DNA from: Candidatus Methylomirabilota bacterium
Lineage (GTDB): Bacteria; Methylomirabilota; Methylomirabilia; Rokubacteriales; CSP1-6
Direction of reading: 5' to 3'
Assembly (NCBI GenBank): GCA_046726415.1
Contig: JBKPAK010000013.1
Coordinates: 1-64,000 of the forward strand
Length of the DNA: 64,000 nucleotides
In this document: positions 1 through 64,000 of the stretch, one piece after another
How the letters are laid out: every line of letters starts with the position of its first letter
How positions within the stretch are numbered: the stretch's first letter is position 1
The notes under the pieces: model-generated
Databases searched by the model: none
What the model saw: only the letters and a program-made list of their open reading frames with translations
What the model was told of the DNA's origin: nothing
Position numbers and translations under genes: made by a program

Positions 1-7
1 TGGTCCC

Positions 8-2851
8 GTGGTCCGGACGCTTCTGCTCCATCTCGACACCGCCGACCACGTGTTGCTGCTGAATATGCATCACATCGTGTGTGACCAGTGGTCGTTCGGC
101 GTCCTCGGCCGCGAGCTGATCTCCCTCTACGCCGCGCACTGTGCCGGTCAACCCCCATCCCTCCAACCCCTCCGCATCCAGTTTGCGGACTTCGCGTCCT
201 GGCAGCGCCAGTGGCTCTCCGGGCCGGTGCTGGAGGCCCAGCTGGCCTACTGGCGTCGTCACCTGGACGGCACGCTGCCGGTACTCGAGCTGCCAGCGGA
301 TCGGACGCGCCCGGCCGCTCCGAGCTACGACGGCGGGTGGCAAACCCGCCGCCTGGCGTCCACCCTCATGACCGCGGTCGAGACGCTCAGCCGGCAGGAG
401 AAGGCCTCCGTGTTCATGAGTCTCATGGCTGGGTTCACCGCCCTTCTGGCGCGATACTCCGGTCAGGACGACATCCTGCTCGGCGTGCCGATCGCCAACC
501 GGAATCACCTCGCCGCCGAGGACCTCATCGGGAACCTCGTGAACACGCTGCCGCTCCGCACGGATCTGTCAGGCGATCCCACCTTTCGCGAACTCCTGCG
601 GCGCGTGAGAAGCACGCTCCTCGACGCTTATGCTCATCAGGACATGCCCTTTGACAAGCTCGTCCTGGAACTCCAGCCCGAGCGCTATACGAGCCACTCT
701 CCGTTGGTCCAGGTGCTGATGAACCTAATCAACGCGCCGATGCCGCATCAGCGCTTGGCCGATCTCGCCTGGGAGCCGTTCGAGTTCGACCGTGGTGCCG
801 CCCAGTTCGACCTGACGTTGACGGTCGACTGGGATCGTGAGGGCTGGGTCAGTCTCGAGTACAGCTCTGATCTGTTCGAGCGGGCGAGCGCGGCACGGAT
901 CCTCGATCACTTCGTGGCCCTCTTGCAGACAGCAGTGGCGGATCCAGACTGCCGCCTGTCGGAGATCTCGCTGCTGACCACGGCCGAGCGTGAGCAGCTC
1001 CTGGTCACGTGGAACCACACCGCGAGTCCTAATCTTCCCGATGCCTCGATCCACGCCCTGTTCGAGGCCCAGGTGGACCGCACGCCTGACGCCGTCGCGG
1101 TGATGGGACCCGAAGGCTCCCTGACCTACTGCGAGCTGGAACGCCGGGCCAACCAGCTCGCGCGTCACCTCCAGGCTCTGGGCGTGGGCCAGGAGACCCT
1201 GGTCGGTATCTGCCTCGAGCGTTCGACCATGACCTTCATCGCCCTGCTCGGCGTGCTCAAGGCCGGTGGTGCCTTCGTACCGCTGGACCCGGGTAATCCG
1301 CCCGAGCGTCTGGCCTTCATGATGACGGATTCCGGTGCCCCGGTGCTGCTCACCGACCGACGGCACGCGCCCGAGTCGATGGGGGCGGGGGTCCGAGTGG
1401 TGCTCCTCGATGCCGAATGGCCGACCATCGCGCATCAGAGCGAAACGCGGCTCGACGGCGCGGTCGGCGGCAATCACCTCGCGTACGTCATCTACACGTC
1501 GGGGTCGACCGGGACTCCCAAGGGGGTTCTGGGGTTGCACCGCGGGGCCGTCAACCGCTTCCACTGGATGTGGCGGGCGTATCCATTCTCGACCGGAGAG
1601 CTGTGCTGCCAGAAGACGTCCACCAGCTTCGTGGATTCCATCTGGGAGATCTTTGGGCCGCTCCTCCAGGGCGTTCCAACCGTGGTGATCCCCGACGAGG
1701 CGGTGCGCGAGCCACGGCGGCTAATTCAGATGCTCGCTGAGCACCGCGTGACGCGGATCGTCCTGGTTCCGTCCTTGCTCAGGGCCATGCTCGAGACCGA
1801 GCCAGAGCTGGGCACCCGCGCTCCCCACCTCCGCCTCTGGGTGTCGAGCGGGGAGGCGCTCGGCCGCGACCTCGTTCGGCGCTTCCGCGAGTGCGCCCCC
1901 GACGCGGTCCTGCTCAATCTGTACGGCTCCTCGGAGGTGGCTGCCGATTCGACCTTCCACGAGGTAACAGACGCGGACGCGCGCGCGGCCGTCCCCATCG
2001 GCCGACCCATCGACAACACCCAGATCTACATCCTCGACGACCGGCAGCAGCCCGTTCCCGTCGGTATGGCCGGGGAGCTCTACATCAGTGGCTACGGCTT
2101 GGCCCGAGGCTACCTGAACCGGCCGGAGCTCACGGCCGAGAGGTTCGTTGTCAATCCCTTTAGCGGTGAGGCGGGGGCACGGATGTACCGAACGGGGGAT
2201 CGCGCCCGCTACCGGAGCGACGGGACGATCGAGTACCTGGGCCGGCGCGATTCGCAGATCAAGGTCCGCGGATTTCGTATTGAACTCAGTGAGGTCGAGT
2301 CCGCCTTGGCCGCGCACCCCGATGTGACCAAGGCCGTCGCCGTGGCACAGCAGGAGAACACGGGCGACCCGAGGCTGGTGGGCTACGTCGTTCCCAAGAA
2401 TGGCGTGCGCCCGATCGACATCCTCGACTTCGCGCGCCGTTGGCTTCCTGGCTACATGGTGCCCTCGGCCCTCGTGCTCATGGAGGCTTTGCCTCTCACG
2501 CCGAGCGGTAAGGTGGATCGGCGGGCTCTTCCGGCGCCGGGCGCTGTCCGACCCGACGTGGCTAATCGGCCGCGCACCGCCACCGAGGCCGCCCTGGCAC
2601 GGATGTGGGCGGAGCTGCTCGGACTGAACGAGGTCGGGGTGCACGACAACTTCTTCGACCTCGGCGGACACTCGCTCCTGGCCGCCCAGCTCGTGGCCCG
2701 GATCGAGGAGGCATTCTTCACCACCCTGCCCCTCCGCAGCCTGTTCGAGGCACCCACGGTGGCGAGGCTGGTGGGGTTGATCGAGGCACTGCTCATGACT
2801 CCCGTGAGGCCGTTGGCGCAGGACGGGGAGCGCGTCGAGATCGAGCTATGA
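8..2851 (+). CDS. NRPS terminal module C-A-PCP; 5' end lies upstream of the window; A domain predicted to activate beta-alanine
   Basis: C motif HHIVCDQWS; A motifs YTSGSTGTPKG, GELYISG, YRTGD, KVRGFRIE, SGKVDR; PCP motif FFDLGGHSL; no TE; ends in RVEIEL. Confidence 0.95.
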   Translation: MVRTLLLHLDTADHVLLLNMHHIVCDQWSFGVLGRELISLYAAHCAGQPPSLQPLRIQFADFASWQRQWLSGPVLEAQLAYWRRHLDGTLPVLELPADRTRPAAPSYDGGWQTRRLASTLMTAVETLSRQEKASVFMSLMAGFTALLARYSGQDDILLGVPIANRNHLAAEDLIGNLVNTLPLRTDLSGDPTFRELLRRVRSTLLDAYAHQDMPFDKLVLELQPERYTSHSPLVQVLMNLINAPMPHQRLADLAWEPFEFDRGAAQFDLTLTVDWDREGWVSLEYSSDLFERASAARILDHFVALLQTAVADPDCRLSEISLLTTAEREQLLVTWNHTASPNLPDASIHALFEAQVDRTPDAVAVMGPEGSLTYCELERRANQLARHLQALGVGQETLVGICLERSTMTFIALLGVLKAGGAFVPLDPGNPPERLAFMMTDSGAPVLLTDRRHAPESMGAGVRVVLLDAEWPTIAHQSETRLDGAVGGNHLAYVIYTSGSTGTPKGVLGLHRGAVNRFHWMWRAYPFSTGELCCQKTSTSFVDSIWEIFGPLLQGVPTVVIPDEAVREPRRLIQMLAEHRVTRIVLVPSLLRAMLETEPELGTRAPHLRLWVSSGEALGRDLVRRFRECAPDAVLLNLYGSSEVAADSTFHEVTDADARAAVPIGRPIDNTQIYILDDRQQPVPVGMAGELYISGYGLARGYLNRPELTAERFVVNPFSGEAGARMYRTGDRARYRSDGTIEYLGRRDSQIKVRGFRIELSEVESALAAHPDVTKAVAVAQQENTGDPRLVGYVVPKNGVRPIDILDFARRWLPGYMVPSALVLMEALPLTPSGKVDRRALPAPGAVRPDVANRPRTATEAALARMWAELLGLNEVGVHDNFFDLGGHSLLAAQLVARIEEAFFTTLPLRSLFEAPTVARLVGLIEALLMTPVRPLAQDGERVEIEL

Positions 2852-2888
2852 CCGGCGCCTGGGCAGTCACCGCTGTCCTCGTCCGAGC

Positions 2889-4493
2889 ATGAGGCTCCTC
2901 CTCTTCCTAGGACGCCGCTCGTGGACGCTCGGAATTGGCGCCCTGGCGGCCGGCGCGACGAGCGGTCTCTGCGCCGCAGCTCTCATAGCCCTGATCAACA
3001 GGTCGCTTAACCGACCGGATCCATGGGGCATCACGCTGGTTTGGGGATTCACAGGGCTCGTCCTGGTGCGGGTCATCTCGGGGGGAGCCGCCCAGATCTT
3101 GGCCAATTACTTCTCGCAGCACGTGCTCGCCGGCCTCTGCCGTGACCTGAGCCGGCGGATACTTGCCGTGCCCCTGCCGCGGCTCGAGGCGATCGGCATG
3201 CCGCGCATGCTGGTCACGCTCACCGAGGAGGTCGCGGTCATCGCCTGGGCCATACAGAGCTTGCCGGGTCTCGCCATCAATCTCGCGATCCTCGGGGGCT
3301 GCGCTGTCTATCTCGCGTGGCTTTCCTGGCCGATCTTCCTCGGAGTTTCCGGCTTCGTCGCGGTCGGCACGAGCACTTTTCTCCTCCTGCTCCAGCCGGC
3401 GCAACGGCAGTGGCGGCAGCTGTGGCGACATCGGGAGCGACTCGTCGGCCACCTCCGCGCGCTGATCGACGGGATGAAGGAGCTGAAGCTGCACGCCCCG
3501 CGTCGCGAGGCGTTTCTCTCCGGCTCCCTCGGCGACGCTCTGGAGGCGGTTCGGCAAGCGAGCCTGCACGGCGCCATACGCCAGGCGGTCGCCAGCGCCT
3601 GGAGCCAGGCGCTGTTCTTCCTGCTCGTCGGGATCCTCGCGTTCGGTATGGCGAGCCTCCGCGAGGGCCGTAGTGAGGCGCTGACGGGCTACCTGCTCGT
3701 AGCGATTTACATGGTGAATCCGCTCTGGAGCGTCATCGACACATGGCCGGGCATCGCTCGGGGCAGCCTCGCCGTCGAAGGAGTCATGGAGCTGACCAGC
3801 TGGCTGGATGCTGGGTCAGCGCCGGCGTCGGCCGCCCAGCCCAGCATGAGGTGGGAGCGGCTCGAGCTCAAGGGCGTCATCTTCGCTTACCCCGCTGAGA
3901 ACGGTACGAAACCCTTCCAGCTGGGACCCCTGGATTTCACGCTGCAGCCGGGCGAGATCGTGTTCGTGGCCGGTGGAAACGGCAGTGGCAAGTCCACCTT
4001 CGCGAAGGTCCTCACCGGCCTGTACCCGCCCGAGGCCGGGGAGATCCGGCTGGACGGCAACCTGGTTACCGAGACGACGCGCGAGTGGTACCACGGGCAC
4101 TTCTCGGCGATCTTCTCGGACTTCCACCTTTTCGAGCGCCTGCTAGGGCTCACCGGCCCCGATCTGGATGCGCGGGCCCGCGCCCATCTCGCCCGGCTCG
4201 AGCTCGACGGCAAGGTCCAAGTGGAGAACGGTGTCTTCTCGACCACCGTGCTGTCCTCGGGGCAGCGCAAGCGGTTGGCCCTTCTCACCGCGCTCCTCGA
4301 AGATCGGCCGATCTACGTGCTCGACGAGTGGGCGGCGGACCAGGATCCGCACTTCCGCAATATCTTCTATACCGCCCTCCTGCCCGAGCTCAGACGCCGG
4401 GGCAAGGCGGTAGTGGTGATCAGCCACGACGATCGCTACTACGGGCTTGGCGATCGTACGGTGCGGCTCGCGTACGGCCAGGTGGCTACATGA
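2889..4493 (+). CDS. Cyclic-peptide export ABC transporter (SyrD/PvdE/YojI family), fused TMD-NBD
   Basis: N-terminal TM helices; GMKELKL motif; Walker A GGNGSGKST; LSSGQRKRLAL; DEWAADQDP; ISHDDRY. Confidence 0.93.
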   Translation: MRLLLFLGRRSWTLGIGALAAGATSGLCAAALIALINRSLNRPDPWGITLVWGFTGLVLVRVISGGAAQILANYFSQHVLAGLCRDLSRRILAVPLPRLEAIGMPRMLVTLTEEVAVIAWAIQSLPGLAINLAILGGCAVYLAWLSWPIFLGVSGFVAVGTSTFLLLLQPAQRQWRQLWRHRERLVGHLRALIDGMKELKLHAPRREAFLSGSLGDALEAVRQASLHGAIRQAVASAWSQALFFLLVGILAFGMASLREGRSEALTGYLLVAIYMVNPLWSVIDTWPGIARGSLAVEGVMELTSWLDAGSAPASAAQPSMRWERLELKGVIFAYPAENGTKPFQLGPLDFTLQPGEIVFVAGGNGSGKSTFAKVLTGLYPPEAGEIRLDGNLVTETTREWYHGHFSAIFSDFHLFERLLGLTGPDLDARARAHLARLELDGKVQVENGVFSTTVLSSGQRKRLALLTALLEDRPIYVLDEWAADQDPHFRNIFYTALLPELRRRGKAVVVISHDDRYYGLGDRTVRLAYGQVAT

Positions 4494-5500
4494 CCACCCG
4501 CGAGTTCCTGCAGAAGCTCCGGATGCAGGGCGTCCGGGTCTGGGCCGATGGCGACCGACTCCGGGTGAACGCTCCGCAGAACGCCCTTACGGCCGAGCTT
4601 CAGGCGGCGTTGACTGCGCGCAAGCTCGAGATCCAAAGCTTCCTCGAGGCCATCGCCGCGAAGCGGTCGTCGCTCGTACCGATCCAGCCGTCGGGTTCGC
4701 GGCCGGTCTTCTTCGGCGTGCCGGGACCGGACGGCGATGTCTTCTGCTACCTCCAGCTGTCCCGCCAGCTGGGACCGGACCAGCCGTTTTACGCTTTCGA
4801 GGCTCCCGGCGTGGATGGGACCCAACCGCCTCTGACCGGCATCGAGGCCCTGGCCGGTCTGTATCTGCGAGACCTGAAGGTCTTCCAGCCCGACGGGCCC
4901 TACTACATCGGCGGGTTCTGTCTTGGCGGGATCGTCGCGTTCGAGCTCGCCCGTCAGCTCCGGGCCCAGGGGCAGGATGTGGCCCTCCTCGCCCTCCTCG
5001 AAAGCCCGTCGCCGAATGGCCTCAAGCCCCGGCATCGCGCCGCTGGCGCCCGCTGGTGCCGGCGAGACGCGATCGTGGCCCGGCTGCGTTGGCTCGGCGC
5101 CCAACCGTGGCCCGAGCGGCTCGCCTTCGTGCAGAACCGTCTTACCCGGGTCCTTCGTGGCTGTGATCCGGCGGCCCCAGACCAGCCGGTGCGCGGATGG
5201 CAAGAGGAGCAGAAGGACCGGGTGTTTCGGGCGACCCTCGAGGCGGCGTACGCCTACGTGTTAGAAGCCCGCACGTACCCGGGGCGGATCGTTCTCTTCC
5301 TGGGGAGCCAGGGCTTGAGGCGGAGCGCCTACTGGCGCCAGCTCGACTGGGCGCGGGTCGCGGCCGGCGGGCTCGAGGTCAACGTGGGACCCGCCGGCTG
5401 TACCGACCACCTGATGATGCTTCGCGACCCGCCGCGCGTCCTCGCTCTCGCCGAACTCCTCAAGCCCTACCTCGCGCGGCCGCCGCGTCGGCCGCGCTGA
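4490..5500 (+). CDS. Stand-alone thioesterase with N-terminal TubC-type docking domain and Cys nucleophile
   Basis: ATG 4490 overlaps the upstream TGA; N-terminus MTTREFLQKLRMQGVRVWADGDRLRVNAP; TE motifs QPDGPYYIGGFCLGG, VALLALLES, DHLMML. Confidence 0.88.
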   Translation: MTTREFLQKLRMQGVRVWADGDRLRVNAPQNALTAELQAALTARKLEIQSFLEAIAAKRSSLVPIQPSGSRPVFFGVPGPDGDVFCYLQLSRQLGPDQPFYAFEAPGVDGTQPPLTGIEALAGLYLRDLKVFQPDGPYYIGGFCLGGIVAFELARQLRAQGQDVALLALLESPSPNGLKPRHRAAGARWCRRDAIVARLRWLGAQPWPERLAFVQNRLTRVLRGCDPAAPDQPVRGWQEEQKDRVFRATLEAAYAYVLEARTYPGRIVLFLGSQGLRRSAYWRQLDWARVAAGGLEVNVGPAGCTDHLMMLRDPPRVLALAELLKPYLARPPRRPR

Positions 5501-6978
5501 TGCGCTCCCGACCGGTATACTTCCGAGCGGTAGCGGCATTACTTGGCAGTGGGGCAGCGTACTTCCTCGTCCAAGGGGCGTCTCCGCTGTGGCCGCTCGC
5601 ATGGCTTGCGCCTGCGCCGATCCTCGCCTTCAGCTTTGAAGCGTCGGCTGGGGCCGCGGCGGTTGCCGCCTTCGGCGCCTCCGGGTTGGCAGGCCTCGCC
5701 GTCCTCCCACTGGCCGCGAAGATGGTGCCCGTGCCCCTGCTTGCCGCCTTTCTCCTCGTCACTTCCGCAGCGTTCACGGCCGCCGTGCTCGTGGCGCGAC
5801 GCGTGACCATCCGGCTCAACCGATGGGCCGCAGTCTGGGCCTTTCCGATTATGTGGACCGCGTGGGAGCATTTCCTCTCGCTGCTGGGCGTGGTCGGCAT
5901 CGCCTACTCACAAGTGGACTTTCCGCCGGCGATTCAGATCGCGGCATGGGCGGGCGCGCCCGCTGTGACGTTTGTCGTATCGCTAGCGCCGTCATCGCTC
6001 GCGGTGGCATGGCGACTGCGCCGCCACCGAGAGCAGGCGCTCCGAGCACTGGCGATCCCGCTGGCGCTCTGCGCTGGAGTGCTTGGATGGGGCGCGTGGC
6101 GACTCGCGCGACCGGCGACCGGGGCCGCCGTGCGCGTTGGGCTGGCGGCCAGCGATGAGACGGTGCGCTTCTTTCGTACCGAGCGCGCGGACGAGGCGTT
6201 TGCCGTCGTCGCCGCTTACGCGCGTCGAGTCGACGATCTCGCAGGGCAGGGCGCGCAAGTCGTGGTCTTGCCCGAAAAGTTCGTCGGTGTCACGCCAGCC
6301 TATGTCGATGCCGTCCGTGACACGCTGGCGGAGGCCGCGCGCGCGCACCGTGTGTGGGTTGTCGCGGGTCTCAACCGGATCGAGGGGCCGCCGCGCCGGA
6401 ACGTTGCGCTCGTGCTCGACCCGCGCGGAGAGGTCGCGATGGAGTACGACAAGGTCCATCTGCTCCACCCGTTCGAGAACGGCTACCGGGTGGGGCGGGC
6501 CCCCGCCACCATCCGGACGTCTGAGGGAACCTGGGGTATCGCCATTTGCCGGGATCTGATGTTTAAGGACGTTGGCCGCGCGAACTCACGTGCGGGCGCC
6601 GGGCTTCTTTTGGTCCCGGCGTGGGACTTCGTCGCGGACGGACGCCTGGCCTCGCGAGTTGCGGCGATGCGTGCGGTGGAGGGCGGGTTCGCCGTGGCGC
6701 GCGCGGCCCAAGAGGGCCTCGTCGCGGTCAGCGACGACCGCGGGCGCATCTTGGCTGAGGCCGCAACGAGCGACAAACGCGAGGCCCTTCTCGTCGTCGA
6801 CGTCTCGACAGGGCCTGGGGGGACGCTCTACGCGCGCGCCGGCGACTGGTTTGCCTGGACCGTGACCGCGATCGCCGCGGCGATCCTCGTTGCCCTTGGC
6901 GCCGACGCAATTCAGGGAGGCAGAGCCGAGTGCTTCGCCAGCGGCGCGTCAAACCCAGGCAACGCAAACCCGCGCTAG
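5500..6978 (+). CDS. Apolipoprotein N-acyltransferase (Lnt)-like membrane protein, nitrilase superfamily
   Basis: ATG 5500 overlaps the TE stop; about 6-7 N-terminal TM segments, IAYSQ motif, triad VVLPE / YDKVHL / AICRD, TLYARAGDWF plus C-terminal TM. Confidence 0.82.
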   Translation: MRSRPVYFRAVAALLGSGAAYFLVQGASPLWPLAWLAPAPILAFSFEASAGAAAVAAFGASGLAGLAVLPLAAKMVPVPLLAAFLLVTSAAFTAAVLVARRVTIRLNRWAAVWAFPIMWTAWEHFLSLLGVVGIAYSQVDFPPAIQIAAWAGAPAVTFVVSLAPSSLAVAWRLRRHREQALRALAIPLALCAGVLGWGAWRLARPATGAAVRVGLAASDETVRFFRTERADEAFAVVAAYARRVDDLAGQGAQVVVLPEKFVGVTPAYVDAVRDTLAEAARAHRVWVVAGLNRIEGPPRRNVALVLDPRGEVAMEYDKVHLLHPFENGYRVGRAPATIRTSEGTWGIAICRDLMFKDVGRANSRAGAGLLLVPAWDFVADGRLASRVAAMRAVEGGFAVARAAQEGLVAVSDDRGRILAEAATSDKREALLVVDVSTGPGGTLYARAGDWFAWTVTAIAAAILVALGADAIQGGRAECFASGASNPGNANPR

Positions 6979-7118
6979 AGCGCAAAACTCAGCACAAGAG
7001 CCTTTCAGCTTGTTTGCAGGACTTTGCCAAGTCGCTGACACTGCAACCGCTCGGAATGCACTGCTAAACTGTCGATCTTTCGCCTAGTTACTCAGGCTAC
7101 TTCAGTCATATGCAGACA

Positions 7119-7133
7119 CGGCATAGAAGTTGC
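7119..7133 (+). promoter_or_regulatory. Putative sigma54 -24/-12 promoter
   Basis: CGGCATAGAAGTTGC, with GG-N10-GC spacing, in the intergenic region upstream of the plus-strand EPS operon. Confidence 0.7.
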
Positions 7134-7307
7134 CGAGTCTAACACCGCGTTGGGTTAACCCTCTCGTAATCGCTCCCTCCGGAGAGGCCTCGTCTCACGA
7201 AGGGTGGTGCCCTTGCTGGCCGGGCTGGCAGGGGAGAGCGTACGGGGGTGGGCACCGATTGCTCATGGCAGTAGCGGTAGCGCCTCTGTTCGACGCATGG
7301 AGCCGTC

Positions 7308-8468
7308 ATGGAGCTAGACCAGGTGTCCGTGAATGAAGCCGCGGTCGCGATCGCGCATGGGCCCCCCCGCCAAGACGCGCTCGAGATCCGCGGTGGCTCG
7401 TCACCCATCGAAGACGAGCCGCTTCCGACGGGCCCTCCAACCCGGTGCATGACCAACGACGAGAACCCAGTCACCAGGGTGCAGGACGAGCTGGCGCTCT
7501 GGGCCAGCCCCGGGATGAGGGATGTCCGCGACACCATCACAGGGGCCGCGGTCATCGACGTCACCGTCCTGATCACGGGTGAGACCGGCACTGGCAAAGA
7601 GCTCGTGGCGCGGGCGGTCCACTACCTGGGTGGCCGTCGCCATGGACCGCTGGTTAAGGTGAACTGCGCCGCGGTGGCGCGCGAGCTCCTGGAGAGCGAG
7701 CTGTTCGGGCACGAGCGCGGGGCCTTCACGAGCGCCCATCAGCTCAAGATCGGCAAGTTCGAAACCGCCAACCACGGGACGATCTTCCTGGACGAAGTCG
7801 GCGACCTTCACCCGGCCGTCCAGGCCAAGCTCCTTCACATCCTGGAGGACGGACAGTTCTCTCGAGTGGGCGGCCGGTCGAACATCAAGGTCGACGTGCG
7901 GGTCGTCGCGGCGACCAATCAAGATCTAGAGGCCTCAGTCGCCGCTGGCAGGTTCCGTGAAGACCTTTTCTATCGGCTGAACGTCATCCGGATCATCGTG
8001 CCTCCACTCCGCCAGCGCGCGGAGGAGATCCCAGTCCTGGCGAACTACTTCGTCGACCGCTATGCGAGGCTCTTCGGGCGGGAGGGCTTCATGCTGCCGC
8101 TCGAGACCATGGAGCGGTTGAAGCAGCACAGCTTTCCGGGCAATGTCCGCGAGCTGGAGAACATGATCAAGCGCATGGTCGTGCTGAACGATCTTGACCT
8201 CACGCGGGTTCCCCTCGTCGGCGTGACGGCGAGCGACAACGACCAGCGCCCTGCCAGGCGGACCGTGATAGCAGCCGGCTCACTGAGGGCCATCTCCCGG
8301 AAGGCCGCGCAGGCCGCCGAACAGAGCGCGATCCTGAAAGCACTCGAGGAGACCCAGTGGAACCGGCTGAGGGCTGCCAAGCTACTGAACATCAGCTACC
8401 GGTCGCTGCTCTACAAGATCAAGGAGGCCGGGCTGGACGGCAAACGGAAGGCCGCTGACCTCTCATGA
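7308..8468 (+). CDS. Sigma54-type enhancer-binding protein (AAA+ plus Fis HTH) with no receiver domain and a GAFTSA loop
   Basis: GETGTGKE, ESELFGHERGAFTSA, FLDEVGD, RFREDLFYRL, FPGNVREL, C-terminal HTH; start codon uncertain. Confidence 0.9.
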   Translation: MELDQVSVNEAAVAIAHGPPRQDALEIRGGSSPIEDEPLPTGPPTRCMTNDENPVTRVQDELALWASPGMRDVRDTITGAAVIDVTVLITGETGTGKELVARAVHYLGGRRHGPLVKVNCAAVARELLESELFGHERGAFTSAHQLKIGKFETANHGTIFLDEVGDLHPAVQAKLLHILEDGQFSRVGGRSNIKVDVRVVAATNQDLEASVAAGRFREDLFYRLNVIRIIVPPLRQRAEEIPVLANYFVDRYARLFGREGFMLPLETMERLKQHSFPGNVRELENMIKRMVVLNDLDLTRVPLVGVTASDNDQRPARRTVIAAGSLRAISRKAAQAAEQSAILKALEETQWNRLRAAKLLNISYRSLLYKIKEAGLDGKRKAADLS

Positions 8469-10105
8469 ATACCATGCCGGGGACACCAGAAATCGACAGC
8501 GAGAGAGATGTCCGGAAGAAGGGTGCGGAGCTTGCGCGCATCCGTGCCGTCTGGAGCCGCCGGAAATGGCTCGCCATCCTGGTCTTCTTGGTTCCCTTCG
8601 CGGCCGGAACCAGTGTCACCCTTTCGCTGCCGAATCTCTACCGGTCCACGGCAACAGTACTGGTGGAGCGCCAGCGCGTCCCCGAGGCCTTCGTGCGACC
8701 CACAGTGACCAGCGAACTCGAGACTCGCCTTCAGACGATCAGCCAGGGAGTCCTGAGCCGCTCGCGGCTGGAGGAGCTGATCAATCGATTCAAGCTCTAC
8801 GCGGACCTGCGCAAGCGCATGCCTAGCGACGAGGTCGTGGAGCGGATGCGCCGGGACATCCAGCTTGAGGTCAAGTCCGCGGAGGCCAAGGGGCGGCAAT
8901 CGGCCACCGTCGCCTTCGCGCTCAGCTACAAGGGCTCCGACCCGCGAGCCGTGGCCCTCGTCACGAACACCCTGGCATCCTTCTATGTCGAGGAGAACCT
9001 CAAGGCCCGGGAGCGGGAGGCCAGTGGGACGAGCGAGTTCCTGAAGGCGGAGATCACCGAGACCAGGAAGCGGCTTGACGAGCAGGAGCGCCGGGTGAGC
9101 GAATTTCGGAGGCGCTATCTGGGAGAGCTTCCCCAGCAGATGCAGGCTAACCTCGCCACCTTGGACACGCTCACCACGCAGCTCCGCATGAACAGCGACA
9201 ACCAGGTCCGCGCGGCGCAGCGGCGGCAGGACCTCGCCGCCCAGCTCACTGAGGCCGCATCACTCGGCCAGGCGCTTGTGCCGCCGGGGTCTCCTCCGGG
9301 CCCAGAGTCTCCCGCCGTTCACCTGGCCCGCCTCAAGCAAGAGCTCATTGCGGCGCGCGCCCGCTACACCGAGGCACATCCGACCATCGCCAGGCTCACG
9401 CACGAGATCGCCGCCGTCGAAGCCCAGCTGGCCCAGGCCAAGGCCGAGCCCGAAGACCAGGCCACGGCCGCGGGAGCGACCGCGCTCGGCCCTCACGGGC
9501 TACGGCTTCGGGAAGCGCTCCGCGCCGCCGAAGGGGAAGTGAAGATTCTAAAGGTAGAGGAGCAGCGACTCAAAGGTGCCATCGCGGTCTATCAATCACG
9601 AGTGGAGAGTACCCCTCGTCGGGAACACGAGTTCCAGGATCTCTCGCGGGACTACGAGGCCACCAAGGAACTGCACCAGTCGCTCTCCAAGCGCTACGAG
9701 GAGGCGCAGCTCGCCGAGAGCATGGAGCAGCGTCAGCAGGGAGAGCAGTTCCGGATCCTCGATCCGGCAGTCCCCCGTGCGTCCCCCTCGGCGCCGAACC
9801 GTCCCAAGTTGCTCCTGATGCTCTTGGTGCTCTCGCTTGGCGCGGCGGCGGGCGCGGCCGTGTTGGCCGAGATGGTCGACACCTCGTTTCGATCGGCGGA
9901 GGAGCTGCGGGTCTTCACCGGAATGCCGATCCTCGCTCGCATTCCCCCGATCGTCACGGAGGCCGACCAAAGGTGGTGGCGACTGCGGTTCCGTATCGCC
10001 ACCACCGCGGCCGTCCTCGGTCTCGTCCTCATCATCGGCGCCTCCCACTTCATCGCGCACGGCAACGAGCAACTGGTCCGCGTGCTCGACCGGGAGCGCG
10101 CCTGA
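8465..10105 (+). CDS. Polysaccharide co-polymerase / chain-length determinant (Wzc/GumC membrane part, no kinase domain)
   Basis: N-terminal TM, PNLYRSTATVLV, long coiled coil with YTEAHPTI, FRILDPA..P..PSAPNR, C-terminal TMs. Confidence 0.92.
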   Translation: MNTMPGTPEIDSERDVRKKGAELARIRAVWSRRKWLAILVFLVPFAAGTSVTLSLPNLYRSTATVLVERQRVPEAFVRPTVTSELETRLQTISQGVLSRSRLEELINRFKLYADLRKRMPSDEVVERMRRDIQLEVKSAEAKGRQSATVAFALSYKGSDPRAVALVTNTLASFYVEENLKAREREASGTSEFLKAEITETRKRLDEQERRVSEFRRRYLGELPQQMQANLATLDTLTTQLRMNSDNQVRAAQRRQDLAAQLTEAASLGQALVPPGSPPGPESPAVHLARLKQELIAARARYTEAHPTIARLTHEIAAVEAQLAQAKAEPEDQATAAGATALGPHGLRLREALRAAEGEVKILKVEEQRLKGAIAVYQSRVESTPRREHEFQDLSRDYEATKELHQSLSKRYEEAQLAESMEQRQQGEQFRILDPAVPRASPSAPNRPKLLLMLLVLSLGAAAGAAVLAEMVDTSFRSAEELRVFTGMPILARIPPIVTEADQRWWRLRFRIATTAAVLGLVLIIGASHFIAHGNEQLVRVLDRERA

Positions 10106-10112
10106 GGCGGCG

Positions 10113-10598
10113 ATGACCATAGAGGGGTGCGCGTGCGGCCTCGCCCTGGAGGGTCGGCGAGGCCAGGCCTACAACGAGGAGGCTTTCCGGTACTTCCTGG
10201 CGGTCGAGCGAAAGCGCTCCAAACGGTTGGGCCGTTGCTTCCTCCTGCTGCTGGTAGATCTGAAAGGCCAACCGGGAGTGAGCGTGCCCATCGACTCCAG
10301 GCTCGCCCGCCAGGTCTTCTCGGGTTTGTGGCTTTGCCTTCGCGAATCCGATTTCGTCGGCTGGTACCGCGAGGGTCGCGTTGCCGGAGCGGTGTTGACG
10401 GAGTTGCGAGATCGGCCCCGAACGGACGTGTCCCGCCTGCTCAGTGAGCGGGTCAGTGAAGTGCTTCCCGCGCGCCTCCCCTCGGATGTCGCCCGCCGCC
10501 TCCGCGTGCGCGTCTATCAGAACCCCGAGGCAGAGAATAGTGAGCCGACGGCCTCCGAGTACGAGGGCGCCGCCGGCTCCAGGAGAACCCGATGCTGA
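10113..10598 (+). CDS. Small degenerate GGDEF-fold protein retaining an RxxD (RESD) I-site
   Basis: YNEEAFRYFLAVERKRSKR...FLLLLVDL...LRESDFVGWY; resembles the N-terminus of the priming transferase at 11656. Confidence 0.65.
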   Translation: MTIEGCACGLALEGRRGQAYNEEAFRYFLAVERKRSKRLGRCFLLLLVDLKGQPGVSVPIDSRLARQVFSGLWLCLRESDFVGWYREGRVAGAVLTELRDRPRTDVSRLLSERVSEVLPARLPSDVARRLRVRVYQNPEAENSEPTASEYEGAAGSRRTRC

Positions 10599-11659
10599 GG
10601 CTTGGCGTGATTGGCTATGGCTACTGGGGCCCGAACGTGGTCCGTAACTTCTCCATCCAGCCGGACTGCCAAGTGGTAGCCATCTGCGACAAGAGCCCTA
10701 AGGCGATGGCTCAAGTGTTGAGCCGCCACCCGTCGGCCCGCGTCACCGCCGATCCGGCGGAGCTGATGGAATCGCCGGACATCGACGCGATCGCCATCGT
10801 CACCCCGGTGTCCACGCACTACGACTTGGCCAAGAAGGCGCTGGTGAACGGAAAGCACGTCTTCGTCGAGAAGCCATTCACGACCACGTCAGTCCAGGCC
10901 GAGGAGCTGATCGAGCTGGCCGACCGCAGGAACCTCCAGATCATGGTGGACCACACGTTTCTCTTCACCGGGGCGGTGTCGAAGATCAAGGAGCTCATCG
11001 CGGGGGAGGTGCTGGGACCTCTCTACTATTACGATTCGACCCGGGTCAACCTGGGGCTCTTCCAGCACGACGTGAACGTCATCTGGGACCTGGGTCCCCA
11101 CGATGTGTCCATCGTGGACCATTTGATCGGGCTCGACCCGGACATGGTGGTGGCTACCGGGGGCGCGCACCTGAACGGTCTGGCGGACATGGCGTACATC
11201 ACACTCTACTTTCCCGACAACATTGTCGCTCACATCAACATCAACTGGCTCTCCCCCGTCAAGGTGCGCACGACGTTGATCGGCGGGCAGCGGAAGATGC
11301 TGGTGTGGAACGATCTCGAGCCGACCGAAAAGATCAAGGTCTACGACAAGGGAGTCGAGGCGCGCACGGAGGAAGGGCGCTACCGGCTCCTGGTGAGCTA
11401 CCGGAGCGGAGACATGTGGGCACCGCGGGTGGAGGAGGCCGAGGCCTTGCAGCGCGAGGCCCGCTACTTCGTGGACTGCATAGCTTCGGGAGAGAAGCCT
11501 TTCAACGACGGACGCGCCGGCCTGCGCGTGGTGAGAATCCTGGAGGCGGCCGACGAGTCGCTCAAGCGGCGGCGGGAGATCGTCTTCGGAGCGTCACGTC
11601 GGCCGGAGGTCGGGCGGGGGGCCCTCCGGGTCCGTCCCGTTTGCGCCCTGAGCGGATGA
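10592..11659 (+). CDS. Gfo/Idh/MocA oxidoreductase (WbpB/WlbA-like nucleotide-sugar dehydrogenase)
   Basis: GVIGYGYWG, HVFVEKP, DLGPHD. Confidence 0.92.
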   Translation: MLRLGVIGYGYWGPNVVRNFSIQPDCQVVAICDKSPKAMAQVLSRHPSARVTADPAELMESPDIDAIAIVTPVSTHYDLAKKALVNGKHVFVEKPFTTTSVQAEELIELADRRNLQIMVDHTFLFTGAVSKIKELIAGEVLGPLYYYDSTRVNLGLFQHDVNVIWDLGPHDVSIVDHLIGLDPDMVVATGGAHLNGLADMAYITLYFPDNIVAHININWLSPVKVRTTLIGGQRKMLVWNDLEPTEKIKVYDKGVEARTEEGRYRLLVSYRSGDMWAPRVEEAEALQREARYFVDCIASGEKPFNDGRAGLRVVRILEAADESLKRRREIVFGASRRPEVGRGALRVRPVCALSG

Positions 11660-12813
11660 TCACGAGGGCTCAGCGGGAGCAGACGAGAGGGCCGGCGGGT
11701 GACACCGAGGACGGGACAGTCTGTCCACGGGTCGTTCGGCACGTCCTCAACGAGGAGCTGTTCAGAGGGGCGTTGACCAGGGAGCGAAAGCGCTCGGATC
11801 GCTCCAATGAGCCTTTCGTTCTCCTGCTCCTGGGCTTCAACCCGGGCCTGGGCGCCGATTCCTCGTCGATCTGGGACGGTGCGATTGACGCCGTGGCGGC
11901 GGCCACGGGTGACGCAGACGTCGCCGGGTGGGTCGCGCGGCGGTCGCTGATCGGTGTCATCGTGCCTGAGATCCGTGCGTCGGATCTGCTGAATGCGCGG
12001 GCAGGTATCGAGGCGCGACTCCGTCGCGAGATCGCCAAGCGCCTGGATACGGCAACGGTGGAAAGGCTGTCGCTTCGGTTCCACATCTATCCCGAGCCGA
12101 GGCGTGCGGAAGAGAAAGGACCAGGGCCGGTCGATCCGGTTTTCTACCCGGAGCACCGCTCGCGCCGGGTGCAGGGGATGAGCTACGATACGATCAAGCG
12201 GGGGCTGGACGTCATCGGCAGCCTCACGCTCTTGTTAGGACTGTCGCCCCTTTTCGTGCTCATCGCCGGCCTGGTGAAGCTGGGGTCTCATGGGCCGGTC
12301 GTGTTCAGACAGGTGCGAATCGGGCAGATGATGAAGCCCTTCACGATGCTCAAGTTCAGAACGATGTATTCGGACGCCGATCACAAGGTCCATCAGGAGT
12401 TTGTCAGCTCCTTCATCAGGGCCAGCGGCCAGGCTGACCAGCCCAGCCGGAACGGATTCTTCAAGCTCACCAACGATTCACGCGTGACGCCCGTCGGACG
12501 CATTCTTCGGAAGACGAGCCTGGACGAGTTGCCTCAGCTGTGGAACGTGCTCCGGGGCGACATGTCGCTCGTCGGGCCCCGACCCCCGCTCCGGTACGAG
12601 CTCGAGCAGTACGAGCCGTGGCATCGCGATCGGCTCGTGGAGGCCAAGCCGGGGATCACAGGACCCTGGCAAGTGGCCGGACGCAGCCGGACGACCTTCG
12701 ACGAGATGGTGCGCCTGGACCTCCGCTACGCCAGAACGCGCTCCCTCTGGACCGACGTCAAGATTCTTCTCGCCACCCCAGCGGCGGTCCTGTCGGGGAA
12801 GGGAGCGTGTTGA
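11656..12813 (+). CDS. Priming phosphoglycosyl transferase (WcaJ/WbaP-like) with N-terminal degenerate GGDEF-like domain
   Basis: KRGLDV, KFRTM, RKTSLDELPQLWNVLRGDMSLVGPRP, KPGITG; ATG 11656 overlaps the upstream stop. Confidence 0.92.
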   Translation: MITRAQREQTRGPAGDTEDGTVCPRVVRHVLNEELFRGALTRERKRSDRSNEPFVLLLLGFNPGLGADSSSIWDGAIDAVAAATGDADVAGWVARRSLIGVIVPEIRASDLLNARAGIEARLRREIAKRLDTATVERLSLRFHIYPEPRRAEEKGPGPVDPVFYPEHRSRRVQGMSYDTIKRGLDVIGSLTLLLGLSPLFVLIAGLVKLGSHGPVVFRQVRIGQMMKPFTMLKFRTMYSDADHKVHQEFVSSFIRASGQADQPSRNGFFKLTNDSRVTPVGRILRKTSLDELPQLWNVLRGDMSLVGPRPPLRYELEQYEPWHRDRLVEAKPGITGPWQVAGRSRTTFDEMVRLDLRYARTRSLWTDVKILLATPAAVLSGKGAC

Positions 12814-12818
12814 CTGGC

Positions 12819-14663
12819 ATGAACATCCTGGGTATCTCCGCCTTCTATCACGACAGCGCGGCCTGCATCGTCCGCGACGGGGAAATCGTCGCGGCCGCCC
12901 AGGAAGAGCGCTTCACGCGGAAGAAGCACGACGCCGGGTTCCCGAAGCAGGCCCTGGACTACTGCCTCCGGGAGTCGGCGATCCGCCCCGAAGAGCTGGA
13001 CTACGTGGCCTTCTACGACAAGCCGCTCCTGAAGTTCGAGCGCCTGCTGGAGACCTATGTCGCCTACGCGCCGGCGGGGTTCCGATCGTTCATAAACGCG
13101 ATGCCCGTGTGGATCCGTCAGAAGCTCCACCTGCCGCGCGAGCTCGACTGCGGACTCGGCGGCCGATACAAGGGCGGCTACATCTTCACGGAGCATCACG
13201 AGTCCCATGCGGCAAGCGCCTTCTTCCCGTCCCCCTTTGAGGAGGCGGCGATCCTTACGCTCGACGGCGTGGGGGAGTGGGCGACCGGGAGCTACGGGGT
13301 CGGGCGGGGCAATCGGATCCAGCTGACGCATGAGCTGCGGTTTCCCCACTCACTCGGCCTCCTCTACTCTGCCTTCACGTATTTCACCGGCTTCAAAGTG
13401 AATTCCGGGGAATACAAGCTCATGGGCCTCGCCCCGTACGGAGAGCCGCGATTCGCCGACGCCATCCTGCGCCATCTCGTCGATCTAAAGGCCGATGGAT
13501 CGTTTCGTATGGACATGTCGTACTTCAACTACTGCCAAGGCTTGACCATGACCAGTCGCAAGTTCGACGCGCTGTTCGAGGGGCCCCCGCGGCGACCGGA
13601 GTCGCAGCTGACCCAGCGCGAGATGGACATCGCGGCGTCCATCCAGACGGTGACTGAGGAAATCATGCTCCGGTGCGGGCGGCACATTGCGCGAGAGACA
13701 GGCATGCGCAATCTCGTGATGGCGGGGGGGGTGGCGCTCAACTGCGTGGGCAACGGCCGGATCCTCCGGGAGGGTGACTTCGACCAGATCTTCATCCAGC
13801 CCGGCGCCGGCGATGCTGGCGGCGCCATCGGCGCGGCCCTCTTCGTATGGCACCAGCTGCTCGGGAAGCCCCGGCGGGCTGACGGCGTGCGCGACTTCCA
13901 GCGCGGTTCGCTCCTGGGACCCCGCTACAGCAACGAGGAGATCCGCGCCTACCTCGACAGCATCGGGGCGCGCTACCACTACCACGCGGACGAGGCGACT
14001 CTTCTCGAGGTCGTCGCGGACGATATCGCCGCCGAGAAGGTCGTCGGCCACTTTCACGGGCGGATGGAGTTCGGGCCTCGCGCCCTGGGCGCGCGCTCGA
14101 TCATCGGCGACGCGCGCTCGTCGAAGATGCAGTCCCTCATGAATTTAAAGATCAAGTTCCGCGAGTCCTTCCGCCCCTTTGCGCCCTGCGTCCTCCGCGA
14201 GGACGTGCACGAGTGGTTCGAGATGGAGCCGAACGCGGACAGTCCGTACATGCTTCTTGTCGCCGATGTCCAGCCGGACAAGCGGGTGCCGGTCGGCGAG
14301 CACGAGCTGGGCGAGATGACCGGCGTTGACCGGCTCCTCAAGGTCGTCCGGTCGAAGGTGCCGGCGGTGACGCACGTCGACTACTCGGCGCGCGTTCAGA
14401 CGGTCGATGCCGAGCGGCACGGGCGGTTCTATCGATTGATGAAGAAGTTCAAGGAAAAGACCGGCTGCCCTGTGATCATCAATACTAGCTTCAACGTGCG
14501 GAGCGAGCCCATCGTGTGCTCCCCAGAGCACGCGTACCGGTGCTTCATGGCGTGCAACATGGATGTGCTCGTGCTGGAGGACTTCGTGCTCGACAAGGAA
14601 GAGCAGCCCAAAGCCAAGCAGCACGAGATCGACGAATACCTCGCTCAGTTCGACCTGGACTAA
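12819..14663 (+). CDS. O-carbamoyltransferase (NodU/CmcH/SxtI family)
   Basis: MNILGISAFYHDSAA, QEERFTRKKHD, EHHESHAASAF, GGVALNC, EFGPRALGARS, KFRESFRPFAP, NTSFN. Confidence 0.95.
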   Translation: MNILGISAFYHDSAACIVRDGEIVAAAQEERFTRKKHDAGFPKQALDYCLRESAIRPEELDYVAFYDKPLLKFERLLETYVAYAPAGFRSFINAMPVWIRQKLHLPRELDCGLGGRYKGGYIFTEHHESHAASAFFPSPFEEAAILTLDGVGEWATGSYGVGRGNRIQLTHELRFPHSLGLLYSAFTYFTGFKVNSGEYKLMGLAPYGEPRFADAILRHLVDLKADGSFRMDMSYFNYCQGLTMTSRKFDALFEGPPRRPESQLTQREMDIAASIQTVTEEIMLRCGRHIARETGMRNLVMAGGVALNCVGNGRILREGDFDQIFIQPGAGDAGGAIGAALFVWHQLLGKPRRADGVRDFQRGSLLGPRYSNEEIRAYLDSIGARYHYHADEATLLEVVADDIAAEKVVGHFHGRMEFGPRALGARSIIGDARSSKMQSLMNLKIKFRESFRPFAPCVLREDVHEWFEMEPNADSPYMLLVADVQPDKRVPVGEHELGEMTGVDRLLKVVRSKVPAVTHVDYSARVQTVDAERHGRFYRLMKKFKEKTGCPVIINTSFNVRSEPIVCSPEHAYRCFMACNMDVLVLEDFVLDKEEQPKAKQHEIDEYLAQFDLD

Positions 14664-14672
14664 GTGCGCACT

Positions 14673-15119
14673 ATGGCCTTCATCAGCGTCGACTGGAGAC
14701 CGAGCGAGCGCCATCTGCAGGGGTTTGGCACGGCGTGTGTCGTGGCGTTCGGAGCGCTGGGGGCCTGGGCGCTGTGGCGCCACAGCCTGTTCGGTGTGAG
14801 CCTCGAGTCCGGGAGCGCCGGGCGCGCGGCCGTGATCCTGTGGGGGCTCGCCGTCGTGTGTGGAGTGCTGCGCGCAGTCGCCCCGCGGTGGCTGCGGCCC
14901 CTGTACGTCGGGCTGACGGCGGTGAGCCTGCCCATCGGCTTCGTGATGTCCCACGCCGTGATCGGCCTCGTGTTCTTCGGGGTCGTGACCCCCATCGCCC
15001 TAGTGTTTCGGCTGATGGGGCGGGACCCCCTGCGGCGCGCGTTCGATCGCGAGGCAGCGACGTACTGGACGCGGCGAAGTCCGGTCGTTGACCTGGCGAG
15101 ATACTACCGCCAGTTCTAG
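14673..15119 (+). CDS. SxtJ-family membrane protein
   Basis: Three TM segments, VVTPIALVFRLMGRDPL, YW, terminal RQF; directly follows the carbamoyltransferase. Confidence 0.85.
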   Translation: MAFISVDWRPSERHLQGFGTACVVAFGALGAWALWRHSLFGVSLESGSAGRAAVILWGLAVVCGVLRAVAPRWLRPLYVGLTAVSLPIGFVMSHAVIGLVFFGVVTPIALVFRLMGRDPLRRAFDREAATYWTRRSPVVDLARYYRQF

Positions 15120-15128
15120 GAGGGTAAC

Positions 15129-15332
15129 GTGGCCCAGAGCGGTGGGAGACAACAAGAATTCGAGCGGATCGCCAACACGGGGCGGCCGAGCGTGGTGATG
15201 GAGTTCCTGGTCTACCTGCGGGAGAACAAGAAGTGGTGGATGCTACCCATCCTAATCATGATCTTCGGTATGGGGGCGCTGGTTCTGCTTGCCGGTACGC
15301 CGGTCGCGCCGTTCATCTACACCCTTTTCTAG
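15129..15332 (+). CDS. SxtK-like (DUF5989) small membrane protein
   Basis: EFLVYLRENKKWWMLPI...APFIYTLF. Confidence 0.88.
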   Translation: MAQSGGRQQEFERIANTGRPSVVMEFLVYLRENKKWWMLPILIMIFGMGALVLLAGTPVAPFIYTLF

Positions 15333-15474
15333 GTGGAGCACGCTCGAGGGGCGGCTGGCCGTCGAGCCAGCAGGCGACGGCGTGACTGTTATGCGGCCGG
15401 CCCGCCAGCCTCATCCTTCGAAGTGATCGGGCCCCCACTCGTCCTTCAGCTCTTGGACCGCTCGGACCGCATCG

Positions 15475-15613
15475 TCGCCCGCCAGTCGTCGCGGTGTGCG
15501 GGTCGCACCCGGATCGAGAGGCGCGACCGCATCGCGCCCCGGGTGCCTTGGCGCCACGTCGCGGTCCGCCGCGACCGGGCGGGCAGTGGCTGGACCAGGG
15601 GCCGCACGCTGAG
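15475..15613 (-). mobile_element. IS701-family transposase remnant
   Basis: Translates as LPARSRRTATWRQGTRGAMRSRLSIRVRPAHRD, resembling the IS701 W-R-x-V-T-W-R-E-G-T...R-V-R-P-A segment; no full ORF. Confidence 0.6.
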
Positions 15614-15717
15614 GTGGCGATGGCGCCTGATTCGCTTGCGGACATTGGCGTCGTCGACCCGGGGCGTGACCTCGCGCAGCGAGGCAAAGTGTGTCACGTC
15701 AGACTCTTCCTGTCGCG

Positions 15718-16515
15718 CTACTCGCCATGTGGAACGCGAGTGATGCCTTGGCGCGGCAAATCTCGGCCGCCCGTACCTGCCCCTGGGCCTAGTAGGACCC
15801 AGAATCGATAGAACTGCAGCTTAACAAGCTGCTCGATGACGGTCTGGATGCCATGCCACGTGGTCGTCCAGTTCTCAGGGGTGTGGTTACCGAATACCGG
15901 CAGACAGTGGACCTGAATGCCGGCCGGCCTCAGCACCGCCTGGTAAACGAGGGACGAGCGCCGACTCCGGAGAGCGGGCACAACAACGACGACCGAGCCC
16001 AGATGCTCCTTGGTGAGAAAGGTCCGGAGCTGGTAGGCGGCATTGAGGCTGTAGGGTTCGACTTCCCGTATGGCAATGATCTCTGGGTTCTGCACTCGGG
16101 CGAGTCGGCCCATCAATTCCGCGATGCCCCTGGATACAGGGTTGGTCAGCTCAGCATCACGGTCCGACACCTGAGCGGGGACGAGGACCCTGGCCGCGAG
16201 CCCCGTCTGCTGCAGGGCGGCTGCGCGTTCGAACAGGAGATAGCTTGGATCGAAGTTCTCCACGAAGATGGCGTCGCTTGGAGCAGTCTCCTCGTCACAC
16301 ACGAGGCTCCATCCTATCGAGGGGATCCAGAAGTTGCGAGTCAAGAACGCGGTGAGCAGAAGGACGAAGCATGCCACTAGGCGCCATGCCCTCGCCTTGG
16401 TGATCTTCGGCTCTGTCACCGCCTCGACCCGAGGGTGAGCGTAGTGAAGAAGGTCTCGTGCGGCTCCCTTTCGAAGAGAGTCGTGGCGCGCGCCTTGAAG
16501 GGCGAATGCCTCCAT
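15718..16515 (-). CDS. YdcF/DUF218-like membrane-anchored envelope protein
   Basis: One TM, APSDAIFV, RAAAL, SVVVVVPALRSRRS; ATG preceded by a weak RBS. Confidence 0.6.
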   Translation of the reverse strand: MEAFALQGARHDSLRKGAARDLLHYAHPRVEAVTEPKITKARAWRLVACFVLLLTAFLTRNFWIPSIGWSLVCDEETAPSDAIFVENFDPSYLLFERAAALQQTGLAARVLVPAQVSDRDAELTNPVSRGIAELMGRLARVQNPEIIAIREVEPYSLNAAYQLRTFLTKEHLGSVVVVVPALRSRRSSLVYQAVLRPAGIQVHCLPVFGNHTPENWTTTWHGIQTVIEQLVKLQFYRFWVLLGPGAGTGGRDLPRQGITRVPHGE

Positions 16516-16697
16516 GTTGGCGAGAAACCGGCCGATAACGCTTCGTGAGGAGATAGCGCTCTCGTGGGGGTTGGGGTTGCCATCGTGTGTCGATTGTCTG
16601 ACAGACTGACACTCGGGCGTGTCAGAGGCCAGGCAAGGGCTTGTTCTAACACGCTGTTTTTAAAGGCTATGATGAAGCCCACTTTTTGTGGTCAGCC

Positions 16698-16713
16698 TGG
16701 CATTACTTATGCT
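16698..16713 (+). promoter_or_regulatory. Putative sigma54 -24/-12 promoter with upstream TGT-N10-ACA site (16588-16603)
   Basis: TGGCATTACTTATGCT; AT-rich tract between it and TGTCGATTGTCTGACA. Confidence 0.7.
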
Positions 16714-17159
16714 GTGGGGCTCGGGCTCCGCAATGGTTTGCCGAAAAGACGCAACCCCAAATTGGAGGTACACCGGTGCTTCACAACAAGCCCTCTGCTC
16801 TGCCGGATGGCTGGCTACGCGACTGATACAGTCGTGACCTTGACGGCGGTGCCGGACGAAAGCAAGCGTTGCGTGGGTTGGCGCGGCACCTGCACGCTGG
16901 CCCTCGGACCAACGCGTCCATGTATGCTATTTCACGTTCTGGTAGACAGCCAAGCGCACCGGGGTGGTGCCGGACTAAGCCGCTCCTTCGGCGAGGGACC
17001 ACGAAACTCGATCCCGGACTACAGGGAGAACGCGGTTATCCGGTACTCAGGACTGCAGCGCTTATCTCACCTCTAGTAGGGTGCTTAGAAGGAGTACGAT
17101 GAAGCCGTTGGATAGGTAGATGCGAACCATCCCGCGACACAGGCTTGAGAGGTGAAGGC

Positions 17160-18386
17160 ATGTCCAGGAGAGCGAGGATCCTTCAATTGTGCCTTGGCGT
17201 TGTGATGCTGTGTATCATGTCGAATCCCGCTGTTGCAGCCTCTGTTACCGCCACCAGTTGCTCGTCGTCGGCCGTGCAAGCCGCCATTGATTCCGCTAGC
17301 GCCGGGGATACAGTTCAGGTGCCGGCCGGAGCCTGCACTTGGAGCACTGCCGTCACGATTCCGGCCACTAAGAAGATCACATTGGCCGGCGCCGGAATGA
17401 ACTCGACTGTGATCACGCGCTCTCCGGCCGGGGTCGCTATCAACATGACCACATCGGGGTCTCGGGTGACGGCTATGGGGTTTGTTGAGGGCGGTATGCA
17501 GGTGGATGGAGACGATTGGCGCGTCGATAATACGAAGGTGACCAGCTCGTCCGCGTTCTTCGATGGCGTGCATGCCAGAGGAGATCGACGGGGCACGCAT
17601 CCAAGAGGGGTCGTCGATCATAACGTGTTCGTGAATGCGAAGGTCTTGGTAATTGGCGACGCGGTCCTCGCAGCCCATGCTCTGTGGTCCCAGCCCTCGC
17701 CGTTGCTTGGCTCGCCGCAACGGGTGTTCATCGAGGACAACACGTTCACAGGAACTAGGTGGACTAGTGCTGTAGATACCAATTACGGCGGGAGCTTTGT
17801 GTTTCGACACAACACCTTGACGAACATGTATATCGAAGTACACTCGCTCCAGCAGGGTCGTGCCTCGAGAAGCTGGGAAATCTATAACAATACCCAGGAC
17901 GCGCCGACAGCGGGCATCATGTGGACGCCGATGTTCATTCGCGGTGGGACTGGTGTGATCTACAACAACACTGTCACGGGGGCCTGGACGCAGCCTAAGA
18001 TCACCCTGGACAACATTCGGAGCTTCTTGACCGGTTATGACTACGGTGTCTGCGATGGCAGGTCGGCGGCAGACGGTAACCAGCTCGCGAACGGCTGGCC
18101 GTGTCGAGACCAGATCGGACGAGGGAAAGATAGCGCCCTTTGGACGACTTCAAATCCGTATCCGCCGCAAGCGTCGGAGCCGGCCTACTTCTGGAACAAT
18201 ACCATCCAGGGGGGCGGGGCTCTGGGCGTGTCCATTCACAACAACTGTGATGCCTGGATCGTGTCAGGTCGTGACTACTTCAATGATACTGCACGGCCGG
18301 ACTATACGCCGTATCCGTATCCCCATCCATTGGTGTCCGGGGGAGGCGGGCCACCTCGCGCGCCGACGGGTCTGACCGTCCGGTAG
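17160..18386 (+). CDS. Secreted right-handed beta-helix (pectin-lyase-fold) protein
   Basis: Signal peptide ending AVA-A; AVQAAIDSASAGDTVQVPAG cap; repeated VDHNVF/IEDNTF/FRHNTL/IYNNT strands; ends in PRAPTGLTVR. Confidence 0.78.
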   Translation: MSRRARILQLCLGVVMLCIMSNPAVAASVTATSCSSSAVQAAIDSASAGDTVQVPAGACTWSTAVTIPATKKITLAGAGMNSTVITRSPAGVAINMTTSGSRVTAMGFVEGGMQVDGDDWRVDNTKVTSSSAFFDGVHARGDRRGTHPRGVVDHNVFVNAKVLVIGDAVLAAHALWSQPSPLLGSPQRVFIEDNTFTGTRWTSAVDTNYGGSFVFRHNTLTNMYIEVHSLQQGRASRSWEIYNNTQDAPTAGIMWTPMFIRGGTGVIYNNTVTGAWTQPKITLDNIRSFLTGYDYGVCDGRSAADGNQLANGWPCRDQIGRGKDSALWTTSNPYPPQASEPAYFWNNTIQGGGALGVSIHNNCDAWIVSGRDYFNDTARPDYTPYPYPHPLVSGGGGPPRAPTGLTVR

Positions 18387-18476
18387 GGATCGCGGTCGCG
18401 AAGCGGCGCGCGGTACTCCAGCTGGGGCCCCTGGGCGAGCCGGCGCGGCAGCTCGGAGCACGCGCTTCTAGGTCCT

Positions 18477-19652
18477 TCACCTAAAGCCTGTCTGAGACGG
18501 GCTTGCCGAGACGTTGAATTGGTGCCCGAGGAAGGCTGCCACAGTTTCGCCTATCACCCTGTAACCGTTCGTGGCGGGGTGCATATCGCGGTCGCTCTTG
18601 GTGTAAATCTGATCTGCGCTCTTACTCCTCAAGGCGGGGAGCGTGTCCACGTATGGAATCTTGGCCTGGTCGAGGAATTCCAGCAAGCGTTGTCTGGCTT
18701 CTCGCTCGTTGTTCACGAGGTCGGCGACCACCTCTTTTAAAGGGAGGTAGGGATCGCGCAAGAGATGGTCCGTAAAGACCGTCTCTTTTGTGGGAATCAG
18801 GACCACCACCAGCTGGCAGCCATTCTCGTGGCATGCGTGGTTCATCAGCGCCAGCAGCTCAAACGTGATGCGCATACCCTCACGCACGGCGGCATTGCTC
18901 TGATCCAATCTGGCCCGGATTCCTATCGGACGAAACGCCTCGTGAATCCTTGGGTTCTCAAGGATTAGAGACGTTACTGCCCCATCAGCCTGTGCGGCTC
19001 GACGAATCTGCAGGGCGCCCTTGAGGGGACCCAGCACGGGGCCGTGAACAATAAGCTGATAGATGACGCTATTGCGGGAAAGCCACGTCCGGAATCTCTG
19101 AGACCCGCCGGGACTCTCGGTCGTAGAGGGCCAAATATTCGCGTCAACGCGATCCCAACTGCCCTTTCTCAGAAAAGACCAGTAGTCCTTTCCATACGTC
19201 ATTAGGAAGGCGTTCTCGAAGTCGTCGCCCATATAGAGGCCACAGAGGACCCAACGCGGCTTCAGCTTGAGCGCGGAGGTCTTAAGCAGATGGTAATACT
19301 GATTCGGCCCGTAACCGCCGAGGCTGAGGCTGTAAACGCGTTCCCCCGTCAGACGCGCCAGCACAGAGGGCCAAGAGGCGGACATCGTCGCGTTATTCCC
19401 GTAGGTGTGGGAGTCGCCGATGGCCACGATGTCGGCGGTCGAGGGCACGCCGAGGTTTCTGAATCCCCACTCATCGAAACCTACCGTCCCAGGGGCGACT
19501 CTGATTCCCAGTATGTCGTCCGGCGCGGTCGTGACCGACAGATAGTCCGCTGGGTTCAGGAGCATGTGGGCGCCCGCCTCACTCAGGAGAAGACCCATGG
19601 TGAGGGAGATGAGCATGACCCCGGCATTGGTGATAATCCGCTTGATTCGCAT
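18477..19652 (-). CDS. SGNH/GDSL hydrolase (AlgX/AlgJ-like polysaccharide O-acyl enzyme)
   Basis: N-terminal TM, GFR, AIGDSHTYG, GYGPNQY, DMHPATNGY; AGGAG upstream of ATG 19652. Confidence 0.85.
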   Translation of the reverse strand: MRIKRIITNAGVMLISLTMGLLLSEAGAHMLLNPADYLSVTTAPDDILGIRVAPGTVGFDEWGFRNLGVPSTADIVAIGDSHTYGNNATMSASWPSVLARLTGERVYSLSLGGYGPNQYYHLLKTSALKLKPRWVLCGLYMGDDFENAFLMTYGKDYWSFLRKGSWDRVDANIWPSTTESPGGSQRFRTWLSRNSVIYQLIVHGPVLGPLKGALQIRRAAQADGAVTSLILENPRIHEAFRPIGIRARLDQSNAAVREGMRITFELLALMNHACHENGCQLVVVLIPTKETVFTDHLLRDPYLPLKEVVADLVNNEREARQRLLEFLDQAKIPYVDTLPALRSKSADQIYTKSDRDMHPATNGYRVIGETVAAFLGHQFNVSASPSQTGFR

Positions 19653-19669
19653 GGCGGGAGGGTGCTCCT

Positions 19670-20075
19670 GGTTACGGTGCAGCGTGGTGTGAAGAGGCGG
19701 CGCCAAGTGAGCGATGCGTTCGGCAGAATGACAAGAGCCGTTCGCGCTGCCTGACGACCGCAGTCGCTCAAGGCGCCGGTGGCCATGTGAAACTGCCCCA
19801 GAAGCTGGACATCCTGTCCATGCGTCCCGCCAAGACGGCGCTTGAAATGGTACGTGCCGGGAGTGGCAGCAGGGACCGGTCGAGATCATAATTCACGAAG
19901 CCTTGCTCTTTCAGCCAGCGGACGAAAGTCCACTGAATGAGGTACGACGCGTTGGTCGTCAGGCCGCCGTCAGTCGTGGCTCTGCAGATGTAGACGCGCC
20001 AATAGCAAAGAAGATCGCGCCCGGCGCAGAGCGTACCGTTGAGGCAGCAGAGAATCACTCTCAGCTTGCGCGCTG
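19670..20075 (-). pseudogene. 3' fragment of a FemAB/GNAT-like gene, frameshifted and cut by the IS block
   Basis: LRVILCCLNG...ATTDGGLTTNASYLIQW...YDL, then in another frame TPGTYHFKRRLGG..GQDVQLLGQF; aligns by eye with the C-terminus of 24489-25583. Confidence 0.75.
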
Positions 20076-20210
20076 CCGGGAAACCGCGCTTGAACGAGCT
20101 GCCCTCGGTGGACAGGCAAAACCCGCCAGTCGTGGACACCTGAAACCGGCCAGTGAGGTAGCAGCCCCAGGACGTTGACGCGGCGGAAGCCGATGTGGTT
20201 CCCCGCCGGG

Positions 20211-20431
20211 ATGGCCAACATCTCGGGAGACGGTGAGAGGCAACAGATTCTCGCTCTGGGACGGCTCGGCTGGCCGCTCCGCCGCATCGAACAGGCGACC
20301 GGGGATCCGGCGGCGAGATGGCGAGTGCCTACCGCAAGGCCGCTGGGATCGCGATCCGGGTCCCCCGCCAGCGCCAGCCGCCGCCAAATCCGGCCAGTCA
20401 GGTGTCCACCGAGCTGGCAAACCCGGCCAGT
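20211..20431 (+). pseudogene. istA: IS21 transposase istA, 5' fragment
   Basis: MANISGDGERQQILALGRLGWPLRRIEQATG HTH start, then frameshift. Confidence 0.7.
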
Positions 20432-20521
20432 GAGATCCTATGAAGGCAAGGAAGAGCGGGCCGCTGCTGGTAAGCTCCTTCAACCTTGTTCGCCCAAACG
20501 AGGGAGAGAGGAGCCAAGACG

Positions 20522-21177
20522 ATGACCAGAGCGACCCGCCGCGCCGAGTATACCGGACCCACCGCGCCGTGCCTGTACCTGGCGTTCGAGTTAGGGATCG
20601 CCGAATGGAAGCTCGGGTTCGCGACCGACCCGGGTGCGAAACCACAGGTGCGGGCGATGCCGGGGCGCGATCTCGAGCGGCTGACGAGGGAGATCGTGGA
20701 AGCCAAGAAATGGTTTGGCTTGCCGTCGGGCACCCCGGTGCGGAGTTGCTACGAGGCGGGGCGCGACGGCTTCTGGCTACACCGGTACTTGACCTCAGTC
20801 GGAATTGAAAACGCCGTGGTGGACTCGTCGAGTATCGAGGTGAATCGACGGCTGCGGCGAGCGAAGTCGGACCGGCTAGACGTCCGCAAGTTAGTCGGAA
20901 TGCTGCTGCGCCACCACGCGGGCGAGCGCAATGTCTGGAGCGTCGTGCGAGTGCCGACCGAGGAGGAGGAGGATCGGCGCCAGCTGCATCGCGAGCTCCG
21001 GACGTTGAAGAAGGAACGCACTCGGGTGACGAACCGGGTGAAGGGCCTGCTGGCGAGCCACGGCGTCCGGCTGCCGAAGGGCCTGGCCGTCCGATCCGCG
21101 CTGGAGACGGTGCGCCTGTGGGACGGCTCGCCCTTGCCGGCGGCGCTGCGGGCACGGTTGGAGCGGGAACGGGAGCA
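20522..21177 (+). pseudogene. IS110-family transposase, N-terminal RuvC-like domain only
   Basis: LYLAFELG, SCYEAGRDGFWLHR, VVDSSSIEVNRR.RRAKSDRLD, EEEDRRQLHRE; the C-terminal half is replaced by istA sequence. Confidence 0.85.
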
Positions 21178-21684
21178 CCGCCGGCGCCTACTACGCGCCC
21201 CCACCGGGCTGGCTGGGGCGCGCGGTCGCCGTCCAGTGGGATGAGCATCACGTCCGCTTGCTCGATCACACGACCGGCACGCTCCTCCGCGAACACCCGC
21301 GCCAGCCTCGCGGGCGCCACGCGATCCATCCCGCCGATCGGCCCTGCGCACGCCGCCGACCACGCTGGCCCTGCTGGCCCGGGCCGCGCGGGCCGGCGCC
21401 GCCATCGGCACCTCTGTGAGGCCATCCACCGCCGTGATGGCGAGCCCGGCGTGCGCCGCATCCTCGGCGTCCTCGCCCTCGTGCGCAAGCACGGCGCCGT
21501 CGTGGTCACGGAGGCCGGCGCCGCCTTGGAGTTCGGGGTCGCCGACTACCGCTTCGTCCGCCGCTATCTCGAGCGGCACCCGGCGGGGCCCCTCACCCTG
21601 CGGCAGGTCGATCTGCTCATCCGGGAGCTCACCCACTACCGCGACGTCATCGCGCGGAAAACCCAGGAGGTCCCCATGCCATGA
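21178..21684 (+). pseudogene. istA: IS21 transposase istA, 3' fragment
   Basis: GAYYAPPPGWLGRAVAVQWD..VRLLD..TG.LLREH, then after a frameshift VRRILGVLAL...YRFVRRYLER...IRELTHYRD. Confidence 0.75.
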
Positions 21685-22430
21685 ACCTCGTCGAACGACA
21701 ACGCGCCCTGCGGCAGCTCCGCTGCTCTGGCATGGCCGGCGGTCTCGAGGCCTGTCTGCTCGAAGCCCAGGCCGAGAAACTGGCCCCCATCGATTTCCTT
21801 GCCCGCCTCGTCCTGGACGAACTCCTCCGCCACCAGAATCGCCTTCTCGAGCGCCGCGTGAAGCAGGCGGGCTTCCGCGACGCGGACAAGCGCCTCGACA
21901 CGTTCGACTTCGAGTTCAACAAGAAGATGAACCGCGCCCTCGTCTTCGAGCTGACCACCGCGCGCTGGATCACCCAGCGCCAGGACGCCTTGTTCCTCGG
22001 GGCGCCGGGCGTGGCGAAATCCCGCCTGGCCATCGGCCTCGGCCTCAAAGCCATTGAGCACGGCCATCGCGTGTTGTTCGCCACCGCCACCGACCTCATC
22101 ACCGCCCTCACGCGCGCCGCCAGCCACGGCCGCCTGGACGAGCACCGTCCCCCGACTGCTCATCATCGATGAGATCGGCTATCTCACCGATCGACCGCGC
22201 CGGAGCCAACTTGTTCTTCCAGCTCATTAGCCGTCGGCCCCATGATCCTCACCAGCAACCAGAGCTTTGCGAGCTGGGGCGAGGTCTTCGGGGACCGGAT
22301 CATCGCGACCGCAATCCTCGATCGGGTCTTCCATCACGCCATCACGGTGAACATCCGCGGCAATTGCTACCGGCGGAAGGACAAGCTCAAAGCCGGTCTT
22401 GTCAAGCCGAGCGAGGCCACCACTACTTGA
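21681..22430 (+). pseudogene. istB: IS21 helper ATPase istB, frameshifted
   Basis: LDTFDFEFN, damaged Walker A GAPGVAKS, LIIDEIGY, ILTSNQSFASWGEVFGD, AILDRVFHH spread over three frames. Confidence 0.88.
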
Positions 22431-22633
22431 CCCGGGAGGTGGGAAAAACGATCCTGTCCGCGCTCATTTCTGCACCGGAAAATAGCTAAGCTAGGCCCAA
22501 ACCACTTGGTAGAGCCTGTCGAGGAGCGGCGCGTGCCCTCGTGCCCGTCGAGTTACTTCGACGGCGAGCAGGTGAGCATCAACGCTCCACCCAGGGTCAG
22601 GACGGAGGTGTTGGCCTCGAAGGACGAGTGCCT

Positions 22634-24016
22634 TCAAGACCGCGTGGTTCCTGCAGGGTACGACCGGGGCCCCGCCACGAGCGTGGTAACCGGGGTCCGC
22701 GGAAGGGCGCGATAGTCCATGAGGGCGAAGACGGTGGCGAGCCAGAGGATGCTCAGCTTGTTGAATGACGCCTCGCTGAAGTTGTGAATGATGGCCAGGA
22801 TGATCAGCACGAACCGGAGGGCGCCGTCGGGTGCGCGGCGCACCGATGCCCCTCTGGCCTGACGGTAGCCGGCGATCAGCAAGAGTGCCAGGAGACCAAC
22901 GCCAACCAGACCGCCGTTCAGGTACGTCTCGAGATAGCCATTGTGGGCCTGAATGATTCCGCCCACGCTGTCGTGCAACTGCACCAGCCGCTGCCCAGCC
23001 CAAAAACTGTTGAAACCCGCGCCCACTAGCGGATTGTCCTGGTACCTGAGCAGAATGGGCCAGATCTCGGTGCGAGTGGTCAGAGTCATATCCCGCCCCA
23101 GGCTCCGGACAAAGGCTTCCTTGATGGCGAAGAAGGAGTCGAATATCCATAAGGCGAGAATCGCTCCCAGGCCATAGGCTTCGACTCGCCAGAGGCTCTG
23201 TCGCGCTGAGGGTCGAGCAAGTGCAAGGAGGAGTACGGTTCCAAGGATAGCGCACACCAGGGACGTGGCACTGTCGGCTATGATCAGAAGATACCACGAC
23301 ATCAGCAGCACGGAGGCGCGTCCGACCCATAGGGTCTTGGCCGCGACGCCTCGCGGCAAGCCGCTTGCCTGCCAAAGGTCCCAGAGTAGGAACAGGCTGG
23401 CCACGAGGGCGAGCATGCCCAGGCTGTTTTTTTGCGTGGTCACGCCAACGTACATTAATTCGTTGAGGTTATAGCCCACGTAGACACGGCCCAAGTCCGG
23501 AAAATAACGAATGAGGACCACTGAAGTGGGGACACAGATGTAGGCAGCCCTCACGAAGGCCGCCTTAACAGCTTCGGCCGGATCGCGACCGGTCAAAAGC
23601 ACCAGCGTCATAACAACATTGCCGAGATCCTTGACTATTCGTTTGACGGTGATCAAGGGATAGTCTGACCAGAGAACGCTCATGAGCCAGAAAAGGTAGA
23701 ATATTGCCAACCATCGATTGTCATCCAGGACTGCCGACGGATGAATATGCCGTCTGATGAGGACAATCAGCCCTATCACAATCAGAGACATATAGATGAT
23801 CGCCTCAACCGCATGGCCCTCGTCGTAGGATTGAAGTGAGTCACTGACTTGGCCTGGGTCGGCGAACCAACTCGTGACCGAACGTGAGGCATAGATCACC
23901 GCCCACGTCACGACGACCCACGTGGTCGGGGACACGGAGGGGCGCGCCCGGGCGTCAGCATACAGAAGCCAGGCAATGCCAAGGCTCGCTGCGAGGAGGG
24001 CGAAGTTTCCAGTCAT
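22634..24016 (-). CDS. wzy: O-antigen ligase/polymerase family protein (probable Wzy)
   Basis: About 12 TM segments; QKNSLG, SATSL, RDMTLTTRTEIW, PLVGAGF, QAHNGYLE. Confidence 0.85.
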   Translation of the reverse strand: MTGNFALLAASLGIAWLLYADARARPSVSPTTWVVVTWAVIYASRSVTSWFADPGQVSDSLQSYDEGHAVEAIIYMSLIVIGLIVLIRRHIHPSAVLDDNRWLAIFYLFWLMSVLWSDYPLITVKRIVKDLGNVVMTLVLLTGRDPAEAVKAAFVRAAYICVPTSVVLIRYFPDLGRVYVGYNLNELMYVGVTTQKNSLGMLALVASLFLLWDLWQASGLPRGVAAKTLWVGRASVLLMSWYLLIIADSATSLVCAILGTVLLLALARPSARQSLWRVEAYGLGAILALWIFDSFFAIKEAFVRSLGRDMTLTTRTEIWPILLRYQDNPLVGAGFNSFWAGQRLVQLHDSVGGIIQAHNGYLETYLNGGLVGVGLLALLLIAGYRQARGASVRRAPDGALRFVLIILAIIHNFSEASFNKLSILWLATVFALMDYRALPRTPVTTLVAGPRSYPAGTTRS

Positions 24017-24156
24017 AGTACTCTGGTGCCCCGCGACCAAGACGGCGGTCGCCCGAGGGCCATCGCGAGGAGCGGCGCTAGTCGTAGAGGTATGTTGCTG
24101 CTACCAGGTTGAGCTTCATGGTGGCCAGGATCTTCCTGGCGTGATAGCAGAGTCTC

Positions 24157-24492
24157 CTAGTGTCATCTCTCTGAGATAAGTTTGCTATTAGACGAGACCG
24201 CGGTGCCCATGGTGAAGACGTGGCCCCAGGGAGCATCCGCGCTTTCACTTTTACTTCACCCCAACTGGCCACGCCTGGCTGAGTCTCGCCGGGCGCTTCG
24301 TCACCGAGATTCCGCGCAAACGCCTTCGACGCGGCACCTTCCGGAGCGCGCCGGCGCTGATCGCCGCCATTCGCAGCTACGTCTGCTAACATAAACGGAG
24401 ATCCCCGGCCCTTCAGCCTGAAGGCCTCGGGCCTCATCGATCTTGTACGAGATCAAACGGTATGAAGAAGCTTATTAGAGAGAGGACACTAG
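24157..24492 (+). mobile_element. IS630-derived internally deleted element (about 335 bp) with terminal inverted repeats
   Basis: Left CTAGTGTCATCTCTCTGAGATAAGTTT versus reverse complement of right CTAGTGTCCTCTCTCTAATAAGCTT; inside HPRFHFYFTPTGHAWLSL..RFVTEI.RKRLRRGTFRS (IS630 C-terminus). Confidence 0.85.
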
Positions 24493-25583
24493 CTAGCTAG
24501 GGGGGTGCATATCTGCCCGAGAATGCTTTTCATGCGATCGCGCTGCGCCTTGACGACATCGGCGAGTTGCAAGAGGAGCTTGCCCCGGAGGCCGCGATAG
24601 GCATCAAAGTCGCCGGGAGACTCGACTTCCTCCCCGTTCTTACCGGACAGACCGACCTTGAAGGAATACACGCCAGGATTTACTTTGCTGTTGACCCCGT
24701 GCAGATCATACTCGGTGCAGCTGATGGATTTGAGCCACTCTATGACACGCCATTGGACGGCATACGCGGCCTTATTGCGAAGGCCGGTGTCGGCGGTCGC
24801 GCCGAAAAGATACACGCCGCGGCGTCCGATGGCGCTGCAGATCGCGCCGGCAGATGGCTGACCATTCGAGAGCCCTAGGATAACTTTCATCTTGTGGCCG
24901 GCGGGGAGCATGCCCTGAATGGCCAGGAAAGCCCGGATGTTGCCGGGCTCGGCGAGGCGTTTCCTGGCTAACATCTGCCTGTACATCGGCAGGAAGAGAT
25001 CGAACATTGCGTCATCGGAACCATCCACTAGGGTAAGGTCGTTCTTCTCAGCCCGGTTTAGGCAATTACGCCACTTCTGATCTAGGCCTTTGCGCAACTC
25101 GTCGAGCGATCGGTCTAGGCGAATGAGGATGGTGCGAGGGCGCGGCTTGGACGGCGCATGCGCGTAGCCCTCGGCGAGGAAGTGTGGGACGTAGTCCGGG
25201 CCGGCGCCATCGGCGAACTGGGGACTGATCCTCAACGCGATGCCCCGGTTGACGGCGTACTCCTGCCGGAGGAGTCTGATGGCCTCCCGCAGAACGTTGA
25301 GGTCGTGGTCGCCGTTCTGGCGTTGCCAAAGCGGTGCGCGGGGAACATAGGCGATGCAGCTGCCGAGGAGCGGCACGCGGATGAGGCGGATTTGCGCCGC
25401 CGCGACGACCTCGGACCCTCGGCGGAGAAGGAAGTGCTCGAGGCTTGACGATGGGGACATGGCGGTGAAGAAAGGAATTGTCTGAAAGATGCTGGCGTCG
25501 TGGAAGCCATCGAGAACGCGGTGCCAGTGCTCCTGGTCCAGCGTCTGGATAGTATGTGAGAGCGTACAGTATTGGGCGCGCAT
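24489..25583 (-). CDS. FemAB/FemX-like double-GNAT protein (putative aminoacyl/acyl transferase)
   Basis: DASIFQT, IAYVPRAPL, TILIRLDRSLDEL, KWRNCLNRAEK, YLFGAT, YDLHGV, GVYSFK. Confidence 0.85.
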   Translation of the reverse strand: MRAQYCTLSHTIQTLDQEHWHRVLDGFHDASIFQTIPFFTAMSPSSSLEHFLLRRGSEVVAAAQIRLIRVPLLGSCIAYVPRAPLWQRQNGDHDLNVLREAIRLLRQEYAVNRGIALRISPQFADGAGPDYVPHFLAEGYAHAPSKPRPRTILIRLDRSLDELRKGLDQKWRNCLNRAEKNDLTLVDGSDDAMFDLFLPMYRQMLARKRLAEPGNIRAFLAIQGMLPAGHKMKVILGLSNGQPSAGAICSAIGRRGVYLFGATADTGLRNKAAYAVQWRVIEWLKSISCTEYDLHGVNSKVNPGVYSFKVGLSGKNGEEVESPGDFDAYRGLRGKLLLQLADVVKAQRDRMKSILGQICTPLAS

Positions 25584-25598
25584 GGGATCGCCTAGGAG

Positions 25599-26363
25599 CT
25601 AGCCGTCGGTACTAGCCAGAACGATGGTGTGCGACTGAGAGAACGAGGGGAGGGCTCGTGAGCACCTCTCAAGGGCGACGAAGGTGGATAGCGGCAGCCG
25701 GGTGAACGCGCGGGCGGCTAAGGTGTTCCAGCGGCCGCGCGACAGGCTGAGGGCCAGTTGGTCGGAGCGGCGCGCAACGGCCTCCAGGGTGCTCACGATC
25801 CGAAGGTGCAAGACCTGGAAGGCAATGATGCGAAACTCTGTGCGGACGAGGTCCAACAACTGGTCCGGCGAGAAGTATGGGGCATGGGAGATGAGGGAAG
25901 AGAACACCGCATATCCCCCCTTCCGGAGGAGCCCGCGTATTGAAGCGAGAGCACGCGCACGTTCTTCACTCTCCAAGTAGTACAGGACCTCGAGACAAAC
26001 GGCGAGGTCGAACGGAGCCTGATGCCATGCCCCCAGGGAAAGGATGGAATCTCGAGCGAAGGTGATATGAGGGAATCGGCGGCGGGCCCTCTCGACAGCG
26101 GTCTGGACGAAGTCGACACCCAACAATACGCTGAGACTGGGCATGCTCCTGGAGAGTAAGGCGGTGAAGTCACCAGTGGCGCAGCCGATGTCGATGGCGC
26201 GAACCAGCGGTTGGGGCACACGTTCGAGGAGCTTGAGGACGCCACGATAGCGAAGTGCCTGCGAAGGACGCCAAGTGAGGCCCCAGGGGTCATCGGTCGC
26301 GTTATGATATTGAGTGGTAAACCATTCCAGACTACCGTAGCTGGTGGGCGTCGGAGATGTCAC
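25599..26363 (-). CDS. Class I SAM-dependent methyltransferase, NodS-like
   Basis: DDPW, IDIGCATGDFT, AVERAR, FDLAVCLEVLYYL. Confidence 0.85.
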   Translation of the reverse strand: MTSPTPTSYGSLEWFTTQYHNATDDPWGLTWRPSQALRYRGVLKLLERVPQPLVRAIDIGCATGDFTALLSRSMPSLSVLLGVDFVQTAVERARRRFPHITFARDSILSLGAWHQAPFDLAVCLEVLYYLESEERARALASIRGLLRKGGYAVFSSLISHAPYFSPDQLLDLVRTEFRIIAFQVLHLRIVSTLEAVARRSDQLALSLSRGRWNTLAARAFTRLPLSTFVALERCSRALPSFSQSHTIVLASTDG

Positions 26364-27373
26364 GGGGCGCCTCGTGGGGGCACGTCGCCGGTGGGGGAAG
26401 AGTGCCGTCGAAGATCGAGAGACGACGGCGCGTGGCCGGGAATTAGGAATGTGGAGGTCACGGGAGTCTGGTCGCTAAGATATCTCGTGCCGAGTGGCTG
26501 CAGACCGATGGCCGCGAGTAGCTTGCCGGCATGATCCAGGAGACGGATTAGATAACGGAGGAAGAGGTGCTGGCCCAGCGGAAGCAGGAAGGGGAGGAGG
26601 AGCGCATAGAGGGGAACGGCAGCGATAGATCGCGAAATGCTTCTGGCATTGAGGAGGAGTCGCTCGTTCTGGCCGCGGAGAAGGGCTCTCCTTAGCAGGT
26701 AGCTACGTCTCCAGCGCTCAGGAGGCACAACTTCATACACTACGGCTTCGTTGCACCAGACGAAGCGATGCCCCGCGTGAATCATCCGGCGAAAGAAATC
26801 CTGGTCTTCGCCCCCGTTACCAAACTCGCGCCGAAATGGAGGCTGGGTCCGATCCAAAAGCTTCTTCTTTACGAGGGCGTTGCCGGTGCGAGTCTGCTTC
26901 CAGTGCAATCGCTGGCCCGTGCGATGCTCCGGTCGCTCGCAGAACCTGCCCCGTATGAGCCAATTTGGGGGGGGCTGGTCAAAGAATGGTCTGACGGGGC
27001 CGAGCACACCGTCGGCGTCATGGGCCTCGCAGGCGCTGAGCAGCGTCGCCAGCCAGTCGCGCGCGGGGAACTCGTCGTCGTCGATAAACGCAACGTAATC
27101 ACCTTTGGCGATGGCGATAGCCTTGTTGCGCGCCAAGGCTATGTTTTGCTCCGGCTCGACGCAGTAAGAGGTCGGGATAGAAGAAGCGGCGCTGAACGTG
27201 GTAACCACGGGTTTCGCGGACTGGAGACGGTCGTTGTCAGAGACGACTATGGAGTACGTGAATCGCCCGAAGGTGGCTTGGGCCTCGAGCTGCTCGAGAG
27301 TTCGCCGTAGGAGGTGTGGCCGCTTGTGCGTGCAAATGCACACGGCGATGGTGCTGATGGAGACCGCTGTCAT
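26360..27373 (-). CDS. Glycosyltransferase family 2 (ExoM-like)
   Basis: VCICTHKRP, VSDND, EPEQNIALARN, AFIDDDE, GGEDQDFF. Confidence 0.92.
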   Translation of the reverse strand: MTAVSISTIAVCICTHKRPHLLRRTLEQLEAQATFGRFTYSIVVSDNDRLQSAKPVVTTFSAASSIPTSYCVEPEQNIALARNKAIAIAKGDYVAFIDDDEFPARDWLATLLSACEAHDADGVLGPVRPFFDQPPPNWLIRGRFCERPEHRTGQRLHWKQTRTGNALVKKKLLDRTQPPFRREFGNGGEDQDFFRRMIHAGHRFVWCNEAVVYEVVPPERWRRSYLLRRALLRGQNERLLLNARSISRSIAAVPLYALLLPFLLPLGQHLFLRYLIRLLDHAGKLLAAIGLQPLGTRYLSDQTPVTSTFLIPGHAPSSLDLRRHSSPTGDVPPRGAP

Positions 27374-27702
27374 GCGCGGAGCCTGCTGGGAGCGCGCAGG
27401 ATGCGCAAGCAGGCCGATCCGCGGCGGCGCGCGTCGCAAGGGCCACCGGCAGGGTGATCGAAGGGCTCGGGGTCGAGGCGTACCATGCCATCGACAAACA
27501 GGCGGCAGTTGCCGTTGAGGCGCGGTGAGGACAGTTCGCACGTCGGGTAACACGTTGGCCAGGCACACTCCGTACAGTGCTCGCCCCACGGCAGGATCGT
27601 TCGCCAGGCAATCCGGGATCGCAGCTCGGAGAACCTCGCCACGACCGTCGAGGGCAGGGTAGTACTTGATTCGAAGCCGCTGTCGACTTCAGGCTCATAC
27701 AT
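27370..27702 (-). pseudogene. Cys-rich short ORF, possibly a truncated N-terminus of an FkbH/HAD-IIIC-type protein
   Basis: WGEHCTECAWPTCYPTCELSSPR..GNCRLFVDG, then sequence degenerates; stop overlaps the GT2 start. Confidence 0.45.
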
Positions 27703-27821
27703 ATTGAGCGCCAGTGCTAGGGACGTGACTTTTGGCGCCGCGTTCCAGCCCCGGCAGCATAGTCCCGAGATGAACCACAGTGATTGACAGACGGCGCAGG
27801 TCGTTGGCATGGAGGGGCGCG

Positions 27822-29645
27822 TCATGCCGGGTCAGCGAAGAGACGATGAACGAGCTCCAGGGTCAAGAGCCGGTGTAGCTCGGTTGTGTAGTTACGGTCG
27901 CCCTTGAGATGACCCCGCACCATTGTCTCGACGGATTTCCGGTCTAGATACGGCCGCGCCAGGGCCCGCGGATCCAGGAGGATGTCCTGAACGTAGCCGG
28001 AGAGGGCATCCCGGTACCACATGCGGAAGTGGCAGAACTTGTGCCGGCCGAGGAAGAGCCGTTCGAGACGAAACGAGCGAAGAAGGTGGTCGGCGCGTGC
28101 CAGGGACAGCGGCATCCCATAGTCATAGGCGTACTCGGCCTTTCGTGAAAGCTCGGAGAGACCGCGAGAGATCTTGGCCCGCAGGGGCCCGCGGTCGCCG
28201 CCAAGGCCGCGATCGGTCGGAATTCGCGCGAGGGCAGGGTCTCCATCCGCGATGAGGCGGAGGCAAAGATCGTCCCTCGTGATGGTGGACGCTGGCGCAC
28301 GAAAGACGAGTCGGACGAGTTCGTTGTCGAGATAGGGGGATCGAAGGGATAGCTGACTCTGCTCCAGCGCGAGGAGGCCATAGTGGTGCCAGGGGGCCTG
28401 GCGAAAGACGGCAAAGGACAACGGGTGCCCTTGCACGAGGGAGCGAAACGTGTCCCCGGCTTGCTGGGTGTAGCGGACAAGCTCGGGATGAAAGAGCCCA
28501 GGCAGAGGCTCGTGTGGCTTGAACGCGACAACCTGGCGGAGCACCTCACTTCCATAGTTTCCCGTCATTCGCACAGGAGCAATCTCCCGCGCCCGCTCGT
28601 TGGCATAGAGGTCGGGGCAGTGACTGACGTCGACGCATCCATCGGTAAGATAGACCGTGCGCTCGGCGTAGCGGGGAAAGCGGGAGAGAAAATCCTGGCC
28701 GATCGAGATCACCTCGTGGGACTGCGCGCTTGCCTCCGCCACCTGCCGCGCAACGCGAACATCGTGGCACTCGCGGAACATCCCACCGAAGGTGTAACAG
28801 GGGAGGGATCGCGGAGGGGGCTTGTACCAGGCCATGATCATCCGGGTATCCAGTCCTCCGGTCAGGGACATTCCGACCGGTTCCCGTCCTTCGAAGTACC
28901 GAGGGAGATTCCGCGCGAAGATCTCCCGCAGTTCCCGGTAGAATGCTTCCTCGTCGAGGGGGGGCTGATCCTCCCACGCCGAGCGTCGGAAGTACATGCC
29001 CATCTGCTCGAGCGCGCCCCTCCGGAAGACCCACGCGGCGGCCCCGGGCAGCACGTAGATCCCTTCGAACAGGGTCCGATCCTCCATGACGCAGCCACAG
29101 GCCACGAACTCCCCCAGGCCCCGGGGATCCACGCGGCGGAGCTCGGGGCGTACGGCCAGAATTGCCTTGGCCTCGGCCCCGAAGTAGAAGGCCTCCTTCG
29201 ATTCGTGGTAGTACAGCCGATGCATCCCGTAGCGGTCGTTGAAGAGCGTCGCTGTTCCGCGGATCCGATCCACGAGGAGACCGTGGAATCGGCCGTTCAG
29301 TCCCGCCAGAAACGAGGCGTCCTCCTCGTAGAGGTGGGCGGAGTACGAGATGCCTTTCGGGTCGAAATGGTTCCCACGGCTTGTGAGATCGTGTACCATC
29401 CCCGACTGAGAGAACTCCTCACCAGAGAAGGCAAGAACGACGTCTTCCCGCCCATTGCGGAGGGGCACGTCATCAGACCAGGAGTCCCTTCTCGCAGCCC
29501 AGCCCACGTACACGCCGAGCGACTCATCGATCCAAGTGCCGGTCCGGTAGAAGGGCTCATGCCGAAGCGCTTCGACCATCTTCAGCAGCTTAGGCTCCGC
29601 CAGTGTGCGCGGCATCCTGGTAAGAAGACCGACGATTCCCGGCAT
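27822..29645 (-). CDS. Asparagine-synthase-like amidoligase lacking the Ntn catalytic Cys
   Basis: Starts MPGIVG; LNGRF, NDRYGMHRLYY, SLTGGLDTR, MTGNYG, RSPYLDNELV. Confidence 0.88.
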   Translation of the reverse strand: MPGIVGLLTRMPRTLAEPKLLKMVEALRHEPFYRTGTWIDESLGVYVGWAARRDSWSDDVPLRNGREDVVLAFSGEEFSQSGMVHDLTSRGNHFDPKGISYSAHLYEEDASFLAGLNGRFHGLLVDRIRGTATLFNDRYGMHRLYYHESKEAFYFGAEAKAILAVRPELRRVDPRGLGEFVACGCVMEDRTLFEGIYVLPGAAAWVFRRGALEQMGMYFRRSAWEDQPPLDEEAFYRELREIFARNLPRYFEGREPVGMSLTGGLDTRMIMAWYKPPPRSLPCYTFGGMFRECHDVRVARQVAEASAQSHEVISIGQDFLSRFPRYAERTVYLTDGCVDVSHCPDLYANERAREIAPVRMTGNYGSEVLRQVVAFKPHEPLPGLFHPELVRYTQQAGDTFRSLVQGHPLSFAVFRQAPWHHYGLLALEQSQLSLRSPYLDNELVRLVFRAPASTITRDDLCLRLIADGDPALARIPTDRGLGGDRGPLRAKISRGLSELSRKAEYAYDYGMPLSLARADHLLRSFRLERLFLGRHKFCHFRMWYRDALSGYVQDILLDPRALARPYLDRKSVETMVRGHLKGDRNYTTELHRLLTLELVHRLFADPA

Positions 29646-29658
29646 CCGTCCGGCTCGG

Positions 29659-30555
29659 TTAGAGCGTTTCCTTCGCGGTTTGCAGCCGTCGGAAGTGCCA
29701 CAGACTCCGCAATCTACGGAGTCGCGCGAGGAGCGAGTCAGGGAGGCGCTCGACGAGCCCGTGATGGAGACGCAGCTCGAGGGCCACACGGCCCGCCATG
29801 GTTAGTGGAACGTAGTAGCGAGGTAAGTCGACTTTCCGAAACCCATTGTATTCTTTGAAGTCACTGAGACTATCGCGTTGCTTCCTACCGTAAGCAAACT
29901 GCGAGTACACGAGAAAAGGAATTCGACGCTCCGCACAGGACCGAACGGCTTGGGCGATCAAGGCATTAGTTGGAGCTTTGTCTCGGTGTTGGATCATCGA
30001 GAGAATCTGCATGAGGCCGGCTTGGGTCTGGGTGTCGTCGCTGACTAGCTTGGCAAAACCGATAATCGTGTCTCCGAGAAACGCCCCTAGATAGACCGAG
30101 CGCTCGAGAAAGGTCGAGTTCTCTCTGCGCACGGTCTCGAGGTCGTCCCCGTAGTGCCGGAAGCGCCTCCCTTGACGTACTGGCGACTCATTGTAAATCG
30201 CCGAGATTCCCCGAACGAAGGCATTGTCGAAGGGCACCTCGCGCACCGTGACGCCTCTCTTCTCAGCGAGCCTAACTTTGTTCCTCACTTTGAAATTGAT
30301 CTGTTGCCCCCACCAGTGGTCGAATGTCGACACCGGCAGAGTAGCGGCGTTGTCCCACTCCATCGGATAGTCGTATTTCGGAGAAGTGTCGGGCAGCCTC
30401 TGCATGAATGTGAAGAGATCGATCCGAACGGCGGCCGAACGAAGACTGGCGATCGCCGCTTGCGGCTCTTCCAGGAACTCGTAGCCGTCGGCCTCCAGGC
30501 GAGCGATACGGACTAAACATCCCTCGATTCTGATCTCCTTATCGCAGACCCTCAC
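29659..30555 (-). CDS. GNAT/FemAB-like EPS-associated protein
   Basis: VRNKVRLAEKRGVTVR, APTNALIAQAV, SLSDFKEYNGF. Confidence 0.7.
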   Translation of the reverse strand: MRVCDKEIRIEGCLVRIARLEADGYEFLEEPQAAIASLRSAAVRIDLFTFMQRLPDTSPKYDYPMEWDNAATLPVSTFDHWWGQQINFKVRNKVRLAEKRGVTVREVPFDNAFVRGISAIYNESPVRQGRRFRHYGDDLETVRRENSTFLERSVYLGAFLGDTIIGFAKLVSDDTQTQAGLMQILSMIQHRDKAPTNALIAQAVRSCAERRIPFLVYSQFAYGRKQRDSLSDFKEYNGFRKVDLPRYYVPLTMAGRVALELRLHHGLVERLPDSLLARLRRLRSLWHFRRLQTAKETL

Positions 30556-31377
30556 TTAGACGCCTCCTCTACCCAGGCGTCGGCACCGAGGCAAGGCTGA
30601 CGGGGGTGCGATCCTGACGCCCAGGCTGCACCACGGACTGCGCCCACCCGCGAGGAAGTGATATTCGTCATGATTGACGGGATGAGCCTCCACTTCGACG
30701 GCGAATCGGCGAGCCAGCGAGGCAATCCGCTGCAGCCGGTCAAGAGGGTGAACTGGCGCTAAAGAAAAGAAGAAGTCAACGAGGCGGTGGCGTCGCTTGA
30801 GTACCCCGTCCATGCAGCGACGATAGAGGCGGTTCCCGAGACTCTTCTCGCCCGGCTGAAAGGAGAAGTTTCGCCGTACGAGCGTCCCCGCGGGGAGCAA
30901 CCGCCCGAGCAGGACGTTGGCGCAGAGGTGCATGTGATGGTGGCCATCGATGCGGTCGGGGACGGCTCCGTACAGACGCTGGAACTCATCGAGTTGGGCG
31001 GCCGCGACGGACTCGAAGGCTCGGGCGAGGCCGGGATGAAAAACGACCTGGCTCAGCCGATGGCGTCCGAGGTAGCGGGCGAGCTGCTCCTGGCGTTGGC
31101 GGAGCGGCGCCGGGCACGTCGGAGCGGAAAAGGCCGTGGTGAGGTTCAGATGAAGGCCGGCCTCGATGCCTTGTTCAAGGGCGATGGTCGCGGCGCGCTC
31201 GGAATCCTCCATGAAGACCATGGCGCTCACCGAGGAAACCGCTCCGCGCCGGGCGCAGTCGAGCGTCCGGTCCGTCGTCAGGAGGTCGCGCCCCCAGTCG
31301 TCGGCGTTGACGATGAGGAGGCCGGGTGTCGATGGGACGCGAGGCAGGTTCAAGAAGGGGGCGACAGCGCGGTTCAT
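30556..31377 (-). CDS. ChbG/HpnK/YdjC-family carbohydrate deacetylase
   Basis: LIVNADDWG, GLHLNLT, DGHHHMH, EAHP. Confidence 0.9.
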   Translation of the reverse strand: MNRAVAPFLNLPRVPSTPGLLIVNADDWGRDLLTTDRTLDCARRGAVSSVSAMVFMEDSERAATIALEQGIEAGLHLNLTTAFSAPTCPAPLRQRQEQLARYLGRHRLSQVVFHPGLARAFESVAAAQLDEFQRLYGAVPDRIDGHHHMHLCANVLLGRLLPAGTLVRRNFSFQPGEKSLGNRLYRRCMDGVLKRRHRLVDFFFSLAPVHPLDRLQRIASLARRFAVEVEAHPVNHDEYHFLAGGRSPWCSLGVRIAPPSALPRCRRLGRGGV

Positions 31378-32312
31378 GGCCGTACCCTGGAAAGAGCGAG
31401 GCGCAGTCGCTGCATCTGCTCGCGTCGGTGGAACTTGACGAGTTCTGAAGAGACTGGTCTCTCGACCCTGCCCACAAGCGCTCGCAAGTAGCCGACCAGG
31501 AGAACCAGGCCGCCCACGACATAGGGCTTCCGCGTGGCCTGGAAGGCCGCCCGGCAGAACTCCCAGAGGGGATGGCCCCCGAGAAAGTAGTCCTGCCGCC
31601 CGAGCTTGTACAAGGCCTGGAACGGGCCCGCGGCGGCCGTGCCCATCGGGCGATGGTGGTGGCAGACGCGCTCGAGGAACGTTCTCGTCTTCCAGCCCCT
31701 CATTCGGGCCGTCGTCACGGCGATCCAGTCGATACCGCCTCCCGCGACCGGCACGTATCCGCCAATCTCCTCAAAGCATGCCTGCCGGAAGAGCTGACAG
31801 GCGCCCGAGACATGTTCCACGTTGGTGAAGCGGTAGTCGTAGGACACGTCTCCTTCGACGAAGGGGGTTCCGGCCACGCCAAGCCGGGCATCTTCAGCGA
31901 ACTTGCCGAGGAGAAACTCGAAGTAGTCTTTCTCGAAGGTGATGTCCGCGTCGAGGTTCCCGATGATGTCATAGGTTTCCCCGGCCAGCGCCTCGTACCC
32001 GGAATTGAAGCATCGCACCTTGGCCGCAAAGTGCCGCTCCGCGTGCTCGGGCCGGCGAATGAACCTGATCCACGGATGCTGAATCGCCTGGGTCCTGACG
32101 ATGTCATCGGTGCGGTCCGTCGAGCCGTCGCTGACAATGATCCATTTCCGCGGCAGCACGGTCTGGGCGGCGACGGACTCGATGGTGGCCCGGATGAACG
32201 TCTCCTCGTTTCGCGCCGGCGTGATCAAGACGTAGGTGAGGAGTTGCCGTCGCGACATGGTCTGGGTTCCCACCCGGGCATCAGATTCGAACCCAGGTGT
32301 CAAGGCTCTCAT
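31374..32312 (-). CDS. Glycosyltransferase family 2
   Basis: ITPARNEE, VSDGSTD, NLDAD, GGGIDW. Confidence 0.92.
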   Translation of the reverse strand: MRALTPGFESDARVGTQTMSRRQLLTYVLITPARNEETFIRATIESVAAQTVLPRKWIIVSDGSTDRTDDIVRTQAIQHPWIRFIRRPEHAERHFAAKVRCFNSGYEALAGETYDIIGNLDADITFEKDYFEFLLGKFAEDARLGVAGTPFVEGDVSYDYRFTNVEHVSGACQLFRQACFEEIGGYVPVAGGGIDWIAVTTARMRGWKTRTFLERVCHHHRPMGTAAAGPFQALYKLGRQDYFLGGHPLWEFCRAAFQATRKPYVVGGLVLLVGYLRALVGRVERPVSSELVKFHRREQMQRLRLALSRVRP

Positions 32313-33942
32313 TCAGACCAATGTCGGCGTAGCCGGTCGGAGCGGCTGCGCCGAGCTCGAACCCGTCGCGGTCTGTCCGCACCTTGTGGACACGCAAGCG
32401 CAAGCCGGGAAGACTCTTGCCCTCGCCAAGCGAGACGCGGGCGCGCACCGCGGTGGAGTCCCATACGACGGACTGAAAGACCGCGGAGCGGCGCTTCCGG
32501 AACCACGCGACCGCCTGGGACGCGGTGGGGAACCACGCGTCCGCAGCCTTCAGATCGTCGACCACGTCCTTGTACACGCGTCCCCACAGCCGCTCGGGCG
32601 CGATACTCCGGTCGTGCCAGTTCACCGTCACGATGCCCCCAAACCGACAGGCGTTATCGATGATTCTCCGCACGGTGTCCCGGGCTTCCCGGGGAGCCAG
32701 ATTGAGATGGCCAGGATAAAAGAGGGCGGTGTCCATCACGTGCAGGGGCAACTCGAGCAGCCGGGTCGCGTCAAGGGGCTTGAACACCTGCGTGGTGCCC
32801 GCCCGGTACCCGACCGTCTCGTTGTAGCCGCTCGTCGAGTCGTAAGCGAACCCCGCTTTCTCGAGGACGGCCGGAGAGCCATGGGCCCGATAGAGCCAGT
32901 GCATTCGGATGCCCATGTCCGGCGCCTCAGTGATCCGCGCAATTTCCGTCCGTTCCTCGTGGCCCCTGGCACTGTCGAGCCAGGCATCGATGCCGTGAAC
33001 CCCGATCTCGGACCCGGCTGACATCAGGCGGCGCAGCCCATCGGCGATATCGCGGGCCCCGTACCGTGCGGCGCGGAGTCCGGGGGCCGACCCGTGGGCA
33101 GTTCGTCCGGGACAGTTCTTGAAGGGGATGACGAAGAAGGTCGAACCAGCGCCGGGGTCGATGTCGCGGTAGCCGGCCAGATCATCCCAGAAATCCTTGG
33201 CCACGCCCAGATGGATGAACGGAAGCCGCAAGGCCGCTGTCCAGTTGGTGAACAGGTCACCCACGGATGCCCGCCCACGGCACACGTTCAGGGCAGACCC
33301 CACGCACGCCCGGTACAGGAAGCCGAACGAGGTGCGGTCCCACTTGTGGCGTCGAATCGAGGGATGATCCACGTCGTGCGTCAAGCAGGCGATGAGGCGA
33401 TGGCCGTCCGGCACGGGTGGGATCTCGACCAGAGGCGTGGCCGACCAGGTCATCAACTCGCGAAGAAGGGCGATGTGGAGCTCCAGCGCAGCGATGGCCG
33501 CGTTCTCGAGGGGCTGACCCTCCGTGAGCAACTCGCGGACCTCCCGAAACAGGTCATAGCCGATGCGCACCACCACCCGGCCACCGGAGCGAACCCGGTA
33601 GGCCGCGGTCTGCTGGGGATGACCCTCGGTGGCCAGCCCGATTCCTGCCTCCCGGAACGTGACGTTCCGCCCGTAGATCGGTAGCCGCGCGCCGGCGTAG
33701 GAGAGGATGATCCCCGTGCCCTGTGCCGCGACGGGTATCCGCGCTTCCTCGTCGGCAGGCGTCCGCGCCCCGGAGTAGATCAGGACGAGCTTCGCGGGGG
33801 CTCCGCACGTGCGACCCCCCTCCGTGGACAGCAACACCTCGTACGTCCGGCCGGATCGACAGAGTTCCCACGGGGTCTTGAAGAGTTCGAAAAACTCTCG
33901 GACCACGTCGTGTTCTCCTGGATCCGCAAGGACTCCGATCAC
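32281..33942 (-). CDS. Polysaccharide deacetylase-fold protein with N-terminal extension
   Basis: ACLTHDVD, STFF, EIGVHG, GIRMHWL, YDSTSGY, PLHVMD, VNWH; GTG 33942 overlaps the upstream stop. Confidence 0.85.
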   Translation of the reverse strand: MIGVLADPGEHDVVREFFELFKTPWELCRSGRTYEVLLSTEGGRTCGAPAKLVLIYSGARTPADEEARIPVAAQGTGIILSYAGARLPIYGRNVTFREAGIGLATEGHPQQTAAYRVRSGGRVVVRIGYDLFREVRELLTEGQPLENAAIAALELHIALLRELMTWSATPLVEIPPVPDGHRLIACLTHDVDHPSIRRHKWDRTSFGFLYRACVGSALNVCRGRASVGDLFTNWTAALRLPFIHLGVAKDFWDDLAGYRDIDPGAGSTFFVIPFKNCPGRTAHGSAPGLRAARYGARDIADGLRRLMSAGSEIGVHGIDAWLDSARGHEERTEIARITEAPDMGIRMHWLYRAHGSPAVLEKAGFAYDSTSGYNETVGYRAGTTQVFKPLDATRLLELPLHVMDTALFYPGHLNLAPREARDTVRRIIDNACRFGGIVTVNWHDRSIAPERLWGRVYKDVVDDLKAADAWFPTASQAVAWFRKRRSAVFQSVVWDSTAVRARVSLGEGKSLPGLRLRVHKVRTDRDGFELGAAAPTGYADIGLNESLDTWVRI

Positions 33943-35177
33943 TGTGCCGGCTCCTCCGAGGCCATCCGCCAGGCCAGATGAGCGAGGGCCTTGAACATCG
34001 TGGCTTGCCCCCAATGGAGCATGGGGGTGGCGGCCTTCAGCAGGGGATAACGCCGATAATGGAAGTAGCCCCGCGGGTCCTGCATGTTCCCGATCGTCCA
34101 CGCCGCCACCCGCTTCGCGAGGTCCAGACACTCAGGATCTGAGTCGGCGAACAGAGCGAGCGTGTCGACCGCCTGGGCCGCGCACTGGATATCCACCGGG
34201 TACGTTCGGGTGTGGTAGTACCTGGGGCGCCCGCTATCCTCGACGAAGTGCGCCTTGAAGAAGGCCAGGCCCCGCGCGAGATGGGGCCGAAACTCCTCGT
34301 CCCCGCTGGCGTCGATGTAGTAGCGAAGGCTGTCGAGGTTGTAGCCGGTGTGGAAGTTGTCGATCCAGTGATACTTTGGCTCCTCCGCATACCACCAGGA
34401 TCCGTCCGGGAGTTGCCGCGAGCAGCTGTAGTCCATGGCGGCGCGCGCCACCCGTCCGCACGCCTTGCTCCCGGTGTGGTTGGCCGCCCGGGCGAGAAGA
34501 CTCGCTCCCAACATGTTGGCGTTGTGAACCGAAATCTGCCGGTCGGCAAGATAACTGAGACACTCGCCCCGCGTGGTGGTCTCGCGGGGCAGCTCGAGGA
34601 TCCATCGGCACGCGCTGTCGGCAATGTTGAGGAACCAATCGTGCCCCGTCAGCTCGAACGCGTCCAGGTAGGCATGGCCGTTCAGGCTCGTCCACACGAT
34701 GATCGGGGCTTCCTTCGTGTACAGGCCTCCGCGCCCGACGAAGTCATAGTGATTGCTCCAGCTGTGATGCCGGAAGCGCGGAGCTTTATGGGCAGCCAGC
34801 CATTCCAGGCAGCGCGTCGCCTTGTCGAGATGCTCTGCCTGGCGCGTGGCTCGATAGAGCGTCAGATATCCCCACGCCATGTAGCCGCGGCCCTTCGTGG
34901 AGTCTTTGGGGCTGACTCCGAGCAGCGGCCGCAGATTCCAGGGGCATTGACGGATGACTTGCTGCAGGATGCGCTCAGCGAGCTGGTTGCCACACGCGAG
35001 CGGGCGCGCCCAGGATGACAGTCCATCAAACGGCTCGTAGCCGCGGTACTCTCGTTGCTCCACCCACGCGGCTACTCGCTCGAGCGTCCGCATGACATCG
35101 CGGCGGGCGATCGCGGGTTGACCACGCGCGATGGTGATTGCGCCGCCGAGCTCAGGCGCTGTCCCTCGATGACGCAT
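33939..35177 (-). CDS. (alpha/alpha)-barrel EPS-associated protein (six-hairpin glycosidase/epimerase-like)
   Basis: GYEPFDGL, VHNANMLGA, QLPDGSWWY, WIDNFHTGY, YPVDI, HWGQA. Confidence 0.7.
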   Translation of the reverse strand: MRHRGTAPELGGAITIARGQPAIARRDVMRTLERVAAWVEQREYRGYEPFDGLSSWARPLACGNQLAERILQQVIRQCPWNLRPLLGVSPKDSTKGRGYMAWGYLTLYRATRQAEHLDKATRCLEWLAAHKAPRFRHHSWSNHYDFVGRGGLYTKEAPIIVWTSLNGHAYLDAFELTGHDWFLNIADSACRWILELPRETTTRGECLSYLADRQISVHNANMLGASLLARAANHTGSKACGRVARAAMDYSCSRQLPDGSWWYAEEPKYHWIDNFHTGYNLDSLRYYIDASGDEEFRPHLARGLAFFKAHFVEDSGRPRYYHTRTYPVDIQCAAQAVDTLALFADSDPECLDLAKRVAAWTIGNMQDPRGYFHYRRYPLLKAATPMLHWGQATMFKALAHLAWRMASEEPAQ

Positions 35178-36454
35178 CACCGGACACCGCCTCCCCTGCC
35201 CACCAGCTCCTCTACGAGCCCCAGCAGGACCTCGCGCTCCTGACGCCAGGCGTGCTCCCAATACATCTTCTGGCCCCGTCTGACCACTTCCGCCGCCCCG
35301 CCAGGGTCGGAGCGCACGGCCTCGATCTTCCGTGCCAGGTCGTCCGCGTCGCCGATCTCGAAGAAAATGAGGGCGTCTTCGCTGAAGTAGTCCAGAATAC
35401 CGCCGGCCCGCGGAGCGATCACGGGCCTCCCGACCGCCAGGTACTCGAAGATCCGCGTCGGTGTGTTGAGCTCCGTGAAGACGCTCCGGTGATTGGGAAT
35501 GATCCCCACGTCACATTCTTCGATGGCCGCGACGATCTCCTCGAGTCGCCTGGGCCCGAGGTACCGAACGGCCTCGGCCAGACCCCGGGCATGGACCGAC
35601 TCCATCACGCGGGTCAGAAACTGGTTCTCGTGACCGTAGATCCTCAGCTCCACGCGGGCGCCGGACGCTCGGAGGCGCGCCACGGCCTCGACGGCCAGCG
35701 CGAGACCGTTTCGCTCGACCAGAGAGCCGTGATACATGATCACGAACGGACGGCTGACATCCTGGCGCACCGCGCTCTCCGAGCCTAACCGCCGCGATCC
35801 GAAGATCTCCTCATCGGGGGAATTCATCACGACCTGGATCTTCTCCGGCCGGCAGCTCCGCGACTCGAACAGCCTCTTGCAGGCGAGATTGACGGTGAGG
35901 GCGAGGTCGGCCTGTCGGATGCTCCACTTCTCCAGGCGCTTCAGCGTGCGAACCCACACGCTCTCCTGGTCGAGGTTGAAAATGGTCATCATCAACTCGG
36001 GCATCGGGTCGTGCAGATCGAGAATCACCTTCGCCCCAAGGGCCTTCGGGACCAAGGCGCTCAGGACCAGGATGTCCGGCATGTTGTGGACATAGACGAG
36101 GTCGTAGCGCCGGGTCAGCGACCGCGCGGTCAGGGTGGTCACGGACGCGAGCACGAATGCCGCGTACTGGAACATGTAGCCGGCGGCTCCCCCGCGGCGC
36201 CGCTCGAGGGGAAGGCGGAGGATGTCGACACCGTTCACGGTCTCACGCCTCGCATCCCCTCCGGCCGCCCTCAGACAGATGAGGTCGACACTCATGCCTT
36301 CCTTGACGAGGGCCTCCGCCGCGCGCCGCGGCCGTGGATCCGCCGGATAGTAGGAGAAGACGACCATGGCCGCGCGCTTGCCTCGGAGGGACCGCCCTGG
36401 GGGCAGGCGCGCCGAGGACCCGGGCCGGGCGAGAACCGGGGTGGTAAATGCCAT
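35177..36454 (-). CDS. Glycosyltransferase family 4
   Basis: YPADPRPRR, VHNMPD, DLHD, YHGSLVERNG, PTRIFEYLAVGRPVI. Confidence 0.92.
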   Translation of the reverse strand: MAFTTPVLARPGSSARLPPGRSLRGKRAAMVVFSYYPADPRPRRAAEALVKEGMSVDLICLRAAGGDARRETVNGVDILRLPLERRRGGAAGYMFQYAAFVLASVTTLTARSLTRRYDLVYVHNMPDILVLSALVPKALGAKVILDLHDPMPELMMTIFNLDQESVWVRTLKRLEKWSIRQADLALTVNLACKRLFESRSCRPEKIQVVMNSPDEEIFGSRRLGSESAVRQDVSRPFVIMYHGSLVERNGLALAVEAVARLRASGARVELRIYGHENQFLTRVMESVHARGLAEAVRYLGPRRLEEIVAAIEECDVGIIPNHRSVFTELNTPTRIFEYLAVGRPVIAPRAGGILDYFSEDALIFFEIGDADDLARKIEAVRSDPGGAAEVVRRGQKMYWEHAWRQEREVLLGLVEELVGRGGGVR

Positions 36455-37248
36455 CACGATTTCGCGCCCACTGGGGCCACCGTGGCTCGGCGCGCTTCCC
36501 GCTCGGCCTTCTTGCGGTTGGACGCCAGGATGGCCTGGAGAATCTCCGAGTGATCGACCAGGCTCAGGATCTCGATGTTGGGAAGGACACAATGACCGCC
36601 GATGATTCCTGGGAAGTATTTGATGGGGGGGAAAAACCGGACTTCCTCGTAGAACGAAACGATCTCGTCATAGTCCTGTCCCAGTTCGTCACAATACCGC
36701 TCCACCTCCTGGGCCCAGGCGATCATGAGGCCGAAATAGGTCGTCTCGGTGAGCTTGGCCAATTCGGTGGCCTCCGGTGAGGCCAGGACGCGGGTTCGCA
36801 TGCCGATCGACGCGAAATGCTCGGCCGCATACTTACCGGCCGCCCGATCGAGGGCGCCCACGAACTTCGTATAGTGGAGGAGTTCCTCGCGCATACGGGC
36901 GTGCTTGCCGCGGATTGGGCTGTGCACCACGGCGGCGCCCGTTCGCTCGGCGATAGCGCGCGTGGTGCCGACCGCCGCTGTGCTGTTGACGATCGTCAGG
37001 GTGGGACGGAAGCGCTCGATATAGCCCGCGGTCTCGCCGACGAAGTCCTTGATCTCGAACGGGTAACAGACGTGCATCACGTCGACGTGCCGGACCTGTT
37101 CGGCGGGAGGCGAGATGTCCACGCCGACCGCCTGGTGGCGCGTGGCGACCAGCTCGAGGAGGGGTTTCCCCACTTCGCCGAGGCCGACGACCACGACCGT
37201 CTGCGGACCATTCATCGCCGGTCCCCGTGGGCCGGGTCCTGAACTCAT
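36454..37248 (-). CDS. Short UDP-glucose/GDP-mannose dehydrogenase-family protein (no C-terminal UDP-binding domain); alternative start 37215
   Basis: GLGEVG, NSTAAVGTT, ELAKLTET, GIIGGHCV. Confidence 0.8.
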   Translation of the reverse strand: MSSGPGPRGPAMNGPQTVVVVGLGEVGKPLLELVATRHQAVGVDISPPAEQVRHVDVMHVCYPFEIKDFVGETAGYIERFRPTLTIVNSTAAVGTTRAIAERTGAAVVHSPIRGKHARMREELLHYTKFVGALDRAAGKYAAEHFASIGMRTRVLASPEATELAKLTETTYFGLMIAWAQEVERYCDELGQDYDEIVSFYEEVRFFPPIKYFPGIIGGHCVLPNIEILSLVDHSEILQAILASNRKKAEREARRATVAPVGAKS

Positions 37249-37277
37249 CGCCGGTCCCCGTGGGCGGGGTCCTGAAC
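37212..37277. repeat. 33-bp tandem duplication of a gene junction (one mismatch)
   Basis: TCATCGCCGGTCCCCGTGGGC(C/G)GGGTCCTGAAC twice, at 37212-37244 and 37245-37277. Confidence 0.95.
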
Positions 37278-38483
37278 GTCAACGGCCTGGCCCGTGGCCC
37301 TCGTGGAAGCTCGGACGCAGGCAGCCACTCGAGCCTGCTGCTCCGCAGAGAGCCCGGGGAACATCGGCAGGGAGAGCACCTGGGAGGCGACCCGCTCCGC
37401 GATCGGGAAGTCACCGGGCCGGAAGGCGAGGGCGTCGTATGCCTTCAGGAGGTGAAGCGGGATCGGGTAGTGGATGCCGGTGCCGATGCCGGCCGCCGCG
37501 AGGTCTTTCTGGAGCCGCTCGCGGTCCGCGACCCGCACCGCGTAGAGGTGGTAGACCGGCCGCGACCAGGACGGCACGTGGGGAACGACGACCGTTCCTG
37601 TGGCGTCGGCGAGGAGCTGATCGTATCCCAAGGCGAGCTCCCGCCGCTGCTCGTTCCACTTTGCCAGGTGGCGAAGCTTCACGCGCAAGAACCCCGCCTG
37701 GATGGCGTCGAGCCGGCCGTTGTAGCCCTCGATATCGTGGAGATACTTCGCCGACTGCCCGTGGTCGCGCAGCATCTGGCAACGCCCCGCCACCGCCTGG
37801 TCATCAGTGGTGACCGCCCCCGCCTCGCCGCAGGCCCCCAGATTCTTTCCCGGATAGAAGCTGAATGCCGCGGCACGGCCCAGGGAGCCCGCCTTGCGCC
37901 ACCGGCCCTCCTTCTTCGAGAAGTACTCCGCACCATGTGCCTGGCAGGCGTCCTCGAGGACGGAGAAGTTGTGCTGCGCGGCCAGCTCGGCGATGGGATC
38001 CATGTCGGCCATCTGGCCATACAAGTGAACAGGGATGACGGCCGTCACGGGCCCCCCCGTCCGCTTGCTCACCCTGCGGCCCGTCCGCTGGTCCGGTGTG
38101 CACTCGGTTTCCAGAAAGGTCCGCAGCTTCTCCGGAGCCAGGGTGTACGTCTGCTCGTCGATGTCGACGAAATCCGGGCGCGCGCCAGCCTGGGAGATCG
38201 CCTCCGCCGTGGCGATGAAGGTGAGCGGCGCCGTCATCACGGTGTCCCCCGGCTGGACGCCGGCTGCCACCAGGGCGAGCCGCAGGGCGTCGGTCCCGCT
38301 GCCCATGCCAACGCAGAGCCGGGTCTCGCAAAACTCCGCAAAGTCGCGCTCGAACTCCTGGACCATGGGCCCGCCGATGAAGCCGGCGGTGTCGAAGGCG
38401 ACCTCCACAACCGAGCGCAGCTCTTCCCGGAGTTCGCGGTGAACGGTGATGAGATCGAGAAAGGGAATCCCACTCCTGCTCAT
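37245..38483 (-). CDS. DegT/DnrJ/EryC1/StrS PLP sugar aminotransferase
   Basis: SGTDAL, PVHLYGQ, EDACQAHG, FSFYPGKNLG, NGRLD. Confidence 0.95.
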   Translation of the reverse strand: MSRSGIPFLDLITVHRELREELRSVVEVAFDTAGFIGGPMVQEFERDFAEFCETRLCVGMGSGTDALRLALVAAGVQPGDTVMTAPLTFIATAEAISQAGARPDFVDIDEQTYTLAPEKLRTFLETECTPDQRTGRRVSKRTGGPVTAVIPVHLYGQMADMDPIAELAAQHNFSVLEDACQAHGAEYFSKKEGRWRKAGSLGRAAAFSFYPGKNLGACGEAGAVTTDDQAVAGRCQMLRDHGQSAKYLHDIEGYNGRLDAIQAGFLRVKLRHLAKWNEQRRELALGYDQLLADATGTVVVPHVPSWSRPVYHLYAVRVADRERLQKDLAAAGIGTGIHYPIPLHLLKAYDALAFRPGDFPIAERVASQVLSLPMFPGLSAEQQARVAACVRASTRATGQAVDVQDPAHGDRR

Positions 38484-41400
38484 GCGCAGCTCTCCCTGGC
38501 AATGTGGTGCACGCCCGCGTGATTCAGATTCGGAAGTTCGTCAGCGAGATTGGGGCGATCGACGTATTCGCGCCAGCTCTTGACCTGCAGATCCGCGGCG
38601 CCCTTCCGGGCCAGCGCTTCGACGAAGCGCTGCGCCAACTGGATGTTGGTGATCAGCGGGATCCCGAAGTCGACGGTTCGCCGGCGGATGATGTAATCGT
38701 TCGTCAGTTCTTCCTCCTGGGAGTTCTTCGGGATGTTGATGACGAGATCGATCCGCTTTTCGCCGAGGTAGTCCAGCACATTGGGTCGGCGCTGATGCTC
38801 CAGCGGCCAGTGCAGCACCGTCGCGTGGATCCCGTGCGCGCGCAGGAACTGCGCCGTCCCCTTGGTGGCGTACAGCTTCAGGCGGAGCGCCCGCAACTGT
38901 TGGCTCGCCTCCAAAAATGCCGCCTTCGCTTCGACCGGCCCGGTGGACAGGAGGACGCTGTGGATCGGGACCCGATAGCCCACGGCCAGGAGCGCCTTGA
39001 GGAAGGCCTCCTCGAAGTCGTCGCCCAGGCAAGCCACCTCTCCCGTCGAGGCCATCTCCACCCCCAGGGTGGGGTCGGCGCCGTCCAGCCGGGTGAACGA
39101 GAACTGCGGGGCTTTGACGCCCACGTAGTTCAGGTCGAACATGGAGCCGTTCATGGGCCCGGTGGCCGTGGGGCTCCGTCCCATCATCACTTCCGTGGCC
39201 AGAGCCACCAAGTTGGTGCCGACGATCTTCGAGACAAACGGGAAGCTTCGCGACGCCCGCACGTTGCACTCGATGACCTTCACCGCGTTGCCCTTGGCGA
39301 TGAACTGGATATTGAACGGCCCTTGAAGGTCGAGGGCCCGCGCGATTCGCTCCGCGATCGTCTTGATGCGTCGAATGGTCTCCAGATAGGTTCGCTGGGG
39401 GGGCAGCACCAAGGTCGCGTCGCCCGAGTGCACGCCCGCGTTCTCCACATGCTCGGTGATGGCGGAGGCGCACACCTCGCCTCGACAGGCGACCACATCG
39501 ATCTCGAGCTCCTTGGCGTTTTCGATGAACTTGCTCACCACCACGGGACGATCAGCTGAGATCCGCGTCGCTTTGTCGAGGAGGGCCGAGAGTTCGCGCG
39601 CGTCGGACGCGACCCCCATCGCGGCACCGCTGAGCACGTAGGAGGGCCGCACGAGGACGGGATACGCGACGCGCTCCGCGAATGCCTGGGCGGACTCGAC
39701 GCTGACTAGTTCCTTCCACTCCGGCTGCTCGATGCCCAAGGTGTCCAGGAGGCGAGAGAACGCGTGACGGTCCTCGGCCGTGTCGATGCTGTGCGCCGAG
39801 GTGCCCAGGATCTTGACGCCCGCGCGATGGAGCGGAATCGCGAGACGGTTGGGGATCTGACCCCCCATGGACACCACCACGCCCAAGGGTCGCTCGCGCT
39901 CGTAGATGGCCAGGACGGACTCCAGGCTCAGCTCGTCAAAGTAGAGCCGATCACACTCGTTGTAGTCCGTGCTGACGGTCTCTGGGTTGTAGTTGATGAT
40001 GATCGTCCGATGGCCCATCCGACCAAGCGTCCGCACGGTATTGACGGCGCACCAGTCGAACTCCACGGAGCTGCCGATGCAGTACGCGCCCGACCCAAGC
40101 ACGATGACGGACTCCTCGTGGGCGCGTTCCACATCGTCTTCGTCGGCGCGGTAGGTGAGGTAGAGATAGTTGGTCCGCGCGGGATACTCGGCGGCCAGGG
40201 TGTCGATCTGCCTCACCCGCGGGCGGATTCCGTAGGCCTCGCGTTGCGCCCGTACTTCCGCCTCGCCGTGGCCCGTGATCTCAGTGATCTGCCGATCGGC
40301 GAATCCCGTCCACTTCGCCTCCCGCATCAGTGGCCGCGGGATGGCCGCCCCCTCGCCACATGCGCGGAGCCGTTCCCCCACCTCCACGATGCGCTGGACC
40401 TTGAGCAGGAACCAGCGGTCGATGCCGGAGAGCTGGTGGATGCGATCGAGCGACATGCCCCGCTGAATCGCCGCGGCGATCGCGAAGATGCGCCCCGGCG
40501 TGGGCTCGGCCAATTCAGCCTCCAGGGCCCCCTGCCGCGGCGCGTTCCTCCCGACGAGTCCCGTCGCCCCGACGTCCAGCATGCGAAGGGCCTTTTGCAG
40601 CGCCTCTTCGAACGTCACCCCGATGGCCATGACCTCACCCACGGACTTCATCCCCGAGCCGATGCGGCGCGAGACCTGTGGGAACTTCTGGAGGTCCCAC
40701 CGGGGGACTTTGACCACGACGTAGTCGAGGGCGGGTTCGAAGCACGCGGTGGTCGCTCCGGTGATGGAATTCCGGAGCTCGGGTAGGCTGCCGCCCAGGG
40801 CGAGCTTGGCCGCCACCAAGGCCAAGGGGTAGCCGGTGGCCTTCGAGGCCAGCGCGGAGCTACGGGACAGCCGGGCGTTGACTTCGATGACCCGGTAGTC
40901 CGCCGAGTGCGGATCGAGGGCAAACTGGATATTGCACTCGCCCACGATGCCGAGATGCCGGACCACCCGGATGGCGATCTGGCGAAGGAGGTGGTACTCC
41001 TGATTCGTCAGCGTTTGGCTGGGCGTAACCACGATGCTTTCGCCCGTGTGGATGCCCAGGGGGTCGAGGTTCTCCATGTTGCAGACGGTGATGCAGTTGT
41101 CGAACTGGTCGCGGACGACCTCGTACTCGACCTCCTTCCATCCGGCGAGGCAGTCTTCGATCAGAACCTGACCGCTGTGGGCCAGCGCCAGGCCGGCGCG
41201 CTCGCGCACCTCGCCCGCGTTCGCGCACACGCCGGACCCGAGGCCTCCCAGCGCATAGCCGGCCCGGAGCATCACCGGGAAGCCGAGCTGGTCGGCGACC
41301 TTCACGGCGCCGTCCACTGAGGTCGCCGGGGCGCTCCGGGGCACCTTCACCCCGATATCGGTCAGCCGGCGGGCGAAGAGATCCCGGTCCTCGGTCGCGC

Positions 41401-41764
41401 GAATCGCCTCGATCGGCGTGCCCAGCACGCGAACCCCGTGATGGCGGAGCACGCCGTGCTCGTCGAGTTCCAGACCGCAGTTGAGGGCCGTTTGCCCTCC
41501 GAATCCCAAGAGGATCCCGTCCGGCCGCTCCCGCTCGATCACGCCCTCCACGAACTGCCGCGTGACCGGCAGGAAATAGACCTGGTTCGCCAGGTACTCG
41601 GAGGTCTGGATCGTGGCAATGTTAGGATTGACCAGAACCGTGGTGATCCCCTCCTCGCGAAGAGCCTTGATGGCTTGGCTTCCGGAGTAATCAAACTCGC
41701 CGGCCTCGCCGATCTTCAGCGCGCCACTCCCCAGGACGAGGACCTTCTCGGGCTTACCGCCCAT
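38480..41764 (-). CDS. carB: Carbamoyl-phosphate synthase large subunit
   Basis: GEAGEFDYSGSQA, HTGES, NARLSRSSALASKATGYP, HSGDA, two ATP-grasp halves, C-terminal MGS domain. Confidence 0.97.
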   Translation of the reverse strand: MGGKPEKVLVLGSGALKIGEAGEFDYSGSQAIKALREEGITTVLVNPNIATIQTSEYLANQVYFLPVTRQFVEGVIERERPDGILLGFGGQTALNCGLELDEHGVLRHHGVRVLGTPIEAIRATEDRDLFARRLTDIGVKVPRSAPATSVDGAVKVADQLGFPVMLRAGYALGGLGSGVCANAGEVRERAGLALAHSGQVLIEDCLAGWKEVEYEVVRDQFDNCITVCNMENLDPLGIHTGESIVVTPSQTLTNQEYHLLRQIAIRVVRHLGIVGECNIQFALDPHSADYRVIEVNARLSRSSALASKATGYPLALVAAKLALGGSLPELRNSITGATTACFEPALDYVVVKVPRWDLQKFPQVSRRIGSGMKSVGEVMAIGVTFEEALQKALRMLDVGATGLVGRNAPRQGALEAELAEPTPGRIFAIAAAIQRGMSLDRIHQLSGIDRWFLLKVQRIVEVGERLRACGEGAAIPRPLMREAKWTGFADRQITEITGHGEAEVRAQREAYGIRPRVRQIDTLAAEYPARTNYLYLTYRADEDDVERAHEESVIVLGSGAYCIGSSVEFDWCAVNTVRTLGRMGHRTIIINYNPETVSTDYNECDRLYFDELSLESVLAIYERERPLGVVVSMGGQIPNRLAIPLHRAGVKILGTSAHSIDTAEDRHAFSRLLDTLGIEQPEWKELVSVESAQAFAERVAYPVLVRPSYVLSGAAMGVASDARELSALLDKATRISADRPVVVSKFIENAKELEIDVVACRGEVCASAITEHVENAGVHSGDATLVLPPQRTYLETIRRIKTIAERIARALDLQGPFNIQFIAKGNAVKVIECNVRASRSFPFVSKIVGTNLVALATEVMMGRSPTATGPMNGSMFDLNYVGVKAPQFSFTRLDGADPTLGVEMASTGEVACLGDDFEEAFLKALLAVGYRVPIHSVLLSTGPVEAKAAFLEASQQLRALRLKLYATKGTAQFLRAHGIHATVLHWPLEHQRRPNVLDYLGEKRIDLVINIPKNSQEEELTNDYIIRRRTVDFGIPLITNIQLAQRFVEALARKGAADLQVKSWREYVDRPNLADELPNLNHAGVHHIARESCA

Positions 41765-42878
41765 GAAGCATTCCGACGAACTCGTCGAAGAGAAACGCCG
41801 TATCGACTGGACCCGGCGTGGCCTCGGGATGAAATTGCACGCTCATGAATGGCCGGGACCGGTGGCGGATCCCTTCATTGCTGTCGTCGTTGGCGTTCCG
41901 GAACCAGACGGCCCAGTCGTCGGGGAGGGTGCGATCGTCCACCGCGTACCCGTGGTTCTGGGCGGTCACATAGCAGTGGCTGGTGCCCACCCACCCACAC
42001 GGCTGATTCTGGCCGCGATGGCCAAACTTCAGCTTGTAGGTGTCCGCCCCCGCGGCAAGCGCCAAGATCTGGTGGCCCAGGCAGATGCCGAAGACGGGGT
42101 ACTCCGCCTCCATGGCCCGCCGTACGTGAGCGATGGTCGGAACACACGTCTTGGGATCGCCCGGCCCGTTGGACACCAGGACGCCGTCGAAGTCCTCTTG
42201 GAAGAAGTCGTAGTCCCACGGCACCCGGATGACGGTCAGCCCCCGGCTGGTCAGGCTGCGGATAATGCTGTTCTTGCTCCCGCAATCCACCAGCACGACC
42301 CGCTTGTCACCTGAGCCGTAGATCACCGGCTCCTTGACACTGACCAGCGACACCAGGTTGTCTTGGTTGGGATCGCGCAACTCGACGTCCTCGTCGGCGG
42401 CCACGATCTTGCCCAGCATCACCCCACGCTCGCGCAAGCGCTTGGTCAGGGCCCGGGTGTCGACTTCCCCCAGGCCCGGCACTCCTTGCTCGGCCAGCCA
42501 CTGCCCCAAGCTCTTGGCGGCGCTCCAGTGGCTGTAGTGGACCGAGGCTTCGGCGACGACAAGGCCGGTGATCTGGATTTCCCCGGATTCGAAGGTCAGG
42601 TCCAGTCCGTCCGCCATGCGGCGTTCAGGCACCCCGTAGTTGCCGACCAGGGGATACGTGAGCACGAGGATCTGGCCCTTGTACGAGGGATCGGTCAACG
42701 CTTCGGGGTATCCAACCATTCCGGTATTGAAGACGACCTCGCCGCTCACCGCGGCCGGGAAGCCGAAGGGAAGACCGGGGAACACGGACCCGTCCTCGAG
42801 AACGAGCCATGCACGCCGCGTTTCCTCGTCGGCCGCCAGCGCGTACGTCTTCTCAGAGTCGCCGCCCACGCATCTCAC
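41754..42878 (-). CDS. carA: Carbamoyl-phosphate synthase small subunit
   Basis: GEVVFNTGMVGY, TDPSY, SNGPGDP, GICLGHQ, QNHGY, QFHPE. Confidence 0.97.
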   Translation of the reverse strand: MRCVGGDSEKTYALAADEETRRAWLVLEDGSVFPGLPFGFPAAVSGEVVFNTGMVGYPEALTDPSYKGQILVLTYPLVGNYGVPERRMADGLDLTFESGEIQITGLVVAEASVHYSHWSAAKSLGQWLAEQGVPGLGEVDTRALTKRLRERGVMLGKIVAADEDVELRDPNQDNLVSLVSVKEPVIYGSGDKRVVLVDCGSKNSIIRSLTSRGLTVIRVPWDYDFFQEDFDGVLVSNGPGDPKTCVPTIAHVRRAMEAEYPVFGICLGHQILALAAGADTYKLKFGHRGQNQPCGWVGTSHCYVTAQNHGYAVDDRTLPDDWAVWFRNANDDSNEGIRHRSRPFMSVQFHPEATPGPVDTAFLFDEFVGMLHGR

Positions 42879-42914
42879 CAGGTCTCTCTTCTGCGAACTT
42901 GGTGTTGCAAATGA

Positions 42915-43322
42915 TTATTTCTTGCCGAAGCCCAATTTGGTCACCACGCGGTCCAGTGAGATTCCCGGAAAGACATCGGGGTTCTTCTTCGTCACTTCCT
43001 CATTACCCTTGAACCAACGGGGGTGGCCGATCACCAACAGCTTCATCCTTCCTGAGTATGAATACTCGACCTTCGGCGGGACTTCGATAAGCACACCCGG
43101 TTCCACGTCGTACTTCTCGCCTACGATGGTGAAATAGCCGTAACCGGCCAGCACATAATAGACCCTGGTAATCTCCTTACTTCGCAGGAACGTATCATGT
43201 CCCTTTGTGACATCGACCAGATAGATGTCAAGCGCCGTGTTGCTGAGGAGTTCGAATTGGAAGCCCTGGAGCCCCTTGCCGACGAAGGTTGGGGACGAAG
43301 GGACCCGCATCACATAACGCAT
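42915..43322 (-). CDS. Small cupin-fold protein
   Basis: YYVLAGYGYFTIVGEKYDVEPGVLIEVPP; AAGGAGG upstream; start uncertain. Confidence 0.7.
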   Translation of the reverse strand: MRYVMRVPSSPTFVGKGLQGFQFELLSNTALDIYLVDVTKGHDTFLRSKEITRVYYVLAGYGYFTIVGEKYDVEPGVLIEVPPKVEYSYSGRMKLLVIGHPRWFKGNEEVTKKNPDVFPGISLDRVVTKLGFGKK

Positions 43323-43504
43323 AGATGGCATTCCCTCCTTGGTGGGGTTGCCCGCCCATATCATGCGCGGAGCCGGGTCTGACCCCCGCGGAAATCGTGC
43401 CGCGTGTAATGGCGCGACAGTCGACATCTAAAGTCGGCCTCGTCACCGCGCTGACCCTGCCGCCCGCTGGGCGCCACGGCCGCGAGCAGCGCAGCGCCGG
43501 TATC

Positions 43505-44710
43505 TCACCCCTTGGATGGGACAAGGCCCACGGCGGGTGTATCGCCGTGCGTTAGGCGTGCGGGTGGTCCCGCGGTAGGTTCTAGGCAACAATGCTCCTT
43601 AACCAGGTGTTGGAGCCTTTGCTTTCTCGCGAGGAGACCGGGCATGGGGTCGAGGCCGGCGGTTTTAAGCACGGTTTCCCAGCGATGCGCCCAGTCATGG
43701 CGCAGTAAGGCGTGCGCGACATTATTGCGACGGATGCGCGCCTGTCGGTCGGGCTGTCCATCGATCTCGTCAATGATGAGATCAATGGTCGGAGAATCAT
43801 GAGGGAGATGAATCACTGCGTCGGGCCAGTCGAAGAGCTCAGCAAAGGCGTCGTTCTTGGGCTGTTCCCCGATCATGATGGCCCCGGCGCCAGCTCCTTC
43901 AAAGTACCGGTAGCCGAGTTCGAGCTGATTCCCCCGGCGATCGGGAAGATCAATCAGCCCTGGGGCGACGATGAAGTAACGGCTCCTCTTGGCGGTGTTG
44001 GCGAAGAGTGCGCGATGCTCTTGGAAATTGCGGGCCTGATTTCCAGCGATGCTATCATAAAGATAGAACAAGCCAGCATTCTTCGCCATTCCGAGAAGAG
44101 TCTGATGTGTTACTTCTGATCGTCGGCCGATGCTGTACACGTCCACGACCCTCTTAGGCGGGTCAGGGTACGGGCAGAAGCGAAGGGCGTCGATCCCTGG
44201 TGGTAGGAAGAGACATTTGCGGCCTATGGCCTCACTGACGGCCTTCACACTCTGACTGTAATATAGCATCACGAGGTCAAACCGAGCGAGAATCCTTAAG
44301 AGATAGCGGCAGGGGCGAAGGTCGCCGAGCCAGAACTCGTCCAGCAGACACACGGAAGTCTTGGCGAAGCTTCGCCAATCCCCCACCGTATTAACGGTGA
44401 GTAAATCCATCGGGGACCCGCAAACCGCCATGAAGAGGTCGTAGTCAGCCTTGACCGTCACCGCGCTTTTGGGTATCCCGGGGTTCAAGGCGATGGGGGA
44501 ATGCCAGGCCAGCCGTTTAGCGAGTCTGTAGCCTGAGGGAAACCACGTTGTGGGGTGAGGCGCCAGGATGTCGGTGGAGTCAATCTGACAGATTATGTCC
44601 TCGAATTCATATTGGGGACACCGATAGAGCACGTTGGGGAAGATGTGGCGTTGGGAAAATAGTAGGATTCGTGAGCGACCGGAACTCGGGCCTGTGGACA
44701 CCGGCATCAT
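43505..44710 (-). CDS. CgeB-like glycosyltransferase (GT-B)
   Basis: GIDALRF, IGRR, RYFEGAGAG, LLRHDWAHRW. Confidence 0.78.
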   Translation of the reverse strand: MMPVSTGPSSGRSRILLFSQRHIFPNVLYRCPQYEFEDIICQIDSTDILAPHPTTWFPSGYRLAKRLAWHSPIALNPGIPKSAVTVKADYDLFMAVCGSPMDLLTVNTVGDWRSFAKTSVCLLDEFWLGDLRPCRYLLRILARFDLVMLYYSQSVKAVSEAIGRKCLFLPPGIDALRFCPYPDPPKRVVDVYSIGRRSEVTHQTLLGMAKNAGLFYLYDSIAGNQARNFQEHRALFANTAKRSRYFIVAPGLIDLPDRRGNQLELGYRYFEGAGAGAIMIGEQPKNDAFAELFDWPDAVIHLPHDSPTIDLIIDEIDGQPDRQARIRRNNVAHALLRHDWAHRWETVLKTAGLDPMPGLLARKQRLQHLVKEHCCLEPTAGPPARLTHGDTPAVGLVPSKG

Positions 44711-44824
44711 ATTGGATTCCTCGCTATGCGTTGACTGATGGTGATGAGTCGGACCTCCAAGCAGAGAGCCGCTTTGGGGCCCGGGACGAGTAGATCAAGC
44801 GCGCAGAGGGCGTTAAGCTGGTCC

Positions 44825-45841
44825 TTAAAACGCCAGGAGGGTGAGGCCAGAGTCCAGCAGATCGGCGACGCGGTCGTAGTGTTTGGCTAATTTAGGCAAC
44901 AAGAGACCGGAAATGAGCCAATGGACCCGGAGCCGGAAGGCTGACGCATAACGGACCTGCCAATCCGACCTTGCCTTGTCCAGCGGCTCGAGGCCCCAGT
45001 ACCCCAAGGGCCAGCTATTTCGGAGGGAGGAATCGCCATCATGGATGTCTTCCAGCAGCTCAAGGACGGGTTGCCACCCGAGATCGTGCGCGACCTTGGC
45101 TCTGACATCTAGATCGATTCCCGAGACAAAGAGATACCCACGCGGGCTCACCAACCTCGCGATGTTTCGCAAACATCGTTCGGCCGCTGGTGGCTCCATA
45201 TGGCAGAGGAAACGATTTGCCACCACGATGTCCTGAGGTCCCAACAGATTGATGAGCGCTGGATCGGCGGCATCCCGCTCATGCCAAGTGATCCCTTCCT
45301 TGAGCCATGGTTGGATGCTTACATGCTCACCATACGGGTTAAACAGCGAGCATATCTCGGCCGGGGCCATGCGCTCGTAGAGAGCCTTCGCGGGGAGGTC
45401 AGGAGCTGAGAGAGAATAGACCCCCTCCCGACAAATGCGCAAAGCTTCGCGAGAAATATCCACGGCATGCAGGATGAATTTCAAGTCCGGCCGTGCCGAT
45501 CGGAGGGTCCATATGATGGAGTAGAGCTCGGCCCCGATGCTACACGCCAGGACGGAAATGTTTACCGTGGCTGCTCTAGGCTGTTGATCTACCAGACGAC
45601 GCATTAAAAGAAGCTCGGCGCGGTTCCTAAAGAAGTAGGTACTCCCGTTCTGCCGGCGGGTCGCCGAGAAGCGAGCGAGCCCATGCAAGAGACGAGCGTA
45701 GGGACGGAGCGTTCGCGAGGTTCGGAGGGAAGCGGGAAGATAATCCCAAAGCCGCTCATGCAGGCGCAAATAGAGGGCTACCGGAGATAGTCGGCCAAGA
45801 CCGAAGGTTGCCACGCCACCACAAGTCGAGCGCCCCAGCAA
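44825..45841 (-). CDS. CheR-fold SAM-dependent methyltransferase (paralog 1)
   Basis: TYFFRN, LACSIGAELYSI, AVDIS, GVYS, DIVVANRFL, GYLF; TTG start after AAGGAG. Confidence 0.82.
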   Translation of the reverse strand: MLGRSTCGGVATFGLGRLSPVALYLRLHERLWDYLPASLRTSRTLRPYARLLHGLARFSATRRQNGSTYFFRNRAELLLMRRLVDQQPRAATVNISVLACSIGAELYSIIWTLRSARPDLKFILHAVDISREALRICREGVYSLSAPDLPAKALYERMAPAEICSLFNPYGEHVSIQPWLKEGITWHERDAADPALINLLGPQDIVVANRFLCHMEPPAAERCLRNIARLVSPRGYLFVSGIDLDVRAKVAHDLGWQPVLELLEDIHDGDSSLRNSWPLGYWGLEPLDKARSDWQVRYASAFRLRVHWLISGLLLPKLAKHYDRVADLLDSGLTLLAF

Positions 45842-45865
45842 GTGTCTCTCCTTCCATTGGCGAGG

Positions 45866-47134
45866 CTACGCTCCGTGGCCATTGTGAGGCCGACCGTGAG
45901 CGAAGATTCGCGCGTATTGCTCCTCTAACGCCTGGCGATACTCTTCCACCTTTTGTTTAATGTGGGGCCGAATCTGCTCGGCCCTGTTCTCGAGCTCCAC
46001 GATCTGTGCGGTGAGCCGATCAACATCCAAGTGATCGATATCGTGGCAATAGTCCGCCAAGCCGACCCCGGCCACCAAAGAGGCGAACTTCTCATGGTAG
46101 GAAAGGGAAACCACCGGCTTATGGAGCATGAGGGCCAACAGCACATTGTGAAAGCGAGCGGAGACGACGATATCGGTGGCCGCCAGCTGGGCGAGCACGT
46201 CCTCGCCAGACGAGATTGGTTCATTGATGATCTGCCCATCTGCGGGTGTCGGGCCAAGCTTGGCCAGGGACTCCAGCAGGTCGTCTTTGACCCGGTTGTC
46301 GTACAGAGTGTCACCGATGAGGAGGCGGACCGTGTACTTATGCTCGAGCAGCCACGCCACGAAGGTTGAAAGTTTGATGAGGAAATCCCGGTACTTCGGT
46401 TCGCCGCCTCGCTCGGGGAGACCGAGGAGACCGTAGTAATCTTTCACGCCAACCCCGATGACCGGCCGCCGGCTAGCGAAGTTGTTGCGCGTGCCGTCGG
46501 GAAAGAGGGCGCGGGGCAGGCTAAACGCCAAATCAGGATACAGCGGGTCGTTCTCGGTCCTGAAGCCAATATTCTCCAAGAACTGCTTGGAGTACCTGTC
46601 GCGGTAGGACCGGTAGGCGGCAAGGGAGAGGGCCGCCTTGATGAACCACCGGGTCAGGGGGTGGTACATGGGGGCCGCCCCGACGCTGAGAAAGAGGATT
46701 TTGCACCGGCGCAATCTGGCGATGAGAGACCATTTGAACAGTTGATAGGGGATACCCAGCGAGTTGGAGCTGAAGTCGGTGAGCAACCCGGTGCCGGGCA
46801 CAATGAGCAGCTCAAAGCCTCGCAAGGACGTGAAGGCGTGGACCCAGTCCAGGAGCTCCCGCGGTATCCCCAGGAGGACTTTGCGAAAGAGTCTGACGAA
46901 CGGATGGTGTCGTCGCCGCGACTCGGGAGGGTAGCCGTGAGCATGACGACGCGAAAGGGGAAATGCCGGGATATGGTGGCGCCGGAGCGTGTCAGGAGGA
47001 CCCGTACAGAAGCACCTGAGTTCTGCATCCGGCAAGTACCGGCGGACATTGAAGAGTATGGCTTGGAGGGTGCATTCATTGCCCCAGTTTTGCTGACCAA
47101 AAAGCCCATAGAAGGCGATCTTCCGCGGCGTCAT
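45866..47134 (-). CDS. Polysaccharide pyruvyl transferase family (WcaK-like)
   Basis: NWGNE, GTGLL, SYRDRYS, PDLAF, ARFH, LSYHEK. Confidence 0.9.
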   Translation of the reverse strand: MTPRKIAFYGLFGQQNWGNECTLQAILFNVRRYLPDAELRCFCTGPPDTLRRHHIPAFPLSRRHAHGYPPESRRRHHPFVRLFRKVLLGIPRELLDWVHAFTSLRGFELLIVPGTGLLTDFSSNSLGIPYQLFKWSLIARLRRCKILFLSVGAAPMYHPLTRWFIKAALSLAAYRSYRDRYSKQFLENIGFRTENDPLYPDLAFSLPRALFPDGTRNNFASRRPVIGVGVKDYYGLLGLPERGGEPKYRDFLIKLSTFVAWLLEHKYTVRLLIGDTLYDNRVKDDLLESLAKLGPTPADGQIINEPISSGEDVLAQLAATDIVVSARFHNVLLALMLHKPVVSLSYHEKFASLVAGVGLADYCHDIDHLDVDRLTAQIVELENRAEQIRPHIKQKVEEYRQALEEQYARIFAHGRPHNGHGA

Positions 47135-48093
47135 TGTGGTGCCTCGCCGAGCTGAAAGACCGAAGCGTAGCGAACCAAGGAAGCACGCCGCTGGGCCCCA
47201 AAGGGTTCCAGCCCCCAGTATTCCAGGGGCCAACCGCGCCTCAAGGAGGGGTCGCCGTCGTGGACTTCGCTGAGCAGCTCCGTGACTGGCCGCCACCCGC
47301 GCTCCTGCGCGACCTTAGTCCGCACATCCAAGTCGACCCCCGACACGAAGAGGTAGCCGCCGGGGGTGACCAAGCGGGCGATGTTACGCAAGCATCGTTC
47401 GGCAGCAAGGGGCTCCATATGGCACAGAAATCTGTTTGCCACGACCATATCCTGGGGGCCGAGGAGGTCGGCCAGATCCGGGTCCCCGGCATCGGCACGG
47501 TGCCAGAAGATTCCCTCTCTGAGCCACGGCTTGACGCTGACCTGGTCGGCGTCGCGATCGAACATCCCCTGCATTTCCGGGTCGGTCATCCGCTCGAAAA
47601 TCGATGCATTCTGGTCTCGGCAAGTATTCCAGGTCACATCCTGTGCTCCCACTACCGCCGGTGAATGCGCCCCGTTGGTGACGTCGTCACTCCTCAGTGA
47701 GTAGACCCCCCCCTCCGCGAACGCCAGAATGTCTGATGAAATGTCGACCGCGTGTAGGCTCAGCTTCAGGTCTGGACGTACGGAGCGGATTGTCCACGCA
47801 ATCGAGTAGACCTCAGCGCCCTTGCTACAGGCCAGCACGGAGACTCCCCAGCTGGAACCGTGATGTGCCCGGGCGACCAGTCGGCCGATCAGTTCCAGCT
47901 CCGGGCGGTTTCTAAAGAAAAAGGTGCCAAAGTATTGTCGCCGGCCGACGTGACGGCGAACTGCGGCATGCAAATGCATGCCGTACGAACGCACCGGAGA
48001 GAGAGAGCGTAAGGAAGGCGGGATGTGCTTCCAAAGCTGGCCGGCGACAAACAAGCGTGGCCGGGCCAGGCCCCCTCGAAGGAGATCCCTCAT
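47131..48093 (-). CDS. CheR-fold SAM-dependent methyltransferase (paralog 2)
   Basis: TFFFRN, LACSKGAEVYSI, AVDIS, GVYS, DMVVANRFL, GGYLF. Confidence 0.82.
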   Translation of the reverse strand: MRDLLRGGLARPRLFVAGQLWKHIPPSLRSLSPVRSYGMHLHAAVRRHVGRRQYFGTFFFRNRPELELIGRLVARAHHGSSWGVSVLACSKGAEVYSIAWTIRSVRPDLKLSLHAVDISSDILAFAEGGVYSLRSDDVTNGAHSPAVVGAQDVTWNTCRDQNASIFERMTDPEMQGMFDRDADQVSVKPWLREGIFWHRADAGDPDLADLLGPQDMVVANRFLCHMEPLAAERCLRNIARLVTPGGYLFVSGVDLDVRTKVAQERGWRPVTELLSEVHDGDPSLRRGWPLEYWGLEPFGAQRRASLVRYASVFQLGEAPQ

Positions 48094-48132
48094 GGTGCAC
48101 CGCTCGAGATGAGGTCCGGCCAGGGGTTGGGG

Positions 48133-49716
48133 CTACGCAGGTCGCTCACCTGCCCGCCAGCGGCCAGCCGGCCAGAGGCCGGTTGCCCTGAGTAATCCCA
48201 TGTACACCGACTTCTGCTCCATGATGAAGAGGAGGCTGAACAGATAGACGCCGAAGAAGATAGTCGATTCCGCGACCAGACGGACAAAGGCTGGGTCCAC
48301 GCGATCGAGCGTGGGTCGGACGACCAGCGTTGCGGCCACGCCGATGGCAATGGAAATCGAGGTGGGCCGTGCCGCGGCGAGGATGTCCGACAGGGTGATC
48401 AGCGTCCCCTGCTTGGCCCACAGCAGCACGGGCACGACAGAAATGATCATGATGATGGAGAGGCCGGCCGCGACACCTTCTGGGCCACGCTGCAGACCAA
48501 GGGCGTAGCTGAGAATCAGCAGGGGGGTCACGATCAGCGCAATCTTGGCGCAGCGGCCGGCCAGACCGCGGGCCAGCATGAGCCAGGCAAAGGGATTGAC
48601 GAAGGCCCAAACCAAGATCGTCGGCGCGAGAAGGCGGAAGATGCCCGCCGCGTCACGCCATCTGGGCCCGAGCAGCACCAAGATGATGTCGTCCGCGAAG
48701 AGGGCGCAGCCGATGGTAATTGGGACGACGAGCGACAGAAAGAGGCGGTAACCCTTCAAGAAATAGGCCGCCAGCCGGGGGGGATCATCTTGCACACGTG
48801 ACAGCGCCGGGAACGCCACCATCCCGATGGTCGCGTAGAGATTGTCATTTGGTAAGTTGATGAGCTGGTAGGCTCGGCCGTAGAGGCCCAACGCCTCGGC
48901 ACCGCAGAAACGGCCGACCAACACCTTGTCGACGTTGTAGGCCAGGTACACGGTGAGGTTGTTGAAGCTGACCGCGCCACCATACGCGAGCAGCGACCGG
49001 AGTCTTGACCGGCGCTGGGGAAGGCCAGGAATCCATCCGGTAGCCAGCCACAGGCCGACAACGCTCACCGCTGGCTGGCTGAGCATCATGGCCACTAGCG
49101 CCCAATAGCTGTAGCCGGCGAAGGCCATACCGATGCCGATGGCAACGCTGAAAAGAAGGGAGACGAGGTCGACCATCGCCAGCACCGCGAAACGCATGTT
49201 CCGCTGCAGCATGGCGCGATGCTGCGCGCCAGCACCATTGAAAATCAGGATGGCACTCAAGGCGACGGCGACCCAATAGAGCCGCGGCTCACCATAGAAG
49301 GCGACCAGCAGAGGGGCGGTGATGGCCGTCAGAAAGGCAAGCAAACCGCCCATGGCGAGATTGATCCAAAAGAGGGTCGAGGTCTGCGCCGTCGTCACGG
49401 AAACACATTGGACCGTGGCCATCGACAGACTGTCCCTGAGCAAACCAAGGAACCCTGTGAAGGCGGTCACCATGTTCACTAGGCCGAAGTCTTCCTTCAA
49501 TAAGAGACGGGCGAGAACGATGAACGATCCCGCGCGAAGGAGGAACGTGCCAGCCTGGGCCGCGGTGGAAAAAAAGGCCCCCCGGGCCGTTTGCCGCTTT
49601 AGATCCTTTGCCTCGACATCGCGGGCACCCTCCTCGCCGTTCTCATCCGTCTCGGCGAGGCGAGTCGTCCGGGAGACCAGTTCTGTGGTGGGTGTGCGGG
49701 GTGGCGGGATGTTCAT
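48133..49716 (-). CDS. wzx: Polysaccharide flippase (WzxC-like)
   Basis: LARLL..EDFGL, STLFW, NVDKVLVGR, LGLYGRAY, LLGPRW; many TM segments. Confidence 0.92.
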   Translation of the reverse strand: MNIPPPRTPTTELVSRTTRLAETDENGEEGARDVEAKDLKRQTARGAFFSTAAQAGTFLLRAGSFIVLARLLLKEDFGLVNMVTAFTGFLGLLRDSLSMATVQCVSVTTAQTSTLFWINLAMGGLLAFLTAITAPLLVAFYGEPRLYWVAVALSAILIFNGAGAQHRAMLQRNMRFAVLAMVDLVSLLFSVAIGIGMAFAGYSYWALVAMMLSQPAVSVVGLWLATGWIPGLPQRRSRLRSLLAYGGAVSFNNLTVYLAYNVDKVLVGRFCGAEALGLYGRAYQLINLPNDNLYATIGMVAFPALSRVQDDPPRLAAYFLKGYRLFLSLVVPITIGCALFADDIILVLLGPRWRDAAGIFRLLAPTILVWAFVNPFAWLMLARGLAGRCAKIALIVTPLLILSYALGLQRGPEGVAAGLSIIMIISVVPVLLWAKQGTLITLSDILAAARPTSISIAIGVAATLVVRPTLDRVDPAFVRLVAESTIFFGVYLFSLLFIMEQKSVYMGLLRATGLWPAGRWRAGERPA

Positions 49717-49768
49717 GTGATAGGGGCGCCAGACAACGGCGGTGTTCTCCAGACCGACCAGACGGCGG

Positions 49769-51079
49769 TTAGCGAGTCCTGCGGTCTAAAACCTTCTGGG
49801 CCGCCTGCTCGCCGCTCTTGAATGATTCATCAGTCCAGAGGTAGCCCCAGTCCCCATAGCGGCCACAGTAGGCGATTCCCAGGTCATCGAGATAGCCATG
49901 GACCACCTTCAGGGCCGCCGCCCGCTCGAGATCGAAGATGATGTTGGCGTATCGCAGCAGCATCGCGGAGCGGAACAGGATGCGGTCGTCCTCACGCAAG
50001 AGACCGCAGCGGCGGAGGTCCGAGATGACCGGCTCGATCCAGTCCTCGGGCGATCCGGTCAGGGGCTTGTACTTGGCAGAAAAGTAGACCTCGGCCTGGA
50101 TGCTCCCCGTGCCGGGTCTCGCGTTGCGGGCAGAGAGCATATGCGGAAAGCCGAGCCGGGTGAAGCAAATGTCCTCGTCATAGAAATAGGTCATGTGGGC
50201 ATCCGAGAGGTCTTTGCGATCCACGCCGATGTTGACGAGGACGCACGTCGAGCAGGCCAGGCGGCGCGACGCGTCGAGGACGTCTTGGGGCGCGCCACGT
50301 ATCATGCCAAGGAGATCTGGTAGTGGCACCGAAGAGATCAGGGCATCGTAGGGGGCCACCACGCCGTTTGCGAAGCTGAGCTGTCGCGCTCCGGGATCGA
50401 CCGATACTAGCTCGTGGTTGAGGCGGAGACTGGCCAGGGGGACGAACTTCCTCAGATAGGATTCGAACCCACCTTCGCTTGGATAGCGAAAGTGTGTGAT
50501 GTAGTGGATATCGGGAGCCGATGACGAGAGGGCGCCCCGCAGCATCTCCTCGAGGCTGGGCCGGTAGATGCGTGGGCCCAGCCAATCGGTGCTCATGTTG
50601 TCGGCGGTGGTGAGGTGGTACTTCCGCGTGTACTGCATGGGAAACAGTTCGGCGAACGCGCGACCGAAACTGGAGAGCAGCCAGTCGGCGTAGTTCACGA
50701 CCGGTCGGTCGGGCCCCTGGCGCTCCTGCACGAAGTCGGTAATGACCTTCACAATAACGTCTTCAGGCAGGCCGTGCAGGTGAAGCTGCACAGGGTGGCG
50801 GGGCCAGTAGCCGCGCCAGTAGTTATTCAGATTGATCTGAACCGTTTCGTACTCCTGGTCGACACTGTCGGCGAACAGGCCCTGCATGCGGGGATCCTTG
50901 GTGAAGGAAACGTGCGGGCCCACGTCGAACAGGAAGCCGCTGTCGTGGCGGAACGATGCCGTGTGCCCGCCGTGGTAGGCGTTCCTGTCATACATGACCG
51001 GTGTGATGCCCTCGGCGTGGAGCCGGTAAGCCGCACCGAAGCCCGCCATGCCGCTGCCGAGAATGATGATGTCAGGCAC
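49769..51079 (-). CDS. FAD-dependent oxidoreductase (UDP-galactopyranose-mutase/HemY-like fold)
   Basis: IILGSGMAG, GGHTAS, FDVGPH, FRYP..GGF, CGRYGDW; GTG start after GGAGG. Confidence 0.82.
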   Translation of the reverse strand: MPDIIILGSGMAGFGAAYRLHAEGITPVMYDRNAYHGGHTASFRHDSGFLFDVGPHVSFTKDPRMQGLFADSVDQEYETVQINLNNYWRGYWPRHPVQLHLHGLPEDVIVKVITDFVQERQGPDRPVVNYADWLLSSFGRAFAELFPMQYTRKYHLTTADNMSTDWLGPRIYRPSLEEMLRGALSSSAPDIHYITHFRYPSEGGFESYLRKFVPLASLRLNHELVSVDPGARQLSFANGVVAPYDALISSVPLPDLLGMIRGAPQDVLDASRRLACSTCVLVNIGVDRKDLSDAHMTYFYDEDICFTRLGFPHMLSARNARPGTGSIQAEVYFSAKYKPLTGSPEDWIEPVISDLRRCGLLREDDRILFRSAMLLRYANIIFDLERAAALKVVHGYLDDLGIAYCGRYGDWGYLWTDESFKSGEQAAQKVLDRRTR

Positions 51080-51192
51080 TGAAAGAGTTCCTCCCCGGTC
51101 TTCCCTCGGCGCTGGGATCAACACCCCCGCGGGCGCAGGAAGGGGCCGCGGCGAGGCTGCCATGTGGCCAGGGTTGGGGTGGCGGTGGGGCG

Positions 51193-52284
51193 TCAGTTGG
51201 CTGAGAGGGCTTCATACCGTTCGATTTGCTTTCGGGTGAGATGGCGAAGATCGTTCCCGACCTGGAGGGCGCGGTACCACTCGACGATCCAGTCGAGGGC
51301 TTGCGTCAAGGGAAGCACGGGATGCCACTCCAGACACGCCCTCGCCATGGATGAGTCCAACCTGAGAGAGTGGGACTCGGCCGGGTGCGGTCCGGAGTCT
51401 TTGCTCCACGAGGCGCGGTGACCCCACGACCGAGCTAATTCATCGGCAATCCAAGACACCGGCTTGGCGTCCACTTCGGCGGGACCGAAGTTCCAGGCCG
51501 CGGCAAACCGGCCGGCGTCCTCCGCCAGTCTCTCAGCAAGCACGAGGTATCCGCGCAACGGCTCCAGGACGAACTGCCAGGGTCGGATGGCGGAGGGGCT
51601 TCGGATCAGGCAGGGTTGGCTTGCCAGGAAAGCCCTCATAAGATCGGGAATCAGCTGGTCACGAGTCCAATCGCCGCCGCCAATCGCATTCCCGGCACGA
51701 GCGCTCGCGATGGCGACTCCGTGCTGCTCGAGCGACGCCGGCGCGAAGAACGACTCGCGGTAGGCGGTGGTCACGAGCTCGGCACAACCCTTCGAGTTGG
51801 AGTAGGGATCGCGACCACCGATGGGCTCGTTCTCGCGATAGCCCCAAACCCACTCGCGGTTCGCGTAGCACTTGTCGCTCGTGACGTTGACCACCACGCA
51901 CGGCTGTCCGAGCTGCCGGAGCGCATCCAGGAGATAAACGGTCCCCATGACGTTGGTAGCGTAGGTTTCGATGGGATCCTCGTAGCCGCGCCGCACCACG
52001 GACTGTGCCGCCATATGAATGACCACATCGGGACGGCACTCGGCGAGCGCAGACTTGAGCCGCGGGAAATCGCGAATGTCCCCGCGAATGGAGCGGACGG
52101 CGGCGGCCACGTCCGCCTGGTCGAACAGGCTCGGCTGGGTCGGCGGGTCGAGCGCGTATCCTGTCACGTTGGCGCCGAGCGCCTCCAGCCACAGCGAAAG
52201 CCAGCTTCCCTTGAAGCCGGTATGGCCGGTGAGGAACACGTCGCGGCCCTTCCAAAATGACCGCTTAGGCAACACCACCTTCAT
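51193..52284 (-). CDS. rfbG: CDP-glucose 4,6-dehydratase
   Basis: TGHTGFKGSWL, TSDKCY, DPYSNSK, IGGGDW, RPWQ, WNFGP. Confidence 0.95.
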   Translation of the reverse strand: MKVVLPKRSFWKGRDVFLTGHTGFKGSWLSLWLEALGANVTGYALDPPTQPSLFDQADVAAAVRSIRGDIRDFPRLKSALAECRPDVVIHMAAQSVVRRGYEDPIETYATNVMGTVYLLDALRQLGQPCVVVNVTSDKCYANREWVWGYRENEPIGGRDPYSNSKGCAELVTTAYRESFFAPASLEQHGVAIASARAGNAIGGGDWTRDQLIPDLMRAFLASQPCLIRSPSAIRPWQFVLEPLRGYLVLAERLAEDAGRFAAAWNFGPAEVDAKPVSWIADELARSWGHRASWSKDSGPHPAESHSLRLDSSMARACLEWHPVLPLTQALDWIVEWYRALQVGNDLRHLTRKQIERYEALSAN

Positions 52285-53621
52285 CCGATGACTTCGACCG
52301 GGGCTTGCGGCATTGACCGTGCCTGTGGCCCTCGCGTCACGAGTGGCCAGCGGGCGCTCTGTTCCTGCCAGAGTGACTCGACGAGCCGGTCACGGGGAGG
52401 CTCCTCCACATCATCCAGCGATAGCATGTCGTCCTTCGAGACATCGCGACGCAAGACGCACCCTTCCGAGAGGGCGATTGGCAGGGCGGTCGTGGCGCGA
52501 GCCGTCGTGGTGTTGTCGATGAGTCCATATGCGCAGAACCCACCGACGCCGTCGAGACGCTCGCCAGCTTTCAGATCGCGCTTGGCAATCGCGACGACTT
52601 CGCAGACAGGGCCTGCGATGGGAGCGACGGTTGGATCACGGTGGATGACCGCTCGACCGATAGTGGAGACGATCTGGATATGAGGCAAATGGTACGGTGT
52701 GTAGAAGACGTAGAAGGGGCCATCGCCGAGTTTGTAGTAGGCCAGCTGAACCTTCTTGAGTGGCGATTCTTCGTGAACGATCACGAAGGCGCCAGTGTGC
52801 GGGGCGGCGCCGACGGCATAGTCGACGAGGCCGGTGCTGAGCATCTGGTCGGCGGGCAGCCGGTGCGCCAGCTCGCGGACGTACCCGCAGGCCGGGCCGT
52901 ACATGCCACGGCGGCCCGCGTGGAATCCCGTCGCATTGGCGAGCACCGTCGTCTCCATGGACAGTTTGGTGGCGTCGGCAAACGACGTGACCTTTCTGGC
53001 GTCCTGGTCATGCTTCTCAGCAAATGCCCGCTGGGTCTCGGGGGTTCGATAGTAATCGACCATGCCCTTGATGTTGCCGGCGGCCACCGGATGGAGTCCC
53101 AGCGATCGGAGATAGCGAAAGAGGCTCATCGCCACCCCCGGTTCATCTCCGTCCGTGTGAGTGACCACCACCCCGGCCCGGTCTGCCTTCACCTTCAGTA
53201 TCGGCCCGAGCAGCGAATCAAGTTCGGCATTCACCAAAACTACGTGCTTGCCGTGGTCAAACGCCTCCAGCACCACATGCGCGGCGGCCTCGACGGTCCC
53301 CGTCACTTCCACGAGGATGTCGATGGCGCCGCAAGCGGTCAGCACCGACGGGTCGTCAGTGAGCACCGGGAACCCGCGGGCGATTGCCGCTTCGGCCTCC
53401 CGCGCCGACCCCGCCCGACGCCACTCCCTGACGCCGGCCTCCCGGAATGCCCTTTCCCCGTGCGCCGGCGTGCGATTTGCGATCGCCGCCAGGCGAATCC
53501 CCGGTGCCGGTGTTCCGAGCTGCAGGGCGATGGCGCGGCCCGTGGCACCGGCGCCCACCATGCCGACGCGGATTGGGTTACCATTGGTCTCACGCTCTCG
53601 AAGGGCCGTATCCACAATCAT
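52281..53621 (-). CDS. NAD(P)-dependent oxidoreductase with C-terminal SAF domain
   Basis: VGAGATG, NAELD, DGDEPG, SFADATK, AKRDLKAGERLDGVGG. Confidence 0.88.
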   Translation of the reverse strand: MIVDTALRERETNGNPIRVGMVGAGATGRAIALQLGTPAPGIRLAAIANRTPAHGERAFREAGVREWRRAGSAREAEAAIARGFPVLTDDPSVLTACGAIDILVEVTGTVEAAAHVVLEAFDHGKHVVLVNAELDSLLGPILKVKADRAGVVVTHTDGDEPGVAMSLFRYLRSLGLHPVAAGNIKGMVDYYRTPETQRAFAEKHDQDARKVTSFADATKLSMETTVLANATGFHAGRRGMYGPACGYVRELAHRLPADQMLSTGLVDYAVGAAPHTGAFVIVHEESPLKKVQLAYYKLGDGPFYVFYTPYHLPHIQIVSTIGRAVIHRDPTVAPIAGPVCEVVAIAKRDLKAGERLDGVGGFCAYGLIDNTTTARATTALPIALSEGCVLRRDVSKDDMLSLDDVEEPPRDRLVESLWQEQSARWPLVTRGPQARSMPQAPVEVIG

Positions 53622-53633
53622 GTTGTCGACCTC

Positions 53634-54173
53634 CTACCGCTTTGCGAGCGGCCACGTGAGATCCTGTTCGGAGACCACCGTGGCCTCAAGGGGCCATTGT
53701 ATGTTGTAGGCCGGATCATTGAAGCGCCGACCACGCACGGCGCTGGGCGTGTAGAACCCCGAAGTCAAATAGTAGATCTCCGTATCATCCTCCAGGGTCT
53801 GGTATCCGTGCCCACACTGCTCGGGTACGTAGAGCATTCGACCATTGCCGGCGCTCAACTCTGCCCCGTACCATTTGCCATATGATGGGGACTCCGGTCT
53901 GAGGTCGAGGACTACGTCGAAAATTGCGCCTTTGGTGCAACGAACCAGCTTGGCCTCGACGGCGGGCGCTTCCTGGAAGTGCATACCTCGAACAGTCCCC
54001 TTGCGAACGCTGAACCCCATATTGGCCTGCACCGGAACGAAGTCGAGACCCTGCTCCGCGAATTGGCGAGCACACCACGCTCGCATGAACCGACCGCGAT
54101 CGTCTTCGTGCGGACTCGGATCGATCAAGCGGGCGCCGACGAGGTCCGTCTCTGTAAAACGCATGCCCGTCAC
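53634..54173 (-). CDS. NDP-4-keto-6-deoxysugar 3,5-epimerase (RmlC/RfbC family)
   Basis: DDRGRF, RGMHFQ, KLVRC..G.IFDVVLDLR, HGYQTL. Confidence 0.93.
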   Translation of the reverse strand: MTGMRFTETDLVGARLIDPSPHEDDRGRFMRAWCARQFAEQGLDFVPVQANMGFSVRKGTVRGMHFQEAPAVEAKLVRCTKGAIFDVVLDLRPESPSYGKWYGAELSAGNGRMLYVPEQCGHGYQTLEDDTEIYYLTSGFYTPSAVRGRRFNDPAYNIQWPLEATVVSEQDLTWPLAKR

Positions 54174-54259
54174 CAGCCTTCATTCCGAGAAGGGCGCCGG
54201 TTGCCTTCGCGCTCCTCCTCTTCTTCCCTTGGCGATGACTTGCTGGCCAACGCTCTGGC

Positions 54260-54916
54260 TTACTCGACGATGAGCTTTCTGCAGTAGAAAGCTTCGGCAT
54301 AACTGCTGGGCGCGTTGCACTCCAGCCCGCGAAGCCGGAGGAGGGATCGGAAGAGGTCCTCCGAGAACCAGCGCTTGCCGCTCTGACTGGGAAAGCTCGT
54401 TAGGACCGCGTCGATCTTCTGTCGGCAGCGCGACTCGTCGAGGGGGACAAAGATGTTCGGTGACCCGAGGTCGCCGTCGTATTTTGGGATCTCATACTCG
54501 AGGATGAGGTGGTCCCGGAAGGTGTTCCAGGTGAGCTCAGAGATGAGCCGATGGTCCTGATGGAGGTCGCCGCGGTAGTGGGTCAGGACCAGGTCGGGCG
54601 AGATTAGTCCCTTGAGCTCTTCAAAGGTCTCCTTCACCTGGCTGCCCTCATAGGGCAAGAAGCCGTCGCGGAACTTCTTGATGATGACCTGTGAGCTCGA
54701 GGCCTTGGCCAACACCAGCCGGGCGCTCTGAAGCGCTTCGGCCTCGCGGGTCGAGTCAGAACTGAAGACCACCCACGTAAAAGCCGGCGGGGTTCGTCCT
54801 TCGGCGAGTTGGAGGACGGTGCCGCCGCACCCGATCTCCAGGTCGTCGCAGTGCGCGCCAAGACAGAGCACATGACGGATCGGCGGGGTGAGGTGCTCGA
54901 AGCGGAGCGTAAGCAT
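54260..54916 (-). CDS. PIG-L/LmbE-family deacetylase
   Basis: GAHCDDLEIGCGG, HQDH, YEIPKYDGD, AEAF. Confidence 0.9.
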   Translation of the reverse strand: MLTLRFEHLTPPIRHVLCLGAHCDDLEIGCGGTVLQLAEGRTPPAFTWVVFSSDSTREAEALQSARLVLAKASSSQVIIKKFRDGFLPYEGSQVKETFEELKGLISPDLVLTHYRGDLHQDHRLISELTWNTFRDHLILEYEIPKYDGDLGSPNIFVPLDESRCRQKIDAVLTSFPSQSGKRWFSEDLFRSLLRLRGLECNAPSSYAEAFYCRKLIVE

Positions 54917-54927
54917 TCCAAGCCCGG

Positions 54928-55776
54928 CTAGGTTTCCACGGGCGTTCCGAGCAGACTGAGCGAGGCGGCACGCGGTAAACGCAGATTGACGGGCTGGCCG
55001 TTGGTCTTCCAGACCTCCCAGGGGACCTGGCCGCGCGTGTACAGGTCTTCGAGCAACTGCTTGTCCTTGAAGGTGTCCATGCAGGCCCAGAAGCCATCGT
55101 AGGGATAGGCCAGCAGCTTCCCAGCGGCGGCAAGGCGCTGGAAGGGATCCTCCACGAGCTCTTCCCCGGGCTTCATCCAGTCGAATATCTGCTGCCGCAT
55201 GACGAAGAAGCCGCCATTTATCCGCATCCCTACGTCCTTCAGGTGGCGAATGCTCCTGACGCGCCCTCCGGCGTCGACGCTGACGAGGTGGAAGCTCTGC
55301 GTGGGAGCGACTCCCGCGAAGCAGGCCACCGCGTCGCCGCGCCGGAAGTGCTCGAGCATGTCGGGAAGCGGCAGATCGGAGACGCCATCGCTATAGTTGG
55401 CGAGGAACATCTCCTCCTCACCCAGGAAGGGCTGCACGGCCTTGAGGCGCATGCCAATGTTGGAGTTCAGGCCAGTTTCGACGAAGGCGATCTTCCAGTC
55501 ATCGATATCGCTGGCGAGCAGATCGATCTTCTTTCCGCCTTCGCTCATGACGAAGTCGTTAGAAACGGTCTCATCGTATTCGAGGAAGTACTTCTTGATA
55601 CTGTCCCCCTTGTAGCCAAGGCACAGGATGAAGTCCTTGTGCCCGAAATGCGCGTAGTACCGCATCACGTGCCAAAGAATGGGTCGGTAGCCGATCGGGA
55701 CCATCGGCTTGGGGATAGTTTCCGAGTACTCCCGGAGTCTCATGCCCAAACCACCGCAGAAAATGACGACTTTCAC
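54928..55776 (-). CDS. rfbF: Glucose-1-phosphate cytidylyltransferase
   Basis: FCGGLGMRL, PKPMV, LGYKG, INGGFF, FWACMDT. Confidence 0.93.
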   Translation of the reverse strand: MKVVIFCGGLGMRLREYSETIPKPMVPIGYRPILWHVMRYYAHFGHKDFILCLGYKGDSIKKYFLEYDETVSNDFVMSEGGKKIDLLASDIDDWKIAFVETGLNSNIGMRLKAVQPFLGEEEMFLANYSDGVSDLPLPDMLEHFRRGDAVACFAGVAPTQSFHLVSVDAGGRVRSIRHLKDVGMRINGGFFVMRQQIFDWMKPGEELVEDPFQRLAAAGKLLAYPYDGFWACMDTFKDKQLLEDLYTRGQVPWEVWKTNGQPVNLRLPRAASLSLLGTPVET

Positions 55777-55884
55777 TCCGGTTCCTCCTGCGCAGGAATC
55801 TGGCTCTCCGTCACGGGCGCCACCATGAGATGCGCCTCGCCCCCGACCGGGGGCGGAGAGTCCGCACCGTTCGCCCCGCGGCTT

Positions 55885-56427
55885 CTAACTCCGACGATCG
55901 GCCAGGCATCCGCCCTCGGCTTGGTGCCGCTGCCCGGTGGGGAGGTACCGCAGGAGTCTCGCGGGGTTTCCGACCACGATGGCATTCGCGGGCACATCGC
56001 GGGTGACGACGCTGCCGGCTCCGACGATGGCGCTCTCCCCAATGGTCACGTTGAACAGGATCGTCGCTCCGGAGCCGATCGATGCTCCCCTTCTGACTAA
56101 CGTGGTCTCCACCTTCCAGTCCGTCTCGGTCTGGAGTTCCCCTGTGGGCGTCGTAGCCCTTGGGAGGGAGTCGTTAATGAAAGTGACGCCGTGGCCGATG
56201 AAGACGTGGTCCTCGACGGTGACCCCCTCGCAGATGAAGGTATGGCTTGAAATCTTGCACCGGCGGCCGATCCTGGCATTCTTCTGTATTTCGACGAATG
56301 TTCCGATCTTCGTCTCGTCGCCGATCGCGCAGCCGTACAGATTAATGAACTTCGCGAGCTTGACATCGCGACCCAACGTGACGTCGGGGGCAAGGCAGAG
56401 GTATTGATTCGCCGGCAGCCGTTTCAT
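55885..56427 (-). CDS. Hexapeptide-repeat N-acyltransferase (WbpD/WlbB-like)
   Basis: IGDETKIG, SHTFICEGV, FIND, GASIGSGATI, VVGNPAR. Confidence 0.92.
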   Translation of the reverse strand: MKRLPANQYLCLAPDVTLGRDVKLAKFINLYGCAIGDETKIGTFVEIQKNARIGRRCKISSHTFICEGVTVEDHVFIGHGVTFINDSLPRATTPTGELQTETDWKVETTLVRRGASIGSGATILFNVTIGESAIVGAGSVVTRDVPANAIVVGNPARLLRYLPTGQRHQAEGGCLADRRS

Positions 56428-56437
56428 GTCAGCGCGG

Positions 56438-56977
56438 CTAGGCCGCCGCCACGAGGGTGCAGTCCAGCTCCACCGCGACGCTCCGGCACAGCATATTGAT
56501 CGAGAGGACAAGGAGGCCTTTGTTGGGGTTTCCCCGGACGAAGATCCCCTCGACGTCCGCTAGCGGCCCGCGCGCGATTCGGACCCACTGACCCTCGCGG
56601 AGATAGACATGGGGGAAGACGGGAAGGCGGGGGCGTAGCGCCCGCTGAATGGCGCCGATCTCCGAGTCGGGCACTGTCTCCAGTCGATCCCACCGGTCCC
56701 CTAAGATCGATACGAGGCCGGGCGACTTGCAGACTTCGATATACGTGGCTTTGTCCATCGGGTGACGCAGGAAGAGGTAGCCGCGGAACATTGGAACCTG
56801 CGCCAGGTACCGGTGCCGTCCGCGCCTCGACCAGGCGTCGAGTTTGGGGAGAAACACCTCCAAGCCCTTCGCGGTCAACTGGTCATGCACGCGCTGCTCG
56901 CAGTTGCTGTGCGTCCATAGGACGTGCCATCTCGCGCCGGCGCTCGGGGGTACGGGATTCGTCTCGGTTTCTGACAA
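56438..56977 (-). CDS. NusG-paralog antiterminator (UpxY/RfaH/LoaP-like), first gene of the long minus-strand operon
   Basis: WHVLWT..N.E, VFLP, PMFRGYLF, KOW motif GQWVRIARGPLADVEG. Confidence 0.92.
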   Translation of the reverse strand: MSETETNPVPPSAGARWHVLWTHSNCEQRVHDQLTAKGLEVFLPKLDAWSRRGRHRYLAQVPMFRGYLFLRHPMDKATYIEVCKSPGLVSILGDRWDRLETVPDSEIGAIQRALRPRLPVFPHVYLREGQWVRIARGPLADVEGIFVRGNPNKGLLVLSINMLCRSVAVELDCTLVAAA

Positions 56978-57174
56978 GGCTTCGCCCCCTTTGGTTCAGC
57001 CACGCTGCGAGGCCGAACCAACTGTGTCCTACCCTTCCAGGCAGATCGGACGCCTTCTGGCCGAGGGGTTGACCGGCGGCTGCCGGGATTCCACCCTCGC
57101 GAGGTGGCGCCGGAATCGTCCTCTGAATCTGTGCGACGTTGCCTACAGGGATTGCCTAAAACCGCGTAGGGATG

Positions 57175-57190
57175 AGCAGGGGCCGTGCCA
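57175..57190 (-). promoter_or_regulatory. Putative sigma54 -24/-12 promoter of the minus-strand EPS operon
   Basis: Reverse strand reads TGGCACGGCCCCTGCT. Confidence 0.8.
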
Positions 57191-57242
57191 TCGTCGGGTC
57201 CGATGTAACCACGCGATTAGGCGCGCGTTACCGGACTTGAAC

Positions 57243-57258
57243 GTGCAACATCTTGCAC
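57243..57258. promoter_or_regulatory. Palindromic operator/enhancer candidate
   Basis: GTGCAA-CATC-TTGCAC, upstream of the 57190 promoter. Confidence 0.5.
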
Positions 57259-57669
57259 ACCCTCAGCAAACGGGCCGCAGAACGCAATCAATCACGTGCG
57301 GTCGCTCAAATCAAAGATGGCGGCGGTGCCTGGCGCGCATTCCTCGACGTTGGCCAAGGCTTTCGTTCGTGGGGCCTTTCTCGACCCTGGGGCTGTCATT
57401 CCGGGCCATCTCAGCGTTTCGAGGAGCGCGGTCAGCGCCGGCCTCGGGCCTTCAAGTTCCGCCTCGAACGCCGCCAGGTGACATCCGTACCGACGGATTC
57501 CCAGCTCCCAGCCGTGGCTTCCAGGCCGGGAAGTTCGCGTCGCAACCGTCAGCCGAGTACCCGCGGCCCCCGGCGACCCGCCCACGTCGACCCGGCAAGG
57601 ACTGCGCGATATACTCGTTTGGTCTCTGGCTCCGGATTGGTCCGGAGGCCGCGCCCAAGCCCCCAGGGC

Positions 57670-57950
57670 AGGCACGGCACTGTCGGAGCACGGCGTCCCT
57701 TCGTCCCTGCCGGGCGTAGAGGCGGATCAGGCTGCGGTGTGCCGCTTCGTGCGCTGGCTTCACGGCGAAGAGTCGGAGCGTGACCTTTACCGCCGACTCG
57801 ACCTGGCCCCAGCTAGGCCAGGAGACGATCGAGCGCCTCCACAGTGAGCTGGCGGAGCCGGTCGCAGTCGCGCGTCAGCCACTCCTCGCAGACCGGGCTC
57901 GTCCACCCGGAAGACCACGAGGAGGTCGCTCCGGTAGGGTTCCATCGAGG
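57670..57950 (-). pseudogene. Remnant of a BTAD/SARP-type transcriptional activator
   Basis: Three frames give YRSDLLVVFRVDEPG, EEWLTRDCDRLRQLTVEALDRLL and HEAAHRSLIRLYARQGRRDAVLRQ. Confidence 0.7.
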
Positions 57951-58124
57951 CCGCAAGGTATCGAGGCTCCAGTCCCCACGAGCGTCTGGAACTCGAGCGC
58001 CCCAGATCACAAATGCCCAAAGATTGTCATCGGTGTCCCAAAAGTGAGTGGGCATGATGCGCTTCGCAGCCGCACCTGGAGTTGAATCTGAGAAAAACCA
58101 TCGTCTCGGACGACTTTCGAGTTC

Positions 58125-58140
58125 TGGCACATCCCCTGCA
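58125..58140 (+). promoter_or_regulatory. Putative sigma54 -24/-12 promoter
   Basis: TGGCACATCCCCTGCA, about 90 bp upstream of ATG 58229. Confidence 0.8.
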
Positions 58141-58228
58141 GCCCGTACGGGCGTCGTGCAGACGAGCGGCGATAGTTCGCAGGCCTCATCACACAAGCTG
58201 AACGACCTAGTCAGAACCTGGGCAGAAG

Positions 58229-59704
58229 ATGGCGATCTCTAGGCAACCCACCAGCAGAGTTCCATCGTCGCTGAGGGGCGCGGAGACGAACGGCACCGAC
58301 TCGACACCGGGACCTGTGCTCGTGGTGGAGCTCGATCCGCTCCTCCAGCGCCACCTGGTCGGGCTTCTTGCCGAAGTGGGATACGAGGCCATGATAGCGA
58401 ATTCGGTGGATGAGGCCCTGAGCATCCTCGAGGACGGCCGATGCGCCTTCACCCTGCTCGGCGTGAACATCGGTGGGGACGAAGGAAGCGAGCTCCTGCG
58501 CCGTCTGAGAACGCATGGGGGAGATGCCGGACCTGTGATCACCTTAACGCGGGGAGAGGAAATGCCGGAGGCCACATCGCTGGGCGCGACCCATCTCATT
58601 GGAGAGCCCGTGACCCGGGAAGACCTGGCGCATGCCATCAAGCAGGCGTGCTCCAGCGCTCAGCGCATCGAGTCTGCCCTCCCGAGCAAGGATTCTCGGG
58701 TCAAACTGGAAGTGGAGCTCTCGCTCTGGTGCAGTCCCCGCATGCAGGAGGTGCGGCACACTATCAAGCTGATTGCCAATGCCGATGTCACCGTTCTCAT
58801 CTGCGGCGAGACGGGAACCGGCAAGGACGTCGTCGCCCGCGCCGTTCACCAGCTCTCGGCGCGGCGGTCCCGCCCCTTCGTCAAGGTCAACTGCGCAGCG
58901 CTGCCCCTGGACCTCCTCGAGAGCGAGCTGTTCGGTCACGAGCGAGGGGCATTCACGGGCGCCCACGAGCTCAAGATCGGCAAGTTCGAGCTGGCTAATC
59001 ACGGGACGATCTTCCTGGATGAGATCGGCGATCTGCACCCGGCGCTGCAAGGAAAGCTACTGCACGTCCTGCAGGATGGCCAGTTCTCTCGAGTCGGCGG
59101 CAAGTCGACCATCAAGGTTGACGTGCGCATCCTGGCGGCCACCAACCAGGATCTGGAGCGCAATGTGGCCGCCGGGACCTTCCGGGAAGATCTCTTCTAT
59201 CGCCTGAACGTCATCCACATCGTCGTCCCGCCGCTGCGCGAGCGGCTCGAGGAGGTTGTGCCGCTCGCCCAGTACTTCATCCGCCGCTATTCGGAGCTGT
59301 TCCAGCGCGAGCCAGTCACCCTCGCGCCGGAGACGCTCCGCCGGCTCATGCAGCACCGCTACGCCGGTAATGTGCGCGAGCTCGAGAACGTGATCAAGCG
59401 GATGATCGTGCTAAACGATCCGTACCTGCTCAAGAACGGGTTCGCCCCGTTAGCTCCGCCCAGCGCGGCCGAGGCTCCGGCCGGGCCGAAGAAGCAGCCC
59501 GTCCCGACCGTGTCCTTGAAGGAGGTCGGTCGGCGGGCAGCCCAGGACGCCGAGCGCGCCGCCATTCTCCAGATGCTGGAGCAGACGCGGTGGAATCGGC
59601 TTCGCGCCGCGAAGCTGCTCAACATCAGCTACCGAGCGCTGCTCTACAAGATGAAGGAAGCCGGCATCAGCCTCGGCCGTGAGGGCTCGAATGCCCATGA
59701 GTGA
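58229..59704 (+). CDS. Sigma54 enhancer-binding protein with degenerate receiver domain
   Basis: REC-like N-terminus (VVELD, TLLGVNIG); GETGTGKD, GAFTGA, FLDEIGD, FREDLFYRL, HTH. Confidence 0.93.
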   Translation: MAISRQPTSRVPSSLRGAETNGTDSTPGPVLVVELDPLLQRHLVGLLAEVGYEAMIANSVDEALSILEDGRCAFTLLGVNIGGDEGSELLRRLRTHGGDAGPVITLTRGEEMPEATSLGATHLIGEPVTREDLAHAIKQACSSAQRIESALPSKDSRVKLEVELSLWCSPRMQEVRHTIKLIANADVTVLICGETGTGKDVVARAVHQLSARRSRPFVKVNCAALPLDLLESELFGHERGAFTGAHELKIGKFELANHGTIFLDEIGDLHPALQGKLLHVLQDGQFSRVGGKSTIKVDVRILAATNQDLERNVAAGTFREDLFYRLNVIHIVVPPLRERLEEVVPLAQYFIRRYSELFQREPVTLAPETLRRLMQHRYAGNVRELENVIKRMIVLNDPYLLKNGFAPLAPPSAAEAPAGPKKQPVPTVSLKEVGRRAAQDAERAAILQMLEQTRWNRLRAAKLLNISYRALLYKMKEAGISLGREGSNAHE

Positions 59705-59717
59705 CGCCTGAACCGCC

Positions 59718-60692
59718 ATGGCCATCAACCTCGCCTTCTTCGGTCTCGCCCGGGAGCCATTCAACCCGGCGCCTGACCCCGCCTTTCTGTTCCTGAGTCC
59801 TGGTCACGAAGACGCCTTGGCCCTGCTCGTGTACGGGGTGACCGAGCGCAAGGCGTTCATGCTCCTCACTGGCGAGATCGGGACCGGGAAGACGACCCTG
59901 CTGCAGGCCCTGATGGCGCAGCTGGGTGATCACACGGCCGTGGCCTTCGTAACCATCTCCACGCTGCCGTTCGAGGGTCTCGTCGAGTGCATCCTGGACG
60001 GTTTTGGAATAGCCAAGCCGGGTCAGTCCACCGCCCGGCAGCTACTGGCGCTGCAAGCCTTTCTCATGGATCGCTATCACGCCGGTCAGAATGCCGTGGT
60101 CATCCTGGATGAGGCGCAAAATCTCACTCCCGAGACGCTGGAGCAGATCCGCCTGCTCTCGAACCTGGAGACGCCGGCCGCCAAGATTCTCCAGATCGTG
60201 CTAGTCGGGCAGCCTGAGCTGGTGGCCAAGGTGGAGCTACCCGAGCTGCGCCAACTCGATCAGCGGATCGCGCTGCGCTGCCGCACCGTACCGCTCAGCC
60301 CGTTTGAGACTCGTGACTATATTCAGACGCGGCTGCGCGTCGCGGGGGCGACCACTTTGGGCATTTTCACCGACGAGGCCGTGGAACGCATCGCCCGCGC
60401 GACACGCGGGATCCCGCGGCTGATCAACAACATCTGCGACTACTGCCTCGTGATCGCTTACGCCGACCAGATCCGGCGGGTCGACCGAAAAATCGCCGAC
60501 GAGGCCATCCGGTACTTCAGGAAACGTCCGGGCCGCCACCGGCGCACCGGAGGACTGGTGCCGCGCCGGGCCCTGGTGTGGGTCTCCGGGGCCGGGGTGG
60601 TCGCCGCCGCTGCCCTGGCCGGCCTACACCTGGACGTGGCGCACGCCCTGATGGGTCTCGCGCGCAGCATGCGCGAGTTGGTGATGCGATGA
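59718..60692 (+). CDS. ExeA/GspA-like AAA ATPase of EPS loci
   Basis: FFGL.REPF...PDP.F, GEIGTGKTT, ILDEAQNL, LVGQPEL, GIPRLIN; C-terminal TM. Confidence 0.92.
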   Translation: MAINLAFFGLAREPFNPAPDPAFLFLSPGHEDALALLVYGVTERKAFMLLTGEIGTGKTTLLQALMAQLGDHTAVAFVTISTLPFEGLVECILDGFGIAKPGQSTARQLLALQAFLMDRYHAGQNAVVILDEAQNLTPETLEQIRLLSNLETPAAKILQIVLVGQPELVAKVELPELRQLDQRIALRCRTVPLSPFETRDYIQTRLRVAGATTLGIFTDEAVERIARATRGIPRLINNICDYCLVIAYADQIRRVDRKIADEAIRYFRKRPGRHRRTGGLVPRRALVWVSGAGVVAAAALAGLHLDVAHALMGLARSMRELVMR

Positions 60693-61582
60693 GCAAATTC
60701 GCTAAGGCTCTTCGACAGGCCGAGCAGGACGCTGCCCTCGGCAAGAACGGCTCGGCTCCCGTCGAGCAGACGTCGTGCCCTGTGCTGGTGCCTGCCGAGT
60801 CGAACCTCTCTGTCGAGATCACGGATGACCACCTGGTCAGCCTCATCAGCCCCGCCGCTTTCGAGGCCGAACAGTACCGGGCGCTCCGCCACGTCGTTGA
60901 GCAGATTCACAAGACGGCAAACGTGAAAGTCGTGGCCGTCTCCAGCCCGGCTGTCGGCGACGGCAAGACCACCACCGCAATCAACCTCGCGGGCGCCCTC
61001 GCCCAGTCGCCGGAAGCGAAGGTCCTGCTCGTCGACGGCGACGTGCGGCGCCCCTCGATCGGGACCCTGCTCCGTCACGTGGAAGCCAAGCCTGGCCTCG
61101 TCGACGCGATCCTGAACCCCGCCCGCACACTAGACCAGGTGCTCGTGGACCGGCCGCAGTTCAACCTGTCCTTCATCCATGCCGGACGGAACCTATCTAG
61201 TAGCCCTTACGAGTTGCTGAAGTCCACGCGGCTCGGAGATTTGCTGGAAGAGGCGCGCCAACGGTTCGACTACGTGGTCGTCGACACCCCGCCCCTGGCA
61301 GCCGTCCAGGACTGTCGGCTCATCGCGCGATGGGTGGACGGATTCCTTGTCGTGGTGGCCGCGCACCGCACCCCGCGGCGGCTCGTGGCGGAGGCCCTGG
61401 CCGTCATCGAGCCCACAAAGATCATTGGCCTCGTCTTCAACGGCGACAGCGACGGCCGGCACATCAGTTACTACGGGTACGCGGGCAACTATCTCGAAAC
61501 GCGGCCCTCGCTCGGCCGCAGCGTCTCGTCACCCGCTAGGGGCCGCAAGTGGGTCTGGCGCCGCCGCGGGGAGCGGCGGTGA
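60689..61582 (+). CDS. CpsD/CapB BY-type tyrosine kinase (Wzc C-terminal part)
   Basis: AEQYRAL, SPAVGDGKTT, VDGDVRRP, VVVDTPP, Tyr cluster SYYGYAGNY. Confidence 0.93.
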   Translation: MSKFAKALRQAEQDAALGKNGSAPVEQTSCPVLVPAESNLSVEITDDHLVSLISPAAFEAEQYRALRHVVEQIHKTANVKVVAVSSPAVGDGKTTTAINLAGALAQSPEAKVLLVDGDVRRPSIGTLLRHVEAKPGLVDAILNPARTLDQVLVDRPQFNLSFIHAGRNLSSSPYELLKSTRLGDLLEEARQRFDYVVVDTPPLAAVQDCRLIARWVDGFLVVVAAHRTPRRLVAEALAVIEPTKIIGLVFNGDSDGRHISYYGYAGNYLETRPSLGRSVSSPARGRKWVWRRRGERR

Positions 61583-62410
61583 TGTTCGCCGTCCTCGAAA
61601 GCCTGGTCGTCGGCAGGGTAGCCACCGCACTCAAACGAGAGGAGCTCGACCTCAGAGAGTCCCGCACGATTCACTAGATTAGAATGGGCGGGGACACCCG
61701 TGTCATCGAACGCTACGCGTAGTGGCAGTACGTGGATCCCACGACCACCGTCTCATAGACCTGGGACGAGATGCCAACTCCTTGCTGGGCAATCCGGACA
61801 TAGGACTGAGCCGTGCCGCCTTGCCGCTCGACACGGACCCCCGGCGGTCCCACACGAATGACCTGTCCAGCTCGGCGTGAGTTGCGCTGGGCGGTGAGTG
61901 TGATTGTGACCGACACCCCCGGCGGTCCATCTTCCCGACACGCTAGCTGACAGGATGTCGGTTCCGCTCCCGGCCGACGCTCCATCACACCGGGGCAAAC
62001 TCCGCCGCTGAGATGGCCATCGTCGTCGAGGGGGTTGGGCGCGCTCGCCAGCCGCACCGGGTTGCGCCGTCCTCTTCGTCCACCACTCGCTCAAAGGCGC
62101 GGGGATCCCGGCGGTTCCCGGTCCCGACACTATAGCGATGGGTGGGACTGAACGTCCGGCCCCGGTGAACGTCGCCCGACGGACCGCGCCGAGCGAACCA
62201 GGGGGCGGCCGCGGCCAGCTAAAGAGCGAAGATCAAAGCTCAGGGCTCCTGCACGGTGCATGATACTGTGGTGCCGGTGCGGGGCGCCTTCGTCGGTCCA
62301 GTGAGGTGGAGCTGCGGCGGGTACCGACGAGCACGGAGACCAAGCTGGCCGGGGGGTGCTGGGCCCCTTGGAGAATGGTGGCGCGCGCTGGTTGCGGTAG
62401 AAGGCAACGC

Positions 62411-63763
62411 GTGAACCCGGTCGGTCGTCTTGCCTTCACGTTCTTGTTGGTGATCTGCGACATCGCGGCGTTCAGCGCCCCAGCGCGGGCCCAACAGCCG
62501 GTGCCCCCTGGGCAGGGGCAAACGATCCCGCCATTCCAGCAGTCTCCCGTCGAGCCGCCTTTCTCGCCACTGTTCGGCGCCTACACACCGCCGCCCACCG
62601 AGGCGCTGCCAGGGCAGCCGCCCCCGCCGCCTCCGTTCATGAAGAAAGGAGGGAGAGCGGCGGCGCCAGCAGCTCAGGAGGAGCGGTTCGTCCTTACCCC
62701 CTCGATCCTCATCGACGAGGCCTACACGGACAACGTCTTCCTCGACAACGACTTCAAGCAGTCGGATTTCATCACGAGCTTCACGCCAGGCCTGCTGCTC
62801 GGTTTTCGGATGCCGGACTTCGGCGTCGGCGTGGGTTACGTCTTCACCTCCGAGATCTACGCGAAGGAGACCGAACTGAACGACGCTCTCGCGCGCTGGG
62901 GCGCCAGCGTGGCGGCGTTCTACGATCTCACTCCGCGACTCCGGCTGAATTTCGAGGCCGCTTACTTCGAGGACAACAACACGACGGCATCAGGCATCGC
63001 CGGGATCTCGACCGGCCGGACAAACAGTCGCGGGGCGGCGGCCAGCCCCGCGTTGACGTGGCAGTTCGACCCGCTCACCAGGATCCACCTCAGCGCGGCC
63101 TGGTATACGCAGAGCTTTGACCAGGATCAGTTCACCAACGTTGCGCTAAACACCTACAATACATACACGTTCACGCCGACCGTCTCGAGGAAGATTACAC
63201 CAAATCTCACGGGCACGTTCCGGTACCAGTATCTTTTCTCAGACGTCGGCAATGGCCAAAATGCCGAATACCACCTGATTCTTCCTGGTATTGACTACCA
63301 GATCAGGCCGGATCTATTTGCCACCCTCAGTGTGGGGCCGCAGATTACCACCGAGGGCCAGACCGGCACGACGCTAGCCGCACAGGTGGGTCTCACGAAA
63401 AACTTCACGTGGGGTTCGATCGGCCTGAACGGCTCCCGGGCCGAAGTCCCGGCAGGCGGAATCGGAGGGTCGGCGGAGACCAACACCGTCGGGTTGTACG
63501 CAACGATCACCAATCTCTTCCTGCGAGGGCTGACGCTGGGTCTTAGTCCGTCTTACACGAACTCAAGCGGTGATGGCAGCCTGGGCACGACCGACTCGGT
63601 CAATCTCCAGGTCTTGGCCACCTACCCGATCACGCGCTGGATGATCGGATTCCTGGCCTACAATTATTTTCGCCAACGGACGAATGGGACTGACCTCAAC
63701 GACGTGGATGCCAACCGTGTGACCCTGGGCATCCAGCTCTTCGAGACCGTTCGCCCCCGGTAG
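62411..63763 (+). CDS. Outer-membrane beta-barrel protein, EPS-export type
   Basis: Signal peptide ending ARA-Q, Pro-rich linker, LTPSI..DEAYTDNV, DFITSFTPG, amphipathic strands, terminal NRVTLGIQLF; start uncertain. Confidence 0.82.
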   Translation: MNPVGRLAFTFLLVICDIAAFSAPARAQQPVPPGQGQTIPPFQQSPVEPPFSPLFGAYTPPPTEALPGQPPPPPPFMKKGGRAAAPAAQEERFVLTPSILIDEAYTDNVFLDNDFKQSDFITSFTPGLLLGFRMPDFGVGVGYVFTSEIYAKETELNDALARWGASVAAFYDLTPRLRLNFEAAYFEDNNTTASGIAGISTGRTNSRGAAASPALTWQFDPLTRIHLSAAWYTQSFDQDQFTNVALNTYNTYTFTPTVSRKITPNLTGTFRYQYLFSDVGNGQNAEYHLILPGIDYQIRPDLFATLSVGPQITTEGQTGTTLAAQVGLTKNFTWGSIGLNGSRAEVPAGGIGGSAETNTVGLYATITNLFLRGLTLGLSPSYTNSSGDGSLGTTDSVNLQVLATYPITRWMIGFLAYNYFRQRTNGTDLNDVDANRVTLGIQLFETVRPR

Positions 63764-64000
63764 GAATCAAGCGCCGGCCGCGTGCGGCGCGGGGGGCGGG
63801 CAAGCGCACTCGGTCGCCCCCGTGGAACCGTGTAACCGGAGGAGCGCGAGGATCACATAGACGGCGACGTGAGCCGTGCGCTTAGAACAGCTTCGCGGGC
63901 ACGACCAGCACGTCCCCCCCCTTCAGCTGGAGATCCTCATGACTTGCTGGATCGCTCATGATGTCCTTGATGTTGACGCGCTTCTCTACTTTCTTGGCGC

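What the first reader, a model, noticed from the sequence alone, without database searches (positions are those of the whole stretch)
12819..42878. EPS locus carries its own carbamoyl-phosphate synthase together with an SxtIJK-type carbamoyltransferase
Seen: intact carA-carB lie inside the sugar operon, overlapping each other and the DegT gene, with no pyr or arg genes nearby. NodU-SxtJ-SxtK follows the priming transferase on the other strand. CarB motifs (AGEFDYSGSQA, SSVEFDWC) look like the Bacteroidota/eukaryote-type enzyme rather than the E. coli type. Known: NodU-family enzymes use carbamoyl phosphate plus ATP. Inference: a dedicated supply for bulk O-carbamoylation of a polysaccharide; SxtJ/K may be membrane partners.
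Basis: partly seen in the sequence, partly recalled or inferred. Interest (0 to 1): 0.75.

Follow-up and report, generated by a model that had tools for sequence, protein, structure and literature searches.

The report
Sugar-coat operon with private carbamoyl-phosphate synthase
A soil bacterium keeps a second, differently derived copy of the enzyme that makes carbamoyl phosphate inside a long surface-polysaccharide operon, and in relatives this copy sits directly beside the enzyme that attaches carbamoyl groups, so it most likely feeds carbamoylation of the sugar polymer.

Summary
carA (41754..42878) and carB (38480..41764) are intact and overlap each other and DegT. They lie mid-way in a roughly 38-kb one-directional Wzx/Wzy polysaccharide operon headed by a NusG paralog. 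A TobZ/GdmN-type carbamoyltransferase (CT), SxtJ and DUF5989 follow the priming transferase on the other strand.

This carAB is an extra copy. The housekeeping carAB lies in a pyrR-pyrB-pyrC-carA-carB-pyrF operon on contig C292, with 44% CarB identity. The extra CarB scores higher against human CPS1 than against E. coli CarB, and the housekeeping copy does the reverse.

The link to the CT recurs. CT-SxtJ-DUF5989-carA-carB is contiguous in G082, G183 and metagenome contig L122. A CT lies within 4 kb of carB in L160, L163, L195 and L127. In G021 a recent duplicate of the housekeeping carAB sits behind CT-SGNH. Syntenic operons in G034 and G057 carry the CT trio exactly where the window has carAB.

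Best reading (about 0.7): a dedicated carbamoyl-phosphate supply for polysaccharide O-carbamoylation. It is accessory, because CT orthologues also occur without it. Four paper searches found no description. The scan earlier noted a private CarAB beside a CT in an NRPS cluster on other DNA (e1-2720529). No chemistry or expression data exist, and SxtJ/K partnership with the CT is untested.

The parts
41754..42878 (-). carA, the glutamine amidotransferase small subunit of the extra carbamoyl-phosphate synthase. The GICLGHQ and HPE motifs are present.
   Evidence: Pfam CPSase_sm_chain plus GATase. TIGR01368 448.8 bits against a cutoff of 307. Motifs read. 42-47% identity to the housekeeping CarA on C292.
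38480..41764 (-). carB, the large subunit of the extra carbamoyl-phosphate synthase (1094 aa, CPS1/Bacteroidota-like type). It overlaps carA by 11 nt and DegT by 4 nt.
   Evidence: TIGR01369 1463 bits against a cutoff of 1027. Pfam domains. PDB scores 1216 bits to CPS1 against 832 to E. coli CarB. 44% identity to the housekeeping CarB. dN/dS 0.12-0.20 against G183, G082 and G154.
37245..38483 (-). DegT/PseC-like sugar aminotransferase, translationally coupled to carB.
   Evidence: PF01041 353 bits. ATGA overlap. A DegT orthologue (77%) follows the CT trio in G034, and a DegT-like gene follows carB in G183.
12819..14663 (+). TobZ/GdmN/NovN-family O-carbamoyltransferase (CT), predicted soluble.
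   Evidence: Carbam_trans_N 349 bits plus Carbam_trans_C 233 bits. GdmN E 2e-89 and TobZ about 1e-69. No hydrophobic segment.
14664..15119 (+). SxtJ-family small membrane protein.
   Evidence: PF19588 41.2 bits against a cutoff of 24.4. 2-3 hydrophobic segments. Found next to the CT in 9 aligned loci, on either side of it.
15129..15332 (+). DUF5989 small single-pass membrane protein, in the position SxtK holds in sxt clusters. Invariant C-terminal APFIYTLF.
   Evidence: PF19451 65.5 bits against a cutoff of 27. Alignment A3. One hydrophobic segment.
8465..12813 (+). Head of the + strand operon: GNVR chain-length protein (8465..10105), GFO/IDH/MocA oxidoreductase (10592..11659) and the priming polyprenyl-phosphate sugar transferase. 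The transferase ORF runs from 11305, with a likely start near 11656, to 12813.
   Evidence: Pfam. TIGR03025 269.9 bits.
18477..19889 (-). SGNH/AlgX-like protein, the last gene of the long minus-strand operon.
   Evidence: Lipase_GDSL_2 and ALGX. SGNH genes flank the CT in G082, G021, L160 and L195.
20061..37248 (-). Operon body: unknown 482 aa, Wzy (22634..24040), FemAB-like, methyltransferase, GT2, AsnB-like amidotransferase, unknown 298 aa, YdjC, GT2, unknown 616 aa, unknown 440 aa, GT4 and a short NDP-sugar-dehydrogenase-like ORF.
   Evidence: Pfam and NCBIfam. Orthologues lie in the same order in G034 and G057.
42915..56977 (-). Upstream part of the same operon: cupin, GT, two CheR-like methyltransferases, pyruvyl transferase, Wzx flippase (48133..49716), amine-oxidase-like protein, epimerase/dehydratase, DRL oxidoreductase, RmlC-like epimerase, PIG-L deacetylase, hexapeptide acyltransferase and the NusG paralog (56438..56977) at the head.
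   Evidence: Pfam.

Best explanation
The window holds a Wzx/Wzy-type exopolysaccharide locus of a Methylomirabilota (Rokubacteria) soil bacterium; that organism name comes from earlier scan notes and I did not check it.

A second glutamine-dependent carbamoyl-phosphate synthase (CarAB) is co-transcribed with the sugar genes. Its product is used by the locus's soluble TobZ/GdmN-type carbamoyltransferase. That enzyme converts carbamoyl phosphate plus ATP to carbamoyl-AMP and transfers the carbamoyl group to a hydroxyl of a sugar of the repeat unit. It probably acts at the inner membrane, where the small membrane proteins SxtJ and DUF5989 would hold it.

The housekeeping CarAB lies in a PyrR-type pyr operon, so its expression should follow pyrimidine need. 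The private copy uncouples carbamoyl-phosphate supply for the polymer from that control. It is an accessory booster rather than an obligatory part, because related operons carry the CT trio without it.

Shown here: gene identities, the second copy, the recurrent and independently arisen linkage, and purifying selection. Inferred: co-transcription, the flow of carbamoyl phosphate to the CT, the acceptor, the role of SxtJ/DUF5989 and the regulatory rationale.
For: 1) Second copy. The own genome has two carB and two carA. The C292 copy lies in pyrR-pyrB-pyrC-carA-carB-pyrF.

2) Rarity. A window-type CarB was found in 5 of 251 genomes of the phylum at E<=1e-290. Among the 61 genomes of the order, including G000, only G000, G002 and G021 have an extra carB.

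3) Linkage.
- G082: SGNH-CT-SxtJ-DUF5989-carA-carB inside an exosortase EPS locus.
- G183: FemAB-like-CT-SxtJ-DUF5989-carA-carB-DegT-like.
- L122: CT-SxtJ-DUF5989-carA-carB.
- L160: carA-carB-SxtJ/DUF5989-CT-...-SGNH.
- L195: carA-carB-regulator-SGNH-CT-SxtJ.
- L127: SxtJ-DUF5989-CT transcribed divergently from carA-carB.
- L163: CT 3.6 kb behind carB.
These five metagenome contigs have 38-67% GC.

4) Independent origin. G021's extra CarB is 89% identical to G021's own housekeeping CarB and is its sister in the tree (support 99 and 96*), yet it sits directly behind CT-SGNH. An AU test rejects one clade for the 9 CT-linked CarBs (p 8.45e-5).

5) Synteny. G034 and G057 have the same operon order, PIG-L-CT-SxtJ-DUF5989-DegT or DH-GT4-...-AsnB-Wzy. 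The CT trio lies exactly where the window has carA-carB.

6) Background. A CT lies in 5 of 159 loci around window-type carB (0 of 79 genome loci, 5 of 80 metagenome loci), all within 4 kb. pyr-like genes lie in only 7 of the same 159 loci.

7) Function kept. dN/dS is 0.12-0.20, the allosteric domain is as conserved as in housekeeping pairs, and the GICLGHQ and HPE motifs are present in CarA.

8) The CT is homologous to solved carbamoyl-phosphate- and ATP-using enzymes GdmN, NovN and TobZ.
Against: In the window itself the CT and carAB lie 24 kb apart, on opposite strands, in convergent operons.

CT orthologues of 60-82% identity in G050, G030, G005, G057, G034, G008 and G040 occur in genomes where no extra carAB was found. 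The CT therefore works on housekeeping carbamoyl phosphate elsewhere.

The same-genus genome G002 has its extra carAB (65% identity, read in at least three frames) beside aromatic-degradation and ABC-transporter genes, with no CT on that stretch.

For L160, L163, L195 and L127 I cannot tell whether the CT-linked carAB is an extra copy or the only one. In G082 and G183 no housekeeping CarB was found, though their pyr operons are missing or broken at contig ends.

The contexts of the 117 closest database CarBs are unknown.

The AU-test group was named after I had seen the tree.

There is no carbamate chemistry, no enzyme assay and no expression data.
Confidence: 0.7

Rival explanations
1. Pyrimidine booster. 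The extra CarAB raises UMP/UTP synthesis so that enough UDP- and dTDP-sugars are available during heavy polysaccharide production. It has no special tie to the carbamoyltransferase.
For: carAB lies among nucleotide-sugar-modifying genes. A paper links capsule production to uracil metabolism in S. pneumoniae (PMC5863508; I saw only the search listing and the start of the abstract).
Against: No pyrB, pyrC, pyrD, pyrE or pyrF accompanies the extra copy. The gene it recurs with is the CT trio, in at least 7 other loci. Syntenic operons in G034 and G057 do without it. From general knowledge, nucleotides are released and recycled after glycosyl transfer.
Confidence: 0.1
2. Carbamoyl phosphate goes to another acceptor or enzyme of the locus. 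One example would be N-carbamoylation of the amino sugar made by the adjacent DegT aminotransferase, through one of the unassigned proteins rather than the NodU-family CT.
For: carB is translationally coupled to DegT, and a DegT-like gene also follows carB in G183. Four operon proteins have no family assignment.
Against: No ATCase/OTCase-type transcarbamylase is present in the window. The unassigned proteins (298, 440 and 616 aa) have orthologues in the carAB-less operons of G034 and G057. In G082 carB is followed by a UDP-GlcNAc 2-epimerase, not DegT. The CT is the only constant neighbour.
Confidence: 0.1
3. Pathway-specific second CPS of the Bacillus kind (one pyrimidine-controlled enzyme and one for arginine), or simply a redundant horizontally acquired passenger whose place in the EPS operon is incidental.
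For: The housekeeping copy lies in a PyrR-type pyr operon, as pyrAA/AB does in Bacillus (the Bacillus comparison is recalled). The extra copy is of a foreign type. G002's copy looks decayed and lies in another context.
Against: No arg genes are nearby. 246 of 251 genomes of the phylum showed no window-type CarB, so the phylum manages arginine with one CPS. Purifying selection acts on the extra copy. Operon coupling and recurrent CT adjacency, including an independent duplication in G021, argue against an incidental position.
Confidence: 0.07

Closest known systems
O-carbamoyltransferases of the NodU/CmcH/TobZ family inside biosynthetic clusters: TobZ, GdmN and NovN (solved structures), SxtI, and WapO (PA5005), the putative enzyme for the 7-O-carbamoyl-heptose of the Pseudomonas LPS core
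   Same: The two-domain architecture is the same (Carbam_trans_N plus Carbam_trans_C) and the sequence homology is strong (GdmN E 2e-89). Carbamoylation of a surface glycan by such an enzyme is already accepted for Pseudomonas core oligosaccharide (PMC8005017, passages read).
   Different: None of the papers I saw describes those clusters as carrying their own carbamoyl-phosphate synthase. Here carAB is part of the operon or directly adjacent.
sxtI-sxtJ-sxtK-sxtL block of cyanobacterial saxitoxin clusters
   Same: The gene set is the same: CT, SxtJ-family protein (PF19588), a roughly 50-aa protein behind it and a GDSL/SGNH protein nearby. [quoted passage not shown]
   Different: The context here is a polysaccharide operon, not an alkaloid pathway. 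The papers seen do not list a carAB in sxt clusters. Whether DUF5989 is SxtK's family was not tested.
Bacteria with two carbamoyl-phosphate synthases (Bacillus subtilis PyrAA/AB and CarAB; recalled, from no call)
   Same: There are two full CarAB sets in one genome, one of them in a pyr operon with PyrR.
   Different: The second set is not in an arginine operon but in an EPS operon. It is of a different phylogenetic type and is present in only 5 of 251 genomes of the phylum.
Earlier scan note e1-2720529: an NRPS cluster with a CT and a private CarAB in a Cardinium endosymbiont (AI note, unchecked)
   Same: The logic is the same: a carbamoyltransferase with its own horizontally acquired CarAB in one gene block.
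   Different: There the product is a peptide, and that CarB was said to have lost its regulatory sites. Here the context is a polysaccharide locus and the allosteric domain is conserved.

Membership tests
Glutamine-hydrolysing carbamoyl-phosphate synthase, large subunit CarB (TIGR01369) | Score above the curated equivalog cutoff over the full length | tested here: met
   1463.2 bits against a cutoff of 1027, residues 4-1051 on profile positions 5-1052.
Glutamine-hydrolysing carbamoyl-phosphate synthase, large subunit CarB (TIGR01369) | Two ATP-grasp halves, an oligomerisation domain and a C-terminal MGS-like allosteric domain | tested here: met
   CPSase_L_D1 twice, CPSase_L_D2 twice, CPSase_L_D3 and MGS.
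Glutamine-hydrolysing carbamoyl-phosphate synthase, large subunit CarB (TIGR01369) | Carbamoyl-phosphate synthesis activity and its allosteric control | not testable with these tools
   Needs complementation of a carAB auxotroph or an enzyme assay. Only conservation was measured.
CarA small subunit (TIGR01368) | Score above cutoff, and class-I amidotransferase catalytic Cys and His/Glu motifs | tested here: met
   448.8 bits against a cutoff of 307.35. GICLGHQ and HPE read in the translation. That these motifs hold the catalytic triad is recalled.
NodU/CmcH/TobZ O-carbamoyltransferase family | Kae1-like N-terminal domain plus YrdC-like C-terminal domain (Pfam PF02543 plus PF16861) | tested here: met
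   349.1 and 233.3 bits. Homology to GdmN, NovN and TobZ.
NodU proper (NF041651 equivalog) | Score above the equivalog cutoff | tested here: not met
   126.3 bits against a cutoff of 1000. It is a family member, not a NodU orthologue.
SxtJ family (PF19588) | Score above the gathering cutoff, and position directly beside a CT | tested here: met
   41.2 bits against a cutoff of 24.4. The gene starts 1 nt after the CT stop.
SxtK | Homology to SxtK of sxt clusters | not tested
   Only DUF5989 (PF19451, 65.5 bits) was shown. Its size and position match sxtK (165 bp, behind sxtJ; PMC2679770). No SxtK sequence was available to me.
Wzx/Wzy-dependent polysaccharide locus | Priming phosphoglycosyl transferase, Wzx flippase, Wzy polymerase, chain-length proteins and glycosyltransferases | tested here: met
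   Bac_transf, Polysacc_synt_3, Wzy_C, GNVR and AAA_31, GT2 twice, GT4 and other GTs.
Dedicated precursor-supply gene inside a biosynthetic cluster | A housekeeping paralogue elsewhere in the genome, and recurrent linkage to the consuming enzyme in other genomes | tested here: met
   for the paralogue. for the linkage.
Dedicated precursor-supply gene inside a biosynthetic cluster | Co-expression with the cluster and flux of the product into the cluster's end product | not testable with these tools
   No RNA run holds the stretch. No chemistry is available.

The most novel reading that the evidence does not exclude
carAB plus CT plus SxtJ plus DUF5989 (with an SGNH protein) is a self-contained, horizontally mobile 'carbamoylation cassette' for cell-surface glycans.

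It has been assembled at least three times independently: from CPS1-like carAB lineages, and from a fresh duplicate of the E. coli-type gene in G021. The CarB clade around the window would then be a lineage specialised to feed carbamoyltransferases rather than pyrimidine or arginine synthesis. In the FastTree tree this clade has 124 rows, and all 7 members of known context are CT- or EPS-linked.

The sxtIJKL block of saxitoxin clusters would then descend from such a glycan cassette.
Probability: 0.3. Interest if true: 0.7.

Novelty: new variant of a known kind. Interest (0 to 1): 0.55.

Why it matters
Carbamoyl phosphate is normally treated as a shared, tightly regulated intermediate of arginine and pyrimidine synthesis. 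A private synthase wired into polysaccharide operons would show that some bacteria budget it separately for decorating their surface.

It would also give a genomic marker for carbamoylated exopolysaccharides in uncultured soil phyla. It supplies a comparative context, in glycan loci, for the SxtJ and SxtK-like proteins, which the two 2009 sxt papers I read list as 'unknown' or 'hypothetical'.

For engineering, a CT expressed together with its own CarAB may be a ready-made module for carbamoylating products without draining primary metabolism.

Tried and rejected
- Complex prediction (CT + DUF5989 + SxtJ, alignments A1, A3 and A2) never ran. SxtJ/K binding to the CT therefore remains untested.
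- No RNA holder is listed for window 36400-43000, so there is no expression evidence either way.
It returned mostly 52-69% relatives and missed the closest ones.
- The listing of cluster members on 10 close hits gave almost no organism names.
- I looked for decay of the allosteric domain in the window clade and found none.
- I asked whether G082 and G183 have replaced their housekeeping carAB. This cannot be decided. G183 shows no pyrB or pyrF at all, and G082's pyrF lies at contig ends.
- The phylum-wide search with the housekeeping CarB left 140 matches unlisted and scored only three candidates per genome, so I did not use it to count duplicates.
- My greedy ORF picker missed the CT in G183 because it chose the opposite strand. 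tblastn corrected this.
- A Bacteroidota-specific origin is rejected. The 25 Bacteroidota CarB rows I read are about 57-61% identical (not a full tally), less than the Rokubacteria, Deltaproteobacteria and Nitrospirae hits at 70-78%.
- Looking up earlier scan notes by sequence and by relatives gave nothing relevant.

Full report
WHAT IS THERE

The ORF list, Pfam and NCBIfam show one large Wzx/Wzy-type polysaccharide locus.

On the minus strand, genes run without a change of direction from a NusG paralog (56438..56977) to an SGNH/AlgX-like gene (18477..19889). In order they are:
- hexapeptide acyltransferase, PIG-L deacetylase, RmlC-like epimerase, DRL oxidoreductase, epimerase/dehydratase and an amine-oxidase-like protein;
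- Wzx (48133..49716), two CheR-like methyltransferases, a pyruvyl transferase, a GT and a cupin;
- carA (41754..42878), carB (38480..41764) and DegT (37245..38483);
- a short NDP-sugar-dehydrogenase-like ORF, GT4, two unassigned proteins, GT2, YdjC, an unassigned protein and an AsnB-like amidotransferase;
- GT2, a methyltransferase, a FemAB-like protein, Wzy (22634..24040) and an unassigned protein.

On the plus strand, converging on this operon, lie GNVR, a GFO/IDH/MocA oxidoreductase, the priming transferase (ending at 12813), the carbamoyltransferase (CT, 12819..14663), SxtJ (14664..15119) and DUF5989 (15129..15332).

carA and carB overlap by 11 nt. carB and DegT overlap by ATGA.

CarB passes the TIGR01369 equivalog cutoff (1463 against 1027 bits) and CarA passes TIGR01368 (449 against 307 bits). 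CarA shows GICLGHQ and HPE.

The CT is homologous to GdmN, NovN and TobZ but is not a NodU orthologue (126 bits against a cutoff of 1000). SxtJ has two to three hydrophobic segments, DUF5989 has one and the CT has none.

No pyr-like gene is in the window.

Contigs of soil-metagenome runs from different studies bridge every junction from GT4 to the GT upstream of carA. The arrangement is therefore not an assembly chimera.

IS IT A SECOND COPY?

Yes. The genome (7.6 Mb, 98% complete) has a second carB on contig C292 at 44% identity, and a second carA.

That copy lies in pyrR-pyrB-pyrC-carA-carB-pyrF. The only PyrB, PyrF and PyrR of the genome are there.

The two copies are of different types. 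The window CarB scores 1216 bits to human CPS1 and 832 to E. coli CarB. The C292 copy scores 830 and 1312.

The best database hits to the window CarB are 70-97% identical. Where they carry names, they come from Rokubacteria, Deltaproteobacteria, KSB1 and Nitrospirae MAGs. The 25 Bacteroidota CarB rows I read are about 57-61% identical (I did not tally them all).

HOW COMMON IS THE EXTRA COPY AMONG KIN?

In the 61 genomes of the same order (including G000), all but two have a CarB match. Nearly all of those matches are the E. coli-type gene at 43-46% identity to the window CarB.

Extra copies are seen only in G002 (same genus, 65% identity) and G021. I read the other multi-match rows as pieces of one gene, either adjacent on one contig (G038, G054, G057) or at contig ends (G013, G020, G023).

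Across the 251 genomes held for the phylum, a window-type CarB (E<=1e-290) occurs in five: G000, G002, G154 (83%), G183 (77%) and G082 (76%).

These tallies include genomes flagged unpublished (G025, G011, G135, G104, G094). No specific conclusion rests on them.

THE LINKAGE TO THE CARBAMOYLTRANSFERASE

- G082 is in another family of the class. Its order is SGNH, CT, SxtJ, DUF5989, carA, carB, UDP-GlcNAc 2-epimerase, SGNH, AsnB, Wzy, inside an exosortase-type EPS locus.
- G183 reads FemAB-like, CT, SxtJ, DUF5989, carA, carB, DegT-like on a 9.9-kb contig. My ORF picker had missed this CT.
- G154's carB lies at a contig end, next to Wzy, Wzx and AsnB. What lies upstream is unknown.
- G002's copy reads in at least three frames. 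It lies beside LigB, amidohydrolase and ABC-transporter genes, while G002's housekeeping carB is intact. It looks like a decaying copy in another context.
- G021 carries CT, SGNH/AlgX-like, carA, carB. This CarB is not of the window type. It is 89% identical to G021's own housekeeping CarB over 733 residues and is its sister in both trees (support 99, 96*). A different carAB has therefore been duplicated and placed behind a CT, independently.

Outside the phylum, I scanned the 159 loci that the search for related loci returned around window-type carB (2.54 Mb; 79 from genomes, 80 from metagenomes). A CT is present in 5 of them: none of the 79 genome loci and 5 of the 80 metagenome loci. In each case the CT lies within about 4 kb of carB:
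- L122: CT-SxtJ-DUF5989-carA-carB (carA confirmed);
- L160: carA-carB-SxtJ/DUF5989-CT, then SGNH;
- L195: carA-carB-sensor regulator-SGNH-CT-SxtJ;
- L127: SxtJ-DUF5989-CT divergent from carA-carB;
- L163: carB-two methyltransferases-unknown-CT.

Their GC contents range from 38 to 67%, so they come from different lineages.

For scale, pyr-like genes occur in only 7 of the same 159 loci.

SYNTENY EXPLAINS THE 24-KB GAP IN THE WINDOW

G034 (same family) and G057 (same order) have operons with the window's gene order: NusG, hexapeptide transferase, RmlC, (DRL), PIG-L, then CT-SxtJ-DUF5989. These are followed by DegT (G034) or the short dehydrogenase-like ORF (G057), GT4, the unassigned proteins, GT2, YdjC, AsnB and Wzy.

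The CT trio thus sits exactly where the window has carA-carB, immediately upstream of DegT. Taken with G183 (trio-carA-carB-DegT-like), the simplest history is an operon with trio-carAB-DegT. In the window's lineage the trio then moved behind the priming transferase on the other strand.

G034 and G057 have no extra carAB. Neither do the other genomes with CT orthologues of 60% identity or more: G050, G030, G005, G008 and G040. The private CarAB is therefore accessory.

PHYLOGENY

A FastTree tree of 294 CarB rows was rooted on the E. coli-type copies.
- It places the window CarB with G154, G082 and G183 in a 27-row clade (support 100).
- L122 joins in a 41-row clade (support 99).
- L160 and L163 join in a 124-row clade (support 100).

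In that last clade, all 7 rows of known context are CT- or EPS-linked. The other 117 are database proteins whose context I could not fetch.

L195 and L127 lie in other clades of the same type, and G021 lies in the E. coli type.

An IQ-TREE quick tree of 51 rows agrees. An AU test rejects a single clade for the nine CT-linked rows against 25 rows of other context (p 8.45e-5). The group was named after the tree was seen, and G021 alone would force this result.

IS THE EXTRA COPY FUNCTIONAL?

Pairwise dN/dS of the extra carA and carB between G000 and G183, G082 and G154 is 0.12-0.20, with dS near saturation.

The allosteric domain is as conserved relative to the catalytic domains as it is between housekeeping orthologues. 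I see no sign that regulation was lost.

MECHANISM

Shown: a second, intact, selected CarAB inside the EPS operon; a TobZ-type CT with SxtJ and DUF5989 in the same locus; recurrent and independently arisen adjacency of the two.

Established knowledge: TobZ-family enzymes use carbamoyl phosphate and ATP via carbamoyl-AMP. This is recalled, and is consistent with the GdmN paper found, of which I saw only the abstract.

Inferred:
- CarAB supplies the CT.
- The acceptor is a sugar of the repeat unit.
- The membrane proteins SxtJ and DUF5989 position the soluble CT at the membrane.
- The reason for a private copy is that the housekeeping genes sit in a PyrR-type operon, whose expression follows pyrimidine pools.

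RIVALS

A pyrimidine or UDP-sugar booster is unlikely. No other pyr gene travels with the extra copy, and the constant neighbour is the CT.

A different carbamoyl acceptor linked to DegT cannot be excluded. However, no transcarbamylase is present, and the unassigned proteins also occur in the carAB-less operons.

An arginine-specific second CPS or a mere passenger fits poorly with the rarity in the phylum, the absence of arg genes, the purifying selection and the G021 duplication.

WHAT IS KNOWN

Four full-text searches found no paper describing a carbamoyl-phosphate synthase inside a polysaccharide locus or paired with an O-carbamoyltransferase. The library lacks most subscription journals, so this is not proof of absence.

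O-carbamoylated surface glycans and their putative CTs are known, for example WapO and the Pseudomonas LPS core (PMC8005017, passages read).

sxtI, sxtJ, sxtK and sxtL (a GDSL lipase) stand together in saxitoxin clusters, and SxtJ and SxtK are listed as unknown or hypothetical (PMC2679770 and PMC2684587, passages read). The glycan loci here show the same four-gene neighbourhood.

The scan itself has noted a CT with a private CarAB once before, in an NRPS cluster of a Cardinium endosymbiont (e1-2720529; an unchecked AI note, not independent evidence).

VERDICT

The finding is a new variant of a known kind: a precursor-supply paralogue embedded in a biosynthetic cluster, applied here to carbamoyl phosphate and surface glycans.

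It rests on context only. Chemistry, activity, expression and the SxtJ/DUF5989 partnership remain to be shown.

Noticed in passing
L039 (G021:C19:60000-75808) and L216 (G021:C110:1-771): G021's duplicated CarB is 89% identical to its housekeeping copy over residues 1-733. A 2.2-kb contig carries a CarB C-terminal piece (residues 798-1056) that is only 60% identical to the housekeeping copy. If this piece is the tail of the duplicate, its second half and allosteric domain have diverged much faster than the rest.
   Followed up: partly
L037/L038 (G002:C10:128785-133073): The same-genus genome G002 has an extra carA plus a carB that reads in at least three frames (one TAG). It lies beside LigB/LigXa, amidohydrolase and ABC-transporter genes, with hexapeptide-transferase and DegT-like genes 7 kb downstream. 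It is probably a decaying copy.
   Followed up: partly
window 18477-19889; L201:16376-17413; L039:10871-12340; L160:9671-10759; L195:15760-16962: An SGNH/GDSL (often AlgX-like) gene recurs next to the CT trio. This parallels sxtL (a GDSL lipase, proposed decarbamoylase) next to sxtIJK in saxitoxin clusters. Its role in glycan loci is open.
   Followed up: no
window 36454-37248 (-): A short ORF (264 aa) matches only the middle of NDP-sugar dehydrogenases (profile positions 113-302 of 413). It is conserved at 76% identity in G057's syntenic operon, so it is a kept short gene rather than a fresh pseudogene.
   Followed up: partly
window 2-5500 (+): There is the tail of an NRPS module (condensation, adenylation, carrier domains), followed by an ABC transporter and a thioesterase with a TubC-type docking domain. 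This is a separate secondary-metabolite cluster at the window's left end.
   Followed up: no
alignments A1, A2, A3: All three trio proteins end in conserved C-terminal motifs. The CT ends in F-E/D-L-D in 9 of 10 sequences (one, L223, reads F-E-P-D). SxtJ ends in R/K-Q-F in most sequences. DUF5989 ends in an invariant APFIYTLF. Conserved termini might be contact points.
   Followed up: no
window 7308-8468, 58229-59704, 59718-61582, 62306-63763: The locus is flanked by two sigma-54 activators, an AAA_22 ATPase, a ParA/AAA_31 tyrosine-kinase-like protein and a beta-barrel porin-like protein. These resemble accessory genes of exosortase/PEP-CTERM EPS loci. G082's related locus has an exosortase EpsH.
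   Followed up: no
G252 (genome of L082): C61:218155-221340 and C78:4435-7599: An unrelated MAG also has two CarBs, one of the window type (66% identity) and one at 40%, with no CT within 10 kb of the former. Two-type CarB genomes may be more common than assumed.
   Followed up: no
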